Shown here: positions 1-64,000 of the stretch, one piece after another
Numbering within the stretch: the stretch's first letter is position 1
How the letters are laid out: every line of letters starts with the position of its first letter
NCBI GenBank assembly: GCA_965202585.1
Contig: OZ241833.1
Span: 34,286,001-34,350,000 of the forward strand
Source of the DNA: Thalia democratica
Taxonomy: Eukaryota
DNA length: 64,000 nt
Direction: 5' to 3'
The notes under the pieces: model-generated
What the model was told of the DNA's origin: nothing
What the model saw: the letters and a program-made list of their open reading frames with translations, nothing else
Database searches by the model: none
Position numbers and translations under genes: made by a program

Positions 1-729
1 AGAGGCCTTTCTGGTACAGTTAGACCTATTGTGAAAAGTTTCAGAGACTATAGTAGTGTATTGATGTACAACAAGAGCATGATATTTTCATGTTTTGACG
101 TGAAGTTTTGAAAAGTTGCAAACAAATCTAACAAATTGCCACGGAATATTCTCACAGTAGTTAAGCAGCTGTCGACTTTCTCATCTGAAATTTCGCATAT
201 TTGTTGTTACGTCATAACTGCGGCATTAAACACATGTGACGAGATGAAAATATGCGCGGAAATATTTGATGTGAATTTCATGAGTTGGTCGGCGGTGTGA
301 AAAAAAATAAGGTTTTCAAGTACAAGTTGTAAAGACTAGTTTTGTAACCAAGTATTTTAAAAACAAGTTTGATAGCTTCTAAGTTAATTGTTAAAGTGTA
401 TGTTGACTCTTTATTTGTTCAATAGCAGTTATTTTTTGTTTAATACATAAAACTCAAAAGTATATTTTTCAAATAATTGTTTCAAACTTTTTTTTTAACT
501 TCCTTTGAATAAACCATTGTAGTCAAGCTTTTTAAATTGTAAGTACACACTTTAAATTTTTAACATTTTAATATGGAATAAATAAATCTTTTAAAATTAA
601 AGTTAGAGAACAGCACTTTCAATGAAATATATGGTAAAAAATATTTTCACTTAAGTGTCTTGTAAAAAAGAGTAAATTTAAAAGTAATTTGAGCAATTAA
701 AATTCAAGAAATTTATTTTAAAATGTTTT

Positions 730-762
730 AATTTGTAATTCAATTTGTAATTCAATTTGTAA
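730..762. repeat. 12-bp minisatellite (AATTTGTAATTC x2.7)
   Basis: Direct reading of the sequence. Confidence 0.7.
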
Positions 763-1977
763 GCAGTTAAATACTCTGTTAAACATGTATTTAGAAAAAA
801 ATTAAGTAGTTTTTAATATCTGCTTATTAAAATATGAGCATATAAACACTATTAGTTTGTTATTTTCATGCTTCAAAACTTGACTCAAAAAGCCAAGTTA
901 ACTGATTAACGTTGTTTTTTATTTTACAAGTAAGTGTCAACATAACTAACCGTTAAATGCAGCTTAGTTTACAAGCTTTTTACGCACGGAAGACATATTT
1001 CATTTCAGCACAACAAATTAAAAAAAAAGGTAACTTAATAAGTTGAGTGAAATAAAACTATTGTTTATTTTGCAACAGCTAAATTCAAAAAACTAACCAT
1101 CAGACACAGTTTAGTGCCAATTTTTTTCCTCACAAAAAACAACTTATTTTACTTTAGCACAACTGTCTGTTTGCTGTGCGGTAATTCTGGATATCCTAAA
1201 AAGTGTTTACACACGTGCACTCGTACACATGTGCACACAAATCACTTCAGCTGTTGAAGAATTATCTTACACTGTGTAAGTACGTTGGGGATTCAAATGG
1301 AAAAAATACAACAAAATGTATTTTGTTTGATTTTGCAGGTTTTTACAGATTTTTGAATTTTGAGTTTTCAAATGCTTTGACTCCGAGAATCGATTAGATT
1401 TGTTCGGATAACTCTATATATATACTTTTAAATTTAGTTGGAATAAAAAAATTCTTCAAACTGCTAGTTGTTTTACATACAAACGGTTTTACTAGTGTGT
1501 TCCTTTTTGGACAAGTTTAAGAAGTTGAACGTTGAAAAAGCTATTTATTGTTCATAACCATTGTTTGTTATATCTCAAAGTTTGTTTTACAAAATGCTAC
1601 TATACCATCATGGTGTAACCATAACTCAGATTATTTTAATTATAGAATAACTTACTTAGCCTTATAACAAACTAAAAAAGAACAAACCTAAAAGTGCTTT
1701 CTAATACTTATGACAATTATAATAATATTAACGATAAAGTTCTTAGTTATGTTCGTAATATTGTAATATTTTTATGTTACAGTTATATGTTAGTTAAGCT
1801 AAAAACAAAGCAAGAAATGATAAACGCAAATAAACTTTTTAAAAAGCCTTTACCGGTCGTAAATGCGCTATTCATCAAAGCACAGAACAAACATCAGACT
1901 TTTCAATCAGCAGCGCAACAAATCATTTAAGGCGACTTGTGAGAAATTTTCCCTTTGTTTGCTTCGTCAGGTGCGCT

Positions 1978-1992
1978 GGCGACTTCAAGTCT
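1978..1992 (+). promoter_or_regulatory. BMP/Smad response element (Id-1 promoter)
   Basis: GGCGAC-TTCAA-GTCT(G), an exact GRCGNC-N5-GTCT match. Confidence 0.8.
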
Positions 1993-2136
1993 GCTCAATG
2001 CACGTGCAACCTCGAGAAAATTGAAAAAAAAAAAAATTAAGAGATGAAATACGAGATAGCGGGTGGTAATTGGGTGGGATAATGTGAAGAAACAACTCTG
2101 AGAGCTTGGAAGGAAAAAAAAAGGCAGTTTGTCGCG

Positions 2137-2144
2137 CATATAAG
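2137..2144 (+). promoter_or_regulatory. TATA-like box of Id-1
   Basis: CATATAAG about 70 bp before the ATG, conserved in Id-2 (15047..15054, minus). Confidence 0.6.
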
Positions 2145-2213
2145 CGGAGCTGAGCTGCAAAAAATTATTACTTCAAAGTCTGCAGCGGCAAGCACACAAG
2201 CTAAAAACTCAAA

Positions 2214-2510
2214 ATGGTAAAAGCAAGCAAAATAGTATCTTCCAGCGAAAACAAAATCAGCAAAAACTCTTTGGCCATCAAAAAGAACGACGATTTGAAA
2301 GTGAAGGAGACGCTTTCGAAGCTGCAAAATATCCTGCCAAAATGCTGCGATCAAAACATCCTGCCAAAGTGTGGCGATGAAGAGGACCAGCTTGAAATAA
2401 TTCAGCAGGCCATCTACTACATCCGGGACTTGAGCGAGTTGCTGAATAAACCTCAGATCTCAGGAATGAAAAAGATCAGTAATCAGAACATCGTGTCTTC
2501 TCCAGTGTGA
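2214..2510 (+). CDS. Id: Id/emc-like HLH protein lacking a basic region (Id-1, 98 aa)
   Basis: ATG-started ORF. TLSKLQNILP...QLEIIQQAIYYIRDL matches helix 1 and helix 2 of Id/emc (YSKLKELVP...EILQHVIDYI.DL), with no basic region ahead of helix 1. TATA-like CATATAAG about 70 bp upstream. Confidence 0.88.
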   Translation: MVKASKIVSSSENKISKNSLAIKKNDDLKVKETLSKLQNILPKCCDQNILPKCGDEEDQLEIIQQAIYYIRDLSELLNKPQISGMKKISNQNIVSSPV

Positions 2511-2530
2511 AATGCAGAATAACTTACAAG

Positions 2531-2829
2531 GTAAATATTTTATTTTAGATATTAAAAAGTTTAAACTATATACTAAACTTCTTGCGAGGTAAATATTTAT
2601 TTGTTTCACACGTTTTGAGTTGATAGTCAAAAAAGATATCAGCTTTTGATATATTTGTTAAAATATACTTAAGGTTTAATCTGTTTTTAACGTAAAAGTT
2701 AACAAAATATAGTTTAATAAAACATAAAAGTTATTTAAAACTGTATCATTCAAATGATTAGATGTTAAATGAAACACTAAAAATACACTTAATTAAGAAA
2801 CAAGTCACTTATGATGTACAATTTTTCAG
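2531..2829 (+). other. Predicted 3'-UTR intron of Id-1
   Basis: AG|GTAAAT donor 20 nt after the stop and TTTTTCAG acceptor. Similarity to Id-2 stops just after the donor and resumes at the acceptor. AATAAA at about 2976. Confidence 0.75.
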
Positions 2830-5601
2830 ATAAACGGAACAAACTTTGCAACTTTCACAAACTTGCCAGATGGAGCAACCGAAGTTTCGACAAGTTTTTT
2901 CAGCAGCTATGACGTCAAAAACAGCGTAATAAGAAAGTTGTTCGCCGAGTGGAAGCTAGCGCGGAATGAAAACTGAATAAAAATATATGAATTGTTTTTT
3001 GTAGTGTTTTTGAATTGTTGTTTACCATTTTTTTAATGTTACTAAAATATTAATTCTCAAATTTGTGTTTTGTGTTGTTTTTATATACATTATACCTAAG
3101 GTTAAAGTTTAAGGAAATAGCGTAAAACTTACAAAAAAAGTACAGTAAATTAAAGTCAATTTGATAAAAAGAACTAGAAAATTTTGCTTATTCGAGTAAT
3201 AGATTTAAAAAAAGTAAATATACGGAACTTAAAAAAAAGTAAAATTAACACACCTTAAAAAACTAAAAGTAGCGAAGAAAGTTTTTGTTTTAAAACAACA
3301 ACTTTCTAAATAAAAAGCATTCTTAAGACTTTCTCAATTACATAATTAGTCTTAAATTCAAAATTAACAAAATTAAACAAACAATTTATTCAGCTGTGGC
3401 AAAGCGTTTTCTTTGAAAATTTTCAAAAACAAACTCTCAAATATTTATGATTTAACCGTAAACACCTGGAAACATACTTTATGTTTATTCGTTGCAGGTG
3501 TGTGCGTTATGAATTTCAAAGAATTATTTGCTTACTTCGGTCAAACGTATTTTGTTCGTTGTTTGTGAAAAACTTGAAATAACCTTTGAGTGATGATAAT
3601 GTTTTTTAGTATGAAAGGAGAATGTTCTTAAAGCAGTGAAATAAATTTTAAATTTTTTATTTAGCTAAGTATAACTTTATTAAAAGTAAATACAATGTTA
3701 AAGTTGTTTACAAGAATACGAACTTTATCTTATTGTTTTGTTGAACTATCTAATGAGTTTAACTTTGAAGACTCCTAAACATTTATAGTTTTACCTTTAT
3801 TATAGTTAACTTGGAAAAAAAATTATTTCATCTCTAAAACTAAAAGGTTCTCAAAAACAGGCGACTTAGAAGTGATGTAGTCTTTACACTATTTAAATAG
3901 TTATTTTTCTCGAAATTCTGTCTTTACAAAATTCCATGACTACAACTTCATTGTAGAATTATTTTAACTAAAAAAATTTGGACTGTTTTTGAATTGGTTT
4001 ATAGAAGTTGTGTATGAATAATGTAAAAATTTAGTTTCTAAAGAAAATAACAGAAAACATTCAGTCTAATAATAATTAAAGTGAAAGTAAGATGAAAAAT
4101 ATAAAAATTAATTTATTAAGTAACCGTGCAGTACTTTTTGTAGAATAAAAGCATAAAAAAGTAAAATGTTCTACATTCACACCAGTTTTTATTAAAACTG
4201 ATTTTTGTTCAAATTGTAATTACTTGAGTATGCAGTCGAAACTGTTATGCTGGAAAAGAAGTAAAATGGTTAGACGAAGCTGCTGTCTAGTAGATCATTT
4301 ATAACAGCAACGGTAGTAATTACATAACTGAAAGTATTAAGTAAGTTTTTTCACGAAAAAATACAAAAGTTATGTAGTTTTAGACAGAAGTACTTATGTT
4401 TCGTTAACCTTAATTTTGTAAAGTTTTAAAGTAATTCAGTATATTAAAACAATTTAAAACTCTAATAAAAATTATGTAAAGTTGCTGTGTTTAAATAACT
4501 CAATAGTTTATATAAGTTTTAAATGCTTTCTTATTTGAGCTTACATACTTTTTGTATCTTCAGGGGTTAAATATTTCTAAACATTAAAAAAAATGCTACT
4601 AATAAAAATGTGTAGTAGTAAAGTTTAAAACGTTTAAACTTAATAGTTGAATAAGCTTTAAAAGTATGTTAAGTCAATAATCCAATAGAAATAACAAATG
4701 TAACTAACTTCGATTAATTAACAACTTTTCCTCAGAACTATTAAGATAAAAATTATACGAAATTACTCTGTTTTTCAAGTATTAAAGCGTTATAAAACCT
4801 TAAATCAATCTTTTAAACCTTGTTTTTTTATTCATCTGTGTAAAAAGAAACTTAGAACATTTTTTAGAGTGCATTATCGGAGTATACTACATTCATTTTT
4901 TTTCTTATTCAACACTTTTTAGATCTGTTTTAGCTTATTCAACAAAACTTTAAAACTATATTGTTAAAAATGTTCAAGTTTTTAAAAACTTTGAAATAAT
5001 AAAAAAGAGTTTATAAATAACTCTTTTGAACAGTTACTTTCAAAATTTTTAAAGTACTGTGTTTAAAACTTTTAGTATATACTGTTAGTATACAAAATTT
5101 CGGTAACTTCTTATAAATTGTTCGGACATAAAAACTAAAAATACCATTTTCATAAAGCTGCAACAACAAAACAGTTTAAAAATAGGTAGCAATTTTATTC
5201 TACAAAACAAAACACGACTATACTTTAACTGTAGTGCTATTCTTTATTGTTTAAAGTTACTTTGATTTATTTTAAACTTAAATTTTTCAAAATTAAAACA
5301 ATAATGTAACTTAACTATATAAAGTTTTATAATTTTAATTGACTCTTTAATTGTCTAAAAATGTATTTACAAACTTGTTTAAAACTTGTTCTACAACACA
5401 TCAAATAATAAACATATTTTGTTAAAAGAAAAAAATTGTATGCAGTTTTATATAGAATTTTACTTTTTTTTTAAACTGCTCAACGACCTCTTAATTTAGC
5501 GAGGCAACAGTAAATTTTAAAAAGAATCATCTTTCAATGTTTTTTGTCGTTCACGGAAGAAGCGTGAAAGGGAAAAATTAAACTTTTGTTCAAACTTTTG
5601 C

Positions 5602-5755
5602 CATTAGCTTAATTTATAATACATTTATGCACATGTTCGTACGAAGGCAGACTTGTAGGCGCCGTAACACCTGGGTTAAAGTGAAAAACAAATACTATGA
5701 AAGTAGTGAAAAGTATATGAGTGAGGAGCTGAAATGAGGAAAAATTGTTGCGCTG
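5602..5755. repeat. Triplicated BRE-containing element, copy A
   Basis: About 100 bp identical to copies B and C. Contains AGAC-TTGTA-GGCGCC (5649..5663) and CACCTG (5668..5673). Confidence 0.9.
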
Positions 5756-8700
5756 AAAAAAGAGAGTTGAGAAAGTTTGTTGCTTTAAAGCGAAAATTAT
5801 ACATTAGAAATTGTTTTACTGTTTTTTGAAATCATTGGAAATTTTTGGCAGGAATAATTTAAGTCTTTTAGCATTTTAGTTGTTGTACACTTTTAAAGAA
5901 AAAAAAGTAAGATTTTCGAATTTTCAACGAAGAGGTCATATAACATTTCGTGACAAAATCAAAAAGACTATTAGTAGTTATATAACTTTTTCACTTTTAA
6001 TTTTTGTAGTTTCAAATGTAATTTAAATTTTGATAACTATCTTGCAAAATCTTAATGAGAAGCTAAGAAATGAATTTTAATAACGGTAGCTTTTTATAAA
6101 GTTAAACATAAAAACTATTAAAGATGTTTACTTGACCACATTAAACGACATGTTATATAAATTAAAAAGAACGTGAATAAATATTTTTTTTCGAAATTTT
6201 TGATATGAGAAGAAAACGTGAAGCTAATAAAAGTACTACGTTCAATTTGTCCATATTTATACTTTTTCCTCAACGCTTTAATTTGTTACAAAGAAAGGAT
6301 TTGTTCCTAAAAAACAAAGCCAAATCTTACATAAAAAAAATATGTTTAGTATACTTTTTTGTAGGAACTAAAAGTCTATTTCTATTGCTTTGTAATAAAT
6401 TAAACCGAAAACTTTTGAAATTATAGACGAGCTGTAGTACCTTTATGCTAACCAAAATATCTAAAAAAGTACCTTATACCAGCAGTTTTTAGTGTTTAAA
6501 ATAAGAATATTTACAAAAGTAAGATGCCAAGAAAAACTGTAAGTATATATGAATTAAAAAACGCGTTTAATTTTAATGGTTTTACACTAGAAAGTTATTT
6601 TTGAAACTGTAAATATTAAAAAAAAAAACTTTTTATAAATGTAGTTTAAGTTTTTGGTTTGATTTGAAGTTTGTTTGATTATAATAGAGGTAATTATTGT
6701 TTATCAAATAGACTTTATTAAAATAAAACTCAGTTGTAATAACCTATATTTCTGTTAAGAATATCATAAGCATGCTTATTTAAAAAAATATATCTGTACA
6801 ACTAAAATAAAAAAGCTATCACCAACTGTTTACTATTTAAACTCAAAACAGCAATCAAAACGAAACATAGACGTTTATAACATGAGAAAAAAAACCACTT
6901 CTTGAATTGTGGACTAAAAACACAATTAAACTCTAAACTTTTATCAACACAAAAGTTTTAAATACTATTTAGTTATCTTGAAGCCTTTTATTCGTCGTCA
7001 GCGAAAATTAAATACTCAAAGTACACAAGCATTAAACTTTAATTATTTTAAACAGGTATGTTTTTTTACAGCTTAGAGACTTTTCTATCGGCTCATTTTA
7101 CTTCAGCCAGTAGCTTAATTTGTTTTGCTCGTTAACTAATTCGTGAAATGCTTTTTACTAAATTCCTACGATTTGTGTTCATTAAAACCCATGACTATAA
7201 ATTTATTTAAATTCAACTTATACGACCTGAGTTTTTGCCAAATATCAAGTAACTTGAAAGCTTAAATTTTACCGACTCTTAAAATATAAAATGGCATTAA
7301 CAGTTGTCCTTTTAATGTCCTTTTAATATATATATATATATTTATTTAAGTTTAACCAATTAAGAGAAATGCTGAGTTTTTAACAACGACTTCTCAATTT
7401 CTATCGACTCACTTTAGTTTAACTTATTAAATAAAAAAAAGTTATCATTTAATATAACTTAATATAAAACACAATACACAAACCCGTGAAAACTTTCTTA
7501 AAATTTAAATCTTATTAAAACAGCTTGCTAATCTTGCAGTTGTAAAATTTAAAGTAATTTATACATTAAGTATTCTTGTTTGTTATATGAGCTACAGAAA
7601 ACTAATTAAAACGTTCGCGGCGGTCAATAACCCGTTTAACTGTGATGTAAGCTCAACCGTTATTAACTTCTCAGAGGTTTGGAAATATGTCAGGTGCGGA
7701 ACAGAAATTAAACTTTACCTGACCTTCCGAGAACAGCTGCGGCCTAATTGTTATCTTTGCATTTCTACACAGCGTAATCTGCGAGCATTTTCGCTTTGAT
7801 TTTTCATGAAATCTCAATGTTTTTTGCACAAAGCCGTGGTGTAGGTTAATCTGACGACTTTATTGCGGGCGTCTTGCTGCCCGAGATACGAGATAAGCTT
7901 TATTAGCGCATTTTATTGTTTGGTTGCTTTTTGATTAACTGAGCGAGTAATAAACGCCAGATAACTTTATAAAGAAGTCGTTTTTAGTGTTTTCTGCTGT
8001 AAAATTTGTCTTGTGATAAGATAAACTTTATTCGAAGTTTTATTATAATTTTTTATACCAACACATAAAACTTTAAAAAGTCAATATTAAAGTTTTCTTT
8101 AGATAAAGTTGTGTAAATAATGAAAGTTTGCAAAATAAGATATTATCATTTGAATTTTAATAAACAATGAACTTCACCGCACGACCAACAACACATAGAA
8201 GTTTTTGGTGTCAATATTAAAGCATTATGTAGATAAACTCCTAGATTTAATAATATCTTTTGAGTTTTGTAACTTAAATTTGATAGAGCGCGGTAAATGA
8301 AAAAAAAAAGTTTTAATGAAGTTTGTTGTGCTGTTGTAAGTTAATTGTATTTTTTATTAGTAAAAAAGTTAACCATTTTACCTTTCAACAGCTTTTTTTT
8401 TGTAAACATTTTGCAGTAGATCGTTTCTATAACAGTCGTATAAAATAAACAATAAGTACTAGAAAACATTTTTTCCTAATAAATACCAAAATTTAAAAAC
8501 GGTTTGTGATACAGCTAATTATTTATTAAGTTACTTTTTATTTGACAATTAGTATTTATTTGATAATTTTATTTTTTGTAAGAATTGCATAAAAACATGC
8601 AGTACACTTGTTACGTCAGTATAAAGAGTCATCTCATGCGTACAAATAAATATTTTACCGGCAAACTAAAACTGAAAAAAAAAGAAAAGTTTTCATAAAA

Positions 8701-9434
8701 CCATAAAGTGTATTTTTGCATGAAACTTGTCAAAAGTGAGGGTGAACAGTGTAAAAGGAAAGGACACTTTTTACTGTATAAGAAAGTTCACAAATGACAT
8801 GTTTTATTGAGCTATTTTCACGGGTAGTGATAAATTGGACTACTTGTTGATTGAAATGATAAAGTAAGGAGTTTGAATACAAGTTTTAAACTTAAAGAAT
8901 TTACGATTAGTTTGATGCCAAAAGTTTAAAATTCTAAACACGATAACAAAATAAAAATTTGAATGGATATTTTGATAGCGAAATGTCGGGGTGTTTATAT
9001 AGTAATTCGTTTATAAAGTAATATATATATATATATATATAATTATCATGCGTTATTATTATTATCATGCGTTTTTAAAGCAATTACGGCTTAATTTATG
9101 TGTATTATGTACAAAAACTTTGTTTTGTTAACAAGCAACAAAAATTTGTACTTTATGATTTATGTTTATTATGACATTTAAACTTCATATGTATAGTTTT
9201 TACCGAATTATATAAACCTTTTAAAATATTTATAATTATTTCAAATGCTTACCTGCAAAGCATATCTTTTGTTTTTTCAGTTTAACAAAAAAATGTCCGA
9301 ATAACCAAAATTTTCAATCAAATAAAAAACCCTAAAACCCTTATTGTCAGTTTCATTAGCTTTGGTGGCTTTGCAAACTTTTCATCAAACTTAAGGTGGT
9401 CTCTTCTTTTAACAAAGGTCTAAGCTCGCACACA

Positions 9435-9585
9435 CATTAGCTTAATTTATAATACATTTATGCACATGTTCGTACGAAGGCAGACTTGTAGGCGCCGTAA
9501 CACCTGGGTTAAAGTGAAAAACAAATACTATGAAGGTAGTGAAAAATATTAGTGGGGAGCTGAAATGAGGAAATTTGTTGCGCTG
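9435..9585. repeat. Triplicated BRE-containing element, copy B
   Basis: Direct repeat of copy A. BRE at 9482..9496. Confidence 0.9.
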
Positions 9586-10659
9586 CTAAGAGCAAACGGT
9601 TGAAGCTTATTTGGTTTGGAAACAAACTTTCAATAAACACGGATCTGCTTTGTTTTATCAGCTGAAATTTTAAGGAACACGACAGTTTGACGATTTAATT
9701 TTCACTAGTTTTGTCTTATTAGTTTATTTTCAAATGTGTTTTTGTTTTCAATAGATTGAAAAAAAATTGTGGACGTTACATATTAACTGTTTATTGTTTT
9801 ATTTTTATAGCAAACCAAAATACTTATTTACTGAAATTGTTTGTATAAGAACATTTTTGAAACAGTCATACTGGTCTTTGTTTCTTGTTTTCATCATTGT
9901 TACTCCTTCGCATATGGTTTAATTATTAACAGTAAGCGATCTGGTTGTTATGAATGACAGTTCTTGTACTGCAAAGTTAAATGTCGTAAAGTACTACTTG
10001 GTACACTATAATTAGAATAGATCTGGAAATTAAATAAGGTGAATTAAAAAAAAAAAAGGTTGTTTGTTGCTACTTTGAAAATTAGCTCCTAAAAATAGAC
10101 TATAAAAAGTTTGAACACAAAAGATATAGTTTATTCTAACAGCCATAACAGCTGTGAGCTGTAATTTAAAACAGTTTTACTTATTAATTATTAATGAATA
10201 GGTATCAATAGTATGGTATTATTATAAATATTTTTGAACGCACTTGACGATTTTTAATAAAAAATAATTGTCCACTAATTAATCTATGCAACAGAAAATA
10301 TATTTTACGCAGATACATACCAAGAATATATAAGTTTTCAGTTTATTGTTATAAGTATTGATAGTCTCGTAAAAGCAAAAATTTTGGATTAAAATTTTTT
10401 GGACTGTATAAAAAGTTATAAAAAAACGTAAATTCAGAATTAGCAGTTTACTATACAAAATAAATTAAAAAACTTTAGTTTTTCTTATTTTACTATGATA
10501 AAAGTAATTTTTAAACGTTGACAACAAAAATCGCGAGGCTAAAAAAAGCAACAAAACAACAACAGCGTCGTTTCGAAATTAAATTTAGCAACAAGAAACC
10601 CAATATAGAACAAAATTTAACGCGAAATCGCTTTTTGATGGTCAAGGGCGAAACATCAG

Positions 10660-10750
10660 CTCGCGCAGGTGAGCTTCAGATCCGCGTATCTAATTGGCAG
10701 ACATCAGGGCGCCTCGGAACACCTGCGAGCTTGCAATTATGACGTCACAA
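10660..10750. promoter_or_regulatory. Putative enhancer: BRE, two E-boxes and a CRE
   Basis: CAGGTG at about 10666, AGAC-ATCAG-GGCGCC 10699..10713, CACCTG 10720..10725 and TGACGTCA 10740..10747, all inside a GC-rich island. Confidence 0.65.
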
Positions 10751-13685
10751 AGACCTGTATGCAGCTTCGTGCTCCTTGGAAAGTCGCATTCTGGATTAAA
10801 AAGAACTTTTCCAGGGCTCCCATCACGGTTTCAACGCGTCGCGCTAATGGAGATCGGATCTTTGTAATTACACGTTTCCCGCCTAAACACGTCATAGTAG
10901 CTGGGAGTAGCGTTTTTATTTTGTTGTTGATATGGGTCTTCAGCTGCGTACTAATGTGTGCAGAAGTTGGAACAGTATCTTAAAAACAAATTTAAAAGCT
11001 TTTTTATGTTAATAATTGAGAATACTTTGTGAATTAAGTACAATCATTATAAGTTTTTTTGTAGCGTTCGAAGTAAACAGTCTAGCAATTAGAAACTATT
11101 AACAAAAAGTAATGATTTGAAAAGTATAGCTGTAAATAAAAATCATAAAGATTTTTATTTTCAAGAATATACCAATAAACTTATAGATATGACTAATATA
11201 CAAAATACAGTCTACATTTACAATTTAACCTTCTTTTATGCCGTGAATATTACCTAAATTTTATAGGTTTCTTGTAGCATTTTCAAACAGTTCCACTATA
11301 AAAAACTACTTTGAAATGATAAAGTGAACTAAATTTAGACGTTTTTTGAAAAATAGCTAAACTTAAAATTCCGAAAAACTTACTTTTATTACAAATAAAA
11401 CATTTTCTGAAACGGAATCCAAATTAACAATAAAATATAGAAAAACAAAGCAAGTTATAAAAATGTTGTAAACAGTTATTTCAGTGTAATAAAAAGGTAA
11501 TTTATTTTAATTGTATAAAAGTTTTTATACAAAAGTTAGAGATAATAATTGCCTTAAAATTTTGCCAATAACATTCTTTTGTGTACAGCTCGAAAATCAA
11601 ATAATTTAAATTGCATTTTGAAGTATTTACTCAGATTTGCCATAAATTAAAAACTAACACCTGCGCTCTGGAGAAACTTATTAACAACTTGAAGGGTAAA
11701 AATAAATCACGATGCTCACCGCATTCACCATATTTTAAATATTTTGATGAGCGTGTAATTGCGCGTTTCAACAACACAGTTGATACACAACTTTCAAGGG
11801 AAAGAATATTCAATTTGCGGTGCAGAGTGTTGTCATATGTGCGAGTTGTGCTCTGGTGCAAGGTCTGCCTTCGTTCGAAATCAATCTAAATTAAAGCTGT
11901 CTCCCTGTTTGAAACAATTCTAATTTAAAAGTGTTTTTCTTCAGCTAAACCAAGCGCGCAGCTTTTTCTTCTCGGCCGCAATTCCGAATATCAAAGCAGC
12001 ACACTTCAGAAAAAACGAAAACTTGTAATTACAACGCACATGTGTTTCAATGCCCGCAAACAGCTGCGCATAGAAAAAAAAAACTGAGTTTGGAAAAGTT
12101 TTAAATAAAAAGGTTTAAAACTACATTATGACGTAACTGTGCAGGTGCTTTGAAACTGCTGCTGCTGTTGTGTCAGCTGCGAGATCACATAAGCAGCCAC
12201 TATCATTTGAAACAAATGGCAGTTAAGTATACAAAGTTTTGCATTTTTAATGTTTCAGCATTTTGTGCGAAGAGTAAAAAAAAGTGAATTTAAAGCTTGT
12301 AAGTTTAGAGATGTAATAATGGAAAAAAAATCTAGGGTGAGCTAAAATGATTGGGTGCAGCAAGCATCGTTCGTAAAACAAAAAAGTGATTAAGAAATTA
12401 TAGTAACATTTATGACAGTAATGGAAATAAAGTATACAAAGATCATTCTAAACGTTTCAGCGTTCAGAGACCTGTGAAAGTTTTAAGTGAAATTTAAGCT
12501 GATAAGTTTAGCAGGTTCAAAAATGAGTATTAGCCCAATTGGTCGGGTGTAACATATATCGTTCGTAAATTAAATGATAGATAAAAAATGTTAAATAAGT
12601 TCTAATCACATTTGATATATTATTTTACATTTTAGAGAATACGCTAAAACTAATGTTAATGGATTTCCGAAACCTTAAAGTTGTGTTTTAAAATGTGATT
12701 AGAATTACGACAATAAAACCCAATATTTAACATAAAGTCGTATTCCACTTTAAAGCATTTTTATGCTTATTTTTATTCTTATACTTTAAATAACAACGTT
12801 TTGTGTTAAATATTAAGTTTTATTGTTTTGATTTAACAATACTATTTTAATTCTGCTTGAAATTTATTTTAAAGTAAAATACTTATACGAAATATCTCTA
12901 GTTTAGTTAATTGAAACTATCAAGATGTGATTTATCAAGTTACTTTAGGTCTAAATTAAATGTAGGATTATTTGAAACTTTTATTTTGTGCTTTTTTTCA
13001 ACGTTGATATATTATAGCAGTTTTGGCAAAAAACTGTATTTAAAGCACTTGATAATTTTAGTAGTTGAAAATACTACATAAGAAGTACTTAATGGAACTA
13101 CCAAAAAGTAAAACACTTAGGCTCATCTATACAACTTTTTTATTATTTATTAGTTTAGGAATAGACACTACACATTCAAACTAGTACCTAAAATTTCACT
13201 AAAATAGCACAAAAAAAAGGTATTGCGCTATCATAATATTTTCGTACATACCTGTATGAATATAAAATTTTTATACAAGTCTATAACCATAGTAAGTCTT
13301 TAACAAAATTTATTTAATGTTTAAATGTAAGGTTGTAAGAATAGCTGATCTAGTTTCTGTTTAAATTTCAGTTTTCTTCAAATTATCGACTAGGAACAAA
13401 AAACTAAAAAAAAAACCTCATACGCGCCTATGTAAACATATTTACATGTTTTGTAAACGTTAACAAAAAAATAATGTTTTAAAGTTATAATGAAAAAATT
13501 TATTAAAATTTTAAGTATTTTCTTAAATACTTTTTACAAATTATTATAAACCAAACTTTGAAACAAAAAGTTTTATAATCTTTTATACACCTTAATCAAA
13601 CTTTTTCAAATTAAACGTTGAAGCGCAACAGCTAACTTAAATTTAAATCATTATGTAAAACGTTTTTAAATTTCTTAATGCTTTC

Positions 13686-13778
13686 TATTTAGACATTTAT
13701 AAACTTAATAATAAAAAAAAAGGAAAATTTTTTATTTAGACATTTATAAACTTAATAATAAAAAAAAAGGAAAATTTT
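13686..13778. repeat. 47-bp tandem duplication (x2)
   Basis: TATTTAGACATTTATAAACTTAATAATAAAAAAAAAGGAAAATTTT repeated. Confidence 0.85.
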
Positions 13779-14408
13779 CTAATACTATTTATTATTATTT
13801 TAGTTCTTTTTATGGTTATACCAAAAGGTAGAATAAAAAAAAATACTTTGCCTTTTAAAGTTAAATTTTTTCAGCGTATTTTGTCCTATGTTTTAAAAAT
13901 CGAATATTATTTTGGCTTTAAATGGTAGCTACTACTTAGCTTTAGTTATTATGATAAAGGTAAGTAAAGTTGCATCTCTTAGTTGAGTAAATTTGTAGCA
14001 ATCGTTTTAAACAACGAAATCCTGAGTTATTTTTCAATTCTATTTTAAACAAGTTTTCCGAGCAAGTCATCAAAAAGCTTAATTCGAAGATAAATTAAAA
14101 AAAAAAAATTCAGCTTCTTTTTAGTAAAATACTACAAAATATAAATTTTTATACTAACAAAATTTTATATTACATAAAAATAAAAGTTGTTTTTAACATA
14201 GTTTAATCACAACAAAAAGTTATGAAAACACACAAAAAAATCAACAAATAGAATTTTTTCTTCAGTTTTCAGCCCGCGCTAGCTTCCACTCGGCGAACAA
14301 CTTTCTTATTACGCTGTTTGTGACGTCATAGCTGCTGAAAAAACTCGTGGAAAGTTTAGCTGCTCCATCAGGCAAGTTTGTGAAAGTTGCAAAGTTCGTT
14401 TCAATTGT

Positions 14409-14660
14409 CTGAAAAATGAAAAATCATAAATGACATGTTTCATAACTAAATGCTTTTTTTGGTTTGTTGAAAAATACAAAGACTTCAACGATACAACTTT
14501 AACGTGTCTTTAATTTTAATTTTTTTTTTAAATGGTTTTAGTAACAATACAACAAATTTTAAGTTATAATTCAGTAAATGTATCAAAGGTTTAAATAATA
14601 TCATAAACTACTAATTGAACAATTTCAATACTGAAATAGCTGCAATAAAGTAATATTTAC
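14409..14660 (-). other. Predicted 3'-UTR intron of Id-2
   Basis: GAG|GTAAAT donor 19 nt after the stop and TTTTTCAG acceptor. The following exon (14408 to about 14262) aligns with Id-1 2830..2976. Confidence 0.75.
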
Positions 14661-14679
14661 CTCATAGTTATTTTGCATT

Positions 14680-14976
14680 TCACACTGGAGACGACACGAT
14701 GTTCTGATTACTGATCTTCTTCATTCCTGAAATCTGAGGTTTATTCAGCAACTCGCTCAAGTCCCGGATGTAGTAGATGGCCTGCTGAATTATTTCAAGC
14801 TGGTCCCCTTCATCGCCACACTTTGGCAGGATGTTTTGATCGCAGCATTTTGGCAGGATATTTTGCAGCTTCGAAAGCGTCTCCTTCACTTTCAAATCGT
14901 CGTTCTTTTTGATGGCCAAAGAGTTTTTGCTGATTTTGTTTTCGCTGGTTGATACTGCTTTGCTTGCTTTCACCAT
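14680..14976 (-). CDS. Id: Id/emc-like HLH protein (Id-2, 98 aa), inverted paralogue of Id-1
   Basis: 9 nucleotide differences from Id-1 over 297 nt by manual comparison. Same promoter and TATA-like box. Confidence 0.88.
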   Translation of the reverse strand: MVKASKAVSTSENKISKNSLAIKKNDDLKVKETLSKLQNILPKCCDQNILPKCGDEGDQLEIIQQAIYYIRDLSELLNKPQISGMKKISNQNIVSSPV

Positions 14977-15193
14977 TTTGAGTTTTTAGCTTGTGTGCTT
15001 GCTGCTACAGACTTTGAAGTAATAATTTTTTCTTGGCCCTGCTCCGCTTATATGCGCGACAAACCGCCTTTTTTACTTCCAAGCTCTCAGAGTTGTTTCT
15101 TTACATTATCCCACCCAATTACCACCCGCTATCTCGTATTTCATCTTTTTTAATTTTTTTTTCAATTTTCTCGAGGTTGCACGTGCATCGAGC

Positions 15194-15346
15194 AGACTTG
15201 AAGTCGCCAGCGCACCTGATTTGCAAGCAAACAATGAAGATTTTCAATGAAGATTTCTCCAGACTGGCTGGCGCCCCGCACCTGCAGCGAAAAGCGAAGA
15301 TTTTTTTTTGGTGAGAAAAATTTTCGCAGCCAGACTTGAAGTCGCC
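15194..15346 (-). promoter_or_regulatory. Triple BRE array (Id-2 promoter)
   Basis: Exact elements at 15194..15208, 15261..15275 and 15332..15346. GTGAGAA at 15311..15317. Confidence 0.8.
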
Positions 15347-16271
15347 AGTGCTCTAAACGCGAAAATGATTTGCTGCAGAAATGAAAATTAATTTTTGCAA
15401 CATTTTTTGCAGCTCCGATTGCCTTGTGCTGCAAAACTAAATATTATAAATATTTATTAATATTATTAATATTTAATTGTTAAAATATAATCAAAAATTT
15501 TATAAGAAAAAAAAGTATATCGGTTATTTTTAAAAACTTACTAGTTAACCCTAAAAAATCAATACAAAGAAAAACTTATTTTTGCAGCTCCTACACTGTT
15601 TTGTGCTGCAAAGTTGAAAGTTGATTTTGAAAACTTTTCTGATTTAAAAATCATTTGAAAGAGAAAAATTTGAGATTTTTTTCTAAATTTATAAGTTAAT
15701 CAATTTTTGAAAAAAAAACGTTTTGTAATCGAAATTTTCTTGCAAGTTAGACGTTTAAAACAAATTATAACTATTTTTAAGCTTGTTAGTCAACCCTTCG
15801 TATATTTCCGACATAAACTAAAATTTCTGGTTCTAAAATTTTTATCTCGACTAAAGTTAGTTTTTATAAGACTTATGTAACTTATAGACTTGAAAACACT
15901 AAACCAGTTGTCAGATATATTTAAAAAACGTTCAACTAAAAAATGTTACATCAACTTTTAACAATCCATTATTAGCTTTGAGCTTTAACTTTTTATTTTT
16001 CTGTATTAAATATACATAAAATTAAATATACAAAATTTTACTTTTAAAGCAGTAATTATAGGTTGAGCTAATATAATTTTTGTTAAAATGTTTGTTTAAG
16101 CACAATGGTTAAAAATATTTTTTTTTATGTTCTAAGTAGTTTTAGAATATTTATAGAAAACTATGTATTTTGATTAAAAAATAATTTAATAAACAGCTAA
16201 ATTTTAGTTTTTTTGTACTTTCAAATACTTGCTAGCTTAAACAAATGTGTTTCATAAGTCACGATTAATTT

Positions 16272-16313
16272 ACTTTATACTAGTAAACTTGTAAGAGTTT
16301 ACTAGTATAAAGT
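16272..16313. repeat. Perfect 18-bp inverted repeat with a 6-nt loop
   Basis: ACTTTATACTAGTAAACT-TGTAAG-AGTTTACTAGTATAAAGT. Confidence 0.85.
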
Positions 16314-17522
16314 TGCAACAGTTGTAAAAACTTGCAACAGTAGTAAAAACTTATTGAAAAATCGTTTTGTAGATTAACTGAACTAATTAAACAATATTTG
16401 GTTAGTTTTTTTAAATTTTTAATAATTAACCAGTTTTGTTCAAATAACACTCATAGCGAAAATGAAGCATACACGTTTCACAATTCAAACAATTAGCAAG
16501 TGTATACAAAAAACTACGATGCTTTTGTAACTAATTTTTATTTTTTTAAAAACATCTTAATTGTTAATTATAGTGAGAAAACTATAAAATATCGTGAACA
16601 AACCATTTTGAGCACCTTAAGTAGTTTGTACACTCTTTTGAAGAAAACAAATATTATAAATGATATTATAAATACTAAAAATAAGTTTAGTGGTTATTCG
16701 TGCGGTAAGCACTTGTTTTGAAAATATATTTTATTTGCGCAACTTTTATCGTAAGTTAAGTGTTAACGAAAACAACAGTTTTTACGCGTTAAAAATAAGT
16801 TTTGTGGTTTAGCTTAGTAAATAATATGTTTTCAAAATAAACTTTTGTTTGTATGATTTAGTCGTAATCCTTAGTAGGTTGTTTTTTCTTGCAAAGCTAA
16901 CATTTACTATTATTTTACAATACAATAAATACTATTTTCTATTACCTCTTTTAACTGTGTTTAATCTGTGCTTAATTCAAAAAAAATTATTATTTTATAA
17001 CTATGCCATAATATCAATAATAAATTAATCTAGTAAATATGCAGTTTTACACAGAAATAGTAGTTTTTTCAGCTAATATATTTTAATTCCGATAAAGTTC
17101 TGAATGCTGTAAAACGTTTTCTTTCACTTGTAACAAAACACTTGAAAAAAGATTTCAACTTATTACCAAAAAAAGCTTTAAAAATTGTTTTAAAAGATCC
17201 AATACTTCAGAATGTTTTCTGTACACTAAAAAAAACTTTAATTCATTTTCTTGCAACTTACCTTGCACTGCAATACGACTGAAAAGTTAGCTAAGAAAAT
17301 GTTTATAATTTTAATTAAGAAAGTGTTAAAACATTAGACACGAAAACCATCAACAGAAATTAAAGACTAAAACATATTCTGCAATGCTTTTCAAAAAAAA
17401 AACACTAAAAAGTGTATAAAACCCTCAAACTTATTTTATCGCTGACAGCTTTGTAATTCACGCTGAAAAAATATTCATATTAAAAAAAATACGTCAAAAT
17501 AAAACTTTTCACAGCTTAAGCG

Positions 17523-17681
17523 TTCTCACAACGTCGCCCAGATGGAAAGAGTCGCCATGGCAACGTTCTTCCCACACGTTTCCATGGCAACCGACACGAC
17601 ATGAAAGGGGCCGGACCAGATGCGAGGTGACCACGCGACCCAGCCCTGGCAACCCTGGCGACAACTGCTTACCATGGCAAC
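17523..17681. promoter_or_regulatory. RFX X-box cluster with two Su(H)-type sites
   Basis: GTCGCCATGGCAAC 17551..17564, GTTTCCATGGCAAC 17578..17591, CTTACCATGGCAAC 17668..17681. TTCTCACA at 17523 and TTCCCACA at 17569. Confidence 0.6.
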
Positions 17682-20600
17682 CGAAAGTCGCAACAAACCG
17701 GTGTTTTGTACGGATCCCGCTGTGCATATTTATTTGCTTACGTCACAATGACTGTGACATCACCGCGAGCGGTATGAGAAAGGGAGCTGGATTCGCATTG
17801 GTAAACAGCTGCTTGTTTGCACTAGTGACGTACATCGTATAAATTTTGCCACAAAGTTCGGCTGAGCCAGGGCAGCTTGTGCAAGTCGGGGGTTTTTCTA
17901 GAAAAAGTTGCTCGCACTTTATAACAAAAACCTTCCGCGGCCGCATTTGTTTAAAGTGCAAAATACTATTCTAAAGCAACGAGATGAATAAAAAGCAGTA
18001 ATAAATCACCAGTAGTTAGTAACTATTTAAAAATTGGTGTAAGTGTAGGTTATACCTCAATTTTTAATTATTATTCTAAAACGTCTGTTTATCAGATAGA
18101 AAGTAGCTCGCAGGTTAAAAAAAATTAAAACGAGCTGAAAACAGCTATTAATATTTCGCGCGAAACTCAAGCTTCCGCGTTTGAATTGCGATTTGGATTT
18201 AGAAATAAAGAAACAAATTTGTTTTGTCGAAAGAAAGAACAAATTCGTTTAAACGTACTAAATTTGACTGCACGTTGTTAACGGGTCCATCATCAAAACA
18301 GCGCTTGTTTTTTTTTAACATGTAAGCAACTAAAACGAAAACTGGTTTATACTAGACACGTCAAATACTAACGACGTAGTTTAAACGCGGTGCCCTGTAT
18401 AGTTTTTTTTTACGTTATGATAAGTACAATAAACGAATCAGTTAAACGTCGCGATGTTAGTTTTTATACTTAGCCTCCAAACGCGAGTTACTTTTGCCAA
18501 TACTTGCCGATTTTCAATTCTTCAAATTCGCGCATTGAAGATTTTTTTTGCACGCAAATTAGGTTTGTCGCCTTGCAAATATTATTTTTGCAGGTGACAA
18601 TTTTCTGCAAAAACAATTTATTTCGCCTCAGAAAAAACGACTAAATAAAAACCTTCACTGATGCGCCATGACGACACAAGCAGGCACTTCAAAGGGGAGA
18701 AGACGCGCTAATTCGTCGCCATGACAGCCGAAGAAAAGAAGCGAGGGCGTAGGCACAGGTGTTGCGTGGAAATTTTCAATAATCCCATCTGCGCTTCAGA
18801 TCTAAGACAGACCTGAAAAGCCTGGTGCTTGACCTGAGGTGGATTAGACTTTTCAGCAATGTCAGTTTTTTTTTACGACTAATACTTGGAACTAAGTTAT
18901 AATCTGCTTAGCGAAAGAGGCGTTCAGTCGTAGAAATGTCTGATTTTTAACTTTTATTTTTTATAAACTGACCCTTTGTCTCTGATACATGAAAAAAAAA
19001 TTAATTCTTATGATAGTTATGACCTGTCAATATGACTGTGATAAATTTTGAACTGTTTGCAGCTTCGTTTTGTCAAAATGTATAAAACTAAATCTGTGTT
19101 AATATCGAAAACTTGTTAATAGGTTGTGAATCCAAAAATCAACTCTTTAAATTTTTTAGGCTTATTTAGGTAAAAGTCAAGGTAGGGAAGTTAAGATATA
19201 GTAACAAAACCTTGGTACATTTATTCATTGTAGATTAAAATTTAAAATATAAGTATAACCAGTTAAAGAATCAAAGAATCAAATCTAATTTCTACTTTGA
19301 TTTGAACTAAAAACAGTTAGTTAAAAGTTTATTAAAAGAATACGCTTACAATTGAATACAACAACCTTTAAAGTTAAGTTGAGAATCAAGTTAAAGTCTT
19401 TGCTATTTATTGAATATTACTTACCTCTTTTCACCCCTTAACAAAAACTAAGTCTTGATAAAGAACTTTTTTCAATAAATAACCAGAATTCTTACGAAAG
19501 CTCATTACACCTCTCTACGTTGGTTTAGTTAATCTAGTTCCAATCCCAAATTCGCCCCTTTTCTTTATTGAGGTTTGCAAACTTTTTTCAACACAAAACA
19601 ACAGCTTCCAAAGTACAAAAGAAATCGTGACGAGACTGCTTGCAAGATTAAGTCGTTAGAAAATAATTCTCAGCGAAATCTTGTTAACAAATCCGACCGC
19701 TTTATTGTTCTTGCGTAATTTAGAACTAACAGCTGGGTGGAAGATGGTCCCAGACGGCTTATAATTTCGTCAAAAACATGATTAATGCCTGATTGTTGTG
19801 TGAAGAAATTTTTTGTAATGTTTTTAATGCCGACAAGCAAGTATGGTTTTTTTTAAAAGTATTTGTAAGAGTAGGTGGAGCTTGCTTTTATAAAAGTTAA
19901 AACTCTGTATCTTTAGTATTTGAGTGGTTAGTAAAAAAATATATTGTGTTTTACTAGTATTTAGCTTATAAGTAAAGTTTATTGATATTTATCAATTATA
20001 ACTCTTATTAGTATCTACGTAAGAAAATTATTTTTTTAATTTTTAATGGTTTAATTAATATAGATACATATATGTATAAATTTCAACTGGTTAGTGTGTA
20101 TTGTTTATTGATAGATAAAAAAAAATTGTAACCTTATCAAAAATAAAAACCACTTGTTTATCTTGATATACAAAACCTAAGTTAAAGTTATGATATAAAA
20201 CACTTTTAAATTTATTTTTTGCTGTTGGAATAGAGTACAAAAAGATTACATAAAGGTATTGCTTAGTAAAGACTGATTGTTTGAAATACCTGTAAGTAGA
20301 AATATAAAACGCTAAAGTTTAAAAGTGGAACTTAATTCATTATTATCATACAAAAGTATGACTGCACATTGGACGTAGCTTTAATGAAAAACATCATCTA
20401 CTAAGCTGTAAAATTGTTTATACCTATAAAACTGCGTCAATACTATATAAAATAATCAAACTTTTTCTGTACTTGACTCACAAAATAAGCTTTTCTTAAC
20501 TTATAAAGTTTTTTTAGATGAATTCTAGAGTTTTTCCTGTTTATATTAAAAAGTTCGTTTAAAATTTTTGTTTTTACTTAGCCAATAGATTGGCAGTAAA

Positions 20601-23600
20601 AATATACAAGTTATATTTTTGTACTTATTAGAAACAAAATACGAGTATAAAGTCATACAACAGGATATACCAAACATTGGTAAATGTTCTTGCAGTTTGT
20701 GAGACACACTAAAAGCTATCTTAACGGTTTTTTATACACTTGATTTTTTTTTAATTTGTAGAACATGAAAGGTTTAGTTCAAAACAAACTAGTATGTAAT
20801 AAAGCTACCAAATTACTTATTACTTTTCAAAGTAAAATTGTTAATTATGGCAAAAGTTAAACACCAATATTAAAATTTCCCGTTTACAAATATTTAGTAT
20901 GACCAGACATAATTTACTCTGAAACATAAAAAAGTATTACTTTTATGTAAATAGGTCAATAAAATATTAAGTATACTTTAAAAAAAAAGTTAAAGTTATT
21001 AGTGTTACTAATTACTTAGGTAGTAATCTAGTATACTTTATTGTTGTGATTTGAAATAAGGGTTAGTTTGTTTTTAAGTTTTAACAACTCAAATTTATTA
21101 AATAGTTTTTTTGTAAAAATAGTACGCATGAGTTGGTAAAATAATACTAAAATAAAACAAAAACATGATTTAGAAAAAATTGTATTTCAAAAAAAATGTT
21201 TTGCACAAATTTTTCATAGCGGTAAGTAACAAATAACAATGTTTAAAAAACTTTTTTTTAAGTCTTGTTTTCAAATTTCAATAAATTTTTACTAAATTAA
21301 CTTTAATTTAGTGATTTATATTCATACTCAAGATAAAATCATCAATGTTAAAGACGTTTTGATGATATTTGAAAGCGCCCAATTTTTTCGAAAAAATAAA
21401 ATGATAACAAAAGCTACGCGCAATTTGAAAACTCTCGTACAAAATAAAAAGTTTTCATATAAATGTAATGAGTTTGTAATACACGGCTAATTGCTTTCAC
21501 CTGCCAAATGAATCTCATGCATATATAAATTTGTGCAGAAGGCTCAATTGTTCAGAGACAGCTGTTCTTGCAGCTGTACATCTTATATATGTGTATATAT
21601 ATATAATTCATATAAACGATCAAAAGAGAACCTTGTCATTTTTCTGTAATTAGCCTGAAATTGTTTTTGTTTGCGATTTATTTCAATTGTATTGATCAGG
21701 TTTTGAAAATTGTTTATTTTTGTAAAATGTACATGAACTCCTTGACATGAAAAATACAAAGGTTTTAAATTTTTTATTACTTTTTTGTGTGTTTAAAACA
21801 CAGTTCTTTTTAAGTGTAAACTTGTTAAGTAAATTGCTAAATGCTTAAAGGCTCTGAATTTTTATATGCACTCGCTAAATTACTTCAACTACTGAAGATA
21901 ATTAAAATTTTTGTTTAAAAAACAACCAAAAAACAAAAAAAGAAAAACTACATCATCTTGTGTGACACGATTGTGATTTTAAAAAGAGTCAAGTTACATC
22001 ATTTTAAATTTGGCTGTGTAAAAAAGAAAGCGTGACAAAAATTTAATGAACAAACTATAGAATGATTGTTCGAAAACAAAACACGCTACAGCAATTAATT
22101 TCTTTTTACAATTTCACGTTTTCAGTACATTTAAAGAATTTGAAACGGTCGAATCAAAACAATTTTTAAAATGACTTTGAACTTTAATTGCTTTTGTATT
22201 GCTTCATAAAAACCTGATTGAAAAAAGTATCTTATGTGTTTTACATCTGATTTTAATTGGCTATATTCTTTTTATACGTAAACTTATAAACTTGAGCTTT
22301 AAGTGGTTGAAGTGTAAACGTTCCATAACTTTTAAATACAAAAAACCAAGCAAAATGTTTAAAAAAGACTTAATTGTTTTTTTTTTGTTTTATATTGTAC
22401 TTCAAAAAGTCTTTCAAAAAAAATAAAATAAAACGGGTTTACACTTTATTTTCAGTCGTTAAATTTTAATCCTAAAAGTTTTAAAGTTTTTGTTATATTT
22501 TCAAACTTTGAAATAAAAAATTCTTGGCTTTTTTATTTGTTTTTAAGTTATTTTAAAGGCTTTGAGTGACAACAGCAAAATAGGTCAACAACGTAACAAG
22601 CTACCTATAAGCTAACTGAGTATTGTTTAAATAACATTTAATAGAAGAAAAAACGTGTAACGTAAATACTAAGACCTTATACCCAGCCACGTTTAGTTAC
22701 GTAAAAATGACTGATCTTGTTTATGAACAAACGAAAACATATGCAGTTTTAAACAAAACTTCAAACCGAAGCTAAGATATTAATAAAACTAATTTTACCT
22801 AAAAGATTAGAAAAAGTAGTTCAACACTTAAAAAACTGTATAAAAACGACTTTAAATCACCAAGTTGTTTTTTTAAATAATAATAAACTAGATAGAGTAT
22901 GTAATTTTACTCAATGAGAACTACTTAAGCTTCGTTTTTTAAAACTTTACCAAATAGCAAGGTGCTTAGATGATTATCGTTAAAACCTAATTAGAAAAAA
23001 AAAAAAAAAAACTGACTAAGGTGTGAAGCCAAAGTTTTATTAAAACTAATCTGTGGCTACTTAACTTATCAGCTTGATTTAAACTTTAAATAAGAAAGCG
23101 TACGTCAGTAAAAGTATGTATAAAAGGGTGTAGAGGTGTATTGAGTTTATTAGATTACTTAAAAAAACAAAAAGTCTTAAAATACAAAAACTTTAAAGTT
23201 TATTCCGTTTGAAAATTTAAATTACGCTAACTATCTTGATTATGTATAAAATAAAATTAGATGACCTGAAGAAAGCTACTTAAATATAAAACTGTTTTTG
23301 TATTTAATTTTCTTAAAGAATACTTATTACAAGAATGTTCTGTTTCTTAAACTTATTTACTAAACATTTGTTTTCATAATTAAATACTTAATTAATGCTA
23401 CTAATAAAGTTATAAAATGCATTTAAACTTAAAAAGTTGTAGCACTAAAACTTAGTATTGTTTAGTAGCCAAAAAAAGCTTTACTAGTTTGATTTTAATA
23501 AAAAATGTTTAGTTTAAAAGGGTACTTTAAAAACTTGTAATATAGGCTTTGATGTGCAAATTAACAAAGTATTTTTTTAAAGAATATCAAGAAACGTTAA

Positions 23601-24413
23601 GTTCTGATGTAGGTGTAGCTAAAACTTACGTTTTAAAATATTTATTAAACAAGTATTGGTTTAAAACATACCGCACTATTCTATAACAAAATATTTTAAG
23701 TTATGAAAACTAAGAAATTTTTCTAGAATGTTTCTACATTTAAAAAAAAATTAAAACCAACTTACATTTGATTAAAAGCACAAAAATTTAATCTAGTTTT
23801 AAAACAGCGTGTGATAGTTTTCTAAGCTAAACTATTTTAATTTGAAAATAAATTCAGCTAAATGATTATTAATACAAGGCAGCTGTGAATTATTTTTTGT
23901 GAATAATTTTACAAAGTAAATATATCCAATTTAGCTCATGATAGATTGCTGACATTTTCTTAGAATTACAACTAAAATATTAAAAACACTTCGGCAGGTG
24001 TGCAATTCTTATTGCAGAATAAGTATTTTTTTGCTAAAATTTCCTCTAAACCATTTTTATCTACAACTTTTTTGTTATTAAAATTCAGCCGATTTACGGA
24101 GCGGTACCTGCATCAGTAATCTTCTTAATGTTGTTATATTAACGGACATAATAAGAACGGCTGTTTTATAGTAACGGTACGATCTAGTACAACAGTAGTT
24201 TTATTCACTGTTGATTAAAAAAAAAAACCCGTCTTAATACATTTTGTTATTAAATTTATTTTTAAAGCTTCTGTCAAAGCTTTTGTTCTTACATTAAACT
24301 TTATAATTTTTGGAGGAAAATCATAAAACAAACGAACGCCTTTGAATACGTTTAAGGAAAATATCATCAAATCTTCACAGATAACCAGATTTATTTAATT
24401 CAGCTTCGCAACT

Positions 24414-24633
24414 TGGCGACTTCAAGTCTGGCTGCGAAAATTTTTCTCACCAAAAAAAATCTTCGCTTTTCGCTGCAGGTGCGGGGCGCCAGCCAGTCTG
24501 GAGAAACCTTCATTGAAAATCTTCATTGTTTGTTTGCAAATCAGGTGCGCTGGCGACTTCAAGTCTGCACTTGCACGTGCAACCTCGAGAAAATTGAAAA
24601 AGAGATGAAGTAAGAGATAGCGGGTGGTAATTG
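24414..24633 (+). promoter_or_regulatory. Orphan copy of the Id-2 promoter with three BREs and no downstream ORF
   Basis: About 220 bp closely matching the reverse complement of 15113..15348. BREs at 24415..24429, 24485..24499 and 24552..24566. Confidence 0.85.
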
Positions 24634-27600
24634 TGAGCGGGGGGTGGGGGGGGGGAGAAATGTCGCCGAGGAAAGTTGCGAACGTTGAAAGCGGAATCGC
24701 TTAAATGAGTTGAAGTTTACGGTAAATAAAGTTTATTCGTATGCTGTGAATAAAGTAATAAAACAAAAAGCTGAAGCCGATATTGTTTGAGTAAGTGTCA
24801 GGTGTTTACTGCAAGTGCGCTCCAATGATAAGTTTGTAAATTGAAGAGCTAGTTGTTTGTGCCTATTCGGTAAGGTGGTATGATTGGTTAGGACAAAAGT
24901 TTTTGATAAGTAACATAAAATTTGCACCTCCCTAATTCATTACTGTTTGGTAAAAAATATTAGAAATAAGTGAAAAAAAAATTCTGCTTACAATAAAAAT
25001 AAAAACAAAAAACGACATTAGTTAAAATGTTTTTTATGTAAAACAAATACGTTTAGAAACTAAAGTACTAGTGTCTAAACAAATATAGAAACTATTTTCT
25101 TCGAAAATAAAATACTAAAATACAAGTTATGCCTTCTGACAATTAAACTTTTATTGAGACTTTTTAGAAATATTGCAGTTATAATCAACTTAAAGCTTCA
25201 ACGTACTCTACAATAGCTAAGGTGGTGAATACTTAAAATATATTTTAATGTAAATTTTTTTTAGAAGTACAAGTTTAAAACATACATCATTAAATTACAT
25301 AGAAAACAGTACATCACAGCCTGTTACTGTTTAATAAAAAAAATACTTTACGTTTTTTAAACATAATTAAATGAAACTTTGAATTAAAAAAAAGCTCATT
25401 ATAATCCGTTTTTATATAGTGTCTAAAAACATGTGGAGTAAGTAGGTAAACTAGATCTATATATCGTATCACGAAAAACGAATGAAAAGGCATGCAAAAC
25501 TAGTTTAAATTAAGAATTTATGTTTTTAAAACGTTTAAAAGCAAAGTTTTATGTTTGAATTTCAGCTTACAGTAGACCATGTGTCTTTTATACAAGTACT
25601 TTAAGTTAAAAAAAAAAACAGTACTTAACGTTTTATATTTATATAAAAAAGTTTTGATAACAGTTTAGTTTAAAAAAAACTTTAGTAAAAAAAATATTTT
25701 TTTAAAGTGTAGTAGGTAAACAGAAATTTTCAAAACTTCTACATGGTTATTTAAAAGCGGTTTTAAAACAAAAAAAAGTTGTAGTAAATTTGTACAGTCT
25801 GAACGAGTTTTGCGTTTTGTATTTAAATAAAAATAATACATAATGTTTTACAAAGTTAAAAAAACTGCTTAGCAATAAACCTTAAAATTTTAGCTAAATA
25901 AACGTGACAAAAAAGTATTTAATAGAATAATTAAGGAGACAGACAAATATTTTATAGTAATTTAGTAATGACAATTTCAAATAGTTTATCAACAAATAAA
26001 CAAAACTAACCATATAAAGCTCGCTATTTGAGTGCAACTCGAAAATATATAACCTGATACAAAAAAAAATCTGATTTTTACATTCTGATAAATTTTAATA
26101 ACGGCAAAGGCAAAAGGGCACGAACCATCTGCGACCACGGCTATCCGATGACATACTTTTCAAAAGCGCACTTAATTGAGCGTTTTACAACTCAAAAAAA
26201 AAACCAACAGATCGCTTTATTATCACAGCCGAAAAAAAGCCGCTCCGGCGTGGGAGTTTGCGCGAAAAGATACTTTTTCATGTCCACGCGTATGCACATC
26301 ACAAAAGCGGCCGCTTTTCGAAAGACCTGAGCCCTCAAAGCCTCGAAATTCGCTCCCATTGTTTGCCCACGTGCAGCAAGGGAAACCTCAGGTGCTCCGG
26401 CTAAACTCCTGACCCGAGCCAGCTGCGCGAATTATTGTTATTGTTCGAATGCGCTGTTTGCTCTTTGAATCGCGCATCCTCCGTCTTTTGTTTCGACGCC
26501 GAATAAACTGTTTGTTTGCTTTTCTGATAACGGGCTTACGCACGCCGGCAAAAGGCGCTTCGTTGCTTTGAATTTGTATACGCTGTTTTGAAAGTTTTGT
26601 TTTGAAAAAATGCTACAAAGAAACTATATCCGACAGTTTTTAACTGACAGTGTTTAGTTTTTAAATTTATATTTTGTTTTGGAAGTTTTCATTATGATAA
26701 AAGCTAGTGCTACGACTACGTTTGTATTAAAATAAAATGATAAAAAATGAGCAGATAGAGAAGTAATATATACTAAATAAAAGTCATTTATTAGAAAGTA
26801 AGTAAGTAAAATAGGCATTTTATGAAACTGGTAATCTTGATAAATATGTCAAAGTTTTTGAAATCAATAAAAAAGTTTCTCACTTAGTTTTAAAACTTGT
26901 CTTAAATTAAAACAACTCTAAAGTATTTTTGATAGTTTAAGAATATATTTTGAAGCAGATTAAAAAATTTACATCTTTTAATCTACCGGCTGGTTACACT
27001 AACTTTTTTTATTCAAAATTTCAGATTGTTGAACTAGGTTTATTTTACTTTTAACTTTTTTCGATAAGATTAGTTACAAATACTTAGAGATGTTTGTATT
27101 CATGACTTATGTACACGTAGTTTAATGTAATGAATTATTAAACTTTCAATCTAATAAAAAATAAGTTTTGCAAATTAAGACCTTAGAAAAACTACGTGGA
27201 ACTCTGTTATTAGCTTGATACAGAGAAACGTGCATCAGTCCAACAAATTGAACTGTTGTCATAATATTCCAACGAACTTGTTTCGTTCGAATTTCTGTTA
27301 AACATGTAGTTTTAGCAATTAGTACTATGTGAACTTTGGTAAACTAAATCCTAATGTTTTGTTAAGTTTGTGTTTATTTTGTGAAAAGTAGCATGTTAAA
27401 AGCTAATTTGTTTTATCTTAATAAATTTTATACTATCTTAACTTTATATTAAAATACTTAAATGTCTATAATTAACCAGTCAAAGAAAGAAAATATTTTA
27501 AGTAGTACTGCATTTAATTTACCCTAGAAAACCTTTTGTGGAAGTTTGTTAAATATTGTTATATATAACAATAACATGAACAGTTTTCTAAAAATTATTT

Positions 27601-30110
27601 AAAGCAGATCTCAGCGTTAATTTTCAAATAACAACGGCAACGAAAAAACTATCAAAGTTGCGAAGCAATATTTGCTAACTGCTTCAAATTACCGACAATT
27701 GCTTGCATAAATGACACAAATTCTATTTTTATTAAATTTCCAACTGATAATGGCCGTCTGAAATGTTTCACAAGTGTGAAAATTAGATTAATGGAAAGTA
27801 GGTTACCGCATAAAACAACTTTCAATAATCGATTATTTACAGTCAATTATATTTTGAAAAAATTACTGGTAACTACGTCATCTAATCTTTGCAGCTTTGG
27901 TGTTTTTAAACATGGACAAAATTTACTGGCAAGTTGCTCGAAAAGTGCTAATGTTTATTCTTTTTAAAGTTATAAAACGCTTAAAAAACTTTGAAAACTG
28001 TAAAAAAACATTTTTATTGAAGGTTAGCAGTAATATAATTAGTTATTAAAAGTTTGTTACCTTATTACTTTTGAATGTTTTAAGTTCGGTTATATGACAA
28101 CATTTGGTAGAGAATTTTTTTAATTTTTACCTTGAAAAAGGTTAAAGTTGGTAAAAAAACTAAACAAGAGTATAAACATTCTCAATAAAAAGTTCAGTAT
28201 TATTTAAAGAATTTAAACTCACAATCACTTAAATTAAATATTGTGAAACTTTAAAAAAAGAATTACCAATATGTTTCTTACTTTAAGTTTTGTCGTACTT
28301 TTAGTTTATAAACTTACGACTGAAGTTTTGTTGTTTAAAACAATTTTAAAAACTGTATGTCACTTATTTAGATTAACAATGATGGCACAAACTTTCAAAA
28401 TTGTTTGAATATACTTTTTAAGAGAAAAGCTCCGTCATACACTACTATTAAAAATATTTTGTTCAAACAGTTCTTTTATTTACTTTTTGATTTACGTGAA
28501 CTAAATGAACACCAAAGGCTTTTAGCTTAGTTTAATTGTACATTGCTTACAATTTATTCGATTGTCAAGTTTTTTACCGAACTGGTTAATCAAACTATGA
28601 TAAACTGCAGCGACGCCTAGCTGTTATTTTTATTTAAAACGCTTGACAACAATATTTACGCTGTTCTGTAATATTTCAATTACACTAGTTTTAATAACTA
28701 GTTTTGCAAACTTTGAAGTAGATAACTTCAAGGATGAAAACATGGTATTATCAACAAAACGATCACTTTAAAGAATCAAATTACTTTTAAATCAAAAATT
28801 ATAAATATTTTCTACACAGAATGTTTCTATCAGCTGTATGGTTAATTTTGAGTTGCTGAACATAAGTAGTCAAGTATAACAAAAGTCAAACTTATTTATG
28901 TGCTTTATAAATACTTTCAAGTCACATAAGTTCCGATACTTTTATTCCGACCAATCTTTATAAAAAATTTACATAATTTATAATTTCAACTTAAAAAAAA
29001 ATTTAGACTAAGACTTTTTATACGTAGTAAAAAAGTACTCATTGTTAAAAAAATTAAATGTTTCATTTTGAAAATATCTGTTCTCAAAAACTTAAATTCA
29101 AGTATACACAGTTTAAATTAGATGTTTATTTATTTTTATGACTTATTGTTTAAAAAAAATATATTTCACTTTTATTAAATAAACTCTTGTTAGATTTCGA
29201 TGAACAAGAACCGGTTTTTAACAAAAAAGTATTATTTATCGAAAAAATTTTAAGACTAAAGAACTAAAGTTCAAAGCATAACCTTTTATTTAATGTGAAT
29301 TTCATAAAAATATTTTCATATTTTAGAAAAATAATACTCTGTAAATACTAAAATATCAAGTTAATCAAACAAAGACCGTTGATTAATGCAAAGTATTTGT
29401 TACCTTAATTGACATTTAAATTAGAAAAGGTTAAAGGAGTATTTGTCATTTAGTAATTAGCTCAATGAAAAAAAAAAAATAAATATAGTTTTAATCAATA
29501 AAAAGGTTAAATATTTATATTATTAACACAAAACTACAAGTTTAAAAAATTAGTTTAGTAAAAAGTGTGTTTTTATTAGTCTGTATTATGTACTAACTAA
29601 CATGTTTTAATTACTTAGTAATTTATAAAAAGGTTCTGATTATTAAACTTAATAAAAGTGTTTGCCATTATTTTTTTCTAAAGTTAACTAACTCTAGTAA
29701 TAATTAGTCATTTCATTTACTTCGAGTTAAAGTCGTAATCGCTTATTTTATTTTGAAATATTTGTAAAAATTCGTTCTTCTTTAAAACTTACTAAAATAC
29801 TAACAGGTTTAAATTTTCAAACTTTTTGTTAAAATAGTTATATGAAAATGTACGCTTTAAAACTATAGCTACAAACTATAAAATAGTGTATTCCATTACC
29901 AACATCTAATATTAAACTTTATGGCAATTTAACATTTATAGTACTAATCAAAACCTGATTTTTAGTTTGTCAAAAAAGGTCAACAAAACAAATTTTAAAA
30001 TAAAAACTTGTTACAGGCGCATATTTGCCCATGCAAGCTTTAACGACTTAAAAAAACGTGTTTTGTACAAGAAAGTCGGCAAACAAAAAACTTTTTGAAA
30101 TTTTTCTGCC

Positions 30111-30125
30111 AGACTTTACGGCGCC
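30111..30125 (-). promoter_or_regulatory. BRE 1.3 kb downstream of the divergent HLH gene
   Basis: AGAC-TTTAC-GGCGCC, an exact match. Confidence 0.6.
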
Positions 30126-31442
30126 TGCGAAGACAAATTAAAAGTTAATATGCTTTTACGTTATATAAAAAAATTGTGTCAACGTCCAGTGATAAACCAT
30201 GCTCAAACGAAAATTTACGATAATAATTTTTAGCTTTATCTATATATTTATTATTTACAAATTTTAAATGTTTTGAATTTATAATTTGACTGTTGAAAGA
30301 TACAAAAACTTTTCAAAGATTATTTCTGTAAAGTTTAAGCTTTGCTATTTTTGTTAAATTTAGTTTTAACACCAACATAAGGTAAATATATTAACATGAA
30401 ATAAAACATTAGAAATAAAGTAGAGATTTATAATTATATTTTTTCAAAAGTATTTAAATACATACTTTGAAAATTTGTTATAAACTTGTAAAAAAATTAT
30501 AAAGACTAGTTTAGTTTTTAAGCATCTTACTTATTTTTAAATATGTAAAAGTACCATGTATTTGTTTGCTATTATGCTTTTATAGTTAAGAAAACTTGCT
30601 TTTAAAACTTGTTAAGTTCAAATTTTTGGCTTTGTTAGATGTAATTTTGTATATAATCGTAAAATTTTGTTCGATAAAAGTTAAAACCAGCAAAAGTTAG
30701 TGATACATTTAAGTTATAATCTGTAAATCAAAAAGTTTGTGAACTTTTAAATCTTTAAAACTTATTTCTTTAAGTATTTTACTAACGAACTACAAATATT
30801 CATCATCATTCATCTTATAACACTTGAAAGTTATGCTAAAAAAATTTAGTACGTTTCTTTAAAAAATATAACTAATCTATCAAAATATATTTATACATGA
30901 ATAAAATTTGAACAAAACGTTTTATTTGAAAACAGTAGATAAGCAATAAAAAGTTTTGAGTTTTTTGTAAAACAATTTGCACAGTGTAAGGAAGCAAATC
31001 TATAAAAAAGTTATAAATAATTTTCAAAATAAAAAAATTCTCACTAAAATGCAGTTAATTCTGAAAACATTTTTAAATAGTGATTATTACTTTTTCGAAA
31101 CTACTAGAAGCTAAAAAAGTTGAACTTTTTCACAACGTAGTAAAATTTCTTTCAACTTGAAACTGGCTTACAGCTTTACAAGTACCGTAAAAAGAAGACT
31201 ACAAAAGCAGAACTAAACTATAAAAAAAAACTTTAAGCCTTTTCATTTTCAGTTCTTAAACTTTAATTTCACGTTAACATGATGAGTTTCTAAAACTAAA
31301 TAACATATTGAAGTTTAAGAGTTTAAAAAACAATTCAATTCGGTTTTTTCAAATTTGAATTTCACGATAAAACTCGAGTATAAAAAAAAAAACTAAACGC
31401 ATGTAAAAAGTTTTTGGGCAGTGACGTCATAACACCGTAGCT

Positions 31443-31742
31443 TCACCTCCGTCCGACCGTCCGCCCCTCGTCGTCGATGTTGACGAAGCAGTGTGACGTC
31501 ACAGTCCTCTTGCTCTCGTCACTGTTTCTTATGACGTCGTGCAGCAGCTTTATGTAGGCGGTGACGTCGCGCAAAACGGTGACGCAATCGCGCTCCGAAG
31601 CGACGTCACGACTTCTGGCGGGGACCAGCTCCCTGAGGTCGTCGAGCAAGTCCATCACCGCTCTGACGTCATTTTGTGAGTCTTTCGTGACGTCACGGTT
31701 GGTTTCGGACAAAATGCTGACGTCACTAGTTTGGATGCTCAT
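31443..31742 (-). CDS. Divergent basic-less HLH protein, Id/emc-like (99 aa from the first ATG)
   Basis: VMDLLDDLRELVP...CVTVLRDVTAYIKLLH fits the HLH helix 1/helix 2 pattern and there is no basic region. GC-rich ORF in AT-rich DNA. The track ORF starts at a TTG (31775); the first ATG is at 31742. Confidence 0.75.
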   Translation of the reverse strand: MSIQTSDVSILSETNRDVTKDSQNDVRAVMDLLDDLRELVPARSRDVASERDCVTVLRDVTAYIKLLHDVIRNSDESKRTVTSHCFVNIDDEGRTVGRR

Positions 31743-31767
31743 TGAATTTTTTGTTAAATTAATTAAC

Positions 31768-31831
31768 CTGAACAATCGGTAAATTTTTGTTTAAAAGTTA
31801 GTTACTTGTTGTTGTTTATATTTGTATTTAC
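31768..31831 (-). other. Predicted 64-bp 5'-UTR intron of the divergent HLH gene
   Basis: On the minus strand: AG|GTAAAT donor, TAACTAAC branch-like motif, and TTGTTCAG acceptor 25 nt before the ATG. Confidence 0.55.
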
Positions 31832-32890
31832 CTAAACAGATACAGATTATCTAGTATTATCTATTTGTTTGTTTTCTTATCTAAAAGTGATTTCGTTTAA
31901 TAGTTATGTAAATTAAAAATGTTGCATACTAGTATAGTAATAATAACCATGCATTTATGAAACATCTATTGTACTTTATTATTTACAATAATCTAAAAAA
32001 CTGAAAAAATCATAAATGCTTAATGTTTGCTCTAAAACAAACGTTTATTAAAGGGCTTCCTTTTATATACATATATAAGTTTATTCAAAGCAAAGTTAAG
32101 CAAACTTAATGTTTTTTACTATAAATAAAATGAAACATTTTTTAAATATTATTAAACGTATAAAAAAGAACTATTAAAGATCAAATTGATTTATTTAAGC
32201 TTCAATAAACCTTTACTTAAAAAATTTTTTAAGTCAAAATTGTGTACTAAATTTCTTTAAACCTTTAGTATAAAAATTATAAAGTAAAACATAAACTTTT
32301 ACGCTTATACTTAAAAAAAAAACAAAAAGCTTTAATAACTGAAATAACTCTCAAGTAACTCTAAAAGCTTTTTATACAACATAACAGTTTTAAGAAGACG
32401 CTCTCTAAAAATAATTTTATAAATAACAAAAACTTCCATTTTAGAGTAATGATTCTGTTTTCTTACAACTTGACCTACCATTGCGCCATTAAGTATTTAA
32501 TACATTGTATGGTAAACATGTTTTCTTTGTAACGAAACTAAAAATGCTCATTTAGCTGTCACGTAAAAATCTTAATTTTTGTCAGGAATGATTTAATTAC
32601 TTGCAAATTGTCTGTAATAAAAGTCAACAAAATCTAAACAAAACTGTATTTGTTTTTATAGCTTTTATAGTTTTCTTCATTAAAAAAATGTATTTTTTTT
32701 TGTTTATAAATCACTAACTTAAAAAGTTGAAATAAAATTCAAAGTTAAAAAATAAAAAAAACATTATTTTATCTTAATGTGTCGTGCTCCTCTCGAAGCG
32801 TCCAAACCCGACTGGTTCCGTTGGTAACAAAATTAAATTTTATTTGAAAGTTTTTTTTTTTATTTGAATGTTTCTTTCCTTCTGATTGCT

Positions 32891-32918
32891 CAGGTGCGAG
32901 CCAGGCGCCTCGGTGTCT
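32891..32918 (+). promoter_or_regulatory. E-box plus BRE 1.2 kb upstream of the divergent HLH gene
   Basis: CAGGTG-CGAGCCA-GGCGCC-TCGGT-GTCTG. Confidence 0.7.
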
Positions 32919-35900
32919 GGCAAACAAGAAAATTTCTTCCTCTCTCGTTTTTCTCGACAAACTTTTTCATTCTCTCGTTTTTCGTTGGTGAATTTACGGC
33001 GTGAAAATTCGTCCAAGCACGTGCTAGCAGTCTCTCGCTCGTTTTTGTCGTTGGTGGGCGAGAAAGTATGATTGAGTAAACATTTTTCGCATGTGGTCTT
33101 AATAAATAAAAAAGAATTTGCTTTGGTACTTTAAGTTCTTAAAAAAAACAGTTTTTGCTGAATGGTTTTATCATATAAGTAGAAAACTACGGGGTTTCTT
33201 TGGATTTTTAAATCTCAAAAGTCAAGTATTTGGTTTGAATTTTCATATAAGTTTTTCGTTGTTAAAAATTCTAGAAAAAATTAAATTTTTAATAGCAAGC
33301 TTAAAATACTTTACTAACAAAAGTGTGTTTTTAAAGTACTGAAACTTACTAAAAAACCCAGAAAGATAAATATTTTTAGTTTTTTAGTTTAAGACTGTTA
33401 AAAACTGTAAACTCACTGCCAATGTCAAGTTTAATACTTTATAATTAGCGGTAACTTTAAATAAGAAAAGTATAAACTTATGGACAATTGTAATTTAAAA
33501 ACGTAATAATGTTCCTTATCTGGAAAAAGCAATTATTTCTGCGCGCAGTACAAAGTGGCTCAAGTACACGGAAAATAACATACTTTTCGCTAATTATCTC
33601 CAAATCAGATGTTAATAAATTTTTAATTGGCGAATTATAATGTGATTTCGGCTAAACTTGTTTTGTATGCTGTCACCGACTTGTTAAGAAAAAAAAATAA
33701 AAATAATGCACAACTAAAAATGTGATTATGTAAAAGATATTACGTTAACAGTTATAATACTATTTTCGGCAAATAGTTAACTTTTAATATTAAAATAAAT
33801 TAAGATTTTAAGTATAACTTTGTTTTAGTTTGTAAAGAATACTAAAGGTAAAAAAGAATATATTACTAAATGTTTAAAATTTGAACCGTTTAAAAGTCAT
33901 CTTTAAATCTTTAAAAAGTTTTAATGAAAACTTTGTTGGTTCATTTTGAAAAAAAAAAAAGATTAAGGTTAATTCTAAAAGTATTCGTTATATTTATAAA
34001 TATTCAAAATCAGTATTTCATTATAAAGTAAAACTAGTTTAAGGCCTAATACAACACAATTTTTGTAAACTGGTTGTAAATCATCTTAAATACCACAAAA
34101 AATTCAATAAAAATGTTTTAAAGTATTTTAAAGTCTTTTAAGTATGTTTATTGGTTGAACCACTTTAAAATATTGTATAAATATTAAAGCTTAAATTTTG
34201 AAATAAGTTAAAGTTTACTTTAAATTCATTGAACTGAACGACTATAAAAGCTGTTAGACGAAGTTTTCAAACATTTTTGAACAAAATAGGTCTATTTTAA
34301 TAAATAAAATAATGAATGTAAGAAAAACAGAGTAAAAAACTATTTTAATTAAATAAACAGTATAAAAATAGACATATATTTCATTTGAGTACGTTTTCTT
34401 GTTACTGAAAGTTTTTATAGTAACATACTTGTTTATAACTCAAAAATATATTTTAAAAATTTATTTTCCTAGAGGTTTTAAACTATTTTAAAAGTTTTCA
34501 AAAAAATATGTTTAATAATTTGAACTACGATAAAAATTTAAACTTTTAGTTACTTAAATGTTTTTATTATATACTTATGATTAAACAACTAATCTCTAAT
34601 CTATGAAAAATTCTAAAATTAGCTAAAAAAATATTGCTCATTTAAACATAAATACAGTTTTTCAATCTGCATGTGCTTACTTTGTTTTAAAATCTTTTAT
34701 TCCTTTCAGCAAAGCAAATTTTTACTTTTAAAACATTTAAAGTTACAGCTAACACTATCATAGTTAAAGTCTTTGAAGCACAAAAAAAAAACTTTAAAAA
34801 TAGGTTCTTAAACCACTGTAAAATTAATCAAGTTGTTTTAAATAAATAACAAACCAACAAAGCAGGACTATTTGAACTCTAGTTCTAAACATCTTTTACA
34901 ACTTTTCTACTTTTAAACTACAGTCAATACTAATGTAATTAAATTTAACCTCATAAGACCTACCAGCAAAAAAATATAAATGGTAACCTTACTTTTTGAA
35001 GTATATGGGATGGTAGTCCTAATGTTAGAAAAATATAGTATCTTATAGTATCTACTGTCCATATTTGAATGATATATAAAAAAAAACTTAAACAAACTAT
35101 ACAACAAGTTGTTTTCTAGTTAATTGTTTCAAAACTTTAAAATACATCTAGCTAATTAAACAAAACGTACATATATCCCAATATTCTAGGTATATCAACA
35201 AAACTCATTGTTAAAGTCTCTTTATAACTGCAAATTTTTAAACAAATATCTGCCGAAAAATAGTTAAAAACATAGTTTTATACTACTTTCAACCGTCTAG
35301 TTACAACCATCTTTATCTAAATTAAATGATCTTAAAACAAGGAAAAACTTAAACAGAATAACAACTTAACTTCTAATTTAACATTCTGAAGTTAAGATAA
35401 AATGTTTAAGCTAGTTTAAAGTTTAGCAGCCATACCCAATAGATAATACTGAACTTATCAACAAAAATCCCCAAATAATTGCAAACTTTATCTGATGAAT
35501 CTCTGTCAACACATGGTTACAGCCTCACATGACTATGAAGTCAACAAAAAATCACAAATACCAATGTTAAAAATGCTAAGTTGGTCATTTAGCAATAAAA
35601 AAACACATTTTGTTCCTTTATGAAAACCCTATGCGACTGCACTTATTCCTGACGAATCTCTGTCAACACACGTTCGCAACGCGCACACGCATGAATGACA
35701 GTTGCTCGCTCGACGCGGCGCGCTCGACGGCGTTATGACGTAACAGTAGGCAACCAGTTGCCAGATAAACTTGAACATCAGCTGTCACTCCACCTTAATC
35801 ATCGACCGATATTTCTTGTTTTCGCTACATTCTGTCGATTTTAATTGATTTAATTTTTTTCAATTGTTATCTATATTTAACTGTAGTGCTGTAAGAAAAA

Positions 35901-38900
35901 TAGTTTAATTTAATACTTAATTTTTTCAGTTTACAACAATTTATTTTCTTACGGTTTACCTAAAAACTTGTACAAACTTCGAATACTGCTGTTATTTCAA
36001 ACTAAGTTTGTTTATTGTTAGATTACCAACTTGAAAAAATAAAACTTTTTCTGCGCTCTTCTAGATTTTTTTAAAGGCTTCTACAAGTAACAACTTCTAT
36101 CATTTAAACAAATTTCATTAAAACAATTTCAACCTACACAAAAAAAGTTGTATAGGTGTATTTTATGACTTACTAATTGTGACAAATGATTTTGATACAC
36201 CTTTGAAGCAAAAAAAAAACTTTATAAAAATGTTGTATACAAAAACTCGCTAGTTTTCTCACAAGTTACCGTTTTTTTAAATATTATTCTCATGATTAAA
36301 AAACTATTGCTTGCTAAAGTGAAAAACAAACTTATCATGCTTTGAACCAACTTATTTAAAAAAATATTGTTTTGTAAAGTAAACAAAAGTTGTAACCAAA
36401 CATATTAAAAAAGTTACTAATAAGTAATATATAGTTCTGCATAAATGTCTATTGAATAAAATCAACTTTCATACTAATAGTCCTGCTTCACTACAAATGC
36501 ATGGAAGATCTCATAGTTACGATTTTTGTTAACTTCCAAACTCTTCATATGTAACAAAATTTATAATTAGCAAACGTAGTCTTTGTAATCAATATATCAA
36601 ACGCACTAAAAACCTAAATACAACAGAGCTAGCAACTTTTAAAAGCTATAAAAACTGAAACAAAAACAACATTTTCAACCGACCAAAACACAGTTGCCTT
36701 TAAAGGTGTTAGCCTCGCATGCAGCTGCGCGGGAAAGCTGCAGCACGATTGTGACGTAATAACATACGTCATCTTTACTTTTGTATGATGGCTGTCACGT
36801 GAACACAAGTCATGCCGTAAAAACAAACGCAACTGCTGTCGTTTCGGCTCTATATTCGGAGCTTATCAATCGGTTAGGTATGATCAAAGTAAAATAAATA
36901 TGTTTAATTATGTTGTCAATATTTTTGCAATTAAAAACGAAACTGCTCTGTAAAGGTTTTGATTTTTATGAGAAAATTTTGTGAGCCTATTTATTTTCAA
37001 AATAGAATTTGTATAGGATGTAAGTACTGAAAAGAACTATTCTTTCGTTTCCATTTCTTAAATTTCGGATCTAACACTAAATTTATGTTATTTTAATCAA
37101 GCAACCGTTACTTAGTACTTGAAAACGACTAAAACAAAAACACAACACCGTTAGCCTCATTGCTAACTTATTTTTACACCAAAAACAACTCAAAACACTT
37201 TCCTTGACAAATCACACGTACGCACATAACTGCTCTAATAACTGAAAAATGCAAACAGAAACTTCCACACAATAAAACCGTCATCAGCTGTTCAACAACA
37301 GTACGCTTTCGAGGGTCACTTGTTCGAGTGGTGGAGGGGATGCCAAAACGAGCTGTGGCGACAATGGAACAAGCGGCGAGTGCTCAAAAATTGCAGCAGT
37401 CAGCTGCGAGTTGAAAGCTGGGGCGTTTCAGCACAAATTTTACAAAATCGCTTTTTCCAGGCTGCATGCGATGATGGGCGGTCTGTAGCTGCTGTGTGTC
37501 AGGTGGTGGTGCAGCTGCCGGTATTAACTTGTGGCGGTTATTAGCATGCCAGCTGCGAGCTGATTGTGAACGCAGTTTTGTTGGTTTTTGCTGCTTTTAC
37601 TCGGTTTTTTGTTGTGAAATTAGTTGTGATTGAGCTTAATCTCTGTCGTAAAAACGTAAGTTTGTTGTTGGACTTGTGGTTTCTGTAATGCTAACTGTTT
37701 GTTTGATTGGTTTTACCAACTTGCTTGTATTTTACAAACACTTTAGTATTTTGTTGTAAATTAAAATAACAATGAACTTAACGTGTAATGATATTTTTTA
37801 TTGAAGATTTTTAAACGTTCTATGTGTTAAATGTTTTTGATTTGACTGGCCCTTAACTTTTTGTTGAATGCTAAAATGCTAAATTTTTATTAGCTTTGTG
37901 TGCCTGCTTATTTTCATACTTTTGCTTTCCAATTTCGCGTCAAATGTTATTTTACATTCATGTTGCGTTTAAGACCTTAACAAAAAAATTCTTAAACTAG
38001 ACAAGTACATTGTTAATGTTTAGTAGAGTTTAGTAACATATCACCAAATAAACTTTAAATTTAAAAAACTTGTTTTGAAATTATTTCGATTTATAAAAAA
38101 AACTTAACTTATTTTAGTGCTTAATTTTGAAAGTTTTTAATTTAACAGCAAAAAACTATTTTATGCAAAATAAAAAAAGGATTATTAGTAAAACAGGTAA
38201 TTATTTGACAATGAATTTTATTTATTTGGTAACTAGTAATATCATCGTAGTTAGTCAAAGTTACACAAAGGGATTACGTAGTTATAATTTTGAAGAATTA
38301 CATAGCTGTGTTGTGTTATTTAAACCTTTAACTAAAATAATGACTTTTTGTTTCGTGTGTTTACTAACGTTCTTCAAAATAAATCAAGCAAAATAAGTAA
38401 TAAAATACTAGTTTACAAAAAACTAAAAAACAAACTTATTTAATAATAAAAAACTACACTTCCAAGCTTGAATCTGTAAACAAAAAATCACTGAGAATTT
38501 ATAGATGCAGTAGACTTCCAACAAAAAACTCACAAACATATTGGTGCAGCACAGACTTTTTATAGCGAAAAGATAGGACAAAAAAACTTGTCAATCACAT
38601 ACTTTAGATTGTAACTAATTTTCAGCAGAACCTAACATGTAAAAAAATGCCAAAATAATCTCAAATAATGGTCATTAATTCCATTATGCGAGTACAACAA
38701 GATGACTTATCTACAATTTAGATGTACTAAGTTTCAAAAAGCTGCAAATAGTCTTTTTAATATTTTAATTGTTAGAAACATGAAGCAGCTTACAGCTGAA
38801 ACAGAAACTAGAGCAGCTAATTTGAAAGAGATGACCTATAAGTAAATAACACATACTAGAAAACTTCAAATAATTTTCTTTTACTAATTTTGAAAGTTGA

Positions 38901-41900
38901 CAGTAGGGCTAAGAGTGATATTAACAGTAAAAAGTAAAAATCAATAGACTTTCATAAATTTTTTAATAAGGCTTATATTGAATAGAAAGCTACACTTACT
39001 TATATCAAGTTGCACAAACTAATGCTAAAGTATGAAAGTTAGTTTAAAATGTTGTGCTTTAAACTCTAATGTTTATATACTTAACTTGATACATTAAATG
39101 TATTGCTATATACCCCTAATCAAAACCAAAACTAAAAAAAATAAGAGCTAACAAACAAAATCTAATGTCCTATCAAAAACTCATAGTACGTGCAACACTC
39201 ATAACTCTTCGACAAAACGCGTGTTACAAACACCAGGACCTTAGCACTAATAAAAAATAATTTCATGTTTTACAAGTCGATATCCGCACATTACTCACGC
39301 AACGCGTTTGCTAACCAGCTTATGTGAACCGCCTATTATCAGAAAGCTGCTGCCTGATACAACGCATCGCGTTGGTCATATGCCCTATCGATTCATTCAC
39401 AATTCCATTCTGCTCAGCATAAAGTATATGCCAGAAAAACAGAGTGCTTTCCAGTGAAAAGTAAAAGTCGCGCGAAAAACACATGCACATATGTGTATGG
39501 CAAATGTGTGCTGTTGAAACAACTTTGTTTTTGGAATTACACCAAGCATATTGCGTTCTGGTGTACATTTAGAGTTTTAGGTCGGTTCGAATGCTGTCGC
39601 TCTGCTTTAATGTGCCGTATGTAGGTTGTGTGTATTGGTGCTAGTGTGTGTTGTATGTAGGGCTCACAACTGCCATTCACATGATTGGTGTCATTACATG
39701 CAGTCTGCATAAGTTTTTTACTTTAACTATCAATGAAAAGCTGTGCTCGTATTTTCAATGCAAACGTTGTAAAATAATTTTCGTCTTTGAAATATGCTCA
39801 ATAAGTTTAAACATCAGTTGTATGAGTAGTATCTAAGTTTTATTAAGGACGTACAATCTAAATATTTAACAATGACTTTTTAACTAATTTTTTATTCTAT
39901 TGTAACATTCTTAACAACATATTAGTCGTAGTTTGCATTAGTATCGATAAAAACTTATTTTTACAATAAAAAAAAAAATAAGTATAGCTGTAAACAGCTT
40001 ACGTAAAAATAAATGTAAAAGTTCAAAAATAAGAGAGACTGTATTAAGCAACAAATTCATAACAGCAAAGCTGTTAAAAAAAAGTTTTAGGAAAGCCAAA
40101 ATATAAAAAATCTACGAACCCAGTTCAACAATGTTTATAAATAAATACAACTAAACGATTTTTTGTAACTAATATGAAAATAAAAACTTATACTTTCCTT
40201 CGTTTCTTTTTAATTTATATTAATATATAAACAAAAAACGACAAAATAATTATCGGTAAATAACTTATAACAGAGCCAGGCAAGAATATTTGATATTCTT
40301 AATTTAAATGTTTTAAAATTTTTCAGATTTATTGAATGGCATTTAACTTTCTAATGCAATAAGGTTTTATACACAAATCAATTGTCATATATCATCTTGA
40401 TGCTTTATTTAGTTGTACGTTGTCAAAGTGTTCTCTGTGTGGCTGTAGGTTTATACAGTGGCTAATACTTTAATTAAGTTTTGTGGTATGAAGGTAAAAC
40501 TAAAGCCGTTTTAAAATTAAAAATGAAAAGATTAGAAGGTGTTTTATAAAAAAAGGTGATTTGGAACAACAAAAAAACACTTTCAAACTACAGAGTATCA
40601 GCAAAGATTAAAACTTAAAAGTAAAACATGATGTTTTCAGTTAAAAACCTAAGTTTTTCTTACTGTCGCTTTAGATAAGTTTTAAAGTACTTGATGTTTG
40701 TTGTTCATGTTTATGTAGACTTTTATGTAAGAGCTGCCATACGTTGTACCCCCAACTGCTTGGCCAAACGAGCGTTCGACACGCCAATCACGCTTTTCGA
40801 AGAAAACCTCACAGTTCGCAAAAGACCATTTCTGAAAACTACAGTGGTCACGCTGACCTTTTTTGTTCACGAGACTAAAATTTGTGTTTCTAAACTCATG
40901 TTTTTAAATAGTACAAAAAAAAAAAAAACGTACAGAAAAACGACACTCATAAAGTTTCCGATCCTAGTTTTTTTAAGTCTCGAAACTCATAGAAAACATT
41001 GTTGTCAAACTAAATAAAATAAAAAAACTAGAACACTGACAAAAACAAACGTCTAAAGACACTTTAAACAATTTAACAAAATAATTTAGTATTGGTAAAT
41101 AGTACAGATAATGTTTAACTTTAAACTAACATTTTGAATTGAATTATAACAACAACTTTATGTAAATTAAAAATTATTAAATGACAACATTAGTTGTATA
41201 TTAAAATAAAATTATACAATTTTAAAGATATTTTATATGTAAAATACACATAAAACTACTAGTAGTTTTATAAATAAATACTAATTAGCTATAAAATAAG
41301 ATACGATCTTTACTATTTAATGTTCACTTGAAAAGCACTTTTTTCAATATTCAAGCTTAAACATGATACAAAACCATTTGGTTTATTTATGTATTAAGTA
41401 CGTACTAAAAATTCAAAATATAGCTTCAATTGTTATGTAGAAAATACGTGTAAAGCAAAACCGTAGTCATTATAAATTGCGTGTTTATAAACTATATTTT
41501 TTTACAACGACTTTGCAACAAACACTTGATACTTTTGCTTGTTGCACAGTTTATTTTTCCTTATATGATTTGAATGTTCTTAAAAACTTCCTTTTTGGTG
41601 AAAACTTTTTCTTGTGGTTGCAAACTTTTAGAAAGCACCAAACTGCTTGATCGTTTCCACTTTCTAGCTAATTAGGAAGCGTTTCTTCCTTTATGAGACA
41701 AGTTTAGCAAATGTTTAAAGCATTTCTGACAAACAAACAACAGTTAATTGAAAACCTTCTGAGTTAACTGCTATCTAGCTTACTTCTATAAAATCATATG
41801 TTGTCTTGTACGCACGGAACATAAAACAGTATTAGTTGTATAATTGGTTATAGTAAATTAGACAATCTATGAAATTTTATTATTCAACGTTTTTTTTTTT

Positions 41901-42300
41901 TGAAACATACCCACCTCTAGTACATTTCACCCCGTTTAAACATGATTTGTAAGCATATATTAATTTTTATTAAGTACAAATTTAAGGTGTCAAATGTTTG
42001 TTGAAAATTTGTTTAAACAGATTTAAGGAAACATAACAGTAATCATATACTGCTTGCTTATAACCTACAGTTTTTCACATAATTTTTGCAACAGATTTAA
42101 ACTATTTTTACTTACTTCAATAGTATTTTACTTTATTGATTTGCATGTCTTTTTGGTAGGCTTTTTGCTGTGACTGTGACTTAAACAAAATAGCGCTTGG
42201 TACTCTAAGAAAATAAACTAATATCTACATTCTAGTTAGAAACAAGCTTCTTCCTTACAAAAAGTGCCTAAAACAAATGTTTTAATCACTTCTGACGAAC

Positions 42301-42776
42301 AAACTAAACGCAGTTAATTAAAAACGTTTGTGTACACAACTGCTGTATTGTTTTAATAGCGGAAAACGCGTCGCGCAGCTGACAAAACACAAATGTTATG
42401 CATGCGGTTTTTCGATAAAACGCCAAAATGTTCCTAATAAACACGTGTTCGTGTACCAACTCTCAGGTAAGCGAGTTAATTGGCAATGTTGACATTCGCA
42501 CATTTTGATCTTTGTACTTTTGCAGCTGCTCGCAACAACTCCTGTGGTGGCATCTGTTTGTTTTACAAGCAAGATAACAAATTAAATTTATTTTTGTGTT
42601 TTATAAAGTGCTTTTAAATAATCGTTGATAAGATCAAATTTATTTCCACACTCGTTTGAAGTTGACAGTTAAAAAATGTAAGGTACTCTATTATTTAACA
42701 AGGAAGCATGTTATATAAAGATTAACTTTACATTAGTCGACGTTTAATATACTTTAATTTGCTTGGTTTACATGCA
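42301..42776. repeat. ~475-bp inverted repeat, arm 1 (partner 56731..57204)
   Basis: Long colinear reverse-complement match (roughly 90% by eye), rich in E-boxes and GATA motifs. Confidence 0.9.
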
Positions 42777-44696
42777 AGATAAAAACGGGTTTAACTTATT
42801 TTCACATATAGTCAAAGTGTGTTAAATTATCATCAGTATGATGAAAACAATTTTCTAAATTTTATTCAAATACACCTTTAGAAATGTAAGATGTTTAAAT
42901 TTAATAAAAATATATGTAATACAGCGATTAACTTCAATTTCGCAATCTTTTAATCTTATTTACATCGTTTGAAACAGTTCTTTTTGAAACTAAATTACTT
43001 TATCTAGAACAACATGCGTTTAAAGGTGCATTATGACAGGAACATTCATAAATGTTTGTTCTTAAAAAAATTAACTAGTTTTTAGAACAAGCAAACATTG
43101 CACGCTATGTTTAATTTTTAGCTTATCTTGAATGAATTTTTAAATTTATTTTAACTTTGTATTCTCTTGAGCAGCTTTTAGAAAGTCTAATATTATTTCT
43201 CTAATGTACGACTATTGACAGTAACACTTTGAAAAAATATTTTTAAATTGCTTTTGACCATTTGATTTTAATGGTCCTGCTATAGTGCTTTTACAAAAAA
43301 ACAGAAACTGTTTTCATTTTACTTAATGAAAATTAATAAAACTTGAACAAGACTCAATTAAACATTTTAGTCTGTTCTGCTGTCTGAATAAACTGTTTTT
43401 ATACCGTTAAATCATAACAAAGAACTCATTTTATTATAAAATCAATGGTTCCTTTAGTTAAAGTTTTACAACTCAAAAACAAGTTTGTTCTTTGAAAGAA
43501 GCTACTGACTGATATACTCTAAAAACAAGTTTGTAACAAGACTTTGACTGTAGTTGTAAAATTTTTGTCAAGTCTAATTATAATATTTTATGCAAATTGA
43601 ACTTTAAAAATGTTAATAACAAGAATTGTATTGTAGTGTTAAAATTATAATTTTTGATATTAAACATTTTTCTGTCAGTGTTAGTTTAAAAATAAATGAT
43701 TGTTGTTCATTGAAACGTTTCAGATGCTGTAAAACAAGTAATGTACTATTATAAAGTCCTATTATAAATGAATAAAAGTTCAAATTTTATGAAAACAAAA
43801 AGTGTAAAATCAAATTGAATTGTGGTTTCTACAAAATGTTTCAAACTGAAGATTTTTTTGAAGTTTTTGAAAACTTAGGAAAAATTGATAAATAATTCTT
43901 TTCATTACTGCTTAATTTCAATTTAAAAATGTACAAACAAAGTGTTGTTTTTAATTGTTTTACATCTTTATCATTAGAAAGTCAGATAACTTAATTTTAG
44001 GTTTAAACTTTTGTAATTTATAGAAACTTTTACCGGCAGTTGTAACATTTTTTTTTAAGTAAAACAATATTAGTGATAAAATCATTAATAACAAGTAAAC
44101 AAACACAATGTTCTTATTTTATATCCTTTTTCATAATCTTTTTATTGTTAAGAGTAAATATTTGAACTTTGTATTTTTTTTTGTTTATTTGTACGCTTTT
44201 TTTATCATAAAAGTTAACTTAGATAAAGCTTTTTTAGTTTCACTGTTTCGAATCTAAACTGTTATAATTTTTTTTTATTTTAAACATTTATGTGTTTTAA
44301 TTAACTTAAATGTCATATAAGCAGGGTAAACCAGTTCAGCGAGTTCTAATAAGTAAACTTCTTTTAATAGTCTACACTAAAAACAATAAAAAAATTCACT
44401 TAGCCCAGTAATATCAAAAAATTGAAGATATTAAAATTATAAAAAATAGAAACAAACTTTTATAACTCAGACTTAAACTAATGATAATTTTTTGGTGCAA
44501 AATATAACATTATTTTTATCGGAAAAGTTTATAAAATGTAAAACAATCTACATTTATCATACTTAGTAAAAGTTAACTAGTCTAATAGTTTTACAGTCCG
44601 TATTTTTGATACTTAATTCAACGTAAATTTTATACATTTTTTACAAAAAGCAACTTTTACTGCGCAAAAACTTGCTCCTACTCTGAGCTTTTCCCT

Positions 44697-44824
44697 CCCC
44701 ACTCATATTTTTCACTACCTTCATAGTATTTGTTTTTCACTTTAACCCAGGTGTTACGGCGCCTACAAGTCTGCCTTCGTACGAACATGTGCATAAATGT
44801 ATTATAAATTAAGCTAATGTGTGT
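44697..44824. repeat. Triplicated BRE-containing element, copy C (inverted)
   Basis: Reverse complement of copies A and B. BRE at 44758..44772. Confidence 0.9.
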
Positions 44825-47800
44825 TTTGAATGAAATATTAAGTTGCTTGTTTACAAAGTCAATATTGCCTTGAATTGCTTTGAAAGTCGTTTTGAAAGTT
44901 GAACGAAAACATTATTGTAATCAAATACTGAGTTATATAAATATATGTTTTTTTGAATGTTTTGAAATGCCAAAGCTATTTGATTTGTTAATCGAGTGAA
45001 ACACTACTTGTTTAATAAACAAGCTTTAAATAAAATCCTGTAGAAGTTAGTTTACAATAGATAATTAAACTAATTTTAAAAAAGCGTTGTAAAAGTTTTA
45101 TATACAAAATATACGAAAGACAGCAGTATTATTTACAAGTTCCAAATCTGTTTTATTAAAAAAAAACTAAATGTTTATAACATAACAAGTTTGACTTAAA
45201 AATAATTTCAAGTTGCATTATAACCTACAAATAAAAACTTTTTAAATACAACTTAGATATAAGAAAAACTTTTTTATGATAAAAAATATTTTGTGGCATA
45301 GATAAGTTTTTTATTTTTCAAAAATAATTATGTAAAATGGCTTGAGTTTAAAAACTCATAGAAACTGATAGAAACTAGTTAGTAAGTAAAATTAAAAAAA
45401 AAAATTTATTCCATCAAAATGACTTAGCTTGTAAATAAATACGTCAAATTTTTTATTAATTAATCTCCACTTAACCACTAATACAGTGATCATGAACTTT
45501 TAAAATAATTCTTAAACTAAACTCATGTTTATTGTCAAGCCATCAACTTTCAAAATGTTTAAATTTAAGTTCTGTTATAAACTTTTTTGTAAGATTTACT
45601 ACTTAACTTAAGGTTAGTTTTTGTACGTTTTTTTGAAAACAACACATCAGTCACATGATATAAATTTACCATTTGACGGGAGTGACTTGGGATAGTTTAT
45701 TTTCAACTTTAGCAAAAAATCAGATAAACTTGTTTAACTTCAGTTACTTCTATTTTTAACGGCTTACGACTCCCTTGGTTAACATGTGACTTAGAACTAA
45801 ACTTTTCTGATAAGTGTTATCTAATCTATTGTTTTTGTACATGCTGACCCGGAGACTTCTTGACGCTTGTTTTAATCTGTTTTATCAAACAAGAGAAATA
45901 CTCGTTTAAAAACAGTTTTATGTTTTAATATTTTCTCGTCTTTTTGGTACAATTGGTCTCTTAAACTAGAGTAAAAAACTTAAAACTATTAATTCTTTTT
46001 TTATAGTAGTACAAAGTTGTTGCATAAAATATGTAATTAATAATTAGTTAGTTTTAAGCTATTAACAAAATGTATTTCAATCTGCTTTGATAAACACATT
46101 ATAAAAAAAAAGTTTTTTGTTTTATGTGTTTAATATTTATATGTAGTTTTTTGATAAAAATTTGAGATTACAATTGTGCAGTTATTCTATTTAACATACA
46201 TGTTAGAGTAGCAAAATGTTGTTGTATATATAAGTTTGACTTAAACAACAATAAGTAAAAACTATAGCGCTTAATATTAGCTATAAAGATTTCAAATTAA
46301 AGTTGTTTTAAGGTTCTAAGATAAAAACTACAGACTTTTAAAAACGCTTTTACAAGTGACTTGTTTTGTACAAACAAACAAAAAACAAAGTTTACATGCT
46401 AAGAGCTATATAAAAGCAAATCTATGATAAGTATTTAAAACATGAATATAGTGCAATAGAAATAGGGTACGGCCGTACGGGTCATTTAAAGTAAAAATAT
46501 ATTTTAGGTAGTATTGTATTAGATCTATTACTTTGTTTGGATAAACTAGTGCAAATTTTATTCAAGTTTTGTTGTTTATGAAAAAAAAACTATTTGATTT
46601 GCTGCAGTTAAATTCGTGCAAACTTTAAAACAAAAGTTTTGTGTAAATTCACAATAGACATTCGTAACATACTTTTTGTTTGATTAATTTTGTTAACCCA
46701 AAAATAAAAAGCTTAATTAAACCGTTGCGATTTCAAAATTAGTTTTTATTAAAGTTAAAAAATTGAATGTAAAAAAAAAAAAATAAACTAGTTAAAAAAA
46801 TTAAAATCAATTACTCAGTAGCATAAAAAAGAGTAAGCTAAAGGCATAGGTGCAAAACATTTTTAAGTATTTTGCTTTTTTAAATTTCATATAAACATTT
46901 TAGCTTCTCATGAACTTAGAACAAGAAAAACTTCTACTTTCAATAGTAGGACTGGTTTTTTTAAAGCACTTAACATTTTTATAAACTTTTTTAGAAAACT
47001 TTACTTCCAAAAACTTTGGAATTTATCTATCAGTTCAAGTGTTTTAATGTGCTGGTACTTAAAATTCAAAGTTCAAACCTGTCATTTGCTACTTAATGAA
47101 ATGTCAAATTAAAAACTGCGTTTTTGTGTCGATAAAATTGCTTAAAAACAGATTTTTTTTGGTTTCCTTAAATTTTTTTTGCATTGAGTTATTTTTAATA
47201 TCCATTGGCTTGTGCTCGTAATTTAAAAGATGCCTAATATTTTAAAGTAAAGTTTGATAACTATCAAAACAAGACTAACTTAAAAATTATATTATCAAAA
47301 GGTGATGTTAAAACTTATTGTCAAAAACGGATACAATGTTAAACATTTTTTTATCATTTTATAACTTTTCATAAATCCTTTTGTACTGAAACTTTTGTAA
47401 AGAAACAAAACTACAGTTTATTATTAATCTAATTAGTAGTCAAAATTAGATATAAGATTTAATTGAAAAATTTGAAGTTATTATTTAGCTACAAACGTTA
47501 GCCGTCCTTCGGTTTCGTTCAAAATCAATTTTTTTTTACGTTTACAAATAAAACAGAACAAGTTTGTTTGTATTTATTGAAAAAATTACACTTAAAAAGA
47601 CTTTCAACTTTAAAAATACAAGTTTGAGATATAACAATGATGTTTACTGGTAAGTATATCAAAAATCATACAAATAAGAAAAATGAAATGTTTTTTTCTC
47701 CTATTTTTGATGTTTACAGCTCTCTCTTCTGACTTGTCAGCTACAGCAAGGAATTAGAATAACTCAGCAATAATCTCCACTTCGTTCTACTTCATTTTCT

Positions 47801-48155
47801 GCGAATTTTAAGTTATATTTAATAGATATAAATAGGGATGCACTTCAATTCCGTATTTAAGTTGTAGTTATCTTAAAACTAGTAAGTTATTTTTTAAGCT
47901 TTGTTTAAATTAAAAAAACACATGTTCGTACATTTTAACTTAAGTTTGAAGAAAAACTAATAAGAAAATAAAAACATAATAAACATGTAGAAAAATTATT
48001 ACTTTTATACTAAACACTATGACTTCAACTCATGTTGATAGTTAAATCTATACGCTTTAGTTTTTAAGAGTTTAGGTTTAAAATAAAGCAAGTAGAAAAC
48101 AAAAACATGTCAAATGTATCAAAAAATACTAACCTTCATGATTTACCCTGAATAC

Positions 48156-48389
48156 TCAGACGGGGGCCAGAAGATCCCTCAAATCCTGTATGTAGTAGAT
48201 GGCCTGCTGAATTATTTCAAGCTGGTCCTCTTCATTGCAGCATTTTGGCAGGATGTTTTGCAGCTTCGAAAGCGTCTCCTTCACTTTCAAATCGTCGTTC
48301 TTTTTGATGGCCAACGAGTTTTTGCTGACTCCGTTCTGGGTGGCCACGTTTTCCTTGTTAGCTGAGCTTTTGCACTGCGGCTTCACCAT
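48156..48389 (-). CDS. Id: Id/emc-like HLH protein (Id-3, 77 aa)
   Basis: HLH core nearly identical to Id-1/2 but with a single QNILPKCC unit and a different N-terminus. Ends PV-stop followed by a GTAAAT donor 9 nt later (48146), mirroring Id-1/2. Confidence 0.85.
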   Translation of the reverse strand: MVKPQCKSSANKENVATQNGVSKNSLAIKKNDDLKVKETLSKLQNILPKCCNEEDQLEIIQQAIYYIQDLRDLLAPV

Positions 48390-48591
48390 TTTTTACTTTA
48401 AAGTTTTCTTTGTTGACACTCGTAGAAAGAAGTCAAACTTTTAAAGCAACTTAAATTTCTCTCCATACTTAAAGAGACGCTGAACTTCTTTTGCACGTTC
48501 TCTCGCGCTCGCTCGCTCCAATTTCTCTCCCACCTCAAATACGAGAGAGTGAGCGAAATTCAATTTTGTCGAGGTTGCACGTGCATCGAGC

Positions 48592-48988
48592 AGACTTGAA
48601 GTCGCCAGCGCACCTGATTTGCGAGCAAACAATGAAGATTTTCAATGAAGATTTCTCCAGACTGGCTGGCGCCCCGCACCTGCAGCGAAAAGCGAAGATT
48701 TTTTTTTAAAATATTTTTTTATTCAATTATTTTTTCTCGGTGTGAGAACGAAAGAGGAGGCCAGACTTGCCGTCGCCGGCCGATGGAAAACAATGGAAAG
48801 TAATTAAATAAGAAAGTTTTTGATTTCACGGCAATTTAATACAAATTTTGTGTGTGCTTTGTATTCTCAGTGCAACCTCTTTTTTTTGAGTAAAGTTTGT
48901 GTTTGCTGTTTAAATTAACTTTCGATTTTTTTAATGTTTGGTTTGATAAATATTTGATAAAATTTGAAACGCCAGACTGCGCGTCGCC
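48592..48988 (-). promoter_or_regulatory. Four-BRE array (Id-3 promoter)
   Basis: Exact elements at 48592..48606, 48659..48673, 48763..48777 and 48974..48988. GTGAGAA at 48742..48748. Confidence 0.8.
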
Positions 48989-51900
48989 AAGTTTAAAACA
49001 GTAAAACTGATAAAAATATATTTTTTATCAGGTATCAGCTTCATAAAGTTTTGTAACTTTTTAACCTTATCTTTTGTTCTGTACTTTTGTTTCTTTGTTG
49101 GATTTGAGTTTAATTTTTTTTTTGTAACAACAAAGTTGTTTTGAGAAATTAAAACTGTGAGACTGAAAATAATGACAAATGATAAAATTTATAAACGTTA
49201 AATACTTAAAAAAAGTTTTTCTTATAAAGTTTGTGATACTGTATTGAAACGTGTATCAAATAAAGTTTAGTTTAGATTTTCTGTATACTAAACAATTAAA
49301 GTATTAATTGAACAAAAGTCTCAAGAAACTAAAGATGCTAGACTTATAGTTTCCTTACAGTAGAAACAAAAACATTAAAATAAACTACTTATAATATTTT
49401 CCTTATTTAATTAACTTTTTAATTGTAAAAAAATAATAACAAATCTGACTAAATTGTGTGTTTAAATTTATTTTTTTGTTTTTAAAGTTATAGTTTGCTT
49501 TAACCGCATCAATTATAAAAAATATTTTAACACGTAATCAAAAAGCTTGCTGATTTTTCATTTCTTGCAGTATTCCGTTATCAAATAAAATCAAATAAAG
49601 ATTTATTCTTTACATTTTAATGTGGCAAAACCATATTGTTACACTTTTAAAACAAAGTGGTAACTAAAAAAACTTCTGTTTTTATTTTGATTCATTGAAA
49701 ATAAATTCAAAATTTCAGTTTAGTGGCAAAGTTAAGATTGAATAAAGTTTTTTTTAAAATTTAAACAGTTGAGAAATATAAATTTTGATAATCTTAAGCA
49801 ATTTGTGACTTTATTTAACCTTAAAAGTATTTTTATGACTAATAAACTCTTTGTACCTCCTAGAAATCAGTTATAACTATAAAGTGTATCCATTAAAAAA
49901 ACCTTATAGTAATTTCAAACAGTTATCAAAACTAATATTTCTAAAAGTTTTATTCAAGATCTACGTTTGCTAAATTTCGTGAAAGGTCATTGGGTATGTC
50001 AACTCATTAAAAATACAAAAAAAGTTCCTAGACTTACAGTTGCCAAATATAAAATACAGCTATTTAAACTGCTCATTTAACACTTTCATAGCGATTAGTT
50101 TTCAACAATAAAAATTTATTTAGATAATAAAGTTCAAACGGATATTTTTACTATTTTAAATCAAAACGAAACACTACGCTTTTAGTTTTTTATAGCATCC
50201 GCTAATTAATCAAAAACCTTTTAATGCTTTTTGTGAATGTTTTCTTTTTAAATTAAAGGTTTTAATGTTATTTTTACAGCTAATTTGATGTATTTTCACA
50301 TTCATAAAACTTTGCACAGTATAGAGAAAAAAGAACAAATGTTATGTACTTTCTAACTGTTACTGTTTTATGGTTGTTTTAGAAACTCTAAAAAATTAAA
50401 AGTCTTATATTTTTGTTGTTTTCTTATAAGTTTGGAACTTTTAAATAAGAACGGATTTTTAATTTACAGCTATATTTATTAATAAAAACCCAAAGTAAAA
50501 ATATTTAAAACAGTTGTTCTAGAAAGTATTGACAACGTTATAAAAATCATACTTTATTTCTGTTATAAAAAAATGTAAATAAAACCTCAAAAGCAAAGTT
50601 TAAAATATTAATTTAGAAACATAACCATTTGTTGAAGGCCTTAAAACTTTATGATTAGATAATGTTTTTTAGCTGATAACAATGTTTCTTAATGTAGTGT
50701 TTTAGTACAGTTGTATGTTTTTATAGAAACATAAACTTAAAAAAAAACTCTGAAAACAAAAAGAGATTTCTTTTTAGCATTATACTGTGCTTTAGTTATG
50801 TTTTATAGCACAGATATTTTTTAAACTGCTTAGAACTCACCAAAGTTAGAGCTAAGACAAATAGATAACATTAAATTTACCGATTATAAAAATACTGATT
50901 GTTCTTGTAATATGGTCAGAGATCATTGAATAAAGTGCTAAACACGCTTTTTGTGACGTTTTGGAACACACAGTTTTAATGTTTGTTTTTAAAACGAACT
51001 GCAAGCTTTACATATGTTATATATAAGAGTTATTTAATTAATTGTTTATTGAATTAAAAAAAAAGCGCTCAAATATTTGGTCCAAAGACCTGGTGTACGA
51101 AAAGACCTTTCGGTTATCGAGTCATACACCAGGATACAGTTTAAAGTCATGTCCAGGACAACATAAGAGATACATTTATAAAACAGAATCAAAAGATGTA
51201 CAACTAACTACAAATTTATAAACTTTAGTAAAGTATGTCGTGTAACTTTTTAAAATAAGTTTTCGCAATCTCACCGAATGATAAGTTTCGTTTGGGAACG
51301 AATTTTAAAACTGCTTAAATTTTTGCTTAAAACAGTTTTCGGTAGTTCTGCAGCTGCAATTCGTAATCACATTAAGCAACTTGACAAATCGCTACCTTCA
51401 CAAAAAAATTGCGATTAGCTAAAAGTACGGTGAGAATCTAAAACCGTTAAAAATTTCACGGTCTCAGTGTGTTAGAGTTAAGCGAATACAAATACAGCCG
51501 TTTGTAACAAATCAATTTTGTTTAGTTTTATATTTTACAGTAGTTTGTACTGTTTTTATGTATTAAAGTACATACGGGTTATACAAATGAAAAAAAAATT
51601 AAAATAGAGTCTTGAAATAGTAGTATTTATAAAGTGTACGTTCATGGCTAGAAAATAAAACTCACTACATAAACATGTGCTTGTTAATGTTTTGTTAAAT
51701 AATTTAAATACAACTAATTGAAAAAGGCCTGAAAATTTCTAACAGCTGTGTACGACTTAGCTACAAATAAAAAGCAAGGTACACACAATTAGCTTTTTTT
51801 TACGCACAATACGAATGTTACCTTGAATAAAACAAATCAAAGTATTCTACGGGACTGCACTAGTTTAGTTTAAGTTTTCTAAAAATAATTAATTTTTCAA

Positions 51901-54900
51901 ATATTATATTTTAAAGCTATTTGATCCTAACTAAAGTTAATCTTGTAATTTTTACAAATTACAACGATAAAAGTCGTCTAAGATTAAGCTGAAATCTTTT
52001 GTAGCTTGTTTTTCTGGCATCACAATAAAAAATATAATCAAGAACTTACTACTTATTCAAAAAAAAAATATTGACTACTACATTTTAAAACTGTTTAGTT
52101 TTAAGTATGTTAGAAAGATATTTTAGTTAAGCTTTTAAACTTAATCATTAATTGACTTACTAGTTTTTCAAGAAACCTTAATTACAAACAAGTTATTGTA
52201 GAAACAGTTTTATTTAGTTTACTAGTTTAAAACCACAGTTTTATCTTTGCCATCAAAGCTTTGAAAAATACTTACTTTTGTTTGACTTTTTTTGTTATTA
52301 AGATGTAAAAGCTTAAAAAAACTTAAGTAGCTAAATAAAAAGAGCTAGTTGTGTTTGTTGAAACGAATTAGTCTCGGTTGCAGTTTTGAGATTTTAACAT
52401 AAGAAATGATCAGTAGAAGCTTCTTTACAACAAGGTGCTAGATGCTGAATCAATTAACAAAGTTGCAACAAAACAAATTCGAAAACTTAACAAACTAACA
52501 ATTACGTCACGCGTAAAAACAAACAAAAACATCATTGAAATCAAAAACACAAAGCTCATCGAAAAACCCTCAAAATAAACTTTCTTTGTTCTGGGGGCGG
52601 ACTTCACCGCTTTCTCCAGCTTGTCAGTTTATGTATTACTTAATTGAAGCTCGCAGAGACAATGCCACGCTTTCACCGATCATGGGAACAAATCCGAGCG
52701 GCTGACACCGAAGCAGGTGCTTTAATTTAATACCCAGCTGAGGAATTTAGTTGTTCGCGGCGGTTTGTACTACCAAGTGTGTTGTCACTTACGATAATTT
52801 CTCAGTTGTTTTGAGATGAGAGGATAGAGTTTGAGTTTTAAGTTAAGATTTGTTTTACTCTGTTTATTTTGATGTGTGATTTTTTTAACTTATGTAAATA
52901 GATGGACTTGTTGTCCAAGATTTGAAAACTTTGGAAAATAATAGCTGCTATTGGCAGAAGGAATAATTCCTTTTTTGTTCTTAGTTTGTATATCTTTGGT
53001 TTGCACTACCTAGAGGTTTTTCAGTTGTTTTAGAAAAAGGATAAAGTTTAAGATTTTTGTAGACTGGTATAACAAATTGATAGATGTAAGAACTATAAAT
53101 ATTGAAAAAACATTTTTGAATAAATTTTTGATTAAATTTTAAATTTGTTCTAAAGACCTGATGATTTAAACTGTTAGACCTTTTACTAAAAGTTAGTTTT
53201 TAGAAATTTTGAATTTGTAAAAAAATATATTCATTAGTTTTTAAAAATTTTGCTTTTGATACAAAAACTGTAAAATGCTTTATTACGATAAACAAAGTAC
53301 CAGGTTTTACTTATTTTTTCTTGTAATTTGCTTTTCGTTATAGTAAAATTAAATATTAAAACCTGAACAATTCCTGTTACCTGCTTTTTGTTACCTGTGA
53401 GTTAAAAAAAACATTTATGACTTATTAGCTAAACTAAAATTGATAGGCTTTAAAAGGTAGACTACAAAAAAGGTTAAATTTTATCTGAAAATGCGAAGTT
53501 GTAATTGTTTTTATAAAAAATAAAAATTTGCTGTTCATGTTTTCCTGAGTAACCAAGTCTCACTGTAAATGACGATATGGTGCAGTGCTAGAAAAACGTC
53601 TTGTTAATAGAAAGTTCAGCTTGATTTATAGCGAGTGTTGTTATTACTTGCTATATCTTCCTTGTTAATGTTTGGAAAACTTCCGTATCAAGTTTTTGAC
53701 AGCAAAACATATTTTAAACTTAACTAGAACAAAAGAAGTAGCTTCTTAAAGGTTCTTTTATGTACTTATGCTGGTTTTTGTGTTTAAAGAAGATGTGTTT
53801 TAAGATTTATACCTTGCCTCTTATTAGTATTATAGTTGTATAAAACAAACTAAAATAAACTTTAGTTCATCACTTTTTTTAATAATTAGATAAAATGCTA
53901 ACTGTTTTTTAATTCAATTCTTGTTTTAAATTAAACTTATTGCTTATTCATCGCAGCTTTAAAACAAATAACGTTAATTTTGTTTTTGTTTGGCTTTAGA
54001 TTAGATTTTTAATTTAGTTTATCCAGCAAAGTTTACTAAATATTGTAAAATTTTTGTGGATGAAAACTCTGTACAAAAATTTTAAAGAAAAAAATTATTT
54101 GTGTTTTGTACACACTTTTAACTTCCTGTCCAAAAAGACTTCATATTATAGCTATTTAAAATCAATACACAAGATTGTAATTGCAAAAAACTTAAAGTAA
54201 AGTTTACAAAAAGCTTAAAAGATATTTATCAAAAGAATAAAGTTCAGTATATTTATACTAAGTATACCAACCTTTTTATAACGTTTTTAAACTATTTAAC
54301 TTAAATATTAAAAAAATGTTTGTTAGGTCTGTAGGTATTAAACTTTTGCTTAACTTGATACTTAACTTTCATTTTCTTAATATACCCAGTTAAAAGTTAA
54401 TGATTGATTACAATTTTTAATAAAGGTAATACTACTAAAACTATAAATGTATATTCCGATAAATATTAATCGAATCGCAAAGATTGGATGAAACACAAGT
54501 CGTTAAACCAGGAAAAAATTATCTACGTTTGTTGTGGCTGTAATTTTAATATTTTAAATTATATGTTGATTAACTTAAAGGCGTTTTATTTAAACATTTT
54601 CTAAAAAGCCCTGTAGTTTTAATAAAATTTTTGTATTTAACTTATTTAAAAAAAATACAAACGAAGTAAAATGATTGTCAAAGGTCAAATACATTAAAAC
54701 TACCATAGTGTTTTTAAGGTATTTATTTGTTTACAAATAGGAAAAATATAGAAAGTATGTGCAATTGACATTTTAAATTTAGTTGTATTTTAATGCTTTT
54801 AGTTTTTTTATTTCGACAATGGCTATGAAAATTTTTGAAGTTTGTTCTAAGCTGATTTTAACATTAAAAAATTAGTCGACTCCTTACAGCTGCAAGCGGA

Positions 54901-56730
54901 TGTTATTTTTTCACATTGACCAAATAAACTATACAAGTTTACTTTGAGTATTAGAACAGTTTTATATGATAGAGTTTAAATTTGAGATGCAAACTGTTGA
55001 TTTTTAAATAAACGTCGTTAATACTTTTTTATACATCATATCTTTTTTAAATACTGTATAAATAAAGAATCAAATAGACTTTGGTTCGAATAACCGATTA
55101 TATATGTTAAGTTTTGGATTATGTTACGAATGTCACAAAAATGTTTATTTTTTACTTTTGTACATATTCTAATAGCATATGAGCCTAAGCGCTATAAAAA
55201 TGTTTTCTATAAAGTACGTTTTTATTAGAAATTAACAAAAATTTAACTCAGATAGTTATTTTGTTTAAGTTAACAACGAGTTAATTTCGATGCAGCCATA
55301 CAAAAAAAAAGTTGTAGTAAAAGTAAAACTCCTCTCTTGCAAAGAAACACAGGTTACACCACAGAAAAAAACATGTTTTGTTAAACAAAAACACCTGCTT
55401 CTTACAAAAATTTGGAAAACAACTAGTTGTGAACAGAGTAACGTCAAGATAAAAATCAATTTACTAATTCGAGAAAAATTAATGCCTACCTGACGTACAG
55501 CTTGAAATTTCGATTGCTTTGTTTCAAACGCTTTGTTTGTTACTGGTCTGTAAGATTGTTTTATAACAATGTTACCTCTACCTTAGATAAAAGAAAAAAA
55601 AACATATTTATGAAGTTATAGCATTTCTTGTTTTATTTAAATAACAAATTTTTGAAGTATTTCTAAACATGTTACTGGTAGAAAATAGTTTAAGTCTTTT
55701 CAGAATACGGTTCAGTTTTTTACCTTATGTCTAGTGCAATATACTTTTCGCTTGTTTCATTAGCGAACATTGAACACAACAAAGAATTAAACCACTTGTT
55801 TTAGTATGTACTGCATACCTTTAAAATATCTTTTTTTAAGATAATAAATACTTTAAAACCTTTTTTTTAAGCTTAAAACATGAGTTTAAAGTTTTTTCAT
55901 CTTTGATTATAATTAAAAGTATATTTCAAATTTCCTTTATGTTGAGAGTTTTAAACTGATAGTCTTTGACGATAGTAGCCATACAACTTTAATAAGTATT
56001 TCTTTTAAATGTTGTAATATTACAAGGAGAAAACAAGGAGAACAACTAAACTGAATTTTAGTCAATTAAGTTGGTAATAAGTTTTTTTAAATATCTATGC
56101 TCAGTGAAACAAAATTTACACAAGTTACTATAGTTAATAAAGTTAGTAGCAGAGATGTTAAAATGCTAAAAGTTACTATGGTAATTCAGCAATGAAGTGT
56201 TTTATTTTTGGTTTGTTTTAAGTTAGTAATTTCACGCTTGAGTAAACAAAGCAGAGCTTTTTAACATGTCTGGTTAGTAGTATTATTTCACAAAAAATTA
56301 CATTTATATACGCGTTACTTGCTGGTTTACATCATAAAATTAAATTGTATCAACAAGGTTTAATTTATTTGTATTAACGATAAGCTATAGTATGTTACTT
56401 GTTCTGCTAATCAGTATTTCTCTTTTTCTCTAAATTAGAAACCTTTAATAAATGTACCTGTCATGATATAAGTAAAAGTACATATTATTCTGAATTAATT
56501 AATTTTGCTTCTTAAAGAACTCTTTTCAAACGATGTCAAGCAAATGAAACGTCTGCTAATTTCAAATTGATTTTTTCATTACATGCATTTTTATTAATTT
56601 ATTAATTAATAACTTTTTGGCACAACTGTCAACTTAAAACAAATTAGAACATGTTTTTGATCTTACTGATGATAGTTTAAAATAACTTTTATTAAATGTC
56701 GATAAAACCTTAACTAAATTTTCTCTATTA

Positions 56731-57204
56731 TGCATGTAAAAAAATATACTAAGGTATATTAAACGTCGACTAATGTAAAGTTAATCTTTATATAACATGC
56801 TTCCTTGTTAAATCATAAAATACCTTACAATTTTTAACTGTCAACTTCAAACAAGCGTGGAAATATATTTGATCTTATCAACGATCATTTAAAAGCACTT
56901 TACTAAGCACATAAATATGTTTAATTCGTTATCTTGCTTGTAAAACAAACAGATGCCACCACAGGAGTCGTTGCGAGCAGCTGCAAAAGTACAAAGATCA
57001 AAATGTGCGAAAGTCAAACATTGCCAATTAACTCGCTCACCTGAGAGTTACCATGAACACGTGTTTATTAGGAACATTTTGGCGTTTTCTCGAAAAACCG
57101 CATGCATAACATTTGTGTTTTGTCAGGTGCGCGACGTGTTTTCCGCTATTAAAACAATACAGCAGTTGTGTACACAAACGTTTTTAATTAACGGCGTTTA
57201 GTTT
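56731..57204. repeat. ~475-bp inverted repeat, arm 2
   Basis: Reverse complement of 42301..42776. Confidence 0.9.
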
Positions 57205-58970
57205 CGCTAATCGGAAGTTGCTGAAGCTTGTTTTTCCCTGTTTTGTGTAAATTAAGTTTAAGTAGTACTCATAAGTAAAAGACATTCCATTTTTCTGGTT
57301 AGTTTGGTTAAAACGATCAAGTTGCGCAAGAGACAAACTATAGTACTTCAATATTTAAAAATTTTTTACATGAAAAAAATCACAAAATAAATTCACTCTA
57401 AATTGAATTGGCGCACTACAGTTTTTCGTACACAACTGCTGTATTGTTTTAGTAGCAGTTTAAAAACGTACGCAGTAGTGATTCGACCAACTCTGCAGCT
57501 GTAACTTTTCTTAATTTTTTATTTAAATTTGGTTTCAAAAGGGTTAGCTGCTACTTTCTAGAACTAAAACCATTTAAAATCATAAATACAATTAAAAAAA
57601 TAAATCAAAAAACTTTTTGTTTTAGATTTGTAAAAGCTTCGTCCCCGGTATGCTGTGTTAATTTTGAGCTGATATTAGTTGTTGTAGTTTGTAATATGTA
57701 CTATATTAGTATCTTATAATTTTAACTGTTAACAATGTTTAAACATAAATACCAGTTTATACATCTTCAAAATTGTTATTTTGTGCAATAAAGTTTTTTT
57801 TTTCGTCAATAAATAGTTTTTAACGCATTTTTAAATATAACATTTACAGAAACTTGGCATATTCGAGATTTTACACAAATTGGTTTTCAAATCAACACAA
57901 AATAGTTTAAAAAATGTAAAAATATAATATGAATTAAATAGCTTCTTAAAACCAACTACTTGTTAAAAAAAAAAAACTCTAGTAAACTAAAAAAAATACT
58001 AGCTCTTTAAGTTTTTTTTTTATAAATTACTAAATACAAAAATCAGAACTTTTTTTGCAGACTGTTGAGTATAAATTAATAAAAGTAAATTATAAGTCGT
58101 AAAGTTTAGATGATTTAATTAAAAATTCAGATTATGTTCAGTAATTAGGCACTTACAATAAAATATTTGTTTTTAAACTTTTGATAGTAGCTTTTTGAAA
58201 GTGTATACTATATATTAAGACCTATAGAACCTCTAATAGGAGTGTGCTAGATTTACCTAGTTTATTTTTTTGAACTAGAACTCATTAAGGTAAGAATCTT
58301 ATAAAGGAAAAATTGTATTAAAGTGATCATTTAATAAGTATTAATGTGTACTGAAATTTAAATCTAAACACCTTGTGTACTGATTTTATTAGAAATGCTT
58401 TCGAAGTCAAAACGCTTTGTAGGGGCTTTACATTACCCACCTCTACAAATAAACTAAAATGCTTTGAATGAGTAGTGAAACAAGACAGTATCGAAATATT
58501 TGAAACTGTTACAACGAACTCCATTTTAAACTGTTTTAGCTTAACTAACGAATAAGTTAAATGCTTTTGTTTTTAATTTGTAACTGTCACTTCGAATAGC
58601 ACTTTTGTAACATCAATAACTTTTATGGTGTTCAAACTTGTAGCAATGTGAGTTTTGTGAAAGAAGAGAAAACAAAAAGAATAACTTTACAATGTTTAAA
58701 CTTAATTTTGTAGACTTTAAAGTAAAATTAAAATAAAGGTTGAAAATAAATTTTAAATTATTGTTCAACTTTTTCGGTTACGTATTATTGTTAGTATTAA
58801 ATTTTTTTTATAGTTTATCCATTTTTTTTTGATATATTTTTAATCTTTAGTAAATTATATGAAACTGAAAAGTTAAACTTTTAAAGCTAAACTTAAGAAA
58901 CAACAATTAATTATTTTACACAGAAAGACTTAGTTTGAAAGCGATTAAACACAATTAGTTTTCTAAAAAC

Positions 58971-59031
58971 ACGACTGACCTACATTAAACACAACTGACC
59001 TAAATTTAACGCAACTGACCTACATATTAAC
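58971..59031. repeat. 20-bp tandem repeat x3 with a CTGACCTA core
   Basis: acgactgacctacattaaac / acaactgacctaaatttaac / gcaactgacctacatattaac. Confidence 0.8.
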
Positions 59032-60286
59032 AGAATGAAAAATTGCCAGCTTATCATTAAGTATTATGCTGTAAATAAAATACTTATTTGTTGAACATTC
59101 GTTTCTCGCGATGTACACACTTAAGATGGACTTAAAACACAAAATACAATAATGCTTTCTTTTTGTGACGTCAAAAACACGCTAACACGCTTTTCATTAG
59201 TTTTGTTAGTTGAAAAAAAAACTGCCTTTTAGAGAAAAAATATTAGAATTAAAGTCATTTTAAAGAAAGTATGGTAGAAAAAGCTTAAAACTTTTTAGCT
59301 TTAAGTAGTGGTTTCCTCGGAAATAAAATTATTTTTCAAAACAAAAGTTGTTGGCAACAACAATTCTAAAACTAACAAATTAGAAGACTTCATGAATCAG
59401 CACGATTATTAAGAATTTAATACTAGGGTTATAGGGATTTGTTCCTTATTTTTTAAATATTCATTCAACATGAAAGTTTAAATAATAACTTTTATAGCAA
59501 AAATAGTTCATATTAAAAAAATTATCCGGTAGGTGATATCTTTGAGCTATGTTTTACCTAATTGTTCACATTGAAAATTGTGTAAGATTGTTAAGATTTA
59601 TATCTTATAAACTTACCTAATAAATTCTCTATATTTTATTTAACTATTTGAAAATTCATCTTAATAATTATACTACACAAATTTAAGAGTAAGATTTATT
59701 ATTGCTTTCTTAAAGAAAATGTTCGTTGTTTTGTAGAACATTTATTAAGAACTCCGCAAAGTAAAACATAACTTAAAGTAGAACGTAAAATAACCACAGA
59801 AATAGCATATAAAAAATATGAAAACTTCTATTTAAATTTAAAGACTTGTTGTTTTTTAAGTTGTCAAAATATTATTTAGTATAAGCTAACTGTAGCTATG
59901 TTCTAGTTCACTACTATTATAGACTAATATCACAATATTATTATATAAATTGTATTTATGTAAACAGTTAAGAGTTAAGATGCTTACTTTCAAATAATAC
60001 ACGAAAGTGCTTAACATTTAGTTGTATAATTTATTATGGATAACCGAAATATTTTTCATACACCATGTCTATGGAGAAATTTTTTTAGCGCCTATTTTAT
60101 TGCCGTTCAATAAACAATTATAGCTAAGTCTCTATAAAAATACGAAAAATTTTATTTTATCTTAAAGATAACGCAGACAATCTTGAAAAAAAACTTTATT
60201 ACTTATAATCAAATTTAAAACAAGACGACAAAAATATAGCAAAAACTGATAAAAATTTACACTAATTCAAAAAAAAAAAAACACTA

Positions 60287-60928
60287 CTACTTAAACATGT
60301 GTCTACAAATTGGGCATGTGCTGTGGCCATCAAACCATCCTTCAATGCAAACTTGACAAAATGTGTGGCGGCCATCGCAGTCGAGACGCGTCATGTTTCT
60401 CCCGACTTCAACATCCCCCATGCATATCACACACTGATCTCCTGCATGCGACTTGTCAGCTGTGAATCTACTGAACATTCGGATTCTTGAGGGTGGCAGG
60501 CCCGGATGTATTTGCTCTTTTTTCAATGCTATTTGATGCTGGACTATTTCGATATTTTGGAACATTTTTTCTTGGTGTTTTTCAGTTTCTTTGTTTTTGA
60601 CTTTTAGTTTCTTTATTTCAAGTTGTAAATTTTCAACGCCTTTTTCGGACTCATCAATTAATAATGTGCAATTATAAGAAAAGTTCTTTATTTCATCAAT
60701 TGCAATCAGGTATTTTTCAATGCATTCATTGTGCATTACCAATATATTATTGGCTGCGTTTTGACTGTTTTCTTTTAAATTTACAATTTGGTTTTCAAAA
60801 TGTTCCAATTGAGACAGTTCAGTTGCTTCATACACTTCTTCCATCCAAATATGGAAGAGTTCCAAGCAGCCTTGAAACGTTTGTTGCAGTTCTTCTACCC
60901 ACGCCTTGCATTCATAGCAATAATTTGT
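60287..60928 (-). CDS. RING-finger protein (putative E3 ligase), exon 2: coiled-coil plus C-terminal RING
   Basis: CVIC...CDGRHTFCQVC...W...CPIC zinc ligands. The frame stays open 21 codons upstream of the track's TTG start, up to a CTAACAG acceptor in phase 0. Confidence 0.85.
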   Translation of the reverse strand, partial: TNYCYECKAWVEELQQTFQGCLELFHIWMEEVYEATELSQLEHFENQIVNLKENSQNAANNILVMHNECIEKYLIAIDEIKNFSYNCTLLIDESEKGVENLQLEIKKLKVKNKETEKHQEKMFQNIEIVQHQIALKKEQIHPGLPPSRIRMFSRFTADKSHAGDQCVICMGDVEVGRNMTRLDCDGRHTFCQVCIEGWFDGHSTCPICRHMFK

Positions 60929-61195
60929 CTGTTAGTTTATGTATATTATTTTAGTTAATTTCTTATCAAAATAATTAGTAGTCAGTGTTACTCACTAACT
61001 AGATTTATAGCTATTAAGAAATAAAAAAAAAACCATGTATTTTTATAATAACAGTCTCCTAAAATTTATATTTTTATAAAACTGTTAACTTAATACTTCT
61101 ACTCTTAGGCAGTTTTATCTCTCTCGATTAAAACATTCTCATTTAACGTACTAAAAATAATACTAAAATCAAAATAAAACAGGTTACACAATTAC

Positions 61196-61255
61196 CTCCG
61201 ACAGTTCACCACGGAGTTCTTCAATCTCGAAACTGTTTGATTGCGATTTTGCCAT
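61196..61255 (-). CDS. RING-finger protein, predicted exon 1 (MAKSQSNSFEIEELRGELSE)
   Basis: AAAATGG start and 20 open codons, then a GAG|GTAATT donor in phase 0 that joins exon 2 in frame (intron 60929..61195, protein 233 aa). Confidence 0.7.
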
Positions 61256-63651
61256 TTTTAGTTTAAGTATTTCAAGCCTAGAAAGATTTAGATTAACTAT
61301 GTACTTTATTGTTTTGTTTACATTCTATTTAATATATAAATTATAATTAATTGAAATGTAATCTGTAAACGTTGTTATAAAACTGATGTTGAAAGTTAAA
61401 TATTAGTAAACCGTTAATACTTTTCATATTTGGTATAAACATAATACACTAAATGATCAGCAGAATAATTTAGTGCAGACAAAACTAGTTGATTTGAAAT
61501 AACCTTTGAAAGCTATTTTTACACCTTTTAAGAAAGAACCAACTTAAATAATACTACGTCAAATAGTATGTAAATGAAATACTATAAAATAGATTTTTTT
61601 ATATTATTTTAATTTGAAAGTTCTCGAATTAAAGCTGCTATGTGTTTTGTTTACCCGAAGTAAAATTCAAGTAGCTATGACAAGTTTGTATTATCTTTTT
61701 GAATTCTATAGTATTTTTACAATATTGTAAGTCTTAGAAGTAGAAATCAAGTAAGATTACAAATTGCTGTATTGAATAGAGCCTTTGCCAATTCTATTAA
61801 AACCAAAAAGGATTAGCAAATAAACAACATTTTGCTGAAAATAAGTTTAACCCCATAGAACTTTAATAAAAATAGTAGGCATATGTCATTGAAATCGAAT
61901 CACTAAGTTACTATCTTTTTAAATGTAATCATCATAAAACCGTTTTTAATCATCATGGCGACTTATTTTTGTTTAATTGACTTTATTCAAAATTAGTTTT
62001 ACATTCAAACTGCTACTCTTACTTCTCTTGAAAACACTGACTTTGTTAAGTTCTTTCTGTTAAATTAATGTTTTTTTTTTCAGAAATAACTCTGATGCTC
62101 CTGATATAAAGAATATTTAATTATTCTAAAGTTAGACTATTCATTATCTTTAATCACATACTTTAAAAAAAAATTAAAAATGCTCATAAATTTTATAACA
62201 AATTTTGTTCTATTTCATCGAAGTTGCTACTATTTGAATTATAAAAGACAGCGAGAGAAGTAAAATAAGTTTTCTTAGTTTATCTACTAAGTTTTATAAA
62301 TAAATGAAATACCGTTAGTAGAACAATCGTAAACAAACTAAAAGCTTTAATATGTAGAAGTAGCGTATAAATTAAATAACTTAGATTCTTTTTAAAACTA
62401 GCGTTAAATTAAAAAATTCCTAACAAAAACTGAATTTCGCAAATAAAATACAAACAGGGTTAAATTTTTGAAATTGCTTAAAAAAAAATTAAACTTTAAT
62501 TTATTTATTATACCAAAAATTCCGTTGATATAATAAAAAGAAACTGCAGTAGTAATTAAAGAGGGATACTAGCAATGTGAATAGTTTTAATAGTGTGATT
62601 TAAGAATTTAGTAACTGTTTTCTGCACAATAACTTTAAAATGGTTTCGTTTTTGTATATTCCAAAACATATTACACACTTTAATGCAAATGACTCAATAA
62701 CTAGTTGTCTTTTCTAATTTAAAATATGAAATTATGAAACGCGAATCGTTATATCGAAATATTTGAACTTGAAATATTTAAGAGTTCGTTTCTACATTTC
62801 AAATATTATAATAAAATTAAAAAAGAGTACTAAGTATGTTTTGACAACCAAAATTTAAAAATTATTTATTATTACATTTAGTAGTAAATTACTAAAACTT
62901 GTGCTATTTATGCTTTAATACTTACGACATTGTATCATAAAATGATGTAAAATGTGTTGATTAAAAATATCTTTAACTTTAAAATAGTATATATTTTATT
63001 CTTTTAACTGTTTTTACAAACTATACAATGCTTACATTTTATATATTCGATATATTTTGATAAAAATGTTATAGAAAAATAAACTTTATTTATTTCTGTT
63101 TTTTGTTGCAGTGTTGTAAAATTAAACTTAGTCTCGTTAAGTTCGGCGACTCACAATCAACTGTCAATTTAAAAGATAGTTTTCTTTTTATTTTAAAGCT
63201 TAGAAAAAGTAAGTTAATGAAAAGGTTTTACTATTTGAAAATCAATTTCTTAAAATACTTTGTTTGAGAAGTTTAAAATTGTGCAAATAATCATTACAGA
63301 AATAAAAGTTTAGAAAAGTATCAGTATAAACAAACATATGGTAGTATTTATTTGTTGCTGGACTAATTGTTTGTTTATTTATGTTTTTAAAGCTAAAGCT
63401 AACAAGAATATAACAGTACTATGGTTGAAATTTAAAAGTTTATCTTAACAAAACTTTTTACCAACTTGTAAACGCTGTTACCTGCTGTACATTGTACACA
63501 GGAGTGTTTGTCATTTGATGTTGTTCCAAATATTTGAACTTTCTGAGATTTATCAGTGTTTCTTAAAGTGTAGAAGTGTGCCCAAGAAATACTTACAAGT
63601 TTGCCTGAGTCTACGTTACCCTTTAAAAAACGTAAAAGTATGAGTTTAGAT

Positions 63652-63775
63652 CAGGGTTTCCCAAAGTGGGCGATATCGCCCCCCTGGGGGCGATTTTAGT
63701 AAGTCGGGGGGCGAATTTTAGTTAGGGGGCGAAAGGGTGGGCGATAACTAGTAAGGGGGCGATTTTAAAATTTTT
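63652..63775 (+). mobile_element. Probable left end of a hAT (Charlie-like) DNA transposon or MITE
   Basis: Begins CAGGGTTTCCCAAAGTG, resembling hAT-Charlie TIRs. Preceded by GTTTAGAT (fits an nTnTAGAn 8-bp target). Six GGGCGA subterminal repeats. The other end is not visible in the window. Confidence 0.55.
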
Positions 63776-64000
63776 GGCAGTCATAAACCTTTACTTTTTA
63801 TCTTGCTATTTTAACAATTTTAGCTTACTAAAAATATTTGACCCTGAGGTAAAACTTAAACAAAAAAGTTTATTTTGTTTATGTAAAATATAGAAAAAAA
63901 TCAAGTGCTTATGACTTCTACTTGCAAGTAAATTACATGATTTCATTCATGTATTTTCTTATTTAATATTAAATAGATCATAGACGATCGGAATCCCTCT

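Follow-up and report, generated by a model that had tools for sequence, protein, structure and literature searches.

The 64-kb stretch of DNA analysed here (hereafter the window) belongs to an AT-rich genome and carries a cluster of HLH genes. Id-1 (2214..2510, plus strand) encodes a 98-aa Id-like HLH protein without a basic region; Id-2 (14680..14976, minus strand, 98 aa) and Id-3 (48156..48389, minus strand, 77 aa) belong to the same cluster, together with a divergent HLH ORF at 31443..31775 (minus strand). Single-sequence searches of Pfam and PDB with the Id proteins gave only matches below threshold. A profile of these genes retrieved ID-1, ID-2 and ID-3 as its top matches among solved structures, and because these came first we regard the cluster genes, on sequence grounds, as Id-like.

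Around these genes the window contains 17 exact matches to GRCGNC-N5-GTCT, in every one of which the next base is G. GC box and GTCTG are separated by exactly 5 bp in all of them (17/17); no variants of these elements with an N4 or N6 spacer were found in the window. All 17 have the receptor-Smad box GRCGNC, and its preferred form, GGCGCC, is present nine times in the window (against 0.5 in shuffles), each time inside one of the elements. By their sequence they correspond to the 5-bp composite BMP response element (BRE), and Smad binding and a response to BMP are predicted for them. This ID-like composite (GC-SBE-N5-SBE, or GRCGNC-N5-GTCTG in the Drosophila silencer) is known from Id genes, which are classic BMP targets (PMC3203580, PMC11907993). 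The Smad part of all 17 window copies agrees exactly with it, including the terminal G. The published form is bipartite, whereas many of the window elements add a third box, CAGGTG, abutting the GC box; an E-box goes unmentioned both in the ChIP-seq motif study and in the 2025 composite-motif study (PMC3203580, PMC11907993). Comparison of the flanks, with paralogous copies merged and the distal Id-2/orphan element merged with the Id-3 element at 48762-48777, sorts the BREs into eight independent families.

Type A (CAGGTG-4-GGCGAC-N5-GTCTG) is found in the promoters of Id-1 (1968..1993, plus), Id-2 (15193..15218, minus) and Id-3 (48591..48616, minus) and in an orphan promoter (24542..24567, plus). 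The Id-1 copy has a CACGTG 7 nt to its 3' side (2001-2006), and the same hexamer accompanies the others at 15180-15185, 48578-48583 and 24574-24579, respectively. Type B (CAGGTG-3-GGCGCC-N5-GTCTG) is its neighbor, 66 bp away, within the promoters of Id-2 (15260..15284, minus), Id-3 (48658..48682, minus) and the orphan (24476..24500, plus), and both types begin with the same CAGGTGCG. Type D (CAGGTG-4-GGCGCC-N5-GTCTG) is part of a triplicated element of 115–130 nt, with copies at 5648..5673 (minus), 9481..9506 (minus) and 44748..44773 (plus). The type E module (10666..10747, minus) is more elaborate: its core CAGGTG-6-GGCGCC-N5-GTCTG (10698-10725, minus) is preceded by TGACGTCA at 10740-10747, 14 nt before CAGGTG, and followed, 26 nt past GTCTG, by a second, inverted E-box (10666-10671, in the minus-strand reading). 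Type G (CAGGTG-7-GGCGCC-N5-GTCTG; 32891..32919, plus) is located about 1.1 kb upstream of the divergent HLH gene. The remaining BREs have no E-box: the distal type C elements of Id-2 (15331..15346, minus) and of the orphan promoter (24415..24430, plus), the positional equivalent of type C at Id-3 (48762..48777, minus), which has homologous 3' flanks, type I further upstream of Id-3 (48973..48988, minus), and type F (30110..30125, minus), 1.3 kb 3' of the divergent HLH gene, which thus sits between types F and G.

CAGGTG therefore occupies the strand of the BRE, 5' of its GC box, in 12 of 17 copies and five of eight families, the same family number that a first-pass annotation had arrived at, and the strings and coordinates it had listed are all present in the sequence. 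It had closed the series at 32918, and the instances extend to 48682. Its description of a fixed side, a single orientation and a distance of 3–7 bp holds in each of the 12 composites, the spacers in the five families being 3, 4, 4, 6 and 7 bp. Among the window BREs the slot is never taken by a flipped CACCTG, by CAGCTG or by CACGTG, and CAGGTG is never on the GTCT side. Read from the sequence, the centers of E-box and GC box are 9–13 bp apart and those of GC box and GTCT 10 bp, so the three boxes lie about one helical turn from each other and face the same side of the helix.

Could this arrangement be due to chance, or to the composition of islands that are richer in GC than the AT-rich genome around them? 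The number of independent families is small (eight), which is the one point in favor of such a reading. Within 30 bp on the upstream side of the BRE families no GC-containing 6-mer other than CAGGTG recurs, and the window has 29 copies of CAGGTG against 6.1 +/- 2.4 in dinucleotide shuffles. When 22 independent CAGGTG sites were placed at random, five of eight families were reached with a probability of 3e-14 at the slot as observed, and of 1e-3 when the slot was made very loose and every CAGGTG was confined to 5% of the window; over increasingly generous nulls the values ran from 3e-14 to about 1e-2 (7e-3). Viral contigs, used as a control for chance, had no orientation bias (15 CAGGTG, 13 CACCTG), and the box is kept in a related locus of 50% GC. 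The slot counts and placement statistics already refute chance or artefact, which we consider wildly improbable.

Conservation separates the boxes from their surroundings. When eight promoters of the window clade are aligned, invariance sets in exactly at the C of CAGGTG and extends through GTCTG, and in L002 and L003 the changes are confined to the two spacers. More distant are L181, L182 and L183, whose genes are also Id-like (34, 33 and 44% protein identity) and whose DNA has 35–50% GC. Two E-box+BRE units persist in them, with spacers that are new in sequence and in length (4 and 6), and L181 and L182 also keep the distal BRE without E-box. The promoter layout shared with distant Id-like loci places an E-box-less BRE first and two E-box+BRE units after it. 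Between lineages no column varies in the E-box (0/12) or the GC box (0/12) and two of 10 do in the SBE, against 8/10 in the N5 spacer and 24/24 in the 5' flank, 32/34 together (Fisher test, E-box versus non-motif columns, 2e-9). Judged from these alignments, Id-like genes of four lineages have kept the composite despite fully diverged flanks and spacers. In a comparison over 9420-15419, type E is found in contigs of a close relative and in ocean metagenomes with ~95–96% identity (about 4–5% diverged), and among the differences listed the sole change inside its composite falls in the N5 spacer (10705). Type F is kept in L180, the relative's contig of the divergent HLH gene, which stops ~200 bp before the position expected for type G. 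L181 has an extra element, CAGGTG-6-GACGCC-N5-GTCGCC, 1.9 kb 3' of the gene; it was considered as an orthologue of type E and rejected, as the flanks do not align.

These data also bear on an alternative history, in which a single ancestral E-box+BRE unit was copied around the Id cluster and the E-box is an independent enhancer input uncoupled from the Smad sites. All instances do fall within Id clusters, types A and B adjoin and share their CAGGTGCG start, the paralogous promoters are homogenised, and the 26-nt cores may share descent. The first-pass annotation had spoken of five unrelated contexts; this stands for types D, E and G (the triplicated element and the sites at 10698-10725 and 32891-32919), whose flanks are mutually unrelated and whose spacers differ in length and sequence, but all five are in one Id cluster and A and B are 66-bp neighbors. 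An uncoupled site should moreover drift in distance, side and direction, but all 19 copies from the four lineages have stayed in place, and the distal BRE has likewise been conserved without an E-box. We regard mere copying as improbable, and a real composite maintained by selection as very well supported.

We propose that the element is tripartite, composed of an E2-box, a Smad1/5 GC box (GGCGCC or GGCGAC) and a Smad4 box (GTCTG), and that a BMP-activated Smad complex on the BRE of an Id gene would work with a protein bound beside the receptor-Smad. That CAGGTG is the site of such a Smad partner seems to us likely. The output of the element would then need two inputs rather than BMP alone, and the E-box-less BREs (types C/H, F and I) would be plain BMP sensors. 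Id proteins titrate E-proteins. If the reader were an E-protein, induction of Id would rise with free E-protein and limit itself as Id accumulates, since Id, by titrating E-proteins, would shut down its own induction in a negative feedback. The statement as a whole, a selected tripartite element with a Smad partner and an E-protein favored as its predicted reader, we hold to be somewhat better than an even bet.

The use of E-boxes in the locus has guided this choice of reader. CAGCTG (32 against 4.8 expected) and CAGGTG (29 against 5.9) are both enriched 5–7 fold, they have a CG 3' flank in common, and they form some nine clusters free of BREs; CAGATG and CATATG (12 against 8.8 each) are not enriched. 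E-proteins favor CAGSTG over CADATG (PMC8829030), and the locus matches this type of core, with CAGGTG and CAGCTG used and CADATG not. A class-I bHLH (E-protein) dimer, to which the Id-like nature of the cluster genes also points, is tentatively our first candidate for the protein at the box. E-protein and Id genes cross-regulate in flies and mammals, and the Da-Emc and TCF3-ID3 pairs resemble the proposed loop in their logic, an E-protein driving its own inhibitor (PMC5915177). They differ in that no composite with a BRE is described and control in the fly is mostly post-translational; in Drosophila a homeostatic Da/Emc feedback was predicted and not borne out, and uniform emc transcription is enough for most patterning (PMC5915177).

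A close rival to the favored Id-sensitive dimer is a zinc-finger repressor, Snail/Scratch or ZEB/Zfh1, docking at or on the Smad complex so as to block or modify, in particular cells, how Id genes respond to BMP, without Id-sensitive feedback. A polar reader would give just what is seen at the slot, an asymmetric CAGGTG in a single direction, and accounts for this no less well than a bHLH dimer; the base directly after the box, always C or T, is consistent with this too. Snail1 binds Smad3/4, a Smad element near the E-box boosts its repression, and ZEB1/2 bind Smads (PMC6616578), while Id1 and Id2 are among the targets of Zeb2, whose E-boxes are near Smad motifs (PMC10048071). Paired E2-boxes, the preference of ZEB, are present as two CACCT(G) boxes around type E and, at 66–125 bp from each other, in the promoters with types A and B; a single CAGGTG is all that types D and G carry. 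Nor can Snail or ZEB explain the equally strong enrichment of CAGCTG, and the ZEB-type CAGGTA is not enriched in the locus. The published Snail and ZEB cases, moreover, involve TGF-beta-type Smad sites at loose distances and not a BMP-type 5-bp composite at 3–7 bp. On balance we think a zinc-finger reader less likely than not. Whichever protein binds, an E-box protein and Smad might exclude each other across the 3-bp spacer rather than cooperate. Three other readings of the hexamer were rejected on sequence: a T-box half-site AGGTGTGA (types A, B and G read AGGTGCG), a Zelda site (CAGGTAG) and a splice donor.

A standing question about BMP signaling is how specific outputs arise from few, low-affinity Smad sites, and partner sites with strict syntax have been proposed as an answer. 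To our knowledge few such sites are defined to the base-pair level, and the element described here (26–29 nt, three invariant boxes, free spacers) would provide partner syntax at that resolution. HEB and E2A reportedly act as cofactors of SMAD2/3-FOXH1, as Yoon et al. are said to have found in 2011; they resemble the proposed reader as E-proteins that are DNA-bound Smad partners, and differ in belonging to the Nodal branch with FoxH1. A search of the literature found no published description of a CAGGTG-BRE composite, in line with the first-pass annotation, which had not recognised it as a described element, and only looser E-box/Smad partnerships are known. The nearest cases are Snail1-Smad3/4, ZEB-Smad and Bicore1. 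In the first two a CAGGTG reader likewise cooperates with DNA-bound Smads (Snail1-Smad3/4 and ZEB(SIP1)-Smad; PMC6616578, PMC10048071), but there the distance to the TGF-beta-type Smad site is loose (~100 bp), the orientation is free and a 5-bp BMP composite is absent. The window elements were not assigned to the Snail1-Smad3/4 type, their Smad part being BMP-type and not CAGA or GTCTAGAC.

Bicore1 is an Id enhancer conserved among bilaterians in which order, orientation and spacing of sites are fixed; it has ATF/CRE and E2F sites and no E-box, and tunicates were reported to lack it (Clarke et al. 2012, PMC3410860). In its zebrafish copy, TGACGTCA is placed 7 bp 5' of GGCGCC-N5-GTCTG (PMC3410860), that is, in the very slot of the window E-box. 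The window elements also adjoin Id-like genes, and type E has the order TGACGTCA, E-box, BRE; its TGACGTCA, however, is 26 bp from the GC box and not 7, with the E-box in between, and a CRE/TGACGTCA is absent from types A, B, D and G. We did not identify the window elements as Bicore1, as a perfectly conserved TGACGTCA in a colinear Smad-E2F-ATF-Smad series was not found in them. They bear on the fate of this ancient enhancer in tunicates, where it was reported missing, and on whether Id genes respond to how active the very proteins are that they inhibit. The presence of E-box-bearing and E-box-less BREs within one promoter, deeply conserved, amounts to a natural experiment.

A bolder version, in which a dedicated DNA-bound partner joins pSmad1/5 and Smad4 in a stereospecific ternary complex, has replaced ATF/CRE in the Bicore1 slot in pelagic tunicates, lets Id genes directly detect the coincidence of BMP with free E-protein, negative feedback included, and marks other BMP targets genome-wide by its syntax, appears doubtful to us. 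The composite E-box/Smad grammar put forward in the first-pass annotation gains from the statistics in the window and from the four Id-like lineages, but has been seen at Id loci only; with every instance at an Id-type locus, it may perhaps be an heirloom of this gene family instead of a grammar of general use. Metagenome contigs scanned for E-box(CASSTG)-3..7-GGCGCC-N5-GTCTG yielded at least 118 stretches; among the matches listed nearly all are GC-rich and bacterial-like, and the three lower-GC stretches among them resemble coding DNA.

The CAGGTG E-box that stands beside the BMP response elements (BREs) of this Id cluster is very probably a real composite with the BRE and under selection. 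The window (27% GC, zero N) carries three short Id-like HLH genes, one divergent HLH gene and one orphan copy of the Id promoter. Compared singly with Pfam HLH and the PDB, each of the Id-like proteins stayed below threshold; a family profile searched against all solved structures ranked ID-1, ID-2 and ID-3 first (E 0.001–0.008) and every DNA-binding bHLH below them, and the proteins are without a basic region. Close relatives are present in the Tara Oceans metagenomes. At 60287–60865 on the minus strand there is also a RING-H2 (zf-RING_2) ORF of 192 aa; ocean metagenomes contain many homologues of it, all without a name, and conservation in the N-terminal coiled region is only patchy.

A strict search of the window for GRCGNC-N5-GTCT, i.e. 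a receptor-Smad site (GC box) followed by a Smad4 box, returned 17 elements, and no variants with N4 or N6 spacing were present in the window. In all 17 the base directly after GTCT is G, a base with a background frequency of about 13%. In Drosophila, Schnurri is recruited by the GTCTG form, and the window BREs correspond both to the 'ID-like' composite of vertebrates and to the silencer element of flies in its Schnurri-competent version. Every GGCGCC hexamer of the window (9 observed, 0.5 expected) lies inside a GRCGNC-N5-GTCTG element. Comparison of flanks organized the 17 copies into eight families (A, B, C, D, E, F, G and I), the distal element of Id-3 being counted in family C. CAGGTG, found 29 times in the window where 6.1 were expected, precedes the GC box on the BRE strand in 12 copies, with spacers of 4 bp in A and 3 bp in B (the Id promoter units), 4 bp in D (a triplicated element), 6 bp in E (the module at 10666–10747) and 7 bp in G (32891–32919). 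No window BRE has a flipped box, CAGCTG or CACGTG at this slot, none of the eleven non-BRE GGCGAC hexamers of the window adjoins an E-box, and in the 30 bp upstream of the BREs CAGGTG is the sole recurrent 6-mer beyond plain AT-rich background. The first-pass annotation had described the box in five of eight BRE types, on one side, in one direction and 3–7 bp away; this description is correct and its coordinates were verified.

Random placement of 22 independent CAGGTG sites gives a probability of 3e-14 for five of eight families. Under the loosest null (either side, either strand, 0–9 bp, all sites within 5% of the window) the value is 1e-3, which excludes the extra weight of all families sharing one of four configurations. 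Flanking sequences in families D, E and G resembled neither one another nor the Id promoters; types A and B stand next to each other within shared promoters, and all five contexts belong to one Id cluster.

Type A is also present on the metagenome contigs that encode close Id relatives (L001–L004). When eight promoters were aligned, an invariant block started exactly at the C of CAGGTG and extended through GTCTG, and invariance returned at CACGTG a few bases further on. In the most diverged close relative (L002, 63% protein identity) the composite changes only in the spacer between E-box and GC box and in N5, and the type B element of L003 has its substitutions confined to the same two segments. 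For types D, E and G the sole relative with reads is ~95% identical, and the single contig near G stops short.

A profile search found more distant Id-like proteins, with three readable loci: L181 (34% protein identity, 37% GC), L182 (33%, 35% GC) and L183 (44%, locus 50% GC). All three have a promoter layout in common with the window. It opens in L181 and L182 with a distal BRE without E-box, continues in all three with CAGGTG-4-GGCGCC-N5-GTCTG and, ~120 bp further, with a second unit, CAGGTG-4 or 6-GGCGAC-N5-GTCTC/GTCGC, and then reaches CACGTG and a TATA box. An extra composite, CAGGTG-6-GACGCC-N5-GTCGCC, lies 1.9 kb downstream of the L181 gene. Across lineages, variable columns number 0/12 in the E-box, 0/12 in the GC box, 2/10 in the Smad4 box, 8/10 in N5 and 24/24 in the 12 bp 5' of the E-box (E-box against non-motif columns, Fisher test, 2e-9). 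By these counts the E-box is as conserved as the receptor-Smad site, and more so than the Smad4 site. The E-box-less state of the distal BRE is likewise conserved.

In the proximal element of the distant relatives the Smad4 box is swapped for an inverted GC box, GGCGAC-N5-GTCGCC (L182:9725–9741, L183:479–495, L181:12270–12286), giving a palindromic pair of receptor-Smad sites with the E-box retained. L181 (9629–9642) and L182 (9636–9649) share the motif GCACCTTTGAAC, in which a CACCT half-site overlaps with a TCF-like CTTTGAA. In both loci it lies some 20 nt 3' of the type B element, and it is absent from the window's promoters.

The CACGTG downstream of the type A element is a class-B (Myc/USF/Hes-type) E-box conserved in the proximal promoter of the Id genes. 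It was found in every lineage: in the window (2001–2006, 15180–15185, 24574–24579 and 48578–48583), in L001–L004 and in L181–L184, the L184 contig starting right at it. Its distance from GTCTG is 6–9 nt in the window clade and roughly 25–60 nt in L181–L183.

Measured centre to centre, the E-box is 9–13 bp from the GC box and the GC box 10 bp from GTCT, spacings that place the three boxes about one turn apart on the same helical face. The E-box is always on the receptor-Smad side. Fixed side and direction, a narrow range of distances and free spacer letters probably mark the site of a partner protein.

E-protein bHLH factors could plausibly be that partner, together with the feedback loop proposed in the first-pass annotation. 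Two observations at the locus count for them: CAGGTG and CAGCTG are both enriched 5–7 fold, and CAGATG, CATATG and CAGGTA show no enrichment. So do about nine BRE-free clusters (e.g. 7691–7739, 12061–12179, 26368–26425, 37285–37555, 52714–52740) that mix CAGGTG and CAGCTG, often with a common CG 3' flank. E-proteins are reported to prefer CAGSTG over CADATG (PMC8829030), and E-protein and Id genes regulate each other (PMC5915177). A zinc-finger repressor, Snail or ZEB, is a somewhat less likely reader; beside the BRE only the asymmetric CAGGTG occurs, in a single direction, which fits these proteins, and they bind Smads (PMC6616578; PMC10048071). The minor share of probability left after these two falls to some other reader. 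As a separate observation, 9 of the 32 CAGCTG sites in the window read CAGCTGCG, and CAGGTGCG is also recurrent; both extend the E-box by a CG flank, in a genome poor in CG.

The composite is the known 5-bp BRE with a newly seen third box, CAGGTG, beside the GC box. The open-access literature searched yielded no account of a BMP-type composite with CAGGTG directly beside it, in agreement with the earlier view that this is not a described element. Looser E-box/Smad pairings are known (Snail1-Smad3/4, ZEB-Smad, HEB/E2A-Smad2/3). The Smad part is the textbook 5-bp composite (PMC3203580, PMC11907993), and neither source mentions an E-box. Among named elements Bicore1 comes closest. This bilaterian Id enhancer arranges Smad, E2F and ATF sites in a set order, and it reportedly could not be detected in tunicates (PMC3410860); unlike the window composites, it has no E-box. 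In zebrafish Bicore1 the slot that the E-box takes in the window, here 7 bp 5' of GGCGCC-N5-GTCTG, is filled by the ATF site TGACGTCA. Type E (10666–10747) reads TGACGTCA-14-CAGGTG-6-GGCGCC-N5-GTCTG-26-CACCTG, with CRE and BRE in the order of the 3' half of Bicore1, and may be a diverged remnant of it. Filing the window element as Bicore1 was rejected, and we keep the two apart because the window element lacks the CRE geometry that defines Bicore1. TGACGTCA itself occurs 9 times in the window against 0.4 expected; outside type E it lies at 2910, 14321, 31422–31725 and 59166, with five copies inside the coding sequence of the divergent HLH gene and a single copy in each of the conserved regions 3' of Id-1 and Id-2.

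What the first reader, a model, noticed from the sequence alone, without database searches (positions are those of the whole stretch)
1978..48988. Four-gene Id/emc-like cluster saturated with exact bipartite BMP-Smad elements
Seen: 17 exact GRCGNC-N5-GTCT matches (starts at 1978, 5649, 9482, 10699, 15194, 15261, 15332, 24415, 24485, 24552, 30111, 32904, 44758, 48592, 48659, 48763, 48974). All are GGCG[A/C]C-N5-GTCTG with 8 different spacers, so the count is not just copying. A rough estimate at 25-30% GC predicts well under one match in the window, and I saw none beyond 49 kb. Established: this is the Mad/Medea/Schnurri element of Drosophila and the Smad1/5-Smad4 BRE of vertebrate Id genes, and Id genes are direct BMP targets. 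Inference: the whole ~50-kb domain is one BMP-wired regulatory landscape serving an expanded HLH-inhibitor cluster.
Basis: partly seen in the sequence, partly recalled or inferred. Interest (0 to 1): 0.85.

Follow-up and report, generated by a model that had tools for sequence, protein, structure and literature searches.

The report
BMP response elements around Id genes
A cluster of four small Id-type (HLH inhibitor) genes in what is probably a pelagic tunicate is ringed by 17 exact copies of the Smad "BMP response element" of vertebrate Id genes. Most copies are fused to a CAGGTG E-box, and an ascidian has the same arrangement, so BMP-to-Id wiring seems to survive in tunicates in a rewritten form.

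Summary
There are 17 GGCG[A/C]C-N5-GTCTG sites against 0.04 expected. Spacers of 0-4 and 6-11 bp give 0-1 sites each. Allowing one mismatch adds no new site.

The count is inflated by copying: the 17 sites fall into 8 sequence families, or 6-8 independent origins.

The genes are real Id-family HLH genes. A family profile hits PDB ID-2, ID-1 and ID-3 first (E 1e-8 to 1e-5). A spliced metatranscriptome contig places three elements 171-323 bp upstream of the Id-2 RNA 5' end, behind a TATA box.

The elements are under constraint:
- They are the invariant block in promoters of related wild contigs.
- One singleton sits in a 100-bp island of 90-97% identity, against 71% overall.
- The Id-like cluster of the ascidian Clavelina carries 6 such sites, and a relative carries 5.

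New here: 12 of the 17 sites (5 of 8 families), 5 of 6 Clavelina sites and 4 of 5 sites in the relative have an oriented CAGGTG 3-7 bp upstream of the GC box.

Best reading: these are Smad1/5-Smad4 BMP response elements coupled to an E-box factor. Smad binding and BMP response are inferred, not shown. Other first-stage notes of this scan had already flagged parts of this same window.

The parts
1968..2006 (+). Id-1 proximal composite: CAGGTG, 4 nt, GGCGAC-N5-GTCTG, 8 nt, CACGTG. The TATA box (CATATAAG) lies at 2137.
2214..2510 (+). Id-1 coding sequence (98 aa HLH protein without a basic region)
5602..5716 (-). 3' element D, copy 1 (E-box-BRE composite at 5649-5673), 3.1 kb past the Id-1 stop codon
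9430..9559 (-). 3' element D, copy 2 (composite at 9482-9506)
   Evidence: summed contig depth in the bin holding it about 1.6-3.3x the adjacent bin
10699..10747 (-). Singleton element: TGACGTCA (CRE), 13 nt, CAGGTG, 6 nt, GGCGCC-N5-GTCTG. An inverted CACCTG lies 27 nt downstream. Its motif content is the closest to Bicore1.
14255..14408 (-). Id-2 exon 2 (3' UTR) as far as the RNA contig matches. A 252-nt GT..AG intron spans 14409-14660.
14680..14976 (-). Id-2 coding sequence (98 aa). The RNA contig's 5' end is at 15023 and the TATA box at 15052.
15161..15346 (-). Id-2 promoter module with three BREs at -171..-185 (A, with E-box and CACGTG), -238..-252 (B, with E-box) and -309..-323 (C, no E-box)
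24415..24600 (+). Orphan copy of the C-B-A promoter module (three BREs). No TATA box and no HLH ORF follow it.
30046..30144 (-). Conserved non-coding island holding the singleton BRE at 30111-30125, 1.3 kb past the stop codon of the divergent HLH gene
31443..31742 (-). Divergent fourth HLH gene (ATG at 31742; the ORF lister starts it at the TTG at 31775). Its ortholog P0008 sits on a Tara scaffold.
32891..32918 (+). Singleton E-box-BRE composite (gap 7), 1.1 kb upstream of the divergent HLH gene
44695..44824 (+). 3' element D, copy 3 (composite at 44748-44772), 3.4 kb past the Id-3 stop codon
48156..48389 (-). Id-3 coding sequence (77 aa)
48559..48988 (-). Id-3 upstream region with four BREs (48592 A, 48659 B, 48763, 48974)

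Best explanation
The sites are BMP response elements of the 'ID type'. A Smad1/5 MH1 domain binds the GC box (GGCG[A/C]C). A Smad4 MH1 domain binds GTCTG exactly 5 bp away. Together they make the Id paralogs direct BMP targets, most likely activated as in vertebrates and sea urchin.

Each canonical Id gene has 1-4 such elements within about 600 bp upstream of its ATG (about 170-330 bp from the RNA 5' end for Id-2), behind a TATA box. Each also has a copy of a 115-130-bp 3' element.

Most elements are tripartite. An oriented CAGGTG E-box lies 3-7 bp upstream of the GC box, so Smad input is read together with an E-box factor. That factor could be a class I bHLH E-protein, which is the very target of Id and would give built-in negative feedback. 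It could also be a Snail or ZEB zinc-finger repressor.

Shown: motif excess, strict 5-bp spacing, conservation within and between species, Id identity of the genes, and transcription and splicing of Id-2.
Inferred: Smad binding, BMP dependence, the sign of regulation, and the identity of the E-box factor.
For: 1. There are 17 exact sites against 0.04 expected, only at N5, with no one-mismatch halo.
2. The motif equals the GGCGCC-N5-GTCTG element found in SMAD1-bound regions of ID1/2/3/4. In human reporters it is sufficient for a BMP-specific response, needs the 5-bp spacer and this SBE orientation, and grows stronger when multimerised (PMC11907993).
3. The genes are Id. Pfam HLH matches cover only profile positions 15-53, so there is no basic region. 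Profile A4 hits ID-2, ID-1 and ID-3 structures first, at E 1.3e-8 to 1.4e-5.
4. In an alignment of 8 promoters (4 from the window, 4 wild contigs including one whose protein is 63% identical), the block from E-box through BRE to CACGTG is 32/37 invariant, against 22/96 elsewhere. Fisher p = 1.7e-11.
5. The singleton BRE at 30111 lies in a 100-bp island of 90-97% identity, against 70.6% overall, in a related species' scaffold.
6. The Clavelina lepadiformis Id-like cluster has 6 BREs (0.02 expected per 20 kb). A relative's locus has 5. Other spacers give 0-1.
7. The composite CAGGTG-N3-7-BRE occurs 12 times in the window and 0 times in shuffles. It covers 5 of 6 Clavelina sites and 4 of 5 in the relative. 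The orientation is never CACCTG and no other E-box type appears.
8. A spliced RNA contig and the TATA box place the Id-2 BREs upstream of the transcribed region.
Against: - There is no occupancy or expression-response data.
- Nine of the 17 sites carry GGCGAC. In human reporters any substitution in the GC box lowered the response, so these sites may be weak.
- In Drosophila the same GRCGNC-N5-GTCTG sequence is a Schnurri-dependent silencer, so the sign of regulation is open.
- Paralogous copies at 93-99% identity mean part of the apparent 'conservation' inside this genome is gene conversion or recent copying, not independent selection.
- One more distant Id-like locus (L011, a compact genome) has no BRE in 1 kb upstream and 10 kb downstream.
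- The organism is identified only indirectly.
Confidence: 0.7

Rival explanations
1. The same elements bind Smads but act as BMP-dependent silencers by recruiting a Schnurri/HIVEP-type corepressor, as at Drosophila brk. BMP would then switch the Id cluster off.
For: All 17 sites have the full GTCTG, and the GC box follows the Drosophila silencer rule GRCGNC, including GGCGAC. PMC11907993 recalls that the 5-bp spacing is what Schnurri recruitment needs.
Against: In vertebrates and sea urchin the same element upstream of Id activates (PMC3410860; PMC11907993). In Drosophila, emc is reported not to respond to Dpp. The promoter-proximal, multimerised layout next to a TATA box resembles activating BRE reporters.
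Confidence: 0.12
2. The 25-28-bp unit is read by some other factor or complex, not Smads. One candidate is a multi-zinc-finger or CTCF-like architectural protein that contacts CAGGTG and the GC box. The match to the BRE would then be coincidental.
For: CAGGTG followed by a GC-rich stretch recalls the CTCF core (from memory). The whole block, including the non-Smad bases 'CG' after CAGGTG, is invariant.
Against: The E-box-to-GC-box gap varies (3, 4, 6, 7), while the GC-box-to-GTCTG gap never does. This argues for two separate readers, one of them with Smad-like geometry. Five of 17 sites lack the E-box entirely yet keep the exact bipartite motif, and one of these is a conserved island. The CTCF core would need the two boxes to overlap.
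Confidence: 0.08
3. The excess comes mainly from copying: a short repeat or mobile element, or duplicated promoter pieces, that happened to carry the motif, with no selection on the motif itself.
For: Nine of the 17 sites are extra paralogous copies. Element D is a sharply bounded 115-130-bp block at 98-99% identity in three places. Other notes in this genome report patchy gene conversion.
Against: The 6-8 families have unrelated flanks and 8 different spacers. Summed contig depth in the 200-bp bin holding element D is only about 1.6-3.3 times that of the adjacent bin, not repeat-like, although the tool warns that depth is not copy number. The motif is conserved where flanks diverge, both in wild relatives and in an ascidian.
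Confidence: 0.05

Closest known systems
ID-type BMP response element of vertebrate ID1-4 (GGCGCC-N5-GTCTG; Korchynskyi & ten Dijke 2002; Lopez-Rovira 2002; dissected in PMC11907993)
   Same: Same two half-sites, same orientation and the same obligatory 5-bp spacer. It lies next to Id genes and several copies occur per gene.
   Different: Half of the sites use GGCGAC. There are up to 4 copies within 400 bp of one promoter and 17 in 47 kb. Most copies are fused to a CAGGTG E-box, which is absent from the vertebrate sequences I could read.
Bicore1, the bilaterian-conserved Id enhancer (Clarke et al. 2012, PMC3410860)
   Same: It is a BMP-responsive element tied to Id genes, and its 3' end is a GGCG(C/T)C-N5-GTCTG unit. 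The window's 10699 element also has the perfect TGACGTCA palindrome upstream of its BRE.
   Different: Bicore1 has a fixed order (E2F-like site, GC box, TGACGTCA, BRE), is always 5' of Id, and was not detectable in tunicates. Here no element aligns to it. In the proximal units a CAGGTG precedes the BRE where Bicore1 has the CRE, and a CACGTG palindrome follows it. The only CRE-bearing copy lies 3' of the genes, with an E-box inserted between CRE and BRE.
Drosophila Dpp silencer element (GRCGNC-N5-GTCTG, Mad/Medea/Schnurri) of brk, bam and gbb
   Same: The sequence rule is met by all 17 sites, including the G after GTCT.
   Different: The Drosophila element represses, and it is not associated with emc. 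Schnurri involvement cannot be tested here.
E-box plus Smad-site composites: HAMP promoter (BMP-RE with E-boxes; PMC4232863, abstract seen) and SNAIL1-SMAD3/4 repressor sites (from memory)
   Same: A Smad site is read together with a neighbouring E-box factor.
   Different: Those cases have no fixed 3-7-bp oriented CAGGTG next to a full bipartite BRE, and they are not at Id genes.

Membership tests
ID-type BMP response element (Smad1/5-Smad4 composite) | GC-rich Smad box GGCGCC (C at position 6 essential) | tested here: met
   8 sites read GGCGCC and 9 read GGCGAC. All keep C6. The A5 variant is expected to be weaker, by analogy with human reporters in which any GC-box substitution lowered the response.
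ID-type BMP response element (Smad1/5-Smad4 composite) | SBE GTCT(G) on the same strand, exactly 5 bp from the GC box | tested here: met
   17 of 17 sites comply. Other spacers of 0-11 bp give 0-1 sites.
ID-type BMP response element (Smad1/5-Smad4 composite) | Binding of phospho-Smad1/5 and Smad4, and BMP-dependent transcription | not testable with these tools
   Needs ChIP or CUT&RUN, EMSA and reporters.
ID-type BMP response element (Smad1/5-Smad4 composite) | Evolutionary constraint on the motif rather than on its flanks | tested here: met
   32/37 against 22/96 invariant; conserved island; ascidian loci with different spacers
Bicore1 enhancer | Alignable ~100-bp block with fixed order: E2F-like site, GC box, TGACGTCA, BRE | tested here: not met
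   No window element shows this order. Only the 10699 element has TGACGTCA near a BRE, and an E-box lies between them.
Bicore1 enhancer | Location 5' of the Id gene | tested here: not met
   The CRE-bearing element at 10699 lies 3' of both Id-1 and Id-2. Table S4 of PMC3410860 lists all Bicore1 instances as 5'.
Drosophila Schnurri-type silencer element | GRCGNC-N5-GTCTG sequence | tested here: met
Drosophila Schnurri-type silencer element | Schnurri recruitment and BMP-dependent repression | not testable with these tools
   No functional data. No Schnurri gene was searched for in this genome.
Id/Emc (class V/D HLH inhibitors) | HLH dimerisation domain most similar to Id proteins | tested here: met
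   Profile A4 hits ID-2 at 1.3e-8, ID-1 at 2.5e-8 and ID-3 at 1.4e-5, ahead of MyoD and ASCL1. Helix 2 aligns to EILQHVIDYI.DL.
Id/Emc (class V/D HLH inhibitors) | No basic DNA-binding region before helix 1 | tested here: met
   Pfam HLH matches start at profile position 15-19 of 53 in all members. No E-R-x-R signature appears in alignment A1 or A4.
Id/Emc (class V/D HLH inhibitors) | Small protein that sequesters E-proteins | not testable with these tools
   The size fits (77-110 aa). Binding is untested.

The most novel reading that the evidence does not exclude
Tunicates did not lose the ancient BMP-to-Id enhancer logic. They rewrote it into a compact tripartite unit, oriented CAGGTG, 3-7 bp, GGCG[A/C]C, 5 bp, GTCTG. 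In this unit BMP-Smads and an E-protein, the very factor that Id sequesters, must co-occupy one 25-28-bp site. Each copy would then be an AND gate with built-in negative feedback, and the number of copies (1, 3, 4 or 1 per promoter, plus 3' copies) would set paralog-specific BMP thresholds.
Probability: 0.3. Interest if true: 0.72.

Novelty: new variant of a known kind. Interest (0 to 1): 0.58.

Why it matters
Id genes are the textbook direct BMP targets. Their BRE-bearing enhancer (Bicore1) is one of only two enhancers reported as conserved between deuterostomes and protostomes. Tunicates were one of three lineages where that study found no trace of it and suggested it was lost (PMC3410860).

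This window and the Clavelina loci show that the Smad core survives around tunicate Id genes, multiplied and coupled to a different neighbour motif. That makes enhancer 'grammar turnover with retained input' testable by electroporation in ascidians.

It also supplies a 25-28-bp candidate BMP reporter element native to tunicates. It offers a concrete hypothesis for how BMP and the E-protein/Id balance are integrated.

Tried and rejected
- Chance or base composition: rejected by shuffles and spacer controls.
- Mobile element or simple copying: explains 9 of the 17 sites, but not the 6-8 independent contexts or the cross-species conservation.
- CTCF-like single reader: the variable E-box gap against the fixed Smad gap argues against it.
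- Homology of the proximal unit to Bicore1: only short resemblances, such as GCGCTGGCG.C-N5-GTCTGCT shared with the zebrafish sequence read. This is too short to claim.
- Single-sequence PDB search of Id-2: no significant hit. Profiles were needed.
- Word-indexed homolog search with the Clavelina protein: found only itself.
- Homolog search with the RING ORF, to name the organism: only unnamed metagenome proteins.
- Rfam and tRNA scans of the window: nothing.
- Literature searches for an ascidian BRE, a Ciona Emc-BMP link, or a CAGGTG-BRE composite: nothing relevant in the held library.
- L011, an Id-like locus from a compact genome: no BRE.
- Metagenome-wide pattern scan: not run, because chance hits in bacterial DNA would swamp a 17-base pattern.


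Full report
OBSERVATION

Dinucleotide-preserving shuffles give a mean of 0.04 and a maximum of 1. All 17 read GGCG[A/C]C-N5-GTCTG, with eight different spacers.

The window is 24-31% G+C. It holds 81 GRCGNC and 234 GTCT half-sites. Even so, spacers of 0-4 and 6-11 bp give 0,0,1,0,0 and 0,0,0,1,1,0 matches, against 17 at 5 bp.

Scanning GGCGCC-N5-GTCTG with one mismatch allowed returns the same 17 sites and no others. The motif class is sharply bounded, and the only tolerated variant is A at position 5 of the GC box. No site lies beyond 48988.

HOW MANY SITES ARE INDEPENDENT

Repeat finding and alignments show that many sites are paralogous copies.
- A proximal unit, A, occurs at 1978, 15194, 24552 and 48592.
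- A second unit, B, occurs at 15261, 24485 and 48659.
- A third unit, C, occurs at 15332 and 24415. The site at 48763 is its positional counterpart.
- A sharply bounded 115-130-bp element, D, occurs at 5649, 9482 and 44758 at 98-99% identity, with unrelated flanks.
- Four sites are singletons: 10699, 30111, 32904 and 48974.

So 17 sites reduce to 8 sequence families, or 6-8 independent origins. That is still orders of magnitude above chance.

The promoter modules of Id-2 and Id-3 are 99% identical over 149 nt, while their coding sequences are 87-91% identical. A related species' promoter (L002) differs at non-motif positions. This pattern points to concerted evolution (gene conversion) inside this genome, as other notes on this genome suggest for other loci.

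Summed contig depth in the 200-bp bin holding element D is about 1.6-3.3 times that of the adjacent bin in two DNA runs. That fits a few copies, not a high-copy repeat. The tool warns that this depth is not a copy number.

THE GENES

Four small ORFs carry an HLH:
- 2214-2510 (+)
- 14680-14976 (-)
- 48156-48389 (-)
- a divergent one at 31443-31742 (-)

Pfam HLH matches are weak. They always cover only profile positions about 15-53, that is, the two helices without the basic region.

An exhaustive profile search found 29 relatives. They include two proteins of the ascidian Clavelina lepadiformis that the source names 'BHLH domain-containing protein'. A profile of 18 of these sequences hits the solved structures of ID-2 (E 1.3e-8), ID-1 (2.5e-8) and ID-3 (1.4e-5) ahead of every DNA-binding bHLH. 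A shallower profile gave the same order. The genes are therefore Id/Emc-class HLH inhibitors.

Near-identical genes occur on Tara Oceans metagenome contigs, and marine metatranscriptomes hold the transcript. Together with the Clavelina affinity, this suggests a pelagic tunicate. That is an inference: a search with the neighbouring RING gene gave no named relatives.

TRANSCRIPT AND PROMOTER ANATOMY

A 592-nt metatranscriptome contig matches 15023 down to about 14661, then 14408 down to 14255. It skips 252 nt bounded by GTAAAT...TTTTTCAG. This is a spliced mRNA with an intron in the 3' UTR.

A CATATAAG box at 15052 lies 29 nt upstream of the contig's 5' end. There is almost no RNA depth in the 15000-15199 bin (which reaches the contig's 5' end at 15023) and none in 15200-15399, so the BREs lie outside the transcribed region.

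The three Id-2 BREs therefore sit at -171..-185, -238..-252 and -309..-323. All are in the gene's orientation.

Id-1 has one BRE and Id-3 has four. The module at 24415-24600 has three but lacks a TATA box and an ORF.

Each canonical gene also has a D copy 3-5 kb past its stop codon.

EVIDENCE OF CONSTRAINT

1. Every wild contig that reaches at least 215 bp upstream of the ATG keeps the proximal unit. This includes L003, whose protein is only 63% identical. In the 8-sequence promoter alignment, the block from CAGGTG through the BRE to CACGTG is invariant at 32 of 37 columns. The rest of the alignment is invariant at 22 of 96 (Fisher p 1.7e-11). The caveat is that the sequences are related and some are paralogs.

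2. A Tara scaffold (L012) is colinear with 32823-28419 at 70.6% identity. The singleton BRE at 30111 lies in a 100-bp island of 90-97% identity. This is one of four conserved non-coding islands.

3. In Clavelina, about 41 kb fetched around three Id-like genes (two stretches, with a 1.5-kb gap between them) holds 6 BREs. The expectation is 0.02 per 20 kb. The locus of a relative (L010) holds 5, against 0.07 expected. Other spacers give 0-1. Orthologous Clavelina and L010 sites keep the motif bases while their spacers differ.

A THIRD MOTIF

Twelve of the 17 sites, representing 5 of the 8 families, have CAGGTG 3-7 bp upstream of the GC box. The orientation is always this one, never CACCTG, and no other E-box type appears.

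The composite pattern occurs 12 times in the window and 0 times in 100 shuffles. Only 29 CAGGTG sites exist in the whole window, on both strands.

The same composite accounts for 5 of 6 Clavelina BREs and 4 of 5 L010 BREs, with gaps of 4 or 6.

The base after CAGGTG is always C or T, most often followed by G. From memory, this fits both E-protein and Snail/ZEB preferences, so it does not discriminate between them.

The proximal unit A additionally has an invariant palindrome, GCACGTGC, 7-8 bp after GTCTG.

The variable E-box gap contrasts with the rigid Smad gap. This argues for two readers rather than one long-footprint protein.

COMPARISON WITH WHAT IS KNOWN

PMC11907993 shows in human cells that GGCGCC-N5-GTCTG, the motif in SMAD1-bound regions of ID1-4, is a minimal BMP-specific element. 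According to that paper:
- the 5-bp spacer and the SBE orientation are obligatory;
- any GC-box substitution lowers the response, and C6 is essential;
- two or three copies raise the response;
- such motifs are rare in the genome.

It also recalls that the same rule defines the Drosophila Schnurri-dependent silencer.

PMC3410860 describes Bicore1, a BMP-responsive Id enhancer conserved from human to molluscs. Its 3' end is this BRE, preceded by a perfect TGACGTCA. The paper states that no Bicore homology could be found in tunicates and suggests it was lost there.

None of the window's elements aligns to Bicore1. The element at 10699 does have TGACGTCA, 13 nt, CAGGTG, 6 nt, then the BRE, but it lies 3' of Id-1 and Id-2.

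I found no paper in the held library describing a BRE at a tunicate Id gene or a CAGGTG-BRE composite.

MECHANISM

Most likely (0.7): these are Smad1/5-Smad4 response elements that make the Id paralogs direct BMP targets. By analogy with vertebrates and sea urchin they are probably activated. Most copies would be read jointly with an E-box factor.
- If that factor is an E-protein, Id would damp its own induction.
- If it is Snail or ZEB, the E-box would gate where BMP can act.

Copy number differs between paralogs (1, 3, 4 and 1, plus the orphan 3). Since multimerisation raises sensitivity in reporters, this could set different thresholds.

Rivals:
- Schnurri-type silencing (0.12)
- a non-Smad reader (0.08)
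- mere copying (0.05)

Points against the main reading, or still open:
- There are no functional data.
- GGCGAC sites may be weak.
- The sign of regulation is unknown.
- One compact-genome Id-like locus (L011) has no BRE.

VERDICT

The BRE-Id link itself is known biology. New here are the extreme multiplication, the survival of the Smad core in a lineage where the ancestral enhancer was reported as undetectable, and the conserved oriented E-box partner. Other first-stage notes on this same window had already pointed to the E-box, the 3' element, the orphan promoter and the dose series. I saw the E-box independently and tested these points here.

Noticed in passing
window 15300-15330, 24431-24455, 48735-48762: A TTCTCAC (Su(H)/CSL-like GTGAGAA) site follows BRE-C and its Id-3 counterpart at a similar distance. 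It is kept in the wild contig L002. It may be a Notch input, as another first-stage note also says.
   Followed up: partly
window 31443-31742 (-): Six of the eight GACGTC palindromes in and near the divergent HLH gene are in-frame Asp-Val codon pairs (residues such as SDVS, RDVT, NDVR). They look like a coding feature rather than CRE sites.
   Followed up: partly
window 2214-2510 and 14680-14976: Id-1 and Id-2 carry a 9-residue tandem duplication in the HLH loop (QNILPKCCD QNILPKCGD). It is absent from Id-3 and from most wild relatives, but present in the Tara protein P0001.
   Followed up: no
window 42301-42756 and 56750-57204: Inverted repeat arms of 153 and 268 nt at 93-97% identity lie 14 kb apart and bracket Id-3, its BREs and the RING-gene side. 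Their nature is unknown.
   Followed up: no
window 60287-60865 (-): A 192-aa coiled-coil plus RING-H2 ORF belongs to a large family seen only on unnamed marine metagenome contigs (50 hits, E down to 1e-49). It looks like a lineage-specific expansion.
   Followed up: partly
L009 9576-9610 and L010 9598-9632: Just 3' of the proximal E-box-BRE in Clavelina and its relative lies a conserved ACACACCT (T-box half-site-like) followed by CCGCAATCT.
   Followed up: no
window 24600-24665: The orphan promoter module is followed by a G-run (GGGGGGTGGGGGGGGGG) in place of the TATA region of Id-1 and Id-2.
   Followed up: no
window 17500-17960: A locally G+C-richer patch has overlapping ORFs on both strands and no family match was sought. 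Its meaning is unknown.
   Followed up: no

Follow-up and report, generated by a model that had tools for sequence, protein, structure and literature searches.

A cluster of Id-like genes in Thalia democratica contains three copies of an element of about 165-180 bp, which is probably a locus-specific cis-regulatory module of that cluster, most likely one that responds to BMP signalling. The window, the whole stretch of DNA analysed here, spans 64,000 nucleotides. The first-pass annotation had placed copies of the element at 5602 and 9435 on the forward strand and at 44824 on the reverse strand, and all three are located at these coordinates. Each copy contains an ID-type BMP response element (BRE) coupled to an E-box.

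5602-5766, forward strand: copy A of the element, identical core at 5602-5701
5648-5673, forward strand: composite CAGAC-N5-GGCGCC-N4-CACCTG (ID-type BRE plus E-box) of copy A
9430-9595, forward strand: copy B of the element, identical core at 9435-9534
9481-9506, forward strand: composite CAGAC-N5-GGCGCC-N4-CACCTG of copy B
44651-44829, reverse strand: copy C of the element, identical core at 44725-44824
44748-44773, reverse strand: composite CAGAC-N5-GGCGCC-N4-CACCTG of copy C

The longest run common to the three copies, with copy C read as its reverse complement, measures exactly 100 bp and has a GC content of 36%, in agreement with the roughly 100 identical base pairs reported previously. 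The invariant stretch amounts to 92 bp once two alleles from a haplotig join the alignment of A, B and C. The element itself is longer than the approximately 100 bp originally assigned to it: the copies have in common a tail with the sequence TTGCGC(T/A)G, and the tail of copy C carries a 9-bp insertion. Repeat comparison recovers 115 nt at 98% identity for both A/B and A/C, and 130 nt at 99% identity for B/C. The flanks, described earlier as unrelated, are unalignable among the three copies with the exception of a weak similarity between A and B, which extends to 5845/9671 (81% over 245). The left arm of the element is AT-rich and contains TAAT-type sites and a second E-box, CACATG; the right arm contains AACAAAT.

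The core carries a perfect ID-type BRE, GGCGCC-TACAA-GTCTG, with a CACCTG E-box 4 bp further. The palindromic GC box GGCGCC is present in all three copies and in both alleles, and GTCTG is found exactly 5 bp from it in the active orientation (GGCGCC-N5-GTCTG, not GGCGCC-N5-CAGAC); the element also fits the brk-type consensus GRCGNC(N5)GTCTG. The arrangement GGCGCC-N5-GTCTG confers BMP sensitivity on reporters, and both orientation and spacing matter (PMC11907993); in a sea anemone, pSMAD1/5 ChIP peaks show enrichment for the BRE (PMC10849676). The window contains 17 matches to GRCGNC-N5-GTCT against 0.04 expected. Across the genome there are 37 perfect ID-type BREs, compared with 5 matches to the reversed control, and 9 of the 37 fall in the window. 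Composites of a BRE and an E-box with a spacer of 2-7 nt occur 12 times in the window against 0 expected, with constant order and orientation, and the pattern CAGAC-N5-GNCGYC-N4-CACCTG is found nine times in the whole genome, every time at the Id locus or its haplotig. When the window is searched with a model of the element, the next-best matches after the copies themselves are the Id promoters, and the composite of the element agrees with those of the promoters in order, spacing and four of the five linker bases. Promoter composites are retained in marine-metagenome contigs encoding Id-like proteins of 84% and 97% identity, the 97% identical gene being located on a Tara Oceans contig; exact 26-mers of the element core gave zero matches in two metagenome scans. 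The coupling of BRE-N4-CACCTG, private to the locus and retained in related marine sequence, suggests a specific partnership of Smads with an E-box factor, possibly representing an Id-E-protein feedback loop.

The other genes and sites of the cluster are as follows.

1944-2990, forward strand: Id-1-like gene, CDS 2214-2510, promoter BRE/E-box composite at 1968-1993, TATA at ~2139
10698-10725, forward strand: BRE/E-box composite whose spacer is 6 nt, within an island of raised GC content that lies between copy B and Id-2
14211-15346, reverse strand: Id-2-like gene, CDS 14680-14976
24414-24633, forward strand: orphan fragment of an Id-type promoter, containing three BREs (two within BRE/E-box composites) and followed by no coding sequence
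30111-32919, reverse strand: divergent HLH gene, CDS 31443-31775
48127-48988, reverse strand: Id-3-like gene, CDS 48156-48389

The promoter of the Id-2-like gene contains composites at 15193-15218 and 15260-15284 and a BRE at 15332-15346; that of the Id-3-like gene contains composites at 48591-48616 and 48658-48682 and BREs at 48763-48777 and 48974-48988. The divergent HLH gene has a composite upstream, at 32891-32919, and a BRE downstream, at 30111-30125. The neighbouring Id-like proteins match the Pfam HLH family with E-values of 0.006-0.04, below the cut-off and over profile positions 16-53 only, and a profile of these proteins finds ID-1, ID-2 and ID-3 as its top matches in PDB (E-values 0.0013-0.008). 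Matches to the Smad MH1 domain above the cut-off are present at no fewer than four loci of the genome. The Id-1-like gene has an intron in its 3'UTR (2531-2830), followed by exon 2 with AATAAA at 2977. The element was considered as a second exon or 3'UTR of an Id gene and rejected, as exon 2 of Id-1 ends at ~2990, 2.6 kb before copy A.

Copies A and C occupy equivalent positions relative to their genes. Copy A begins 3.09 kb past the stop codon of Id-1 and copy C 3.33 kb past that of Id-3, each in the orientation of its gene; copy B ends 5.08 kb from the stop codon of Id-2 and has the opposite orientation, a point absent from the first-pass annotation. The distances of 3.1, ~5 and 3.3 kb given by the first-pass annotation are thus correct when measured from the stop codons, as is the matching relative orientation of A and C. 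The accompanying notion of one copy per canonical Id gene is an over-reading. The interval between the convergent genes Id-1 and Id-2 holds two copies, A and B, an extra BRE/E-box site (10698) is located between copy B and Id-2, and B does not fit a simple duplication unit of gene plus element because its orientation is wrong.

We searched the 802 Mb genome for further copies. BLAST with the element finds five places, three in the window and two on C1635, a 6-kb unplaced contig, and a genome-wide search with three sub-patterns at up to three mismatches returns the same five; copies below ~80% identity may escape detection in these searches. C1635 is collinear with positions 5344-10487 at 92% ungapped identity and is a haplotig, the other haplotype of the A-B region. 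Three DNA runs confirm the heterozygosity and the haplotig status of C1635, and at the listed sites the DNA run of a second organism contains only the alternative letters. Assembly duplication is ruled out, as A and B are present in the same order on both haplotypes. Outside the element, the 700-bp contexts of A and C match nothing else in the genome. Inspection of the element ends for terminal inverted repeats, target-site duplications and LTR features found none, and an LTR pair formed by A and B is ruled out by the lack of TG..CA ends, a primer-binding site, a polypurine tract and coding capacity between the two. A genome-wide BLAST, proposed earlier for the core as the means of telling an enhancer from a mobile element, yields three copies and two alleles, all at the Id locus or its haplotig. 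With unique flanks and this copy number in 802 Mb, the mobile-element branch of the original interpretation is refuted at the sensitivity reached, and the confinement of the element to the Id cluster argues that the copies most likely represent a regulatory module that was duplicated and then kept identical.

The element is conserved between its copies to a greater degree than the Id coding sequences. Identity between copies reaches 98-100%; the coding sequences of Id-1 and Id-2 are 97% identical, with just five synonymous codon differences, and the promoters of Id-2 and Id-3 have 149 nt in common at 99%. The intron of Id-1 and Id-2 retains 54-65% identity, which amounts to saturation. Alignment columns 118 and 140 of the element display both A and G states across paralogs and alleles. 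The near-identity of element and exons, the saturated intron and the two common variable sites together point to gene conversion plus constraint. The gene-conversion signal comprises 2-3 informative sites in total, with the core grouping B with C and the tail grouping A with B. Allelic identity of the element is 97-100%, which places it in the top ~11% of 100-bp windows, a level of conservation equalled by other blocks between A and B. Full invariance over 100 bp, AT-rich positions included, exceeds the usual needs of transcription factors and could reflect recent copying rather than constraint. The motif, the composite, the near-identity islands and the polymorphism common to paralogs all fit the earlier proposal of a BRE enhancer under concerted evolution, but the enhancer role itself is putative.

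Several other explanations of the element can be weighed against these observations. It might be a BMP-responsive TATA-type promoter rather than a distal enhancer, which we consider unlikely. Read on the strand that runs opposite to Id-1 and Id-3, the element presents an E-box, the BRE, ~30 bp and then TATAAAT, and the product would be an antisense or non-coding RNA directed towards the Id 3' end; since conservation ends ~12 bp past the TATA, transcripts would begin in the unique flank. The TATAAAT is indeed present at that distance from the BRE on the reverse strand of the invariant core, A and C are equal in orientation and distance to their own Id genes, and the orphan fragment at 24414-24633 shows that pieces of Id promoters duplicate within the cluster. 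The real Id promoters, however, have their TATA ~150 bp from the BRE and therefore a different architecture; TATA-like strings are frequent at 27% GC, and a transcript from copy B would head for A, not for an Id gene. A lower probability still is given to a transcribed element conserved for its product, be it an exon, a small-ORF gene encoding a basic peptide of 25-38 aa or an unstructured non-coding RNA. One ATG-initiated frame is open over the entire core, and conservation starts at an AG (CATTAG) and weakens past AAG/GTAGTG, resembling a splice acceptor and donor. The end of the ORF nevertheless differs between copies (25, 30, 36 and 38 aa). In copy A the frame is shifted by a 2-bp indel, and the allele of this copy is interrupted by a stop codon, with the GT and the downstream ATG both lost. 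By our own estimate, an open frame is expected in about one third of random 90-nt stretches of such composition. Polypyrimidine tracts are poor, conservation continues for 60 nt beyond the putative donor, and there are no differences of the synonymous type, unlike in the real Id exons. A structured RNA was rejected: no stable fold was found in the element on either strand (z +0.9 to +1.7), the Rfam search gave zero matches, and a search for a tRNA or tRNA-derived head was empty.

The lowest probability falls to a mobile element of low copy number, or to a recently copied patch, ~170 bp long, at three sites, without selected function. Such a patch could stem from templated repair, or from an LTR-like pair A/B with a solo C, and its BRE would be present by chance or as cargo. 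Complete identity over 100 bp, sharp edges, unrelated flanks and the arrangement of A and B as direct repeats 3.8 kb apart are what recent copying would produce. This reading is at odds with there being just three genomic copies, which sit inside 40 kb of a single gene cluster, and with the lack, at the sensitivity reached, of any diverged relative in the 802 Mb genome. None of the terminal structures sought by inspection is present, and the longest ORF between A and B does not exceed 73 aa. The matching distance and orientation of A and C to their own genes, a tail topology that mirrors the gene tree and the likeness of the composite to those of the Id promoters also speak for a module tied to the locus.

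As a cis-regulatory module, the element would bind a phospho-Smad1/5-Smad4 complex at the GGCGCC and GTCTG boxes, 5 bp apart, and a factor of the E-protein, Snail or ZEB class at CACCTG, 4 bp further, with the AT-rich left arm and the right arm contributing tissue context. It would act from afar on Id promoters possessing one or two composites of the identical type as well as plain BREs. The putative module may be activating, like the vertebrate Id BREs, or silencing, like the Drosophila brk-type element. The three copies would have arisen as segmental duplications assembled the cluster; the similarity of tails and flanks, ((A,B),C), agrees with ((Id-1,Id-2),Id-3). Interlocus gene conversion and purifying selection would then hold the copies base-for-base identical, while the surrounding DNA diverged to saturation.

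Id genes are classic direct targets of BMP, and the Id BRE is the standard BMP reporter. The BMP response elements of vertebrate ID genes were reportedly described by Korchynskyi and ten Dijke in 2002. The BREs of vertebrate ID1, ID2 and ID3 are ID-type composites GGCGCC-N5-GTCTG (Morikawa et al. 2011 PMC3203580; PMC11907993). The element has the same consensus and spacer length as these BREs, with its two Smad boxes oriented to each other in the same way; it also lies near putatively HLH-only Id-like genes and is present in several copies per locus. The vertebrate elements are located in upstream promoters or enhancers, whereas the element described here lies 3-5 kb downstream of the genes. 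Its BRE also differs in being embedded in a 100-bp block identical at three paralogous positions and in having a CACCTG E-box at a fixed distance of 4 bp. In Drosophila, the brinker-type silencer GRCGNC(N5)GTCTG is said to recruit Mad, Medea and Schnurri, as reported by Pyrowolakis and colleagues in 2004. The element matches this consensus exactly, down to the 5-nt spacer and the final G of GTCTG, but the same sequence silences in the fly and activates in vertebrates, and the host here is neither.

Interlocus gene conversion leads to concerted evolution in tandem and inverted families, such as the globin and hsp70 gene pairs. The Id-like cluster resembles these cases in its islands of near-identity (exons, promoters and element) within saturated paralogous DNA and, at two to three sites, probably in variants common to paralogs. 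It differs from them in that the best-homogenised tract is apparently non-coding, lies 3-5 kb from the genes and surpasses the coding exons in likeness between paralogs. We tentatively propose, as a possibility with the odds against it, that concerted evolution has as its unit a BMP-responsive enhancer or silencer acting at a distance, with conversion keeping a 100-bp module identical at three positions up to 39 kb apart.

The AT-rich genome of this marine animal contains a few dozen perfect ID-type BREs, one quarter of them in one Id-like cluster, and these sites narrow the candidate direct targets of BMP in a non-model animal to a very short list. A non-coding module that is base-perfect across paralogs would be a clean case for gene conversion of regulatory DNA. 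If the module is indeed a unit of concerted evolution, the Id paralogs would stay tied to one common BMP input while the surroundings of the module drift.

The three copies A, B and C of the non-coding element are present in the window as the first-pass annotation had described them, and the longest run common to all three, with 36% GC, is exactly 100 bp, in agreement with the core of about 100 identical bp it had claimed:

5602-5701, forward strand: identical core of copy A
9435-9534, forward strand: identical core of copy B
44725-44824, reverse strand: identical core of copy C

A repeat search of the window, whose composition is 22-33% GC without N, pairs A with B over 115 nt (98%), B with C over 130 nt (99%) and A with C over 115 nt (98%). 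In a five-way alignment of A, B, C and the two alleles carried by C1635, a 6-kb contig of the same assembly, the element spans approximately 165-180 bp, from CATTAG to a common TTGCGC(T/A)G tail, and includes 92 consecutive columns without variation among the five sequences. The flanks, described as unrelated, show no similarity among the contexts of A, B and C in a sensitive self-BLAST of the window, except for a weak continuation of A-B similarity to 5845/9671 (81% over 245 bp).

The genome-wide BLAST of the core proposed in the annotation, run with copy B as the query against the 802-Mb assembly (1833 contigs; the window is G000:C9:34286001-34350000), returns five places, namely the three window copies and two sites on C1635. 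Pattern searches of the whole genome with up to 3 mismatches in the left arm (41 nt), centre (39 nt) and right arm (29 nt) recover these five places again, with no matches for the controls, and for the 700-bp context of A or of C the genome contains no second match. C1635 is collinear with window positions 5344-10487 (92% ungapped identity, 80% counting indels); in organism A, the DNA contigs of two runs contain both the window and the C1635 letters, and in organism B, those of one run contain only the alternative letters at the sites compared. The collinearity and the observed letters identify C1635 as the other haplotype and not a paralog. The genome holds three copies of the element, all within 40 kb, and the suggestion of a high-copy mobile element is therefore refuted at the sensitivity reached. 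On inspection, the element ends lack inverted repeats, target-site duplications and LTR hallmarks, and no ORF exceeding 73 aa was found between A and B.

Repeats of other kinds occur in the window. A very short, very high-copy repeat at approximately 8158-8193 reaches a summed contig depth of about 57,000, where the level elsewhere is about 100-300, and contigs break at both of its edges in their hundreds. An inverted repeat pair (42255-43094 and 56395-57250; 80% over 860 bp, cores 93-97%) brackets the Id-3 region at a distance and has a tandem structure inside its first arm (42552-42971).

The centre of the element reads CAGAC-TTGTA-GGCGCC-GTAA-CACCTG, which on the other strand contains GGCGCC-N5-GTCTG, an ID-type BMP response element (BRE). 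The ID-type composite confers BMP sensitivity in reporter assays and requires the 5-bp spacer and the GTCTG orientation (PMC11907993); sea anemone pSMAD1/5 ChIP peaks are enriched for the BRE (PMC10849676). The window contains 17 matches to GRCGNC-N5-GTCT, against 0.04 expected. Perfect GGCGCC-N5-GTCTG occurs 37 times genome-wide, against 5 for the reversed control, with nine occurrences in the window and two on haplotig C1635, and all nine matches to CAGAC-N5-GNCGYC-N4-CACCTG in 802 Mb lie at the Id locus or its haplotig. Composites of the BRE and the CACCTG E-box with a 2-7 nt spacer number 12 in the window, where none is expected, and share the same order and orientation. The window pattern search places them as follows:

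copies A, B and C: composite
promoters of Id-1, Id-2 and Id-3, the Id-like HLH genes of the window: composite
10698-10725: composite with a 6-nt spacer, in a GC-richer island (10640-10960)
24414-24633: orphan Id-type promoter fragment; two of its three BREs form BRE/E-box composites
32891-32919: composite upstream of a divergent HLH gene

The orphan fragment matches the Id-2 and Id-3 promoters at 93-97% identity, and no Id coding sequence follows it. The island at 10640-10960, 4 kb downstream of Id-2, also holds a TGACGTCA palindrome and may be a further regulatory element. When the window is searched with a sequence model of the element, the next-best matches after the copies are the Id promoters (E 0.003-0.1); the similarity, confined to the composite with four of five linker bases, hints at common descent and is too short for proof.

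The neighbouring genes encode small HLH proteins. Their Pfam HLH match is below threshold and covers only profile positions 16-53, leaving out the basic region, and a search of the PDB with the family profile ranks ID-1, ID-2 and ID-3 first (E 0.0013-0.008), above all bHLH proteins. At least four MH1 (Smad) loci are present in the genome. Two marine-metagenome contigs in ENA (L031 and L032; one from Tara Oceans, PRJEB4352) encode Id-like proteins 84% and 97% identical, and their genes keep the same promoter BRE/E-box composites, linker included; open-ocean metagenomes therefore include DNA of this animal or of close relatives.

Identity between Id-1 and Id-2 varies by segment:

coding sequence: 97% (codon differences: five synonymous, three non-synonymous)
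promoter: 87-91%
exon 2: 86-90%
intron: 54-65%, a divergence taken to be saturated

Together with 149 nt common to the Id-2 and Id-3 promoters at 99%, these values indicate patchwise evolution of the Id cluster, a pattern that interlocus gene conversion acting on functional segments would be expected to leave. No identity patch of the cluster is more extreme than the element: its copies are 98-100% alike, against 87-91% for the coding sequences of Id-1 and Id-2 compared with Id-3. In the tail, A groups with B and C stands apart by a 9-bp insertion and several substitutions, in agreement with the gene tree. B matches C at both variable sites of the core, its other allele having the A-type letters, and one element site displays the same A/G polymorphism at both A and B; gene conversion would predict such a pattern, here based on two or three sites. 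The element cores of the two haplotypes agree at 97-100%, where 100-column windows have a median identity of 89%, and since approximately 11% of windows match this identity, it supports constraint and does not prove it. Haplotype-identical runs of 198 bp (7631-7828) and of 159 and 106 bp (9376-9680) lie in a region otherwise about 92% identical; the run at 7631-7828 is unrelated to the element and contains a CAGGTG E-box and no BRE.

A second hotspot accounts for 15 of the 37 perfect ID-type BREs genome-wide, at G000:C2:65.05-65.85 Mb (L033-L039) and G000:C1:18.31-18.50 Mb (L040-L042). The three BRE contexts on contig C1 are 100% identical. Four BREs on contig C2 belong to another repeated module of approximately 120 bp, in which the BRE is invariant and the surroundings are 85-90% alike. 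This module displays the ordinary footprint, an invariant BRE in diverged surroundings, and makes the total invariance of the A/B/C element stand out.

Other functions were considered for the conserved sequence. Against a structured RNA, neither strand folds stably (z +0.9 to +1.7), Rfam gives no hit within the element up to E 10, and no tRNA is present. The Id-1 gene comprises a TATA box, a 297-nt coding sequence, an intron right behind the stop codon and an exon 2 with AATAAA; copy A is ruled out as its 3' exon because exon 2 stops near 2990, 2.6 kb before A. A small ORF of 25-38 aa across the core carries little weight as a conserved product: its end differs in every copy, a 2-bp indel changes its frame in A, and A's allele carries a truncated ORF. 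The element could instead act as a promoter that responds to BMP and drives an antisense or non-coding transcript, as the reverse strand of the core presents the E-box, the BRE and then TATAAAT, with conservation ending shortly beyond.

Judged from sequence, the best-supported reading makes the element a putative regulatory module, responsive to BMP and subject to concerted evolution. The proposed allocation of one copy to each canonical Id gene holds only loosely: A and C agree in distance and orientation, and B, which may be a local duplicate of A, runs in the opposite orientation to Id-2. The element belongs to a known kind, the BREs of Id genes, among which it is unusual in its 3' position, its private BRE-N4-E-box grammar and its base-perfect identity across paralogs.

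What the first reader, a model, noticed from the sequence alone, without database searches (positions are those of the whole stretch)
48190..48708. Id-3 is a mosaic: two near-identical patches separated by unrelated sequence
Seen: the HLH patch (48190..48328) differs from Id-1 at 3 of ~140 nt plus the 27-bp indel, and the BRE patch (48561..48708) differs from Id-2 at 2 of ~148 nt. The intervening core promoter, 5' UTR and N-terminus, and the C-terminus, do not align. Synonymous sites and BRE spacers are also identical. Inference: tract-limited gene conversion over 33-46 kb that homogenises the dimerisation domain and signalling enhancer while leaving paralogue-specific parts free.
Basis: partly seen in the sequence, partly recalled or inferred. 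Interest (0 to 1): 0.7.

Follow-up and report, generated by a model that had tools for sequence, protein, structure and literature searches.

The report
Id-3 patches copied between paralogues
A small Id-like regulator gene shares two almost identical 140-150-base patches (its dimerisation domain and an upstream BMP-type enhancer) with sister genes 33-46 kb away, and comparison with relatives shows that copy-correction between the genes explains at least the coding patch: a clean but ordinary case of gene conversion.

Summary
Id-3 (48156-48389, minus strand, 77 aa) differs from Id-1 at 3 of 139 bases in the HLH patch, plus a 27-base tandem duplication in Id-1 and Id-2. It differs from Id-2 at 2 of 149 bases in the upstream patch. 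Sequence just outside all four borders is at chance identity.

Id-3-type genes, with the same N-terminus, C-terminus and 3' flank, occur in diverged marine-metagenome relatives, so the duplication is old. Yet synonymous divergence in the patch is 0.12 between Id-3 and Id-1/2 in this genome, against 0.72 and 0.32 between Id-3 and its orthologues. Those two values match the neutral rate of the Id-3-specific parts. The patch tree groups sequences by lineage, not by gene type (AU p 0.006-0.026; 0.13 without the 27-base unit).

For the enhancer patch the picture is mixed. The proximal 99 bases are about as conserved between species as between paralogues, so selection alone suffices there. Only the distal 50 bases show excess paralogue identity, and that rests on one orthologue.

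The "free" termini are in fact constrained (dN 0). This is a new member of a known kind and of modest interest. The same scan noted conversion-like islands elsewhere in this genome.

The parts
48156..48389 (-). Id-3 coding sequence, 77 aa, in a single coding exon
   Evidence: ORF list and translation. Sub-threshold Pfam HLH match. Orthologue P0007/L001 at 95% protein identity.
48190..48328 (-). HLH patch: near-identical to Id-1 (3/139) and Id-2 (4/139), and the inferred conversion tract
   Evidence: dS is 0.12 to the paralogues and 0.72 / 0.32 to orthologues L001 / L002.
48329..48558 (-). Id-3-specific middle: N-terminal 21 codons, 5' UTR and core promoter. It does not align with Id-1/2 but is conserved in Id-3-type relatives.
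   Evidence: No BLAST match to Id-1/2. L002 is 91% identical over 48521-48175 and the L001 N-terminus has dN 0.
48559..48707 (-). BRE patch: 2/149 different from Id-2 upstream (15161-15309). It holds two E-box + Smad-type bipartite sites and a CACGTG.
48591..48616 (-). Proximal composite site: CAGGTG followed by GGCGAC-N5-GTCTG. Invariant in all relatives except the most distant.
48658..48682 (-). Distal composite site: CAGGTG followed by GGCGCC-N5-GTCTG
48762..48777 (-). Third bipartite site, outside the near-identical patch. It is a diverged counterpart of the Id-2 site at 15331-15346, so the promoters are anciently homologous.
47799..48133 (-). Intron in the Id-3 3' UTR (GT..AG on the minus strand)
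   Evidence: A metatranscriptome joint 47798/34 skipping 335 bases, seen in two contigs (table 5).
2214..2510 (+). Id-1 coding sequence, 98 aa. Its HLH counterpart is 2257-2422. It lies in inverted orientation, 46 kb from Id-3.
2325..2378 (+). 27-base tandem duplication (QNILPKCCD / QNILPKCGD), also present in Id-2. The two units differ at 4 of 27 bases.
   Evidence: It is absent from most relatives.
14680..14976 (-). Id-2 coding sequence, 98 aa, in the same orientation as Id-3 and 33 kb away
15161..15309 (-). Id-2 upstream copy of the BRE patch
24452..24598 (+). Copy of the BRE patch in an orphan promoter with no HLH exon behind it (6 mismatches and 1 gap against Id-3)
1955..2025 (+). Id-1 upstream copy of the proximal half of the patch only

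Best explanation
Id-3 is an old paralogue of Id-1/Id-2 in a three-gene cluster. Most of its sequence has diverged beyond alignment. Its HLH-coding segment was overwritten recently by non-reciprocal copying from, or to, Id-1/Id-2, that is, by interlocus gene conversion during repair of a DNA break. The tract is about 140 bases long and ends where homology ends. The upstream enhancer patch has probably been exchanged in the same way among Id-2, Id-3 and the orphan promoter. There, however, strong purifying selection on a roughly 100-base Smad/E-box enhancer explains much of the identity by itself. Shown here: the patches, their borders, the age of the duplication, and the excess of paralogue over orthologue similarity at synonymous sites. 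Inferred: the repair mechanism, the direction of transfer, and the idea that selection keeps islands similar enough for conversion to keep acting on them.
For: Borders and identity. The duplication is old: Id-3-type N-terminus, C-terminus and 3' flank are present in L001 (80% identical over 443 bases) and in the still more distant L016. Synonymous divergence in the 46-codon patch is 0.125 for Id-3 vs Id-1. It is 0.72 for Id-3 vs L001, where the flanking Id-3-specific codons give 0.75 and 0.89, and 0.32 for Id-3 vs L002, where the N-terminus gives 0.41. Total differences are 4 against 17 (binomial p 0.0036). Synonymous sites in the patch are therefore not frozen: Id-2 vs L006/L007 gives dS 0.27-0.31. 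The patch tree groups Id-3 with Id-1/Id-2/L005, L001 with L007/L006, and L016 with L008. The AU test rejects an Id-3-type clade at p 0.026, 0.012 and 0.006. Between Id-3 orthologues the patch has more amino-acid changes (dN 0.046) than the termini (dN 0), as expected if one orthologue's patch was overwritten. The fourth, divergent HLH gene at 31443-31775 shares no DNA patch, which shows that HLH constraint alone does not preserve DNA identity. In the distal 50 bases of the BRE patch the three window copies are identical, while L007 has about 11 differences plus indels.
Against: All orthologues are short, low-coverage metagenome contigs from unnamed organisms. Orthology is inferred from flanks only. 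The AU test loses significance (p 0.13) when the 27-base unit columns are removed, leaving 111 sites. The proximal 99 bases of the BRE patch are about as conserved between species as between paralogues, so they give no evidence for conversion. No Id-3-type orthologue covering the BRE patch was found. Patch GC (0.43-0.48) equals that of the Id-3-specific middle (0.43), so there is no GC-biased-conversion signature. The donor and the direction are undetermined: at 48623 Id-3 keeps the base seen in L005 and L007, while Id-2 and the orphan carry the other base.
Confidence: 0.72

Rival explanations
1. Purifying selection alone. The two patches are ancient and are simply kept invariant because the HLH dimer interface and the Smad/E-box enhancer tolerate no change.
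For: The core CAGGTG + GGCGAC-N5-GTCTG and the CACGTG are invariant in nearly all relatives. The 47-base spacer is identical in L007, whose locus is only 79% identical overall. In the proximal 99 bases paralogues differ by 2 and orthologues by 3-5. HLH residues are mostly invariant across 11 proteins.
Against: Synonymous sites of the HLH patch change freely between species (dS 0.27-0.72) but not between the paralogues of this genome (0.12). The distal 50 bases of the enhancer patch differ in L007. The fourth HLH gene shares no DNA similarity.
Confidence: 0.15
2. Id-3 is a young chimeric gene, assembled recently from pieces of Id-2 (enhancer, HLH exon segment) inserted into unrelated sequence by duplication or template switching. 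It is not an old paralogue that was corrected.
For: The patch borders are sharp, lie next to A/T runs and are flanked by unalignable sequence. An orphan copy of the enhancer patch without a gene exists at 24452-24598.
Against: The Id-3-specific N-terminus, C-terminus, 3' UTR and intron are found at 80% and 73% identity in diverged relatives (L001, L016), with the proximal Smad site about 200 bases upstream of the ATG in L016 as in the window. A diverged third Smad site and the shared ending ...PV-stop show ancient homology of the whole unit.
Confidence: 0.05
3. Assembly or haplotype artefact: the patches were pasted into the Id-3 locus by mis-assembly of a very heterozygous genome.
For: The individual is highly heterozygous: alternative unitigs are 5-10% different in the flanks. 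Short unitigs break at the patch borders, so none bridges a whole patch.
Against: L001, L002, a metatranscriptome contig (48274-48411) and a contig of another organism (48178-48422) each join Id-3-specific sequence to the HLH patch. The Id-3-specific base at 48236 and the absence of the 27-base unit distinguish the locus from Id-1/2. Depth of the middle segment fits two haplotypes.
Confidence: 0.03

Closest known systems
Homeobox-limited gene conversion between the linked Dlx pair of the annelid Capitella teleta (PMC3199776)
   Same: Two linked paralogues of a developmental transcription regulator carry a tract of about 150 bases of near nucleotide identity, confined to the conserved domain, in an otherwise diverged pair that includes an inverted arrangement.
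   Different: Here three genes and an orphan promoter take part over 33-46 kb, and a second island lies in the upstream enhancer. Orthologue comparison, rather than GENECONV alone, supports the inference.
Long-lasting segmental concerted evolution of mammalian gene pairs BMP8A/B, DDX19A/B and TUBG1/2 (PMC2720389)
   Same: The duplication predates speciation. [quoted passage not shown] The authors likewise speculate that homo- or hetero-binding domains are kept alike.
   Different: Those cases rest on named genomes and on intron identity. Here the tracts are much shorter and one of them is non-coding and regulatory.
BMP response elements of vertebrate Id genes: Smad1 site GGCGCC/GACGCC, a 5-nt spacer and the Smad4 site GTCTG (PMC3439458)
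   Same: The same bipartite motif with the same 5-base spacer lies upstream of each Id-like gene. There are 17 matches in the window against 0 expected.
   Different: Function is untested here. Twelve of the 17 sites carry a CAGGTG E-box 3-7 bases upstream, a grammar I did not find described in the papers read.

Membership tests
Id / Emc class of HLH proteins (HLH without a basic region) | Helix-loop-helix dimerisation domain | tested here: inconclusive
   Pfam HLH matches all 11 family members but below the curated cut-off (best E 0.004, 16.9 bits against 20.7). AlphaFold predicts helix 29-50, a loop and helix 55-73 with pLDDT around 90. The Foldseek PDB search gave only generic helical hairpins.
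Id / Emc class of HLH proteins (HLH without a basic region) | No DNA-contacting basic region before helix 1 | tested here: met
   The Pfam HLH match starts at profile position 16 of 53, so the basic part is unmatched. The preceding residues (NSLAIKKNDDLKV) lack the E-R-x-R pattern of bHLH proteins (read from the sequence).
Id / Emc class of HLH proteins (HLH without a basic region) | Specific similarity to known Id proteins | tested here: inconclusive
   A family profile against PDB gives ID-1, ID-2 and ID-3 chains at E 0.07-0.33 among unrelated hits. The single sequence gives nothing. Atlas feature hits to ID-4 and ID-1 clusters score 0.88, below the 0.9 guide value.
Interlocus gene conversion / concerted evolution | Paralogues within a genome are more similar than orthologues between species, with the duplication older than the speciation | tested here: met
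   In the HLH patch there are 4 differences against 17 (L001) and 11 (L002), and dS is 0.12 against 0.72 and 0.32. Id-3-type genes occur in L001 and L016. For the enhancer patch the feature is met only in the distal 50 bases.
Interlocus gene conversion / concerted evolution | Discrete tract with sharp borders inside diverged sequence | tested here: met
   Identity is 97-99% inside the patches and 7-17 of 40 bases immediately outside all four borders.
Interlocus gene conversion / concerted evolution | Tree of the tract is incongruent with the tree or type of the flanks | tested here: met
   The AU test rejects an Id-3-type clade on the patch at p 0.026, 0.012 and 0.006. It is not significant (0.13) with the 27-base unit removed.
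Interlocus gene conversion / concerted evolution | Conversion events seen segregating in populations or pedigrees | not testable with these tools
   There are leads only. A contig of organism C joins the Id-3 N-terminus to a patch with 27 extra bases. Contigs L002/L003 and L004 are reciprocal mixes of Id-3-type and Id-1-type ends, but they may be assembly chimeras.
Smad1/5-Smad4 BMP response element | GRCGNC, 5-base spacer, GTCTG | tested here: met
   17 matches in 64 kb against 0 in 100 shuffles. Four lie upstream of Id-3. The motif definition is from PMC3439458.
Smad1/5-Smad4 BMP response element | Smad binding and BMP-dependent activation | not testable with these tools
   No binding or reporter data are available.

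The most novel reading that the evidence does not exclude
The Id cluster may be a small conversion network in which at least three families of islands are kept interchangeable: the HLH exon segment, the 5' Smad/E-box enhancer, and a second enhancer-like island 3-5 kb downstream of each gene. Whole modules (N-terminus, C-terminus, the 27-base loop unit) would be reshuffled between paralogues in wild populations, giving segregating chimeric Id genes such as Id-3-head/Id-1-tail and the reverse.
Probability: 0.2. Interest if true: 0.55.

Novelty: new member of a known kind. Interest (0 to 1): 0.33.

Why it matters
The case shows, with orthologue controls, that a dimerisation domain of a developmental regulator can be kept identical among old paralogues by copy-correction rather than by constraint alone. 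It also gives a worked example of how to separate the two causes for a linked enhancer, where constraint explains the proximal part. Anyone annotating or dating Id genes in this lineage should note that the HLH segment cannot be used to infer orthology or the age of the duplication. Segment-limited concerted evolution is well documented, so the general significance is modest.

Tried and rejected
1. I searched the protein database with the spurious ORF across the enhancer patch (48491-48709) to fish out orthologous enhancers. No candidate was found.

2. An exact-motif scan and a family-profile scan of JGI metagenome contigs found nothing.

3. An exact look-up of the Id-3 protein found it not on record.

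4. A single-sequence PDB search and a Foldseek PDB search were uninformative for family assignment.

5. I looked for mirror-image concerted evolution in the most distant lineage (L016 Id-3-type against L008 Id-1-type). The tree joins them at 98/97 support, but they differ at 32 of 138 bases, about as much as each differs from the rest. Long-branch attraction or different source species cannot be excluded, so I do not rely on this.

6. There is no GC-biased-conversion signature. Patch GC equals that of the Id-3-specific middle, and GC3 (counted by eye) is high in both.

7. The donor or direction could not be inferred. The diagnostic sites conflict or are shared with relatives.

8. Logan unitigs are too short to bridge the patches, so read-level proof of the assembly across a whole patch was not obtained.

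Full report
**What is there.** The window is AT-rich animal DNA (27% GC). It comes from an 802-Mb assembly.

It holds three small single-coding-exon genes for HLH proteins without a basic region:
- Id-1: 2214-2510, plus strand, 98 aa.
- Id-2: 14680-14976, minus strand, 98 aa.
- Id-3: 48156-48389, minus strand, 77 aa.

A fourth, very divergent HLH ORF lies at 31443-31775. A profile search of the whole assembly finds no further copies.

Assignment to the Id class is plausible but sub-threshold by sequence:
- Pfam HLH matches all family members below its cut-off, and only from profile position 16 on, so the basic region is not matched.
- A family profile hits ID-1/2/3 chains in PDB at E 0.07-0.33.
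- The predicted structure is helix-loop-helix, but the fold search is generic.

**The observation.** It is correct to the base.
- 48190-48328 differs from Id-1 at 3 of 139 positions and from Id-2 at 4.
- There is also a 27-base gap. That gap is in fact a tandem duplication in Id-1/Id-2 whose two units differ at 4 of 27 bases.
- 48559-48707 differs from Id-2 upstream at 2 of 149 positions.
- Copies of the enhancer patch also sit in an orphan promoter at 24452-24598, and half of it sits upstream of Id-1.
- Identity in the 40 bases outside every border is at chance level, and nothing else aligns between the loci.
- Neither patch occurs elsewhere in the genome, so they are not a dispersed repeat.

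**Is the mosaic real?** Yes.
- Metagenome contigs L001 and L002 join Id-3-specific sequence to the HLH patch. So do a metatranscriptome contig (48274-48411) and a contig from a third organism (48178-48422).
- Zero-difference unitigs of the best-matching run reach both outer borders.
- The same call shows two haplotypes 5-10% apart in the flanks.
- It also shows a spliced 335-base intron in the Id-3 3' UTR (47799-48133), so an Id-3-type gene is expressed in marine plankton samples.

**Conversion or constraint: the coding patch.** Protein searches returned only marine-metagenome relatives, and their DNA was fetched.
- Judged by N-terminus, C-terminus and 3' flank, L001 (80% identical over 443 bases) and L016 (73% over the coding sequence) are Id-3-type.
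- L005, L006, L007 and L008 are Id-1/2-type.
- The Id-3 / Id-1 split therefore predates these lineages.

In the 46-codon patch:

| Comparison | Differences | dS in patch | dS in Id-3-specific codons |
|---|---|---|---|
| Id-3 vs Id-1 | 4 | 0.125 | not alignable |
| Id-3 vs L001 | 17 | 0.72 | 0.75 (N-terminus), 0.89 (C-terminus) |
| Id-3 vs L002 | 11 | 0.32 | 0.41 (N-terminus) |

- Synonymous sites of the patch thus evolve at the neutral rate between orthologues but are nearly identical between paralogues of one genome.
- This is the defining signature of concerted evolution (binomial p 0.0036 for 4 against 17 differences).
- The maximum-likelihood tree of the patch groups sequences by lineage, not by gene type.
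- The AU test rejects an Id-3-type clade at p 0.026 for three rows and at 0.012 and 0.006 for four rows.
- The test is not significant (0.13) when the 27-base unit columns are dropped.
- Between Id-3 orthologues the patch has more replacements (dN 0.046) than the termini (dN 0). This fits overwriting of the patch in one lineage. It also shows that the paralogue-specific termini are constrained, not free.

**Conversion or constraint: the enhancer patch.** The patch holds two composite sites, each CAGGTG followed by GGCGCC or GGCGAC, 5 bases and GTCTG, and a CACGTG box. The bipartite motif is the Smad1/Smad4 BMP response element described for vertebrate Id genes (PMC3439458).
- In the proximal 99 bases, Id-2 and Id-3 differ by 2. 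L005 and L007 differ from them by 3-5, plus a 3-base indel in L007. The spacer is conserved even in L007, whose locus is 79% identical overall.
- In the distal 50 bases the three window copies are identical, but L007 has about 11 differences and indels. That points to homogenisation but rests on one orthologue.
- No Id-3-type orthologue covering the enhancer could be found.

**Mechanism.** The best reading is ectopic gene conversion. A break in one copy is repaired from a paralogue 33-46 kb away, and the tract is limited to the island where homology survives. Id-1 lies in inverted orientation to Id-3, and Id-2 in direct orientation. Selection on the HLH and on the enhancer core probably keeps these islands similar enough to remain conversion substrates. 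The direction of transfer is unresolved: at 48623 Id-3 keeps the base shared with L005 and L007, while Id-2 and the orphan carry the other base. There is no GC-bias signature.

**Comparison with what is known.** The closest precedents are:
- the 150-base homeobox-limited tract between the linked Dlx genes of Capitella (PMC3199776);
- the segment-limited concerted evolution of mammalian pairs (PMC2720389).

This case adds a regulatory island and an Id-like family, but it is the same kind of process. Other notes of this scan report conversion-like islands elsewhere in this genome; I did not test them.

**Verdict.** This is a new member of a known kind, of modest interest.

Noticed in passing
window 1-64000 (for example 1978, 5648, 9481, 10698, 15193, 15260, 15331, 24415, 24485, 24552, 30110, 32904, 44758, 48591, 48658, 48762, 48973): There are 17 matches to the Smad-type bipartite motif GRCGNC-N5-GTCTG against 0 expected. 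Twelve of them have a CAGGTG E-box 3-7 bases upstream, including non-homogenised instances at 10698-10725 and 32891-32919. This suggests a fixed E-box + BRE grammar across the cluster.
   Followed up: partly
window 5602-5755, 9430-9585, 44695-44824: A second family of near-identical islands (95-99%, sharp borders) carries the same E-box + BRE composite. One copy lies 3-5 kb downstream of each Id gene. Two more copies lie on the unplaced contig C1635, probably an alternative haplotype.
   Followed up: partly
window 2325-2378 and 14812-14865: The 27-base tandem duplication in Id-1/Id-2 joins a CCD-type unit and a CGD-type unit that differ at 4 of 27 bases. Both unit types occur singly in relatives, so the duplication may itself come from unequal exchange between diverged copies. 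A contig of another organism seems to carry 27 extra bases in an Id-3-type gene.
   Followed up: partly
L002:1-502, L003:1-501, L004:1-855: Some metagenome contigs are reciprocal mixes. L002/L003 have the Id-3-type 5' UTR and N-terminus with an Id-1/2-type C-terminus and 3' flank. L004 is the reverse. They are either real recombinant alleles or low-coverage assembly chimeras formed at the shared HLH patch.
   Followed up: partly
L005:1-831 against window 1930-2790 and 14420-15285: L005 follows Id-1 in the intron (54-57 of 60 against 15-32 of 60 for Id-2). It nevertheless carries the distal enhancer module that the window's Id-1 lacks and Id-2 has, so the Id-1/Id-2 pair is also mosaic between lineages.
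   Followed up: partly
window 47859-48177 and 49063-49299: Unitigs of the best-matching run come in pairs, one identical to the window and one 5-10% different. This indicates very high heterozygosity of the sequenced animal.
   Followed up: no
window 31443-31775 (minus strand): A divergent HLH ORF rich in GACGTC has its own E-box + BRE about 1.1 kb upstream. It shares no DNA patch with Id-1/2/3 and was used here only as an internal control.
   Followed up: no
window 24414-24760: The orphan promoter copy is followed by a G-rich stretch and a possible splice donor, but no HLH exon was found downstream by tblastn.
   Followed up: no
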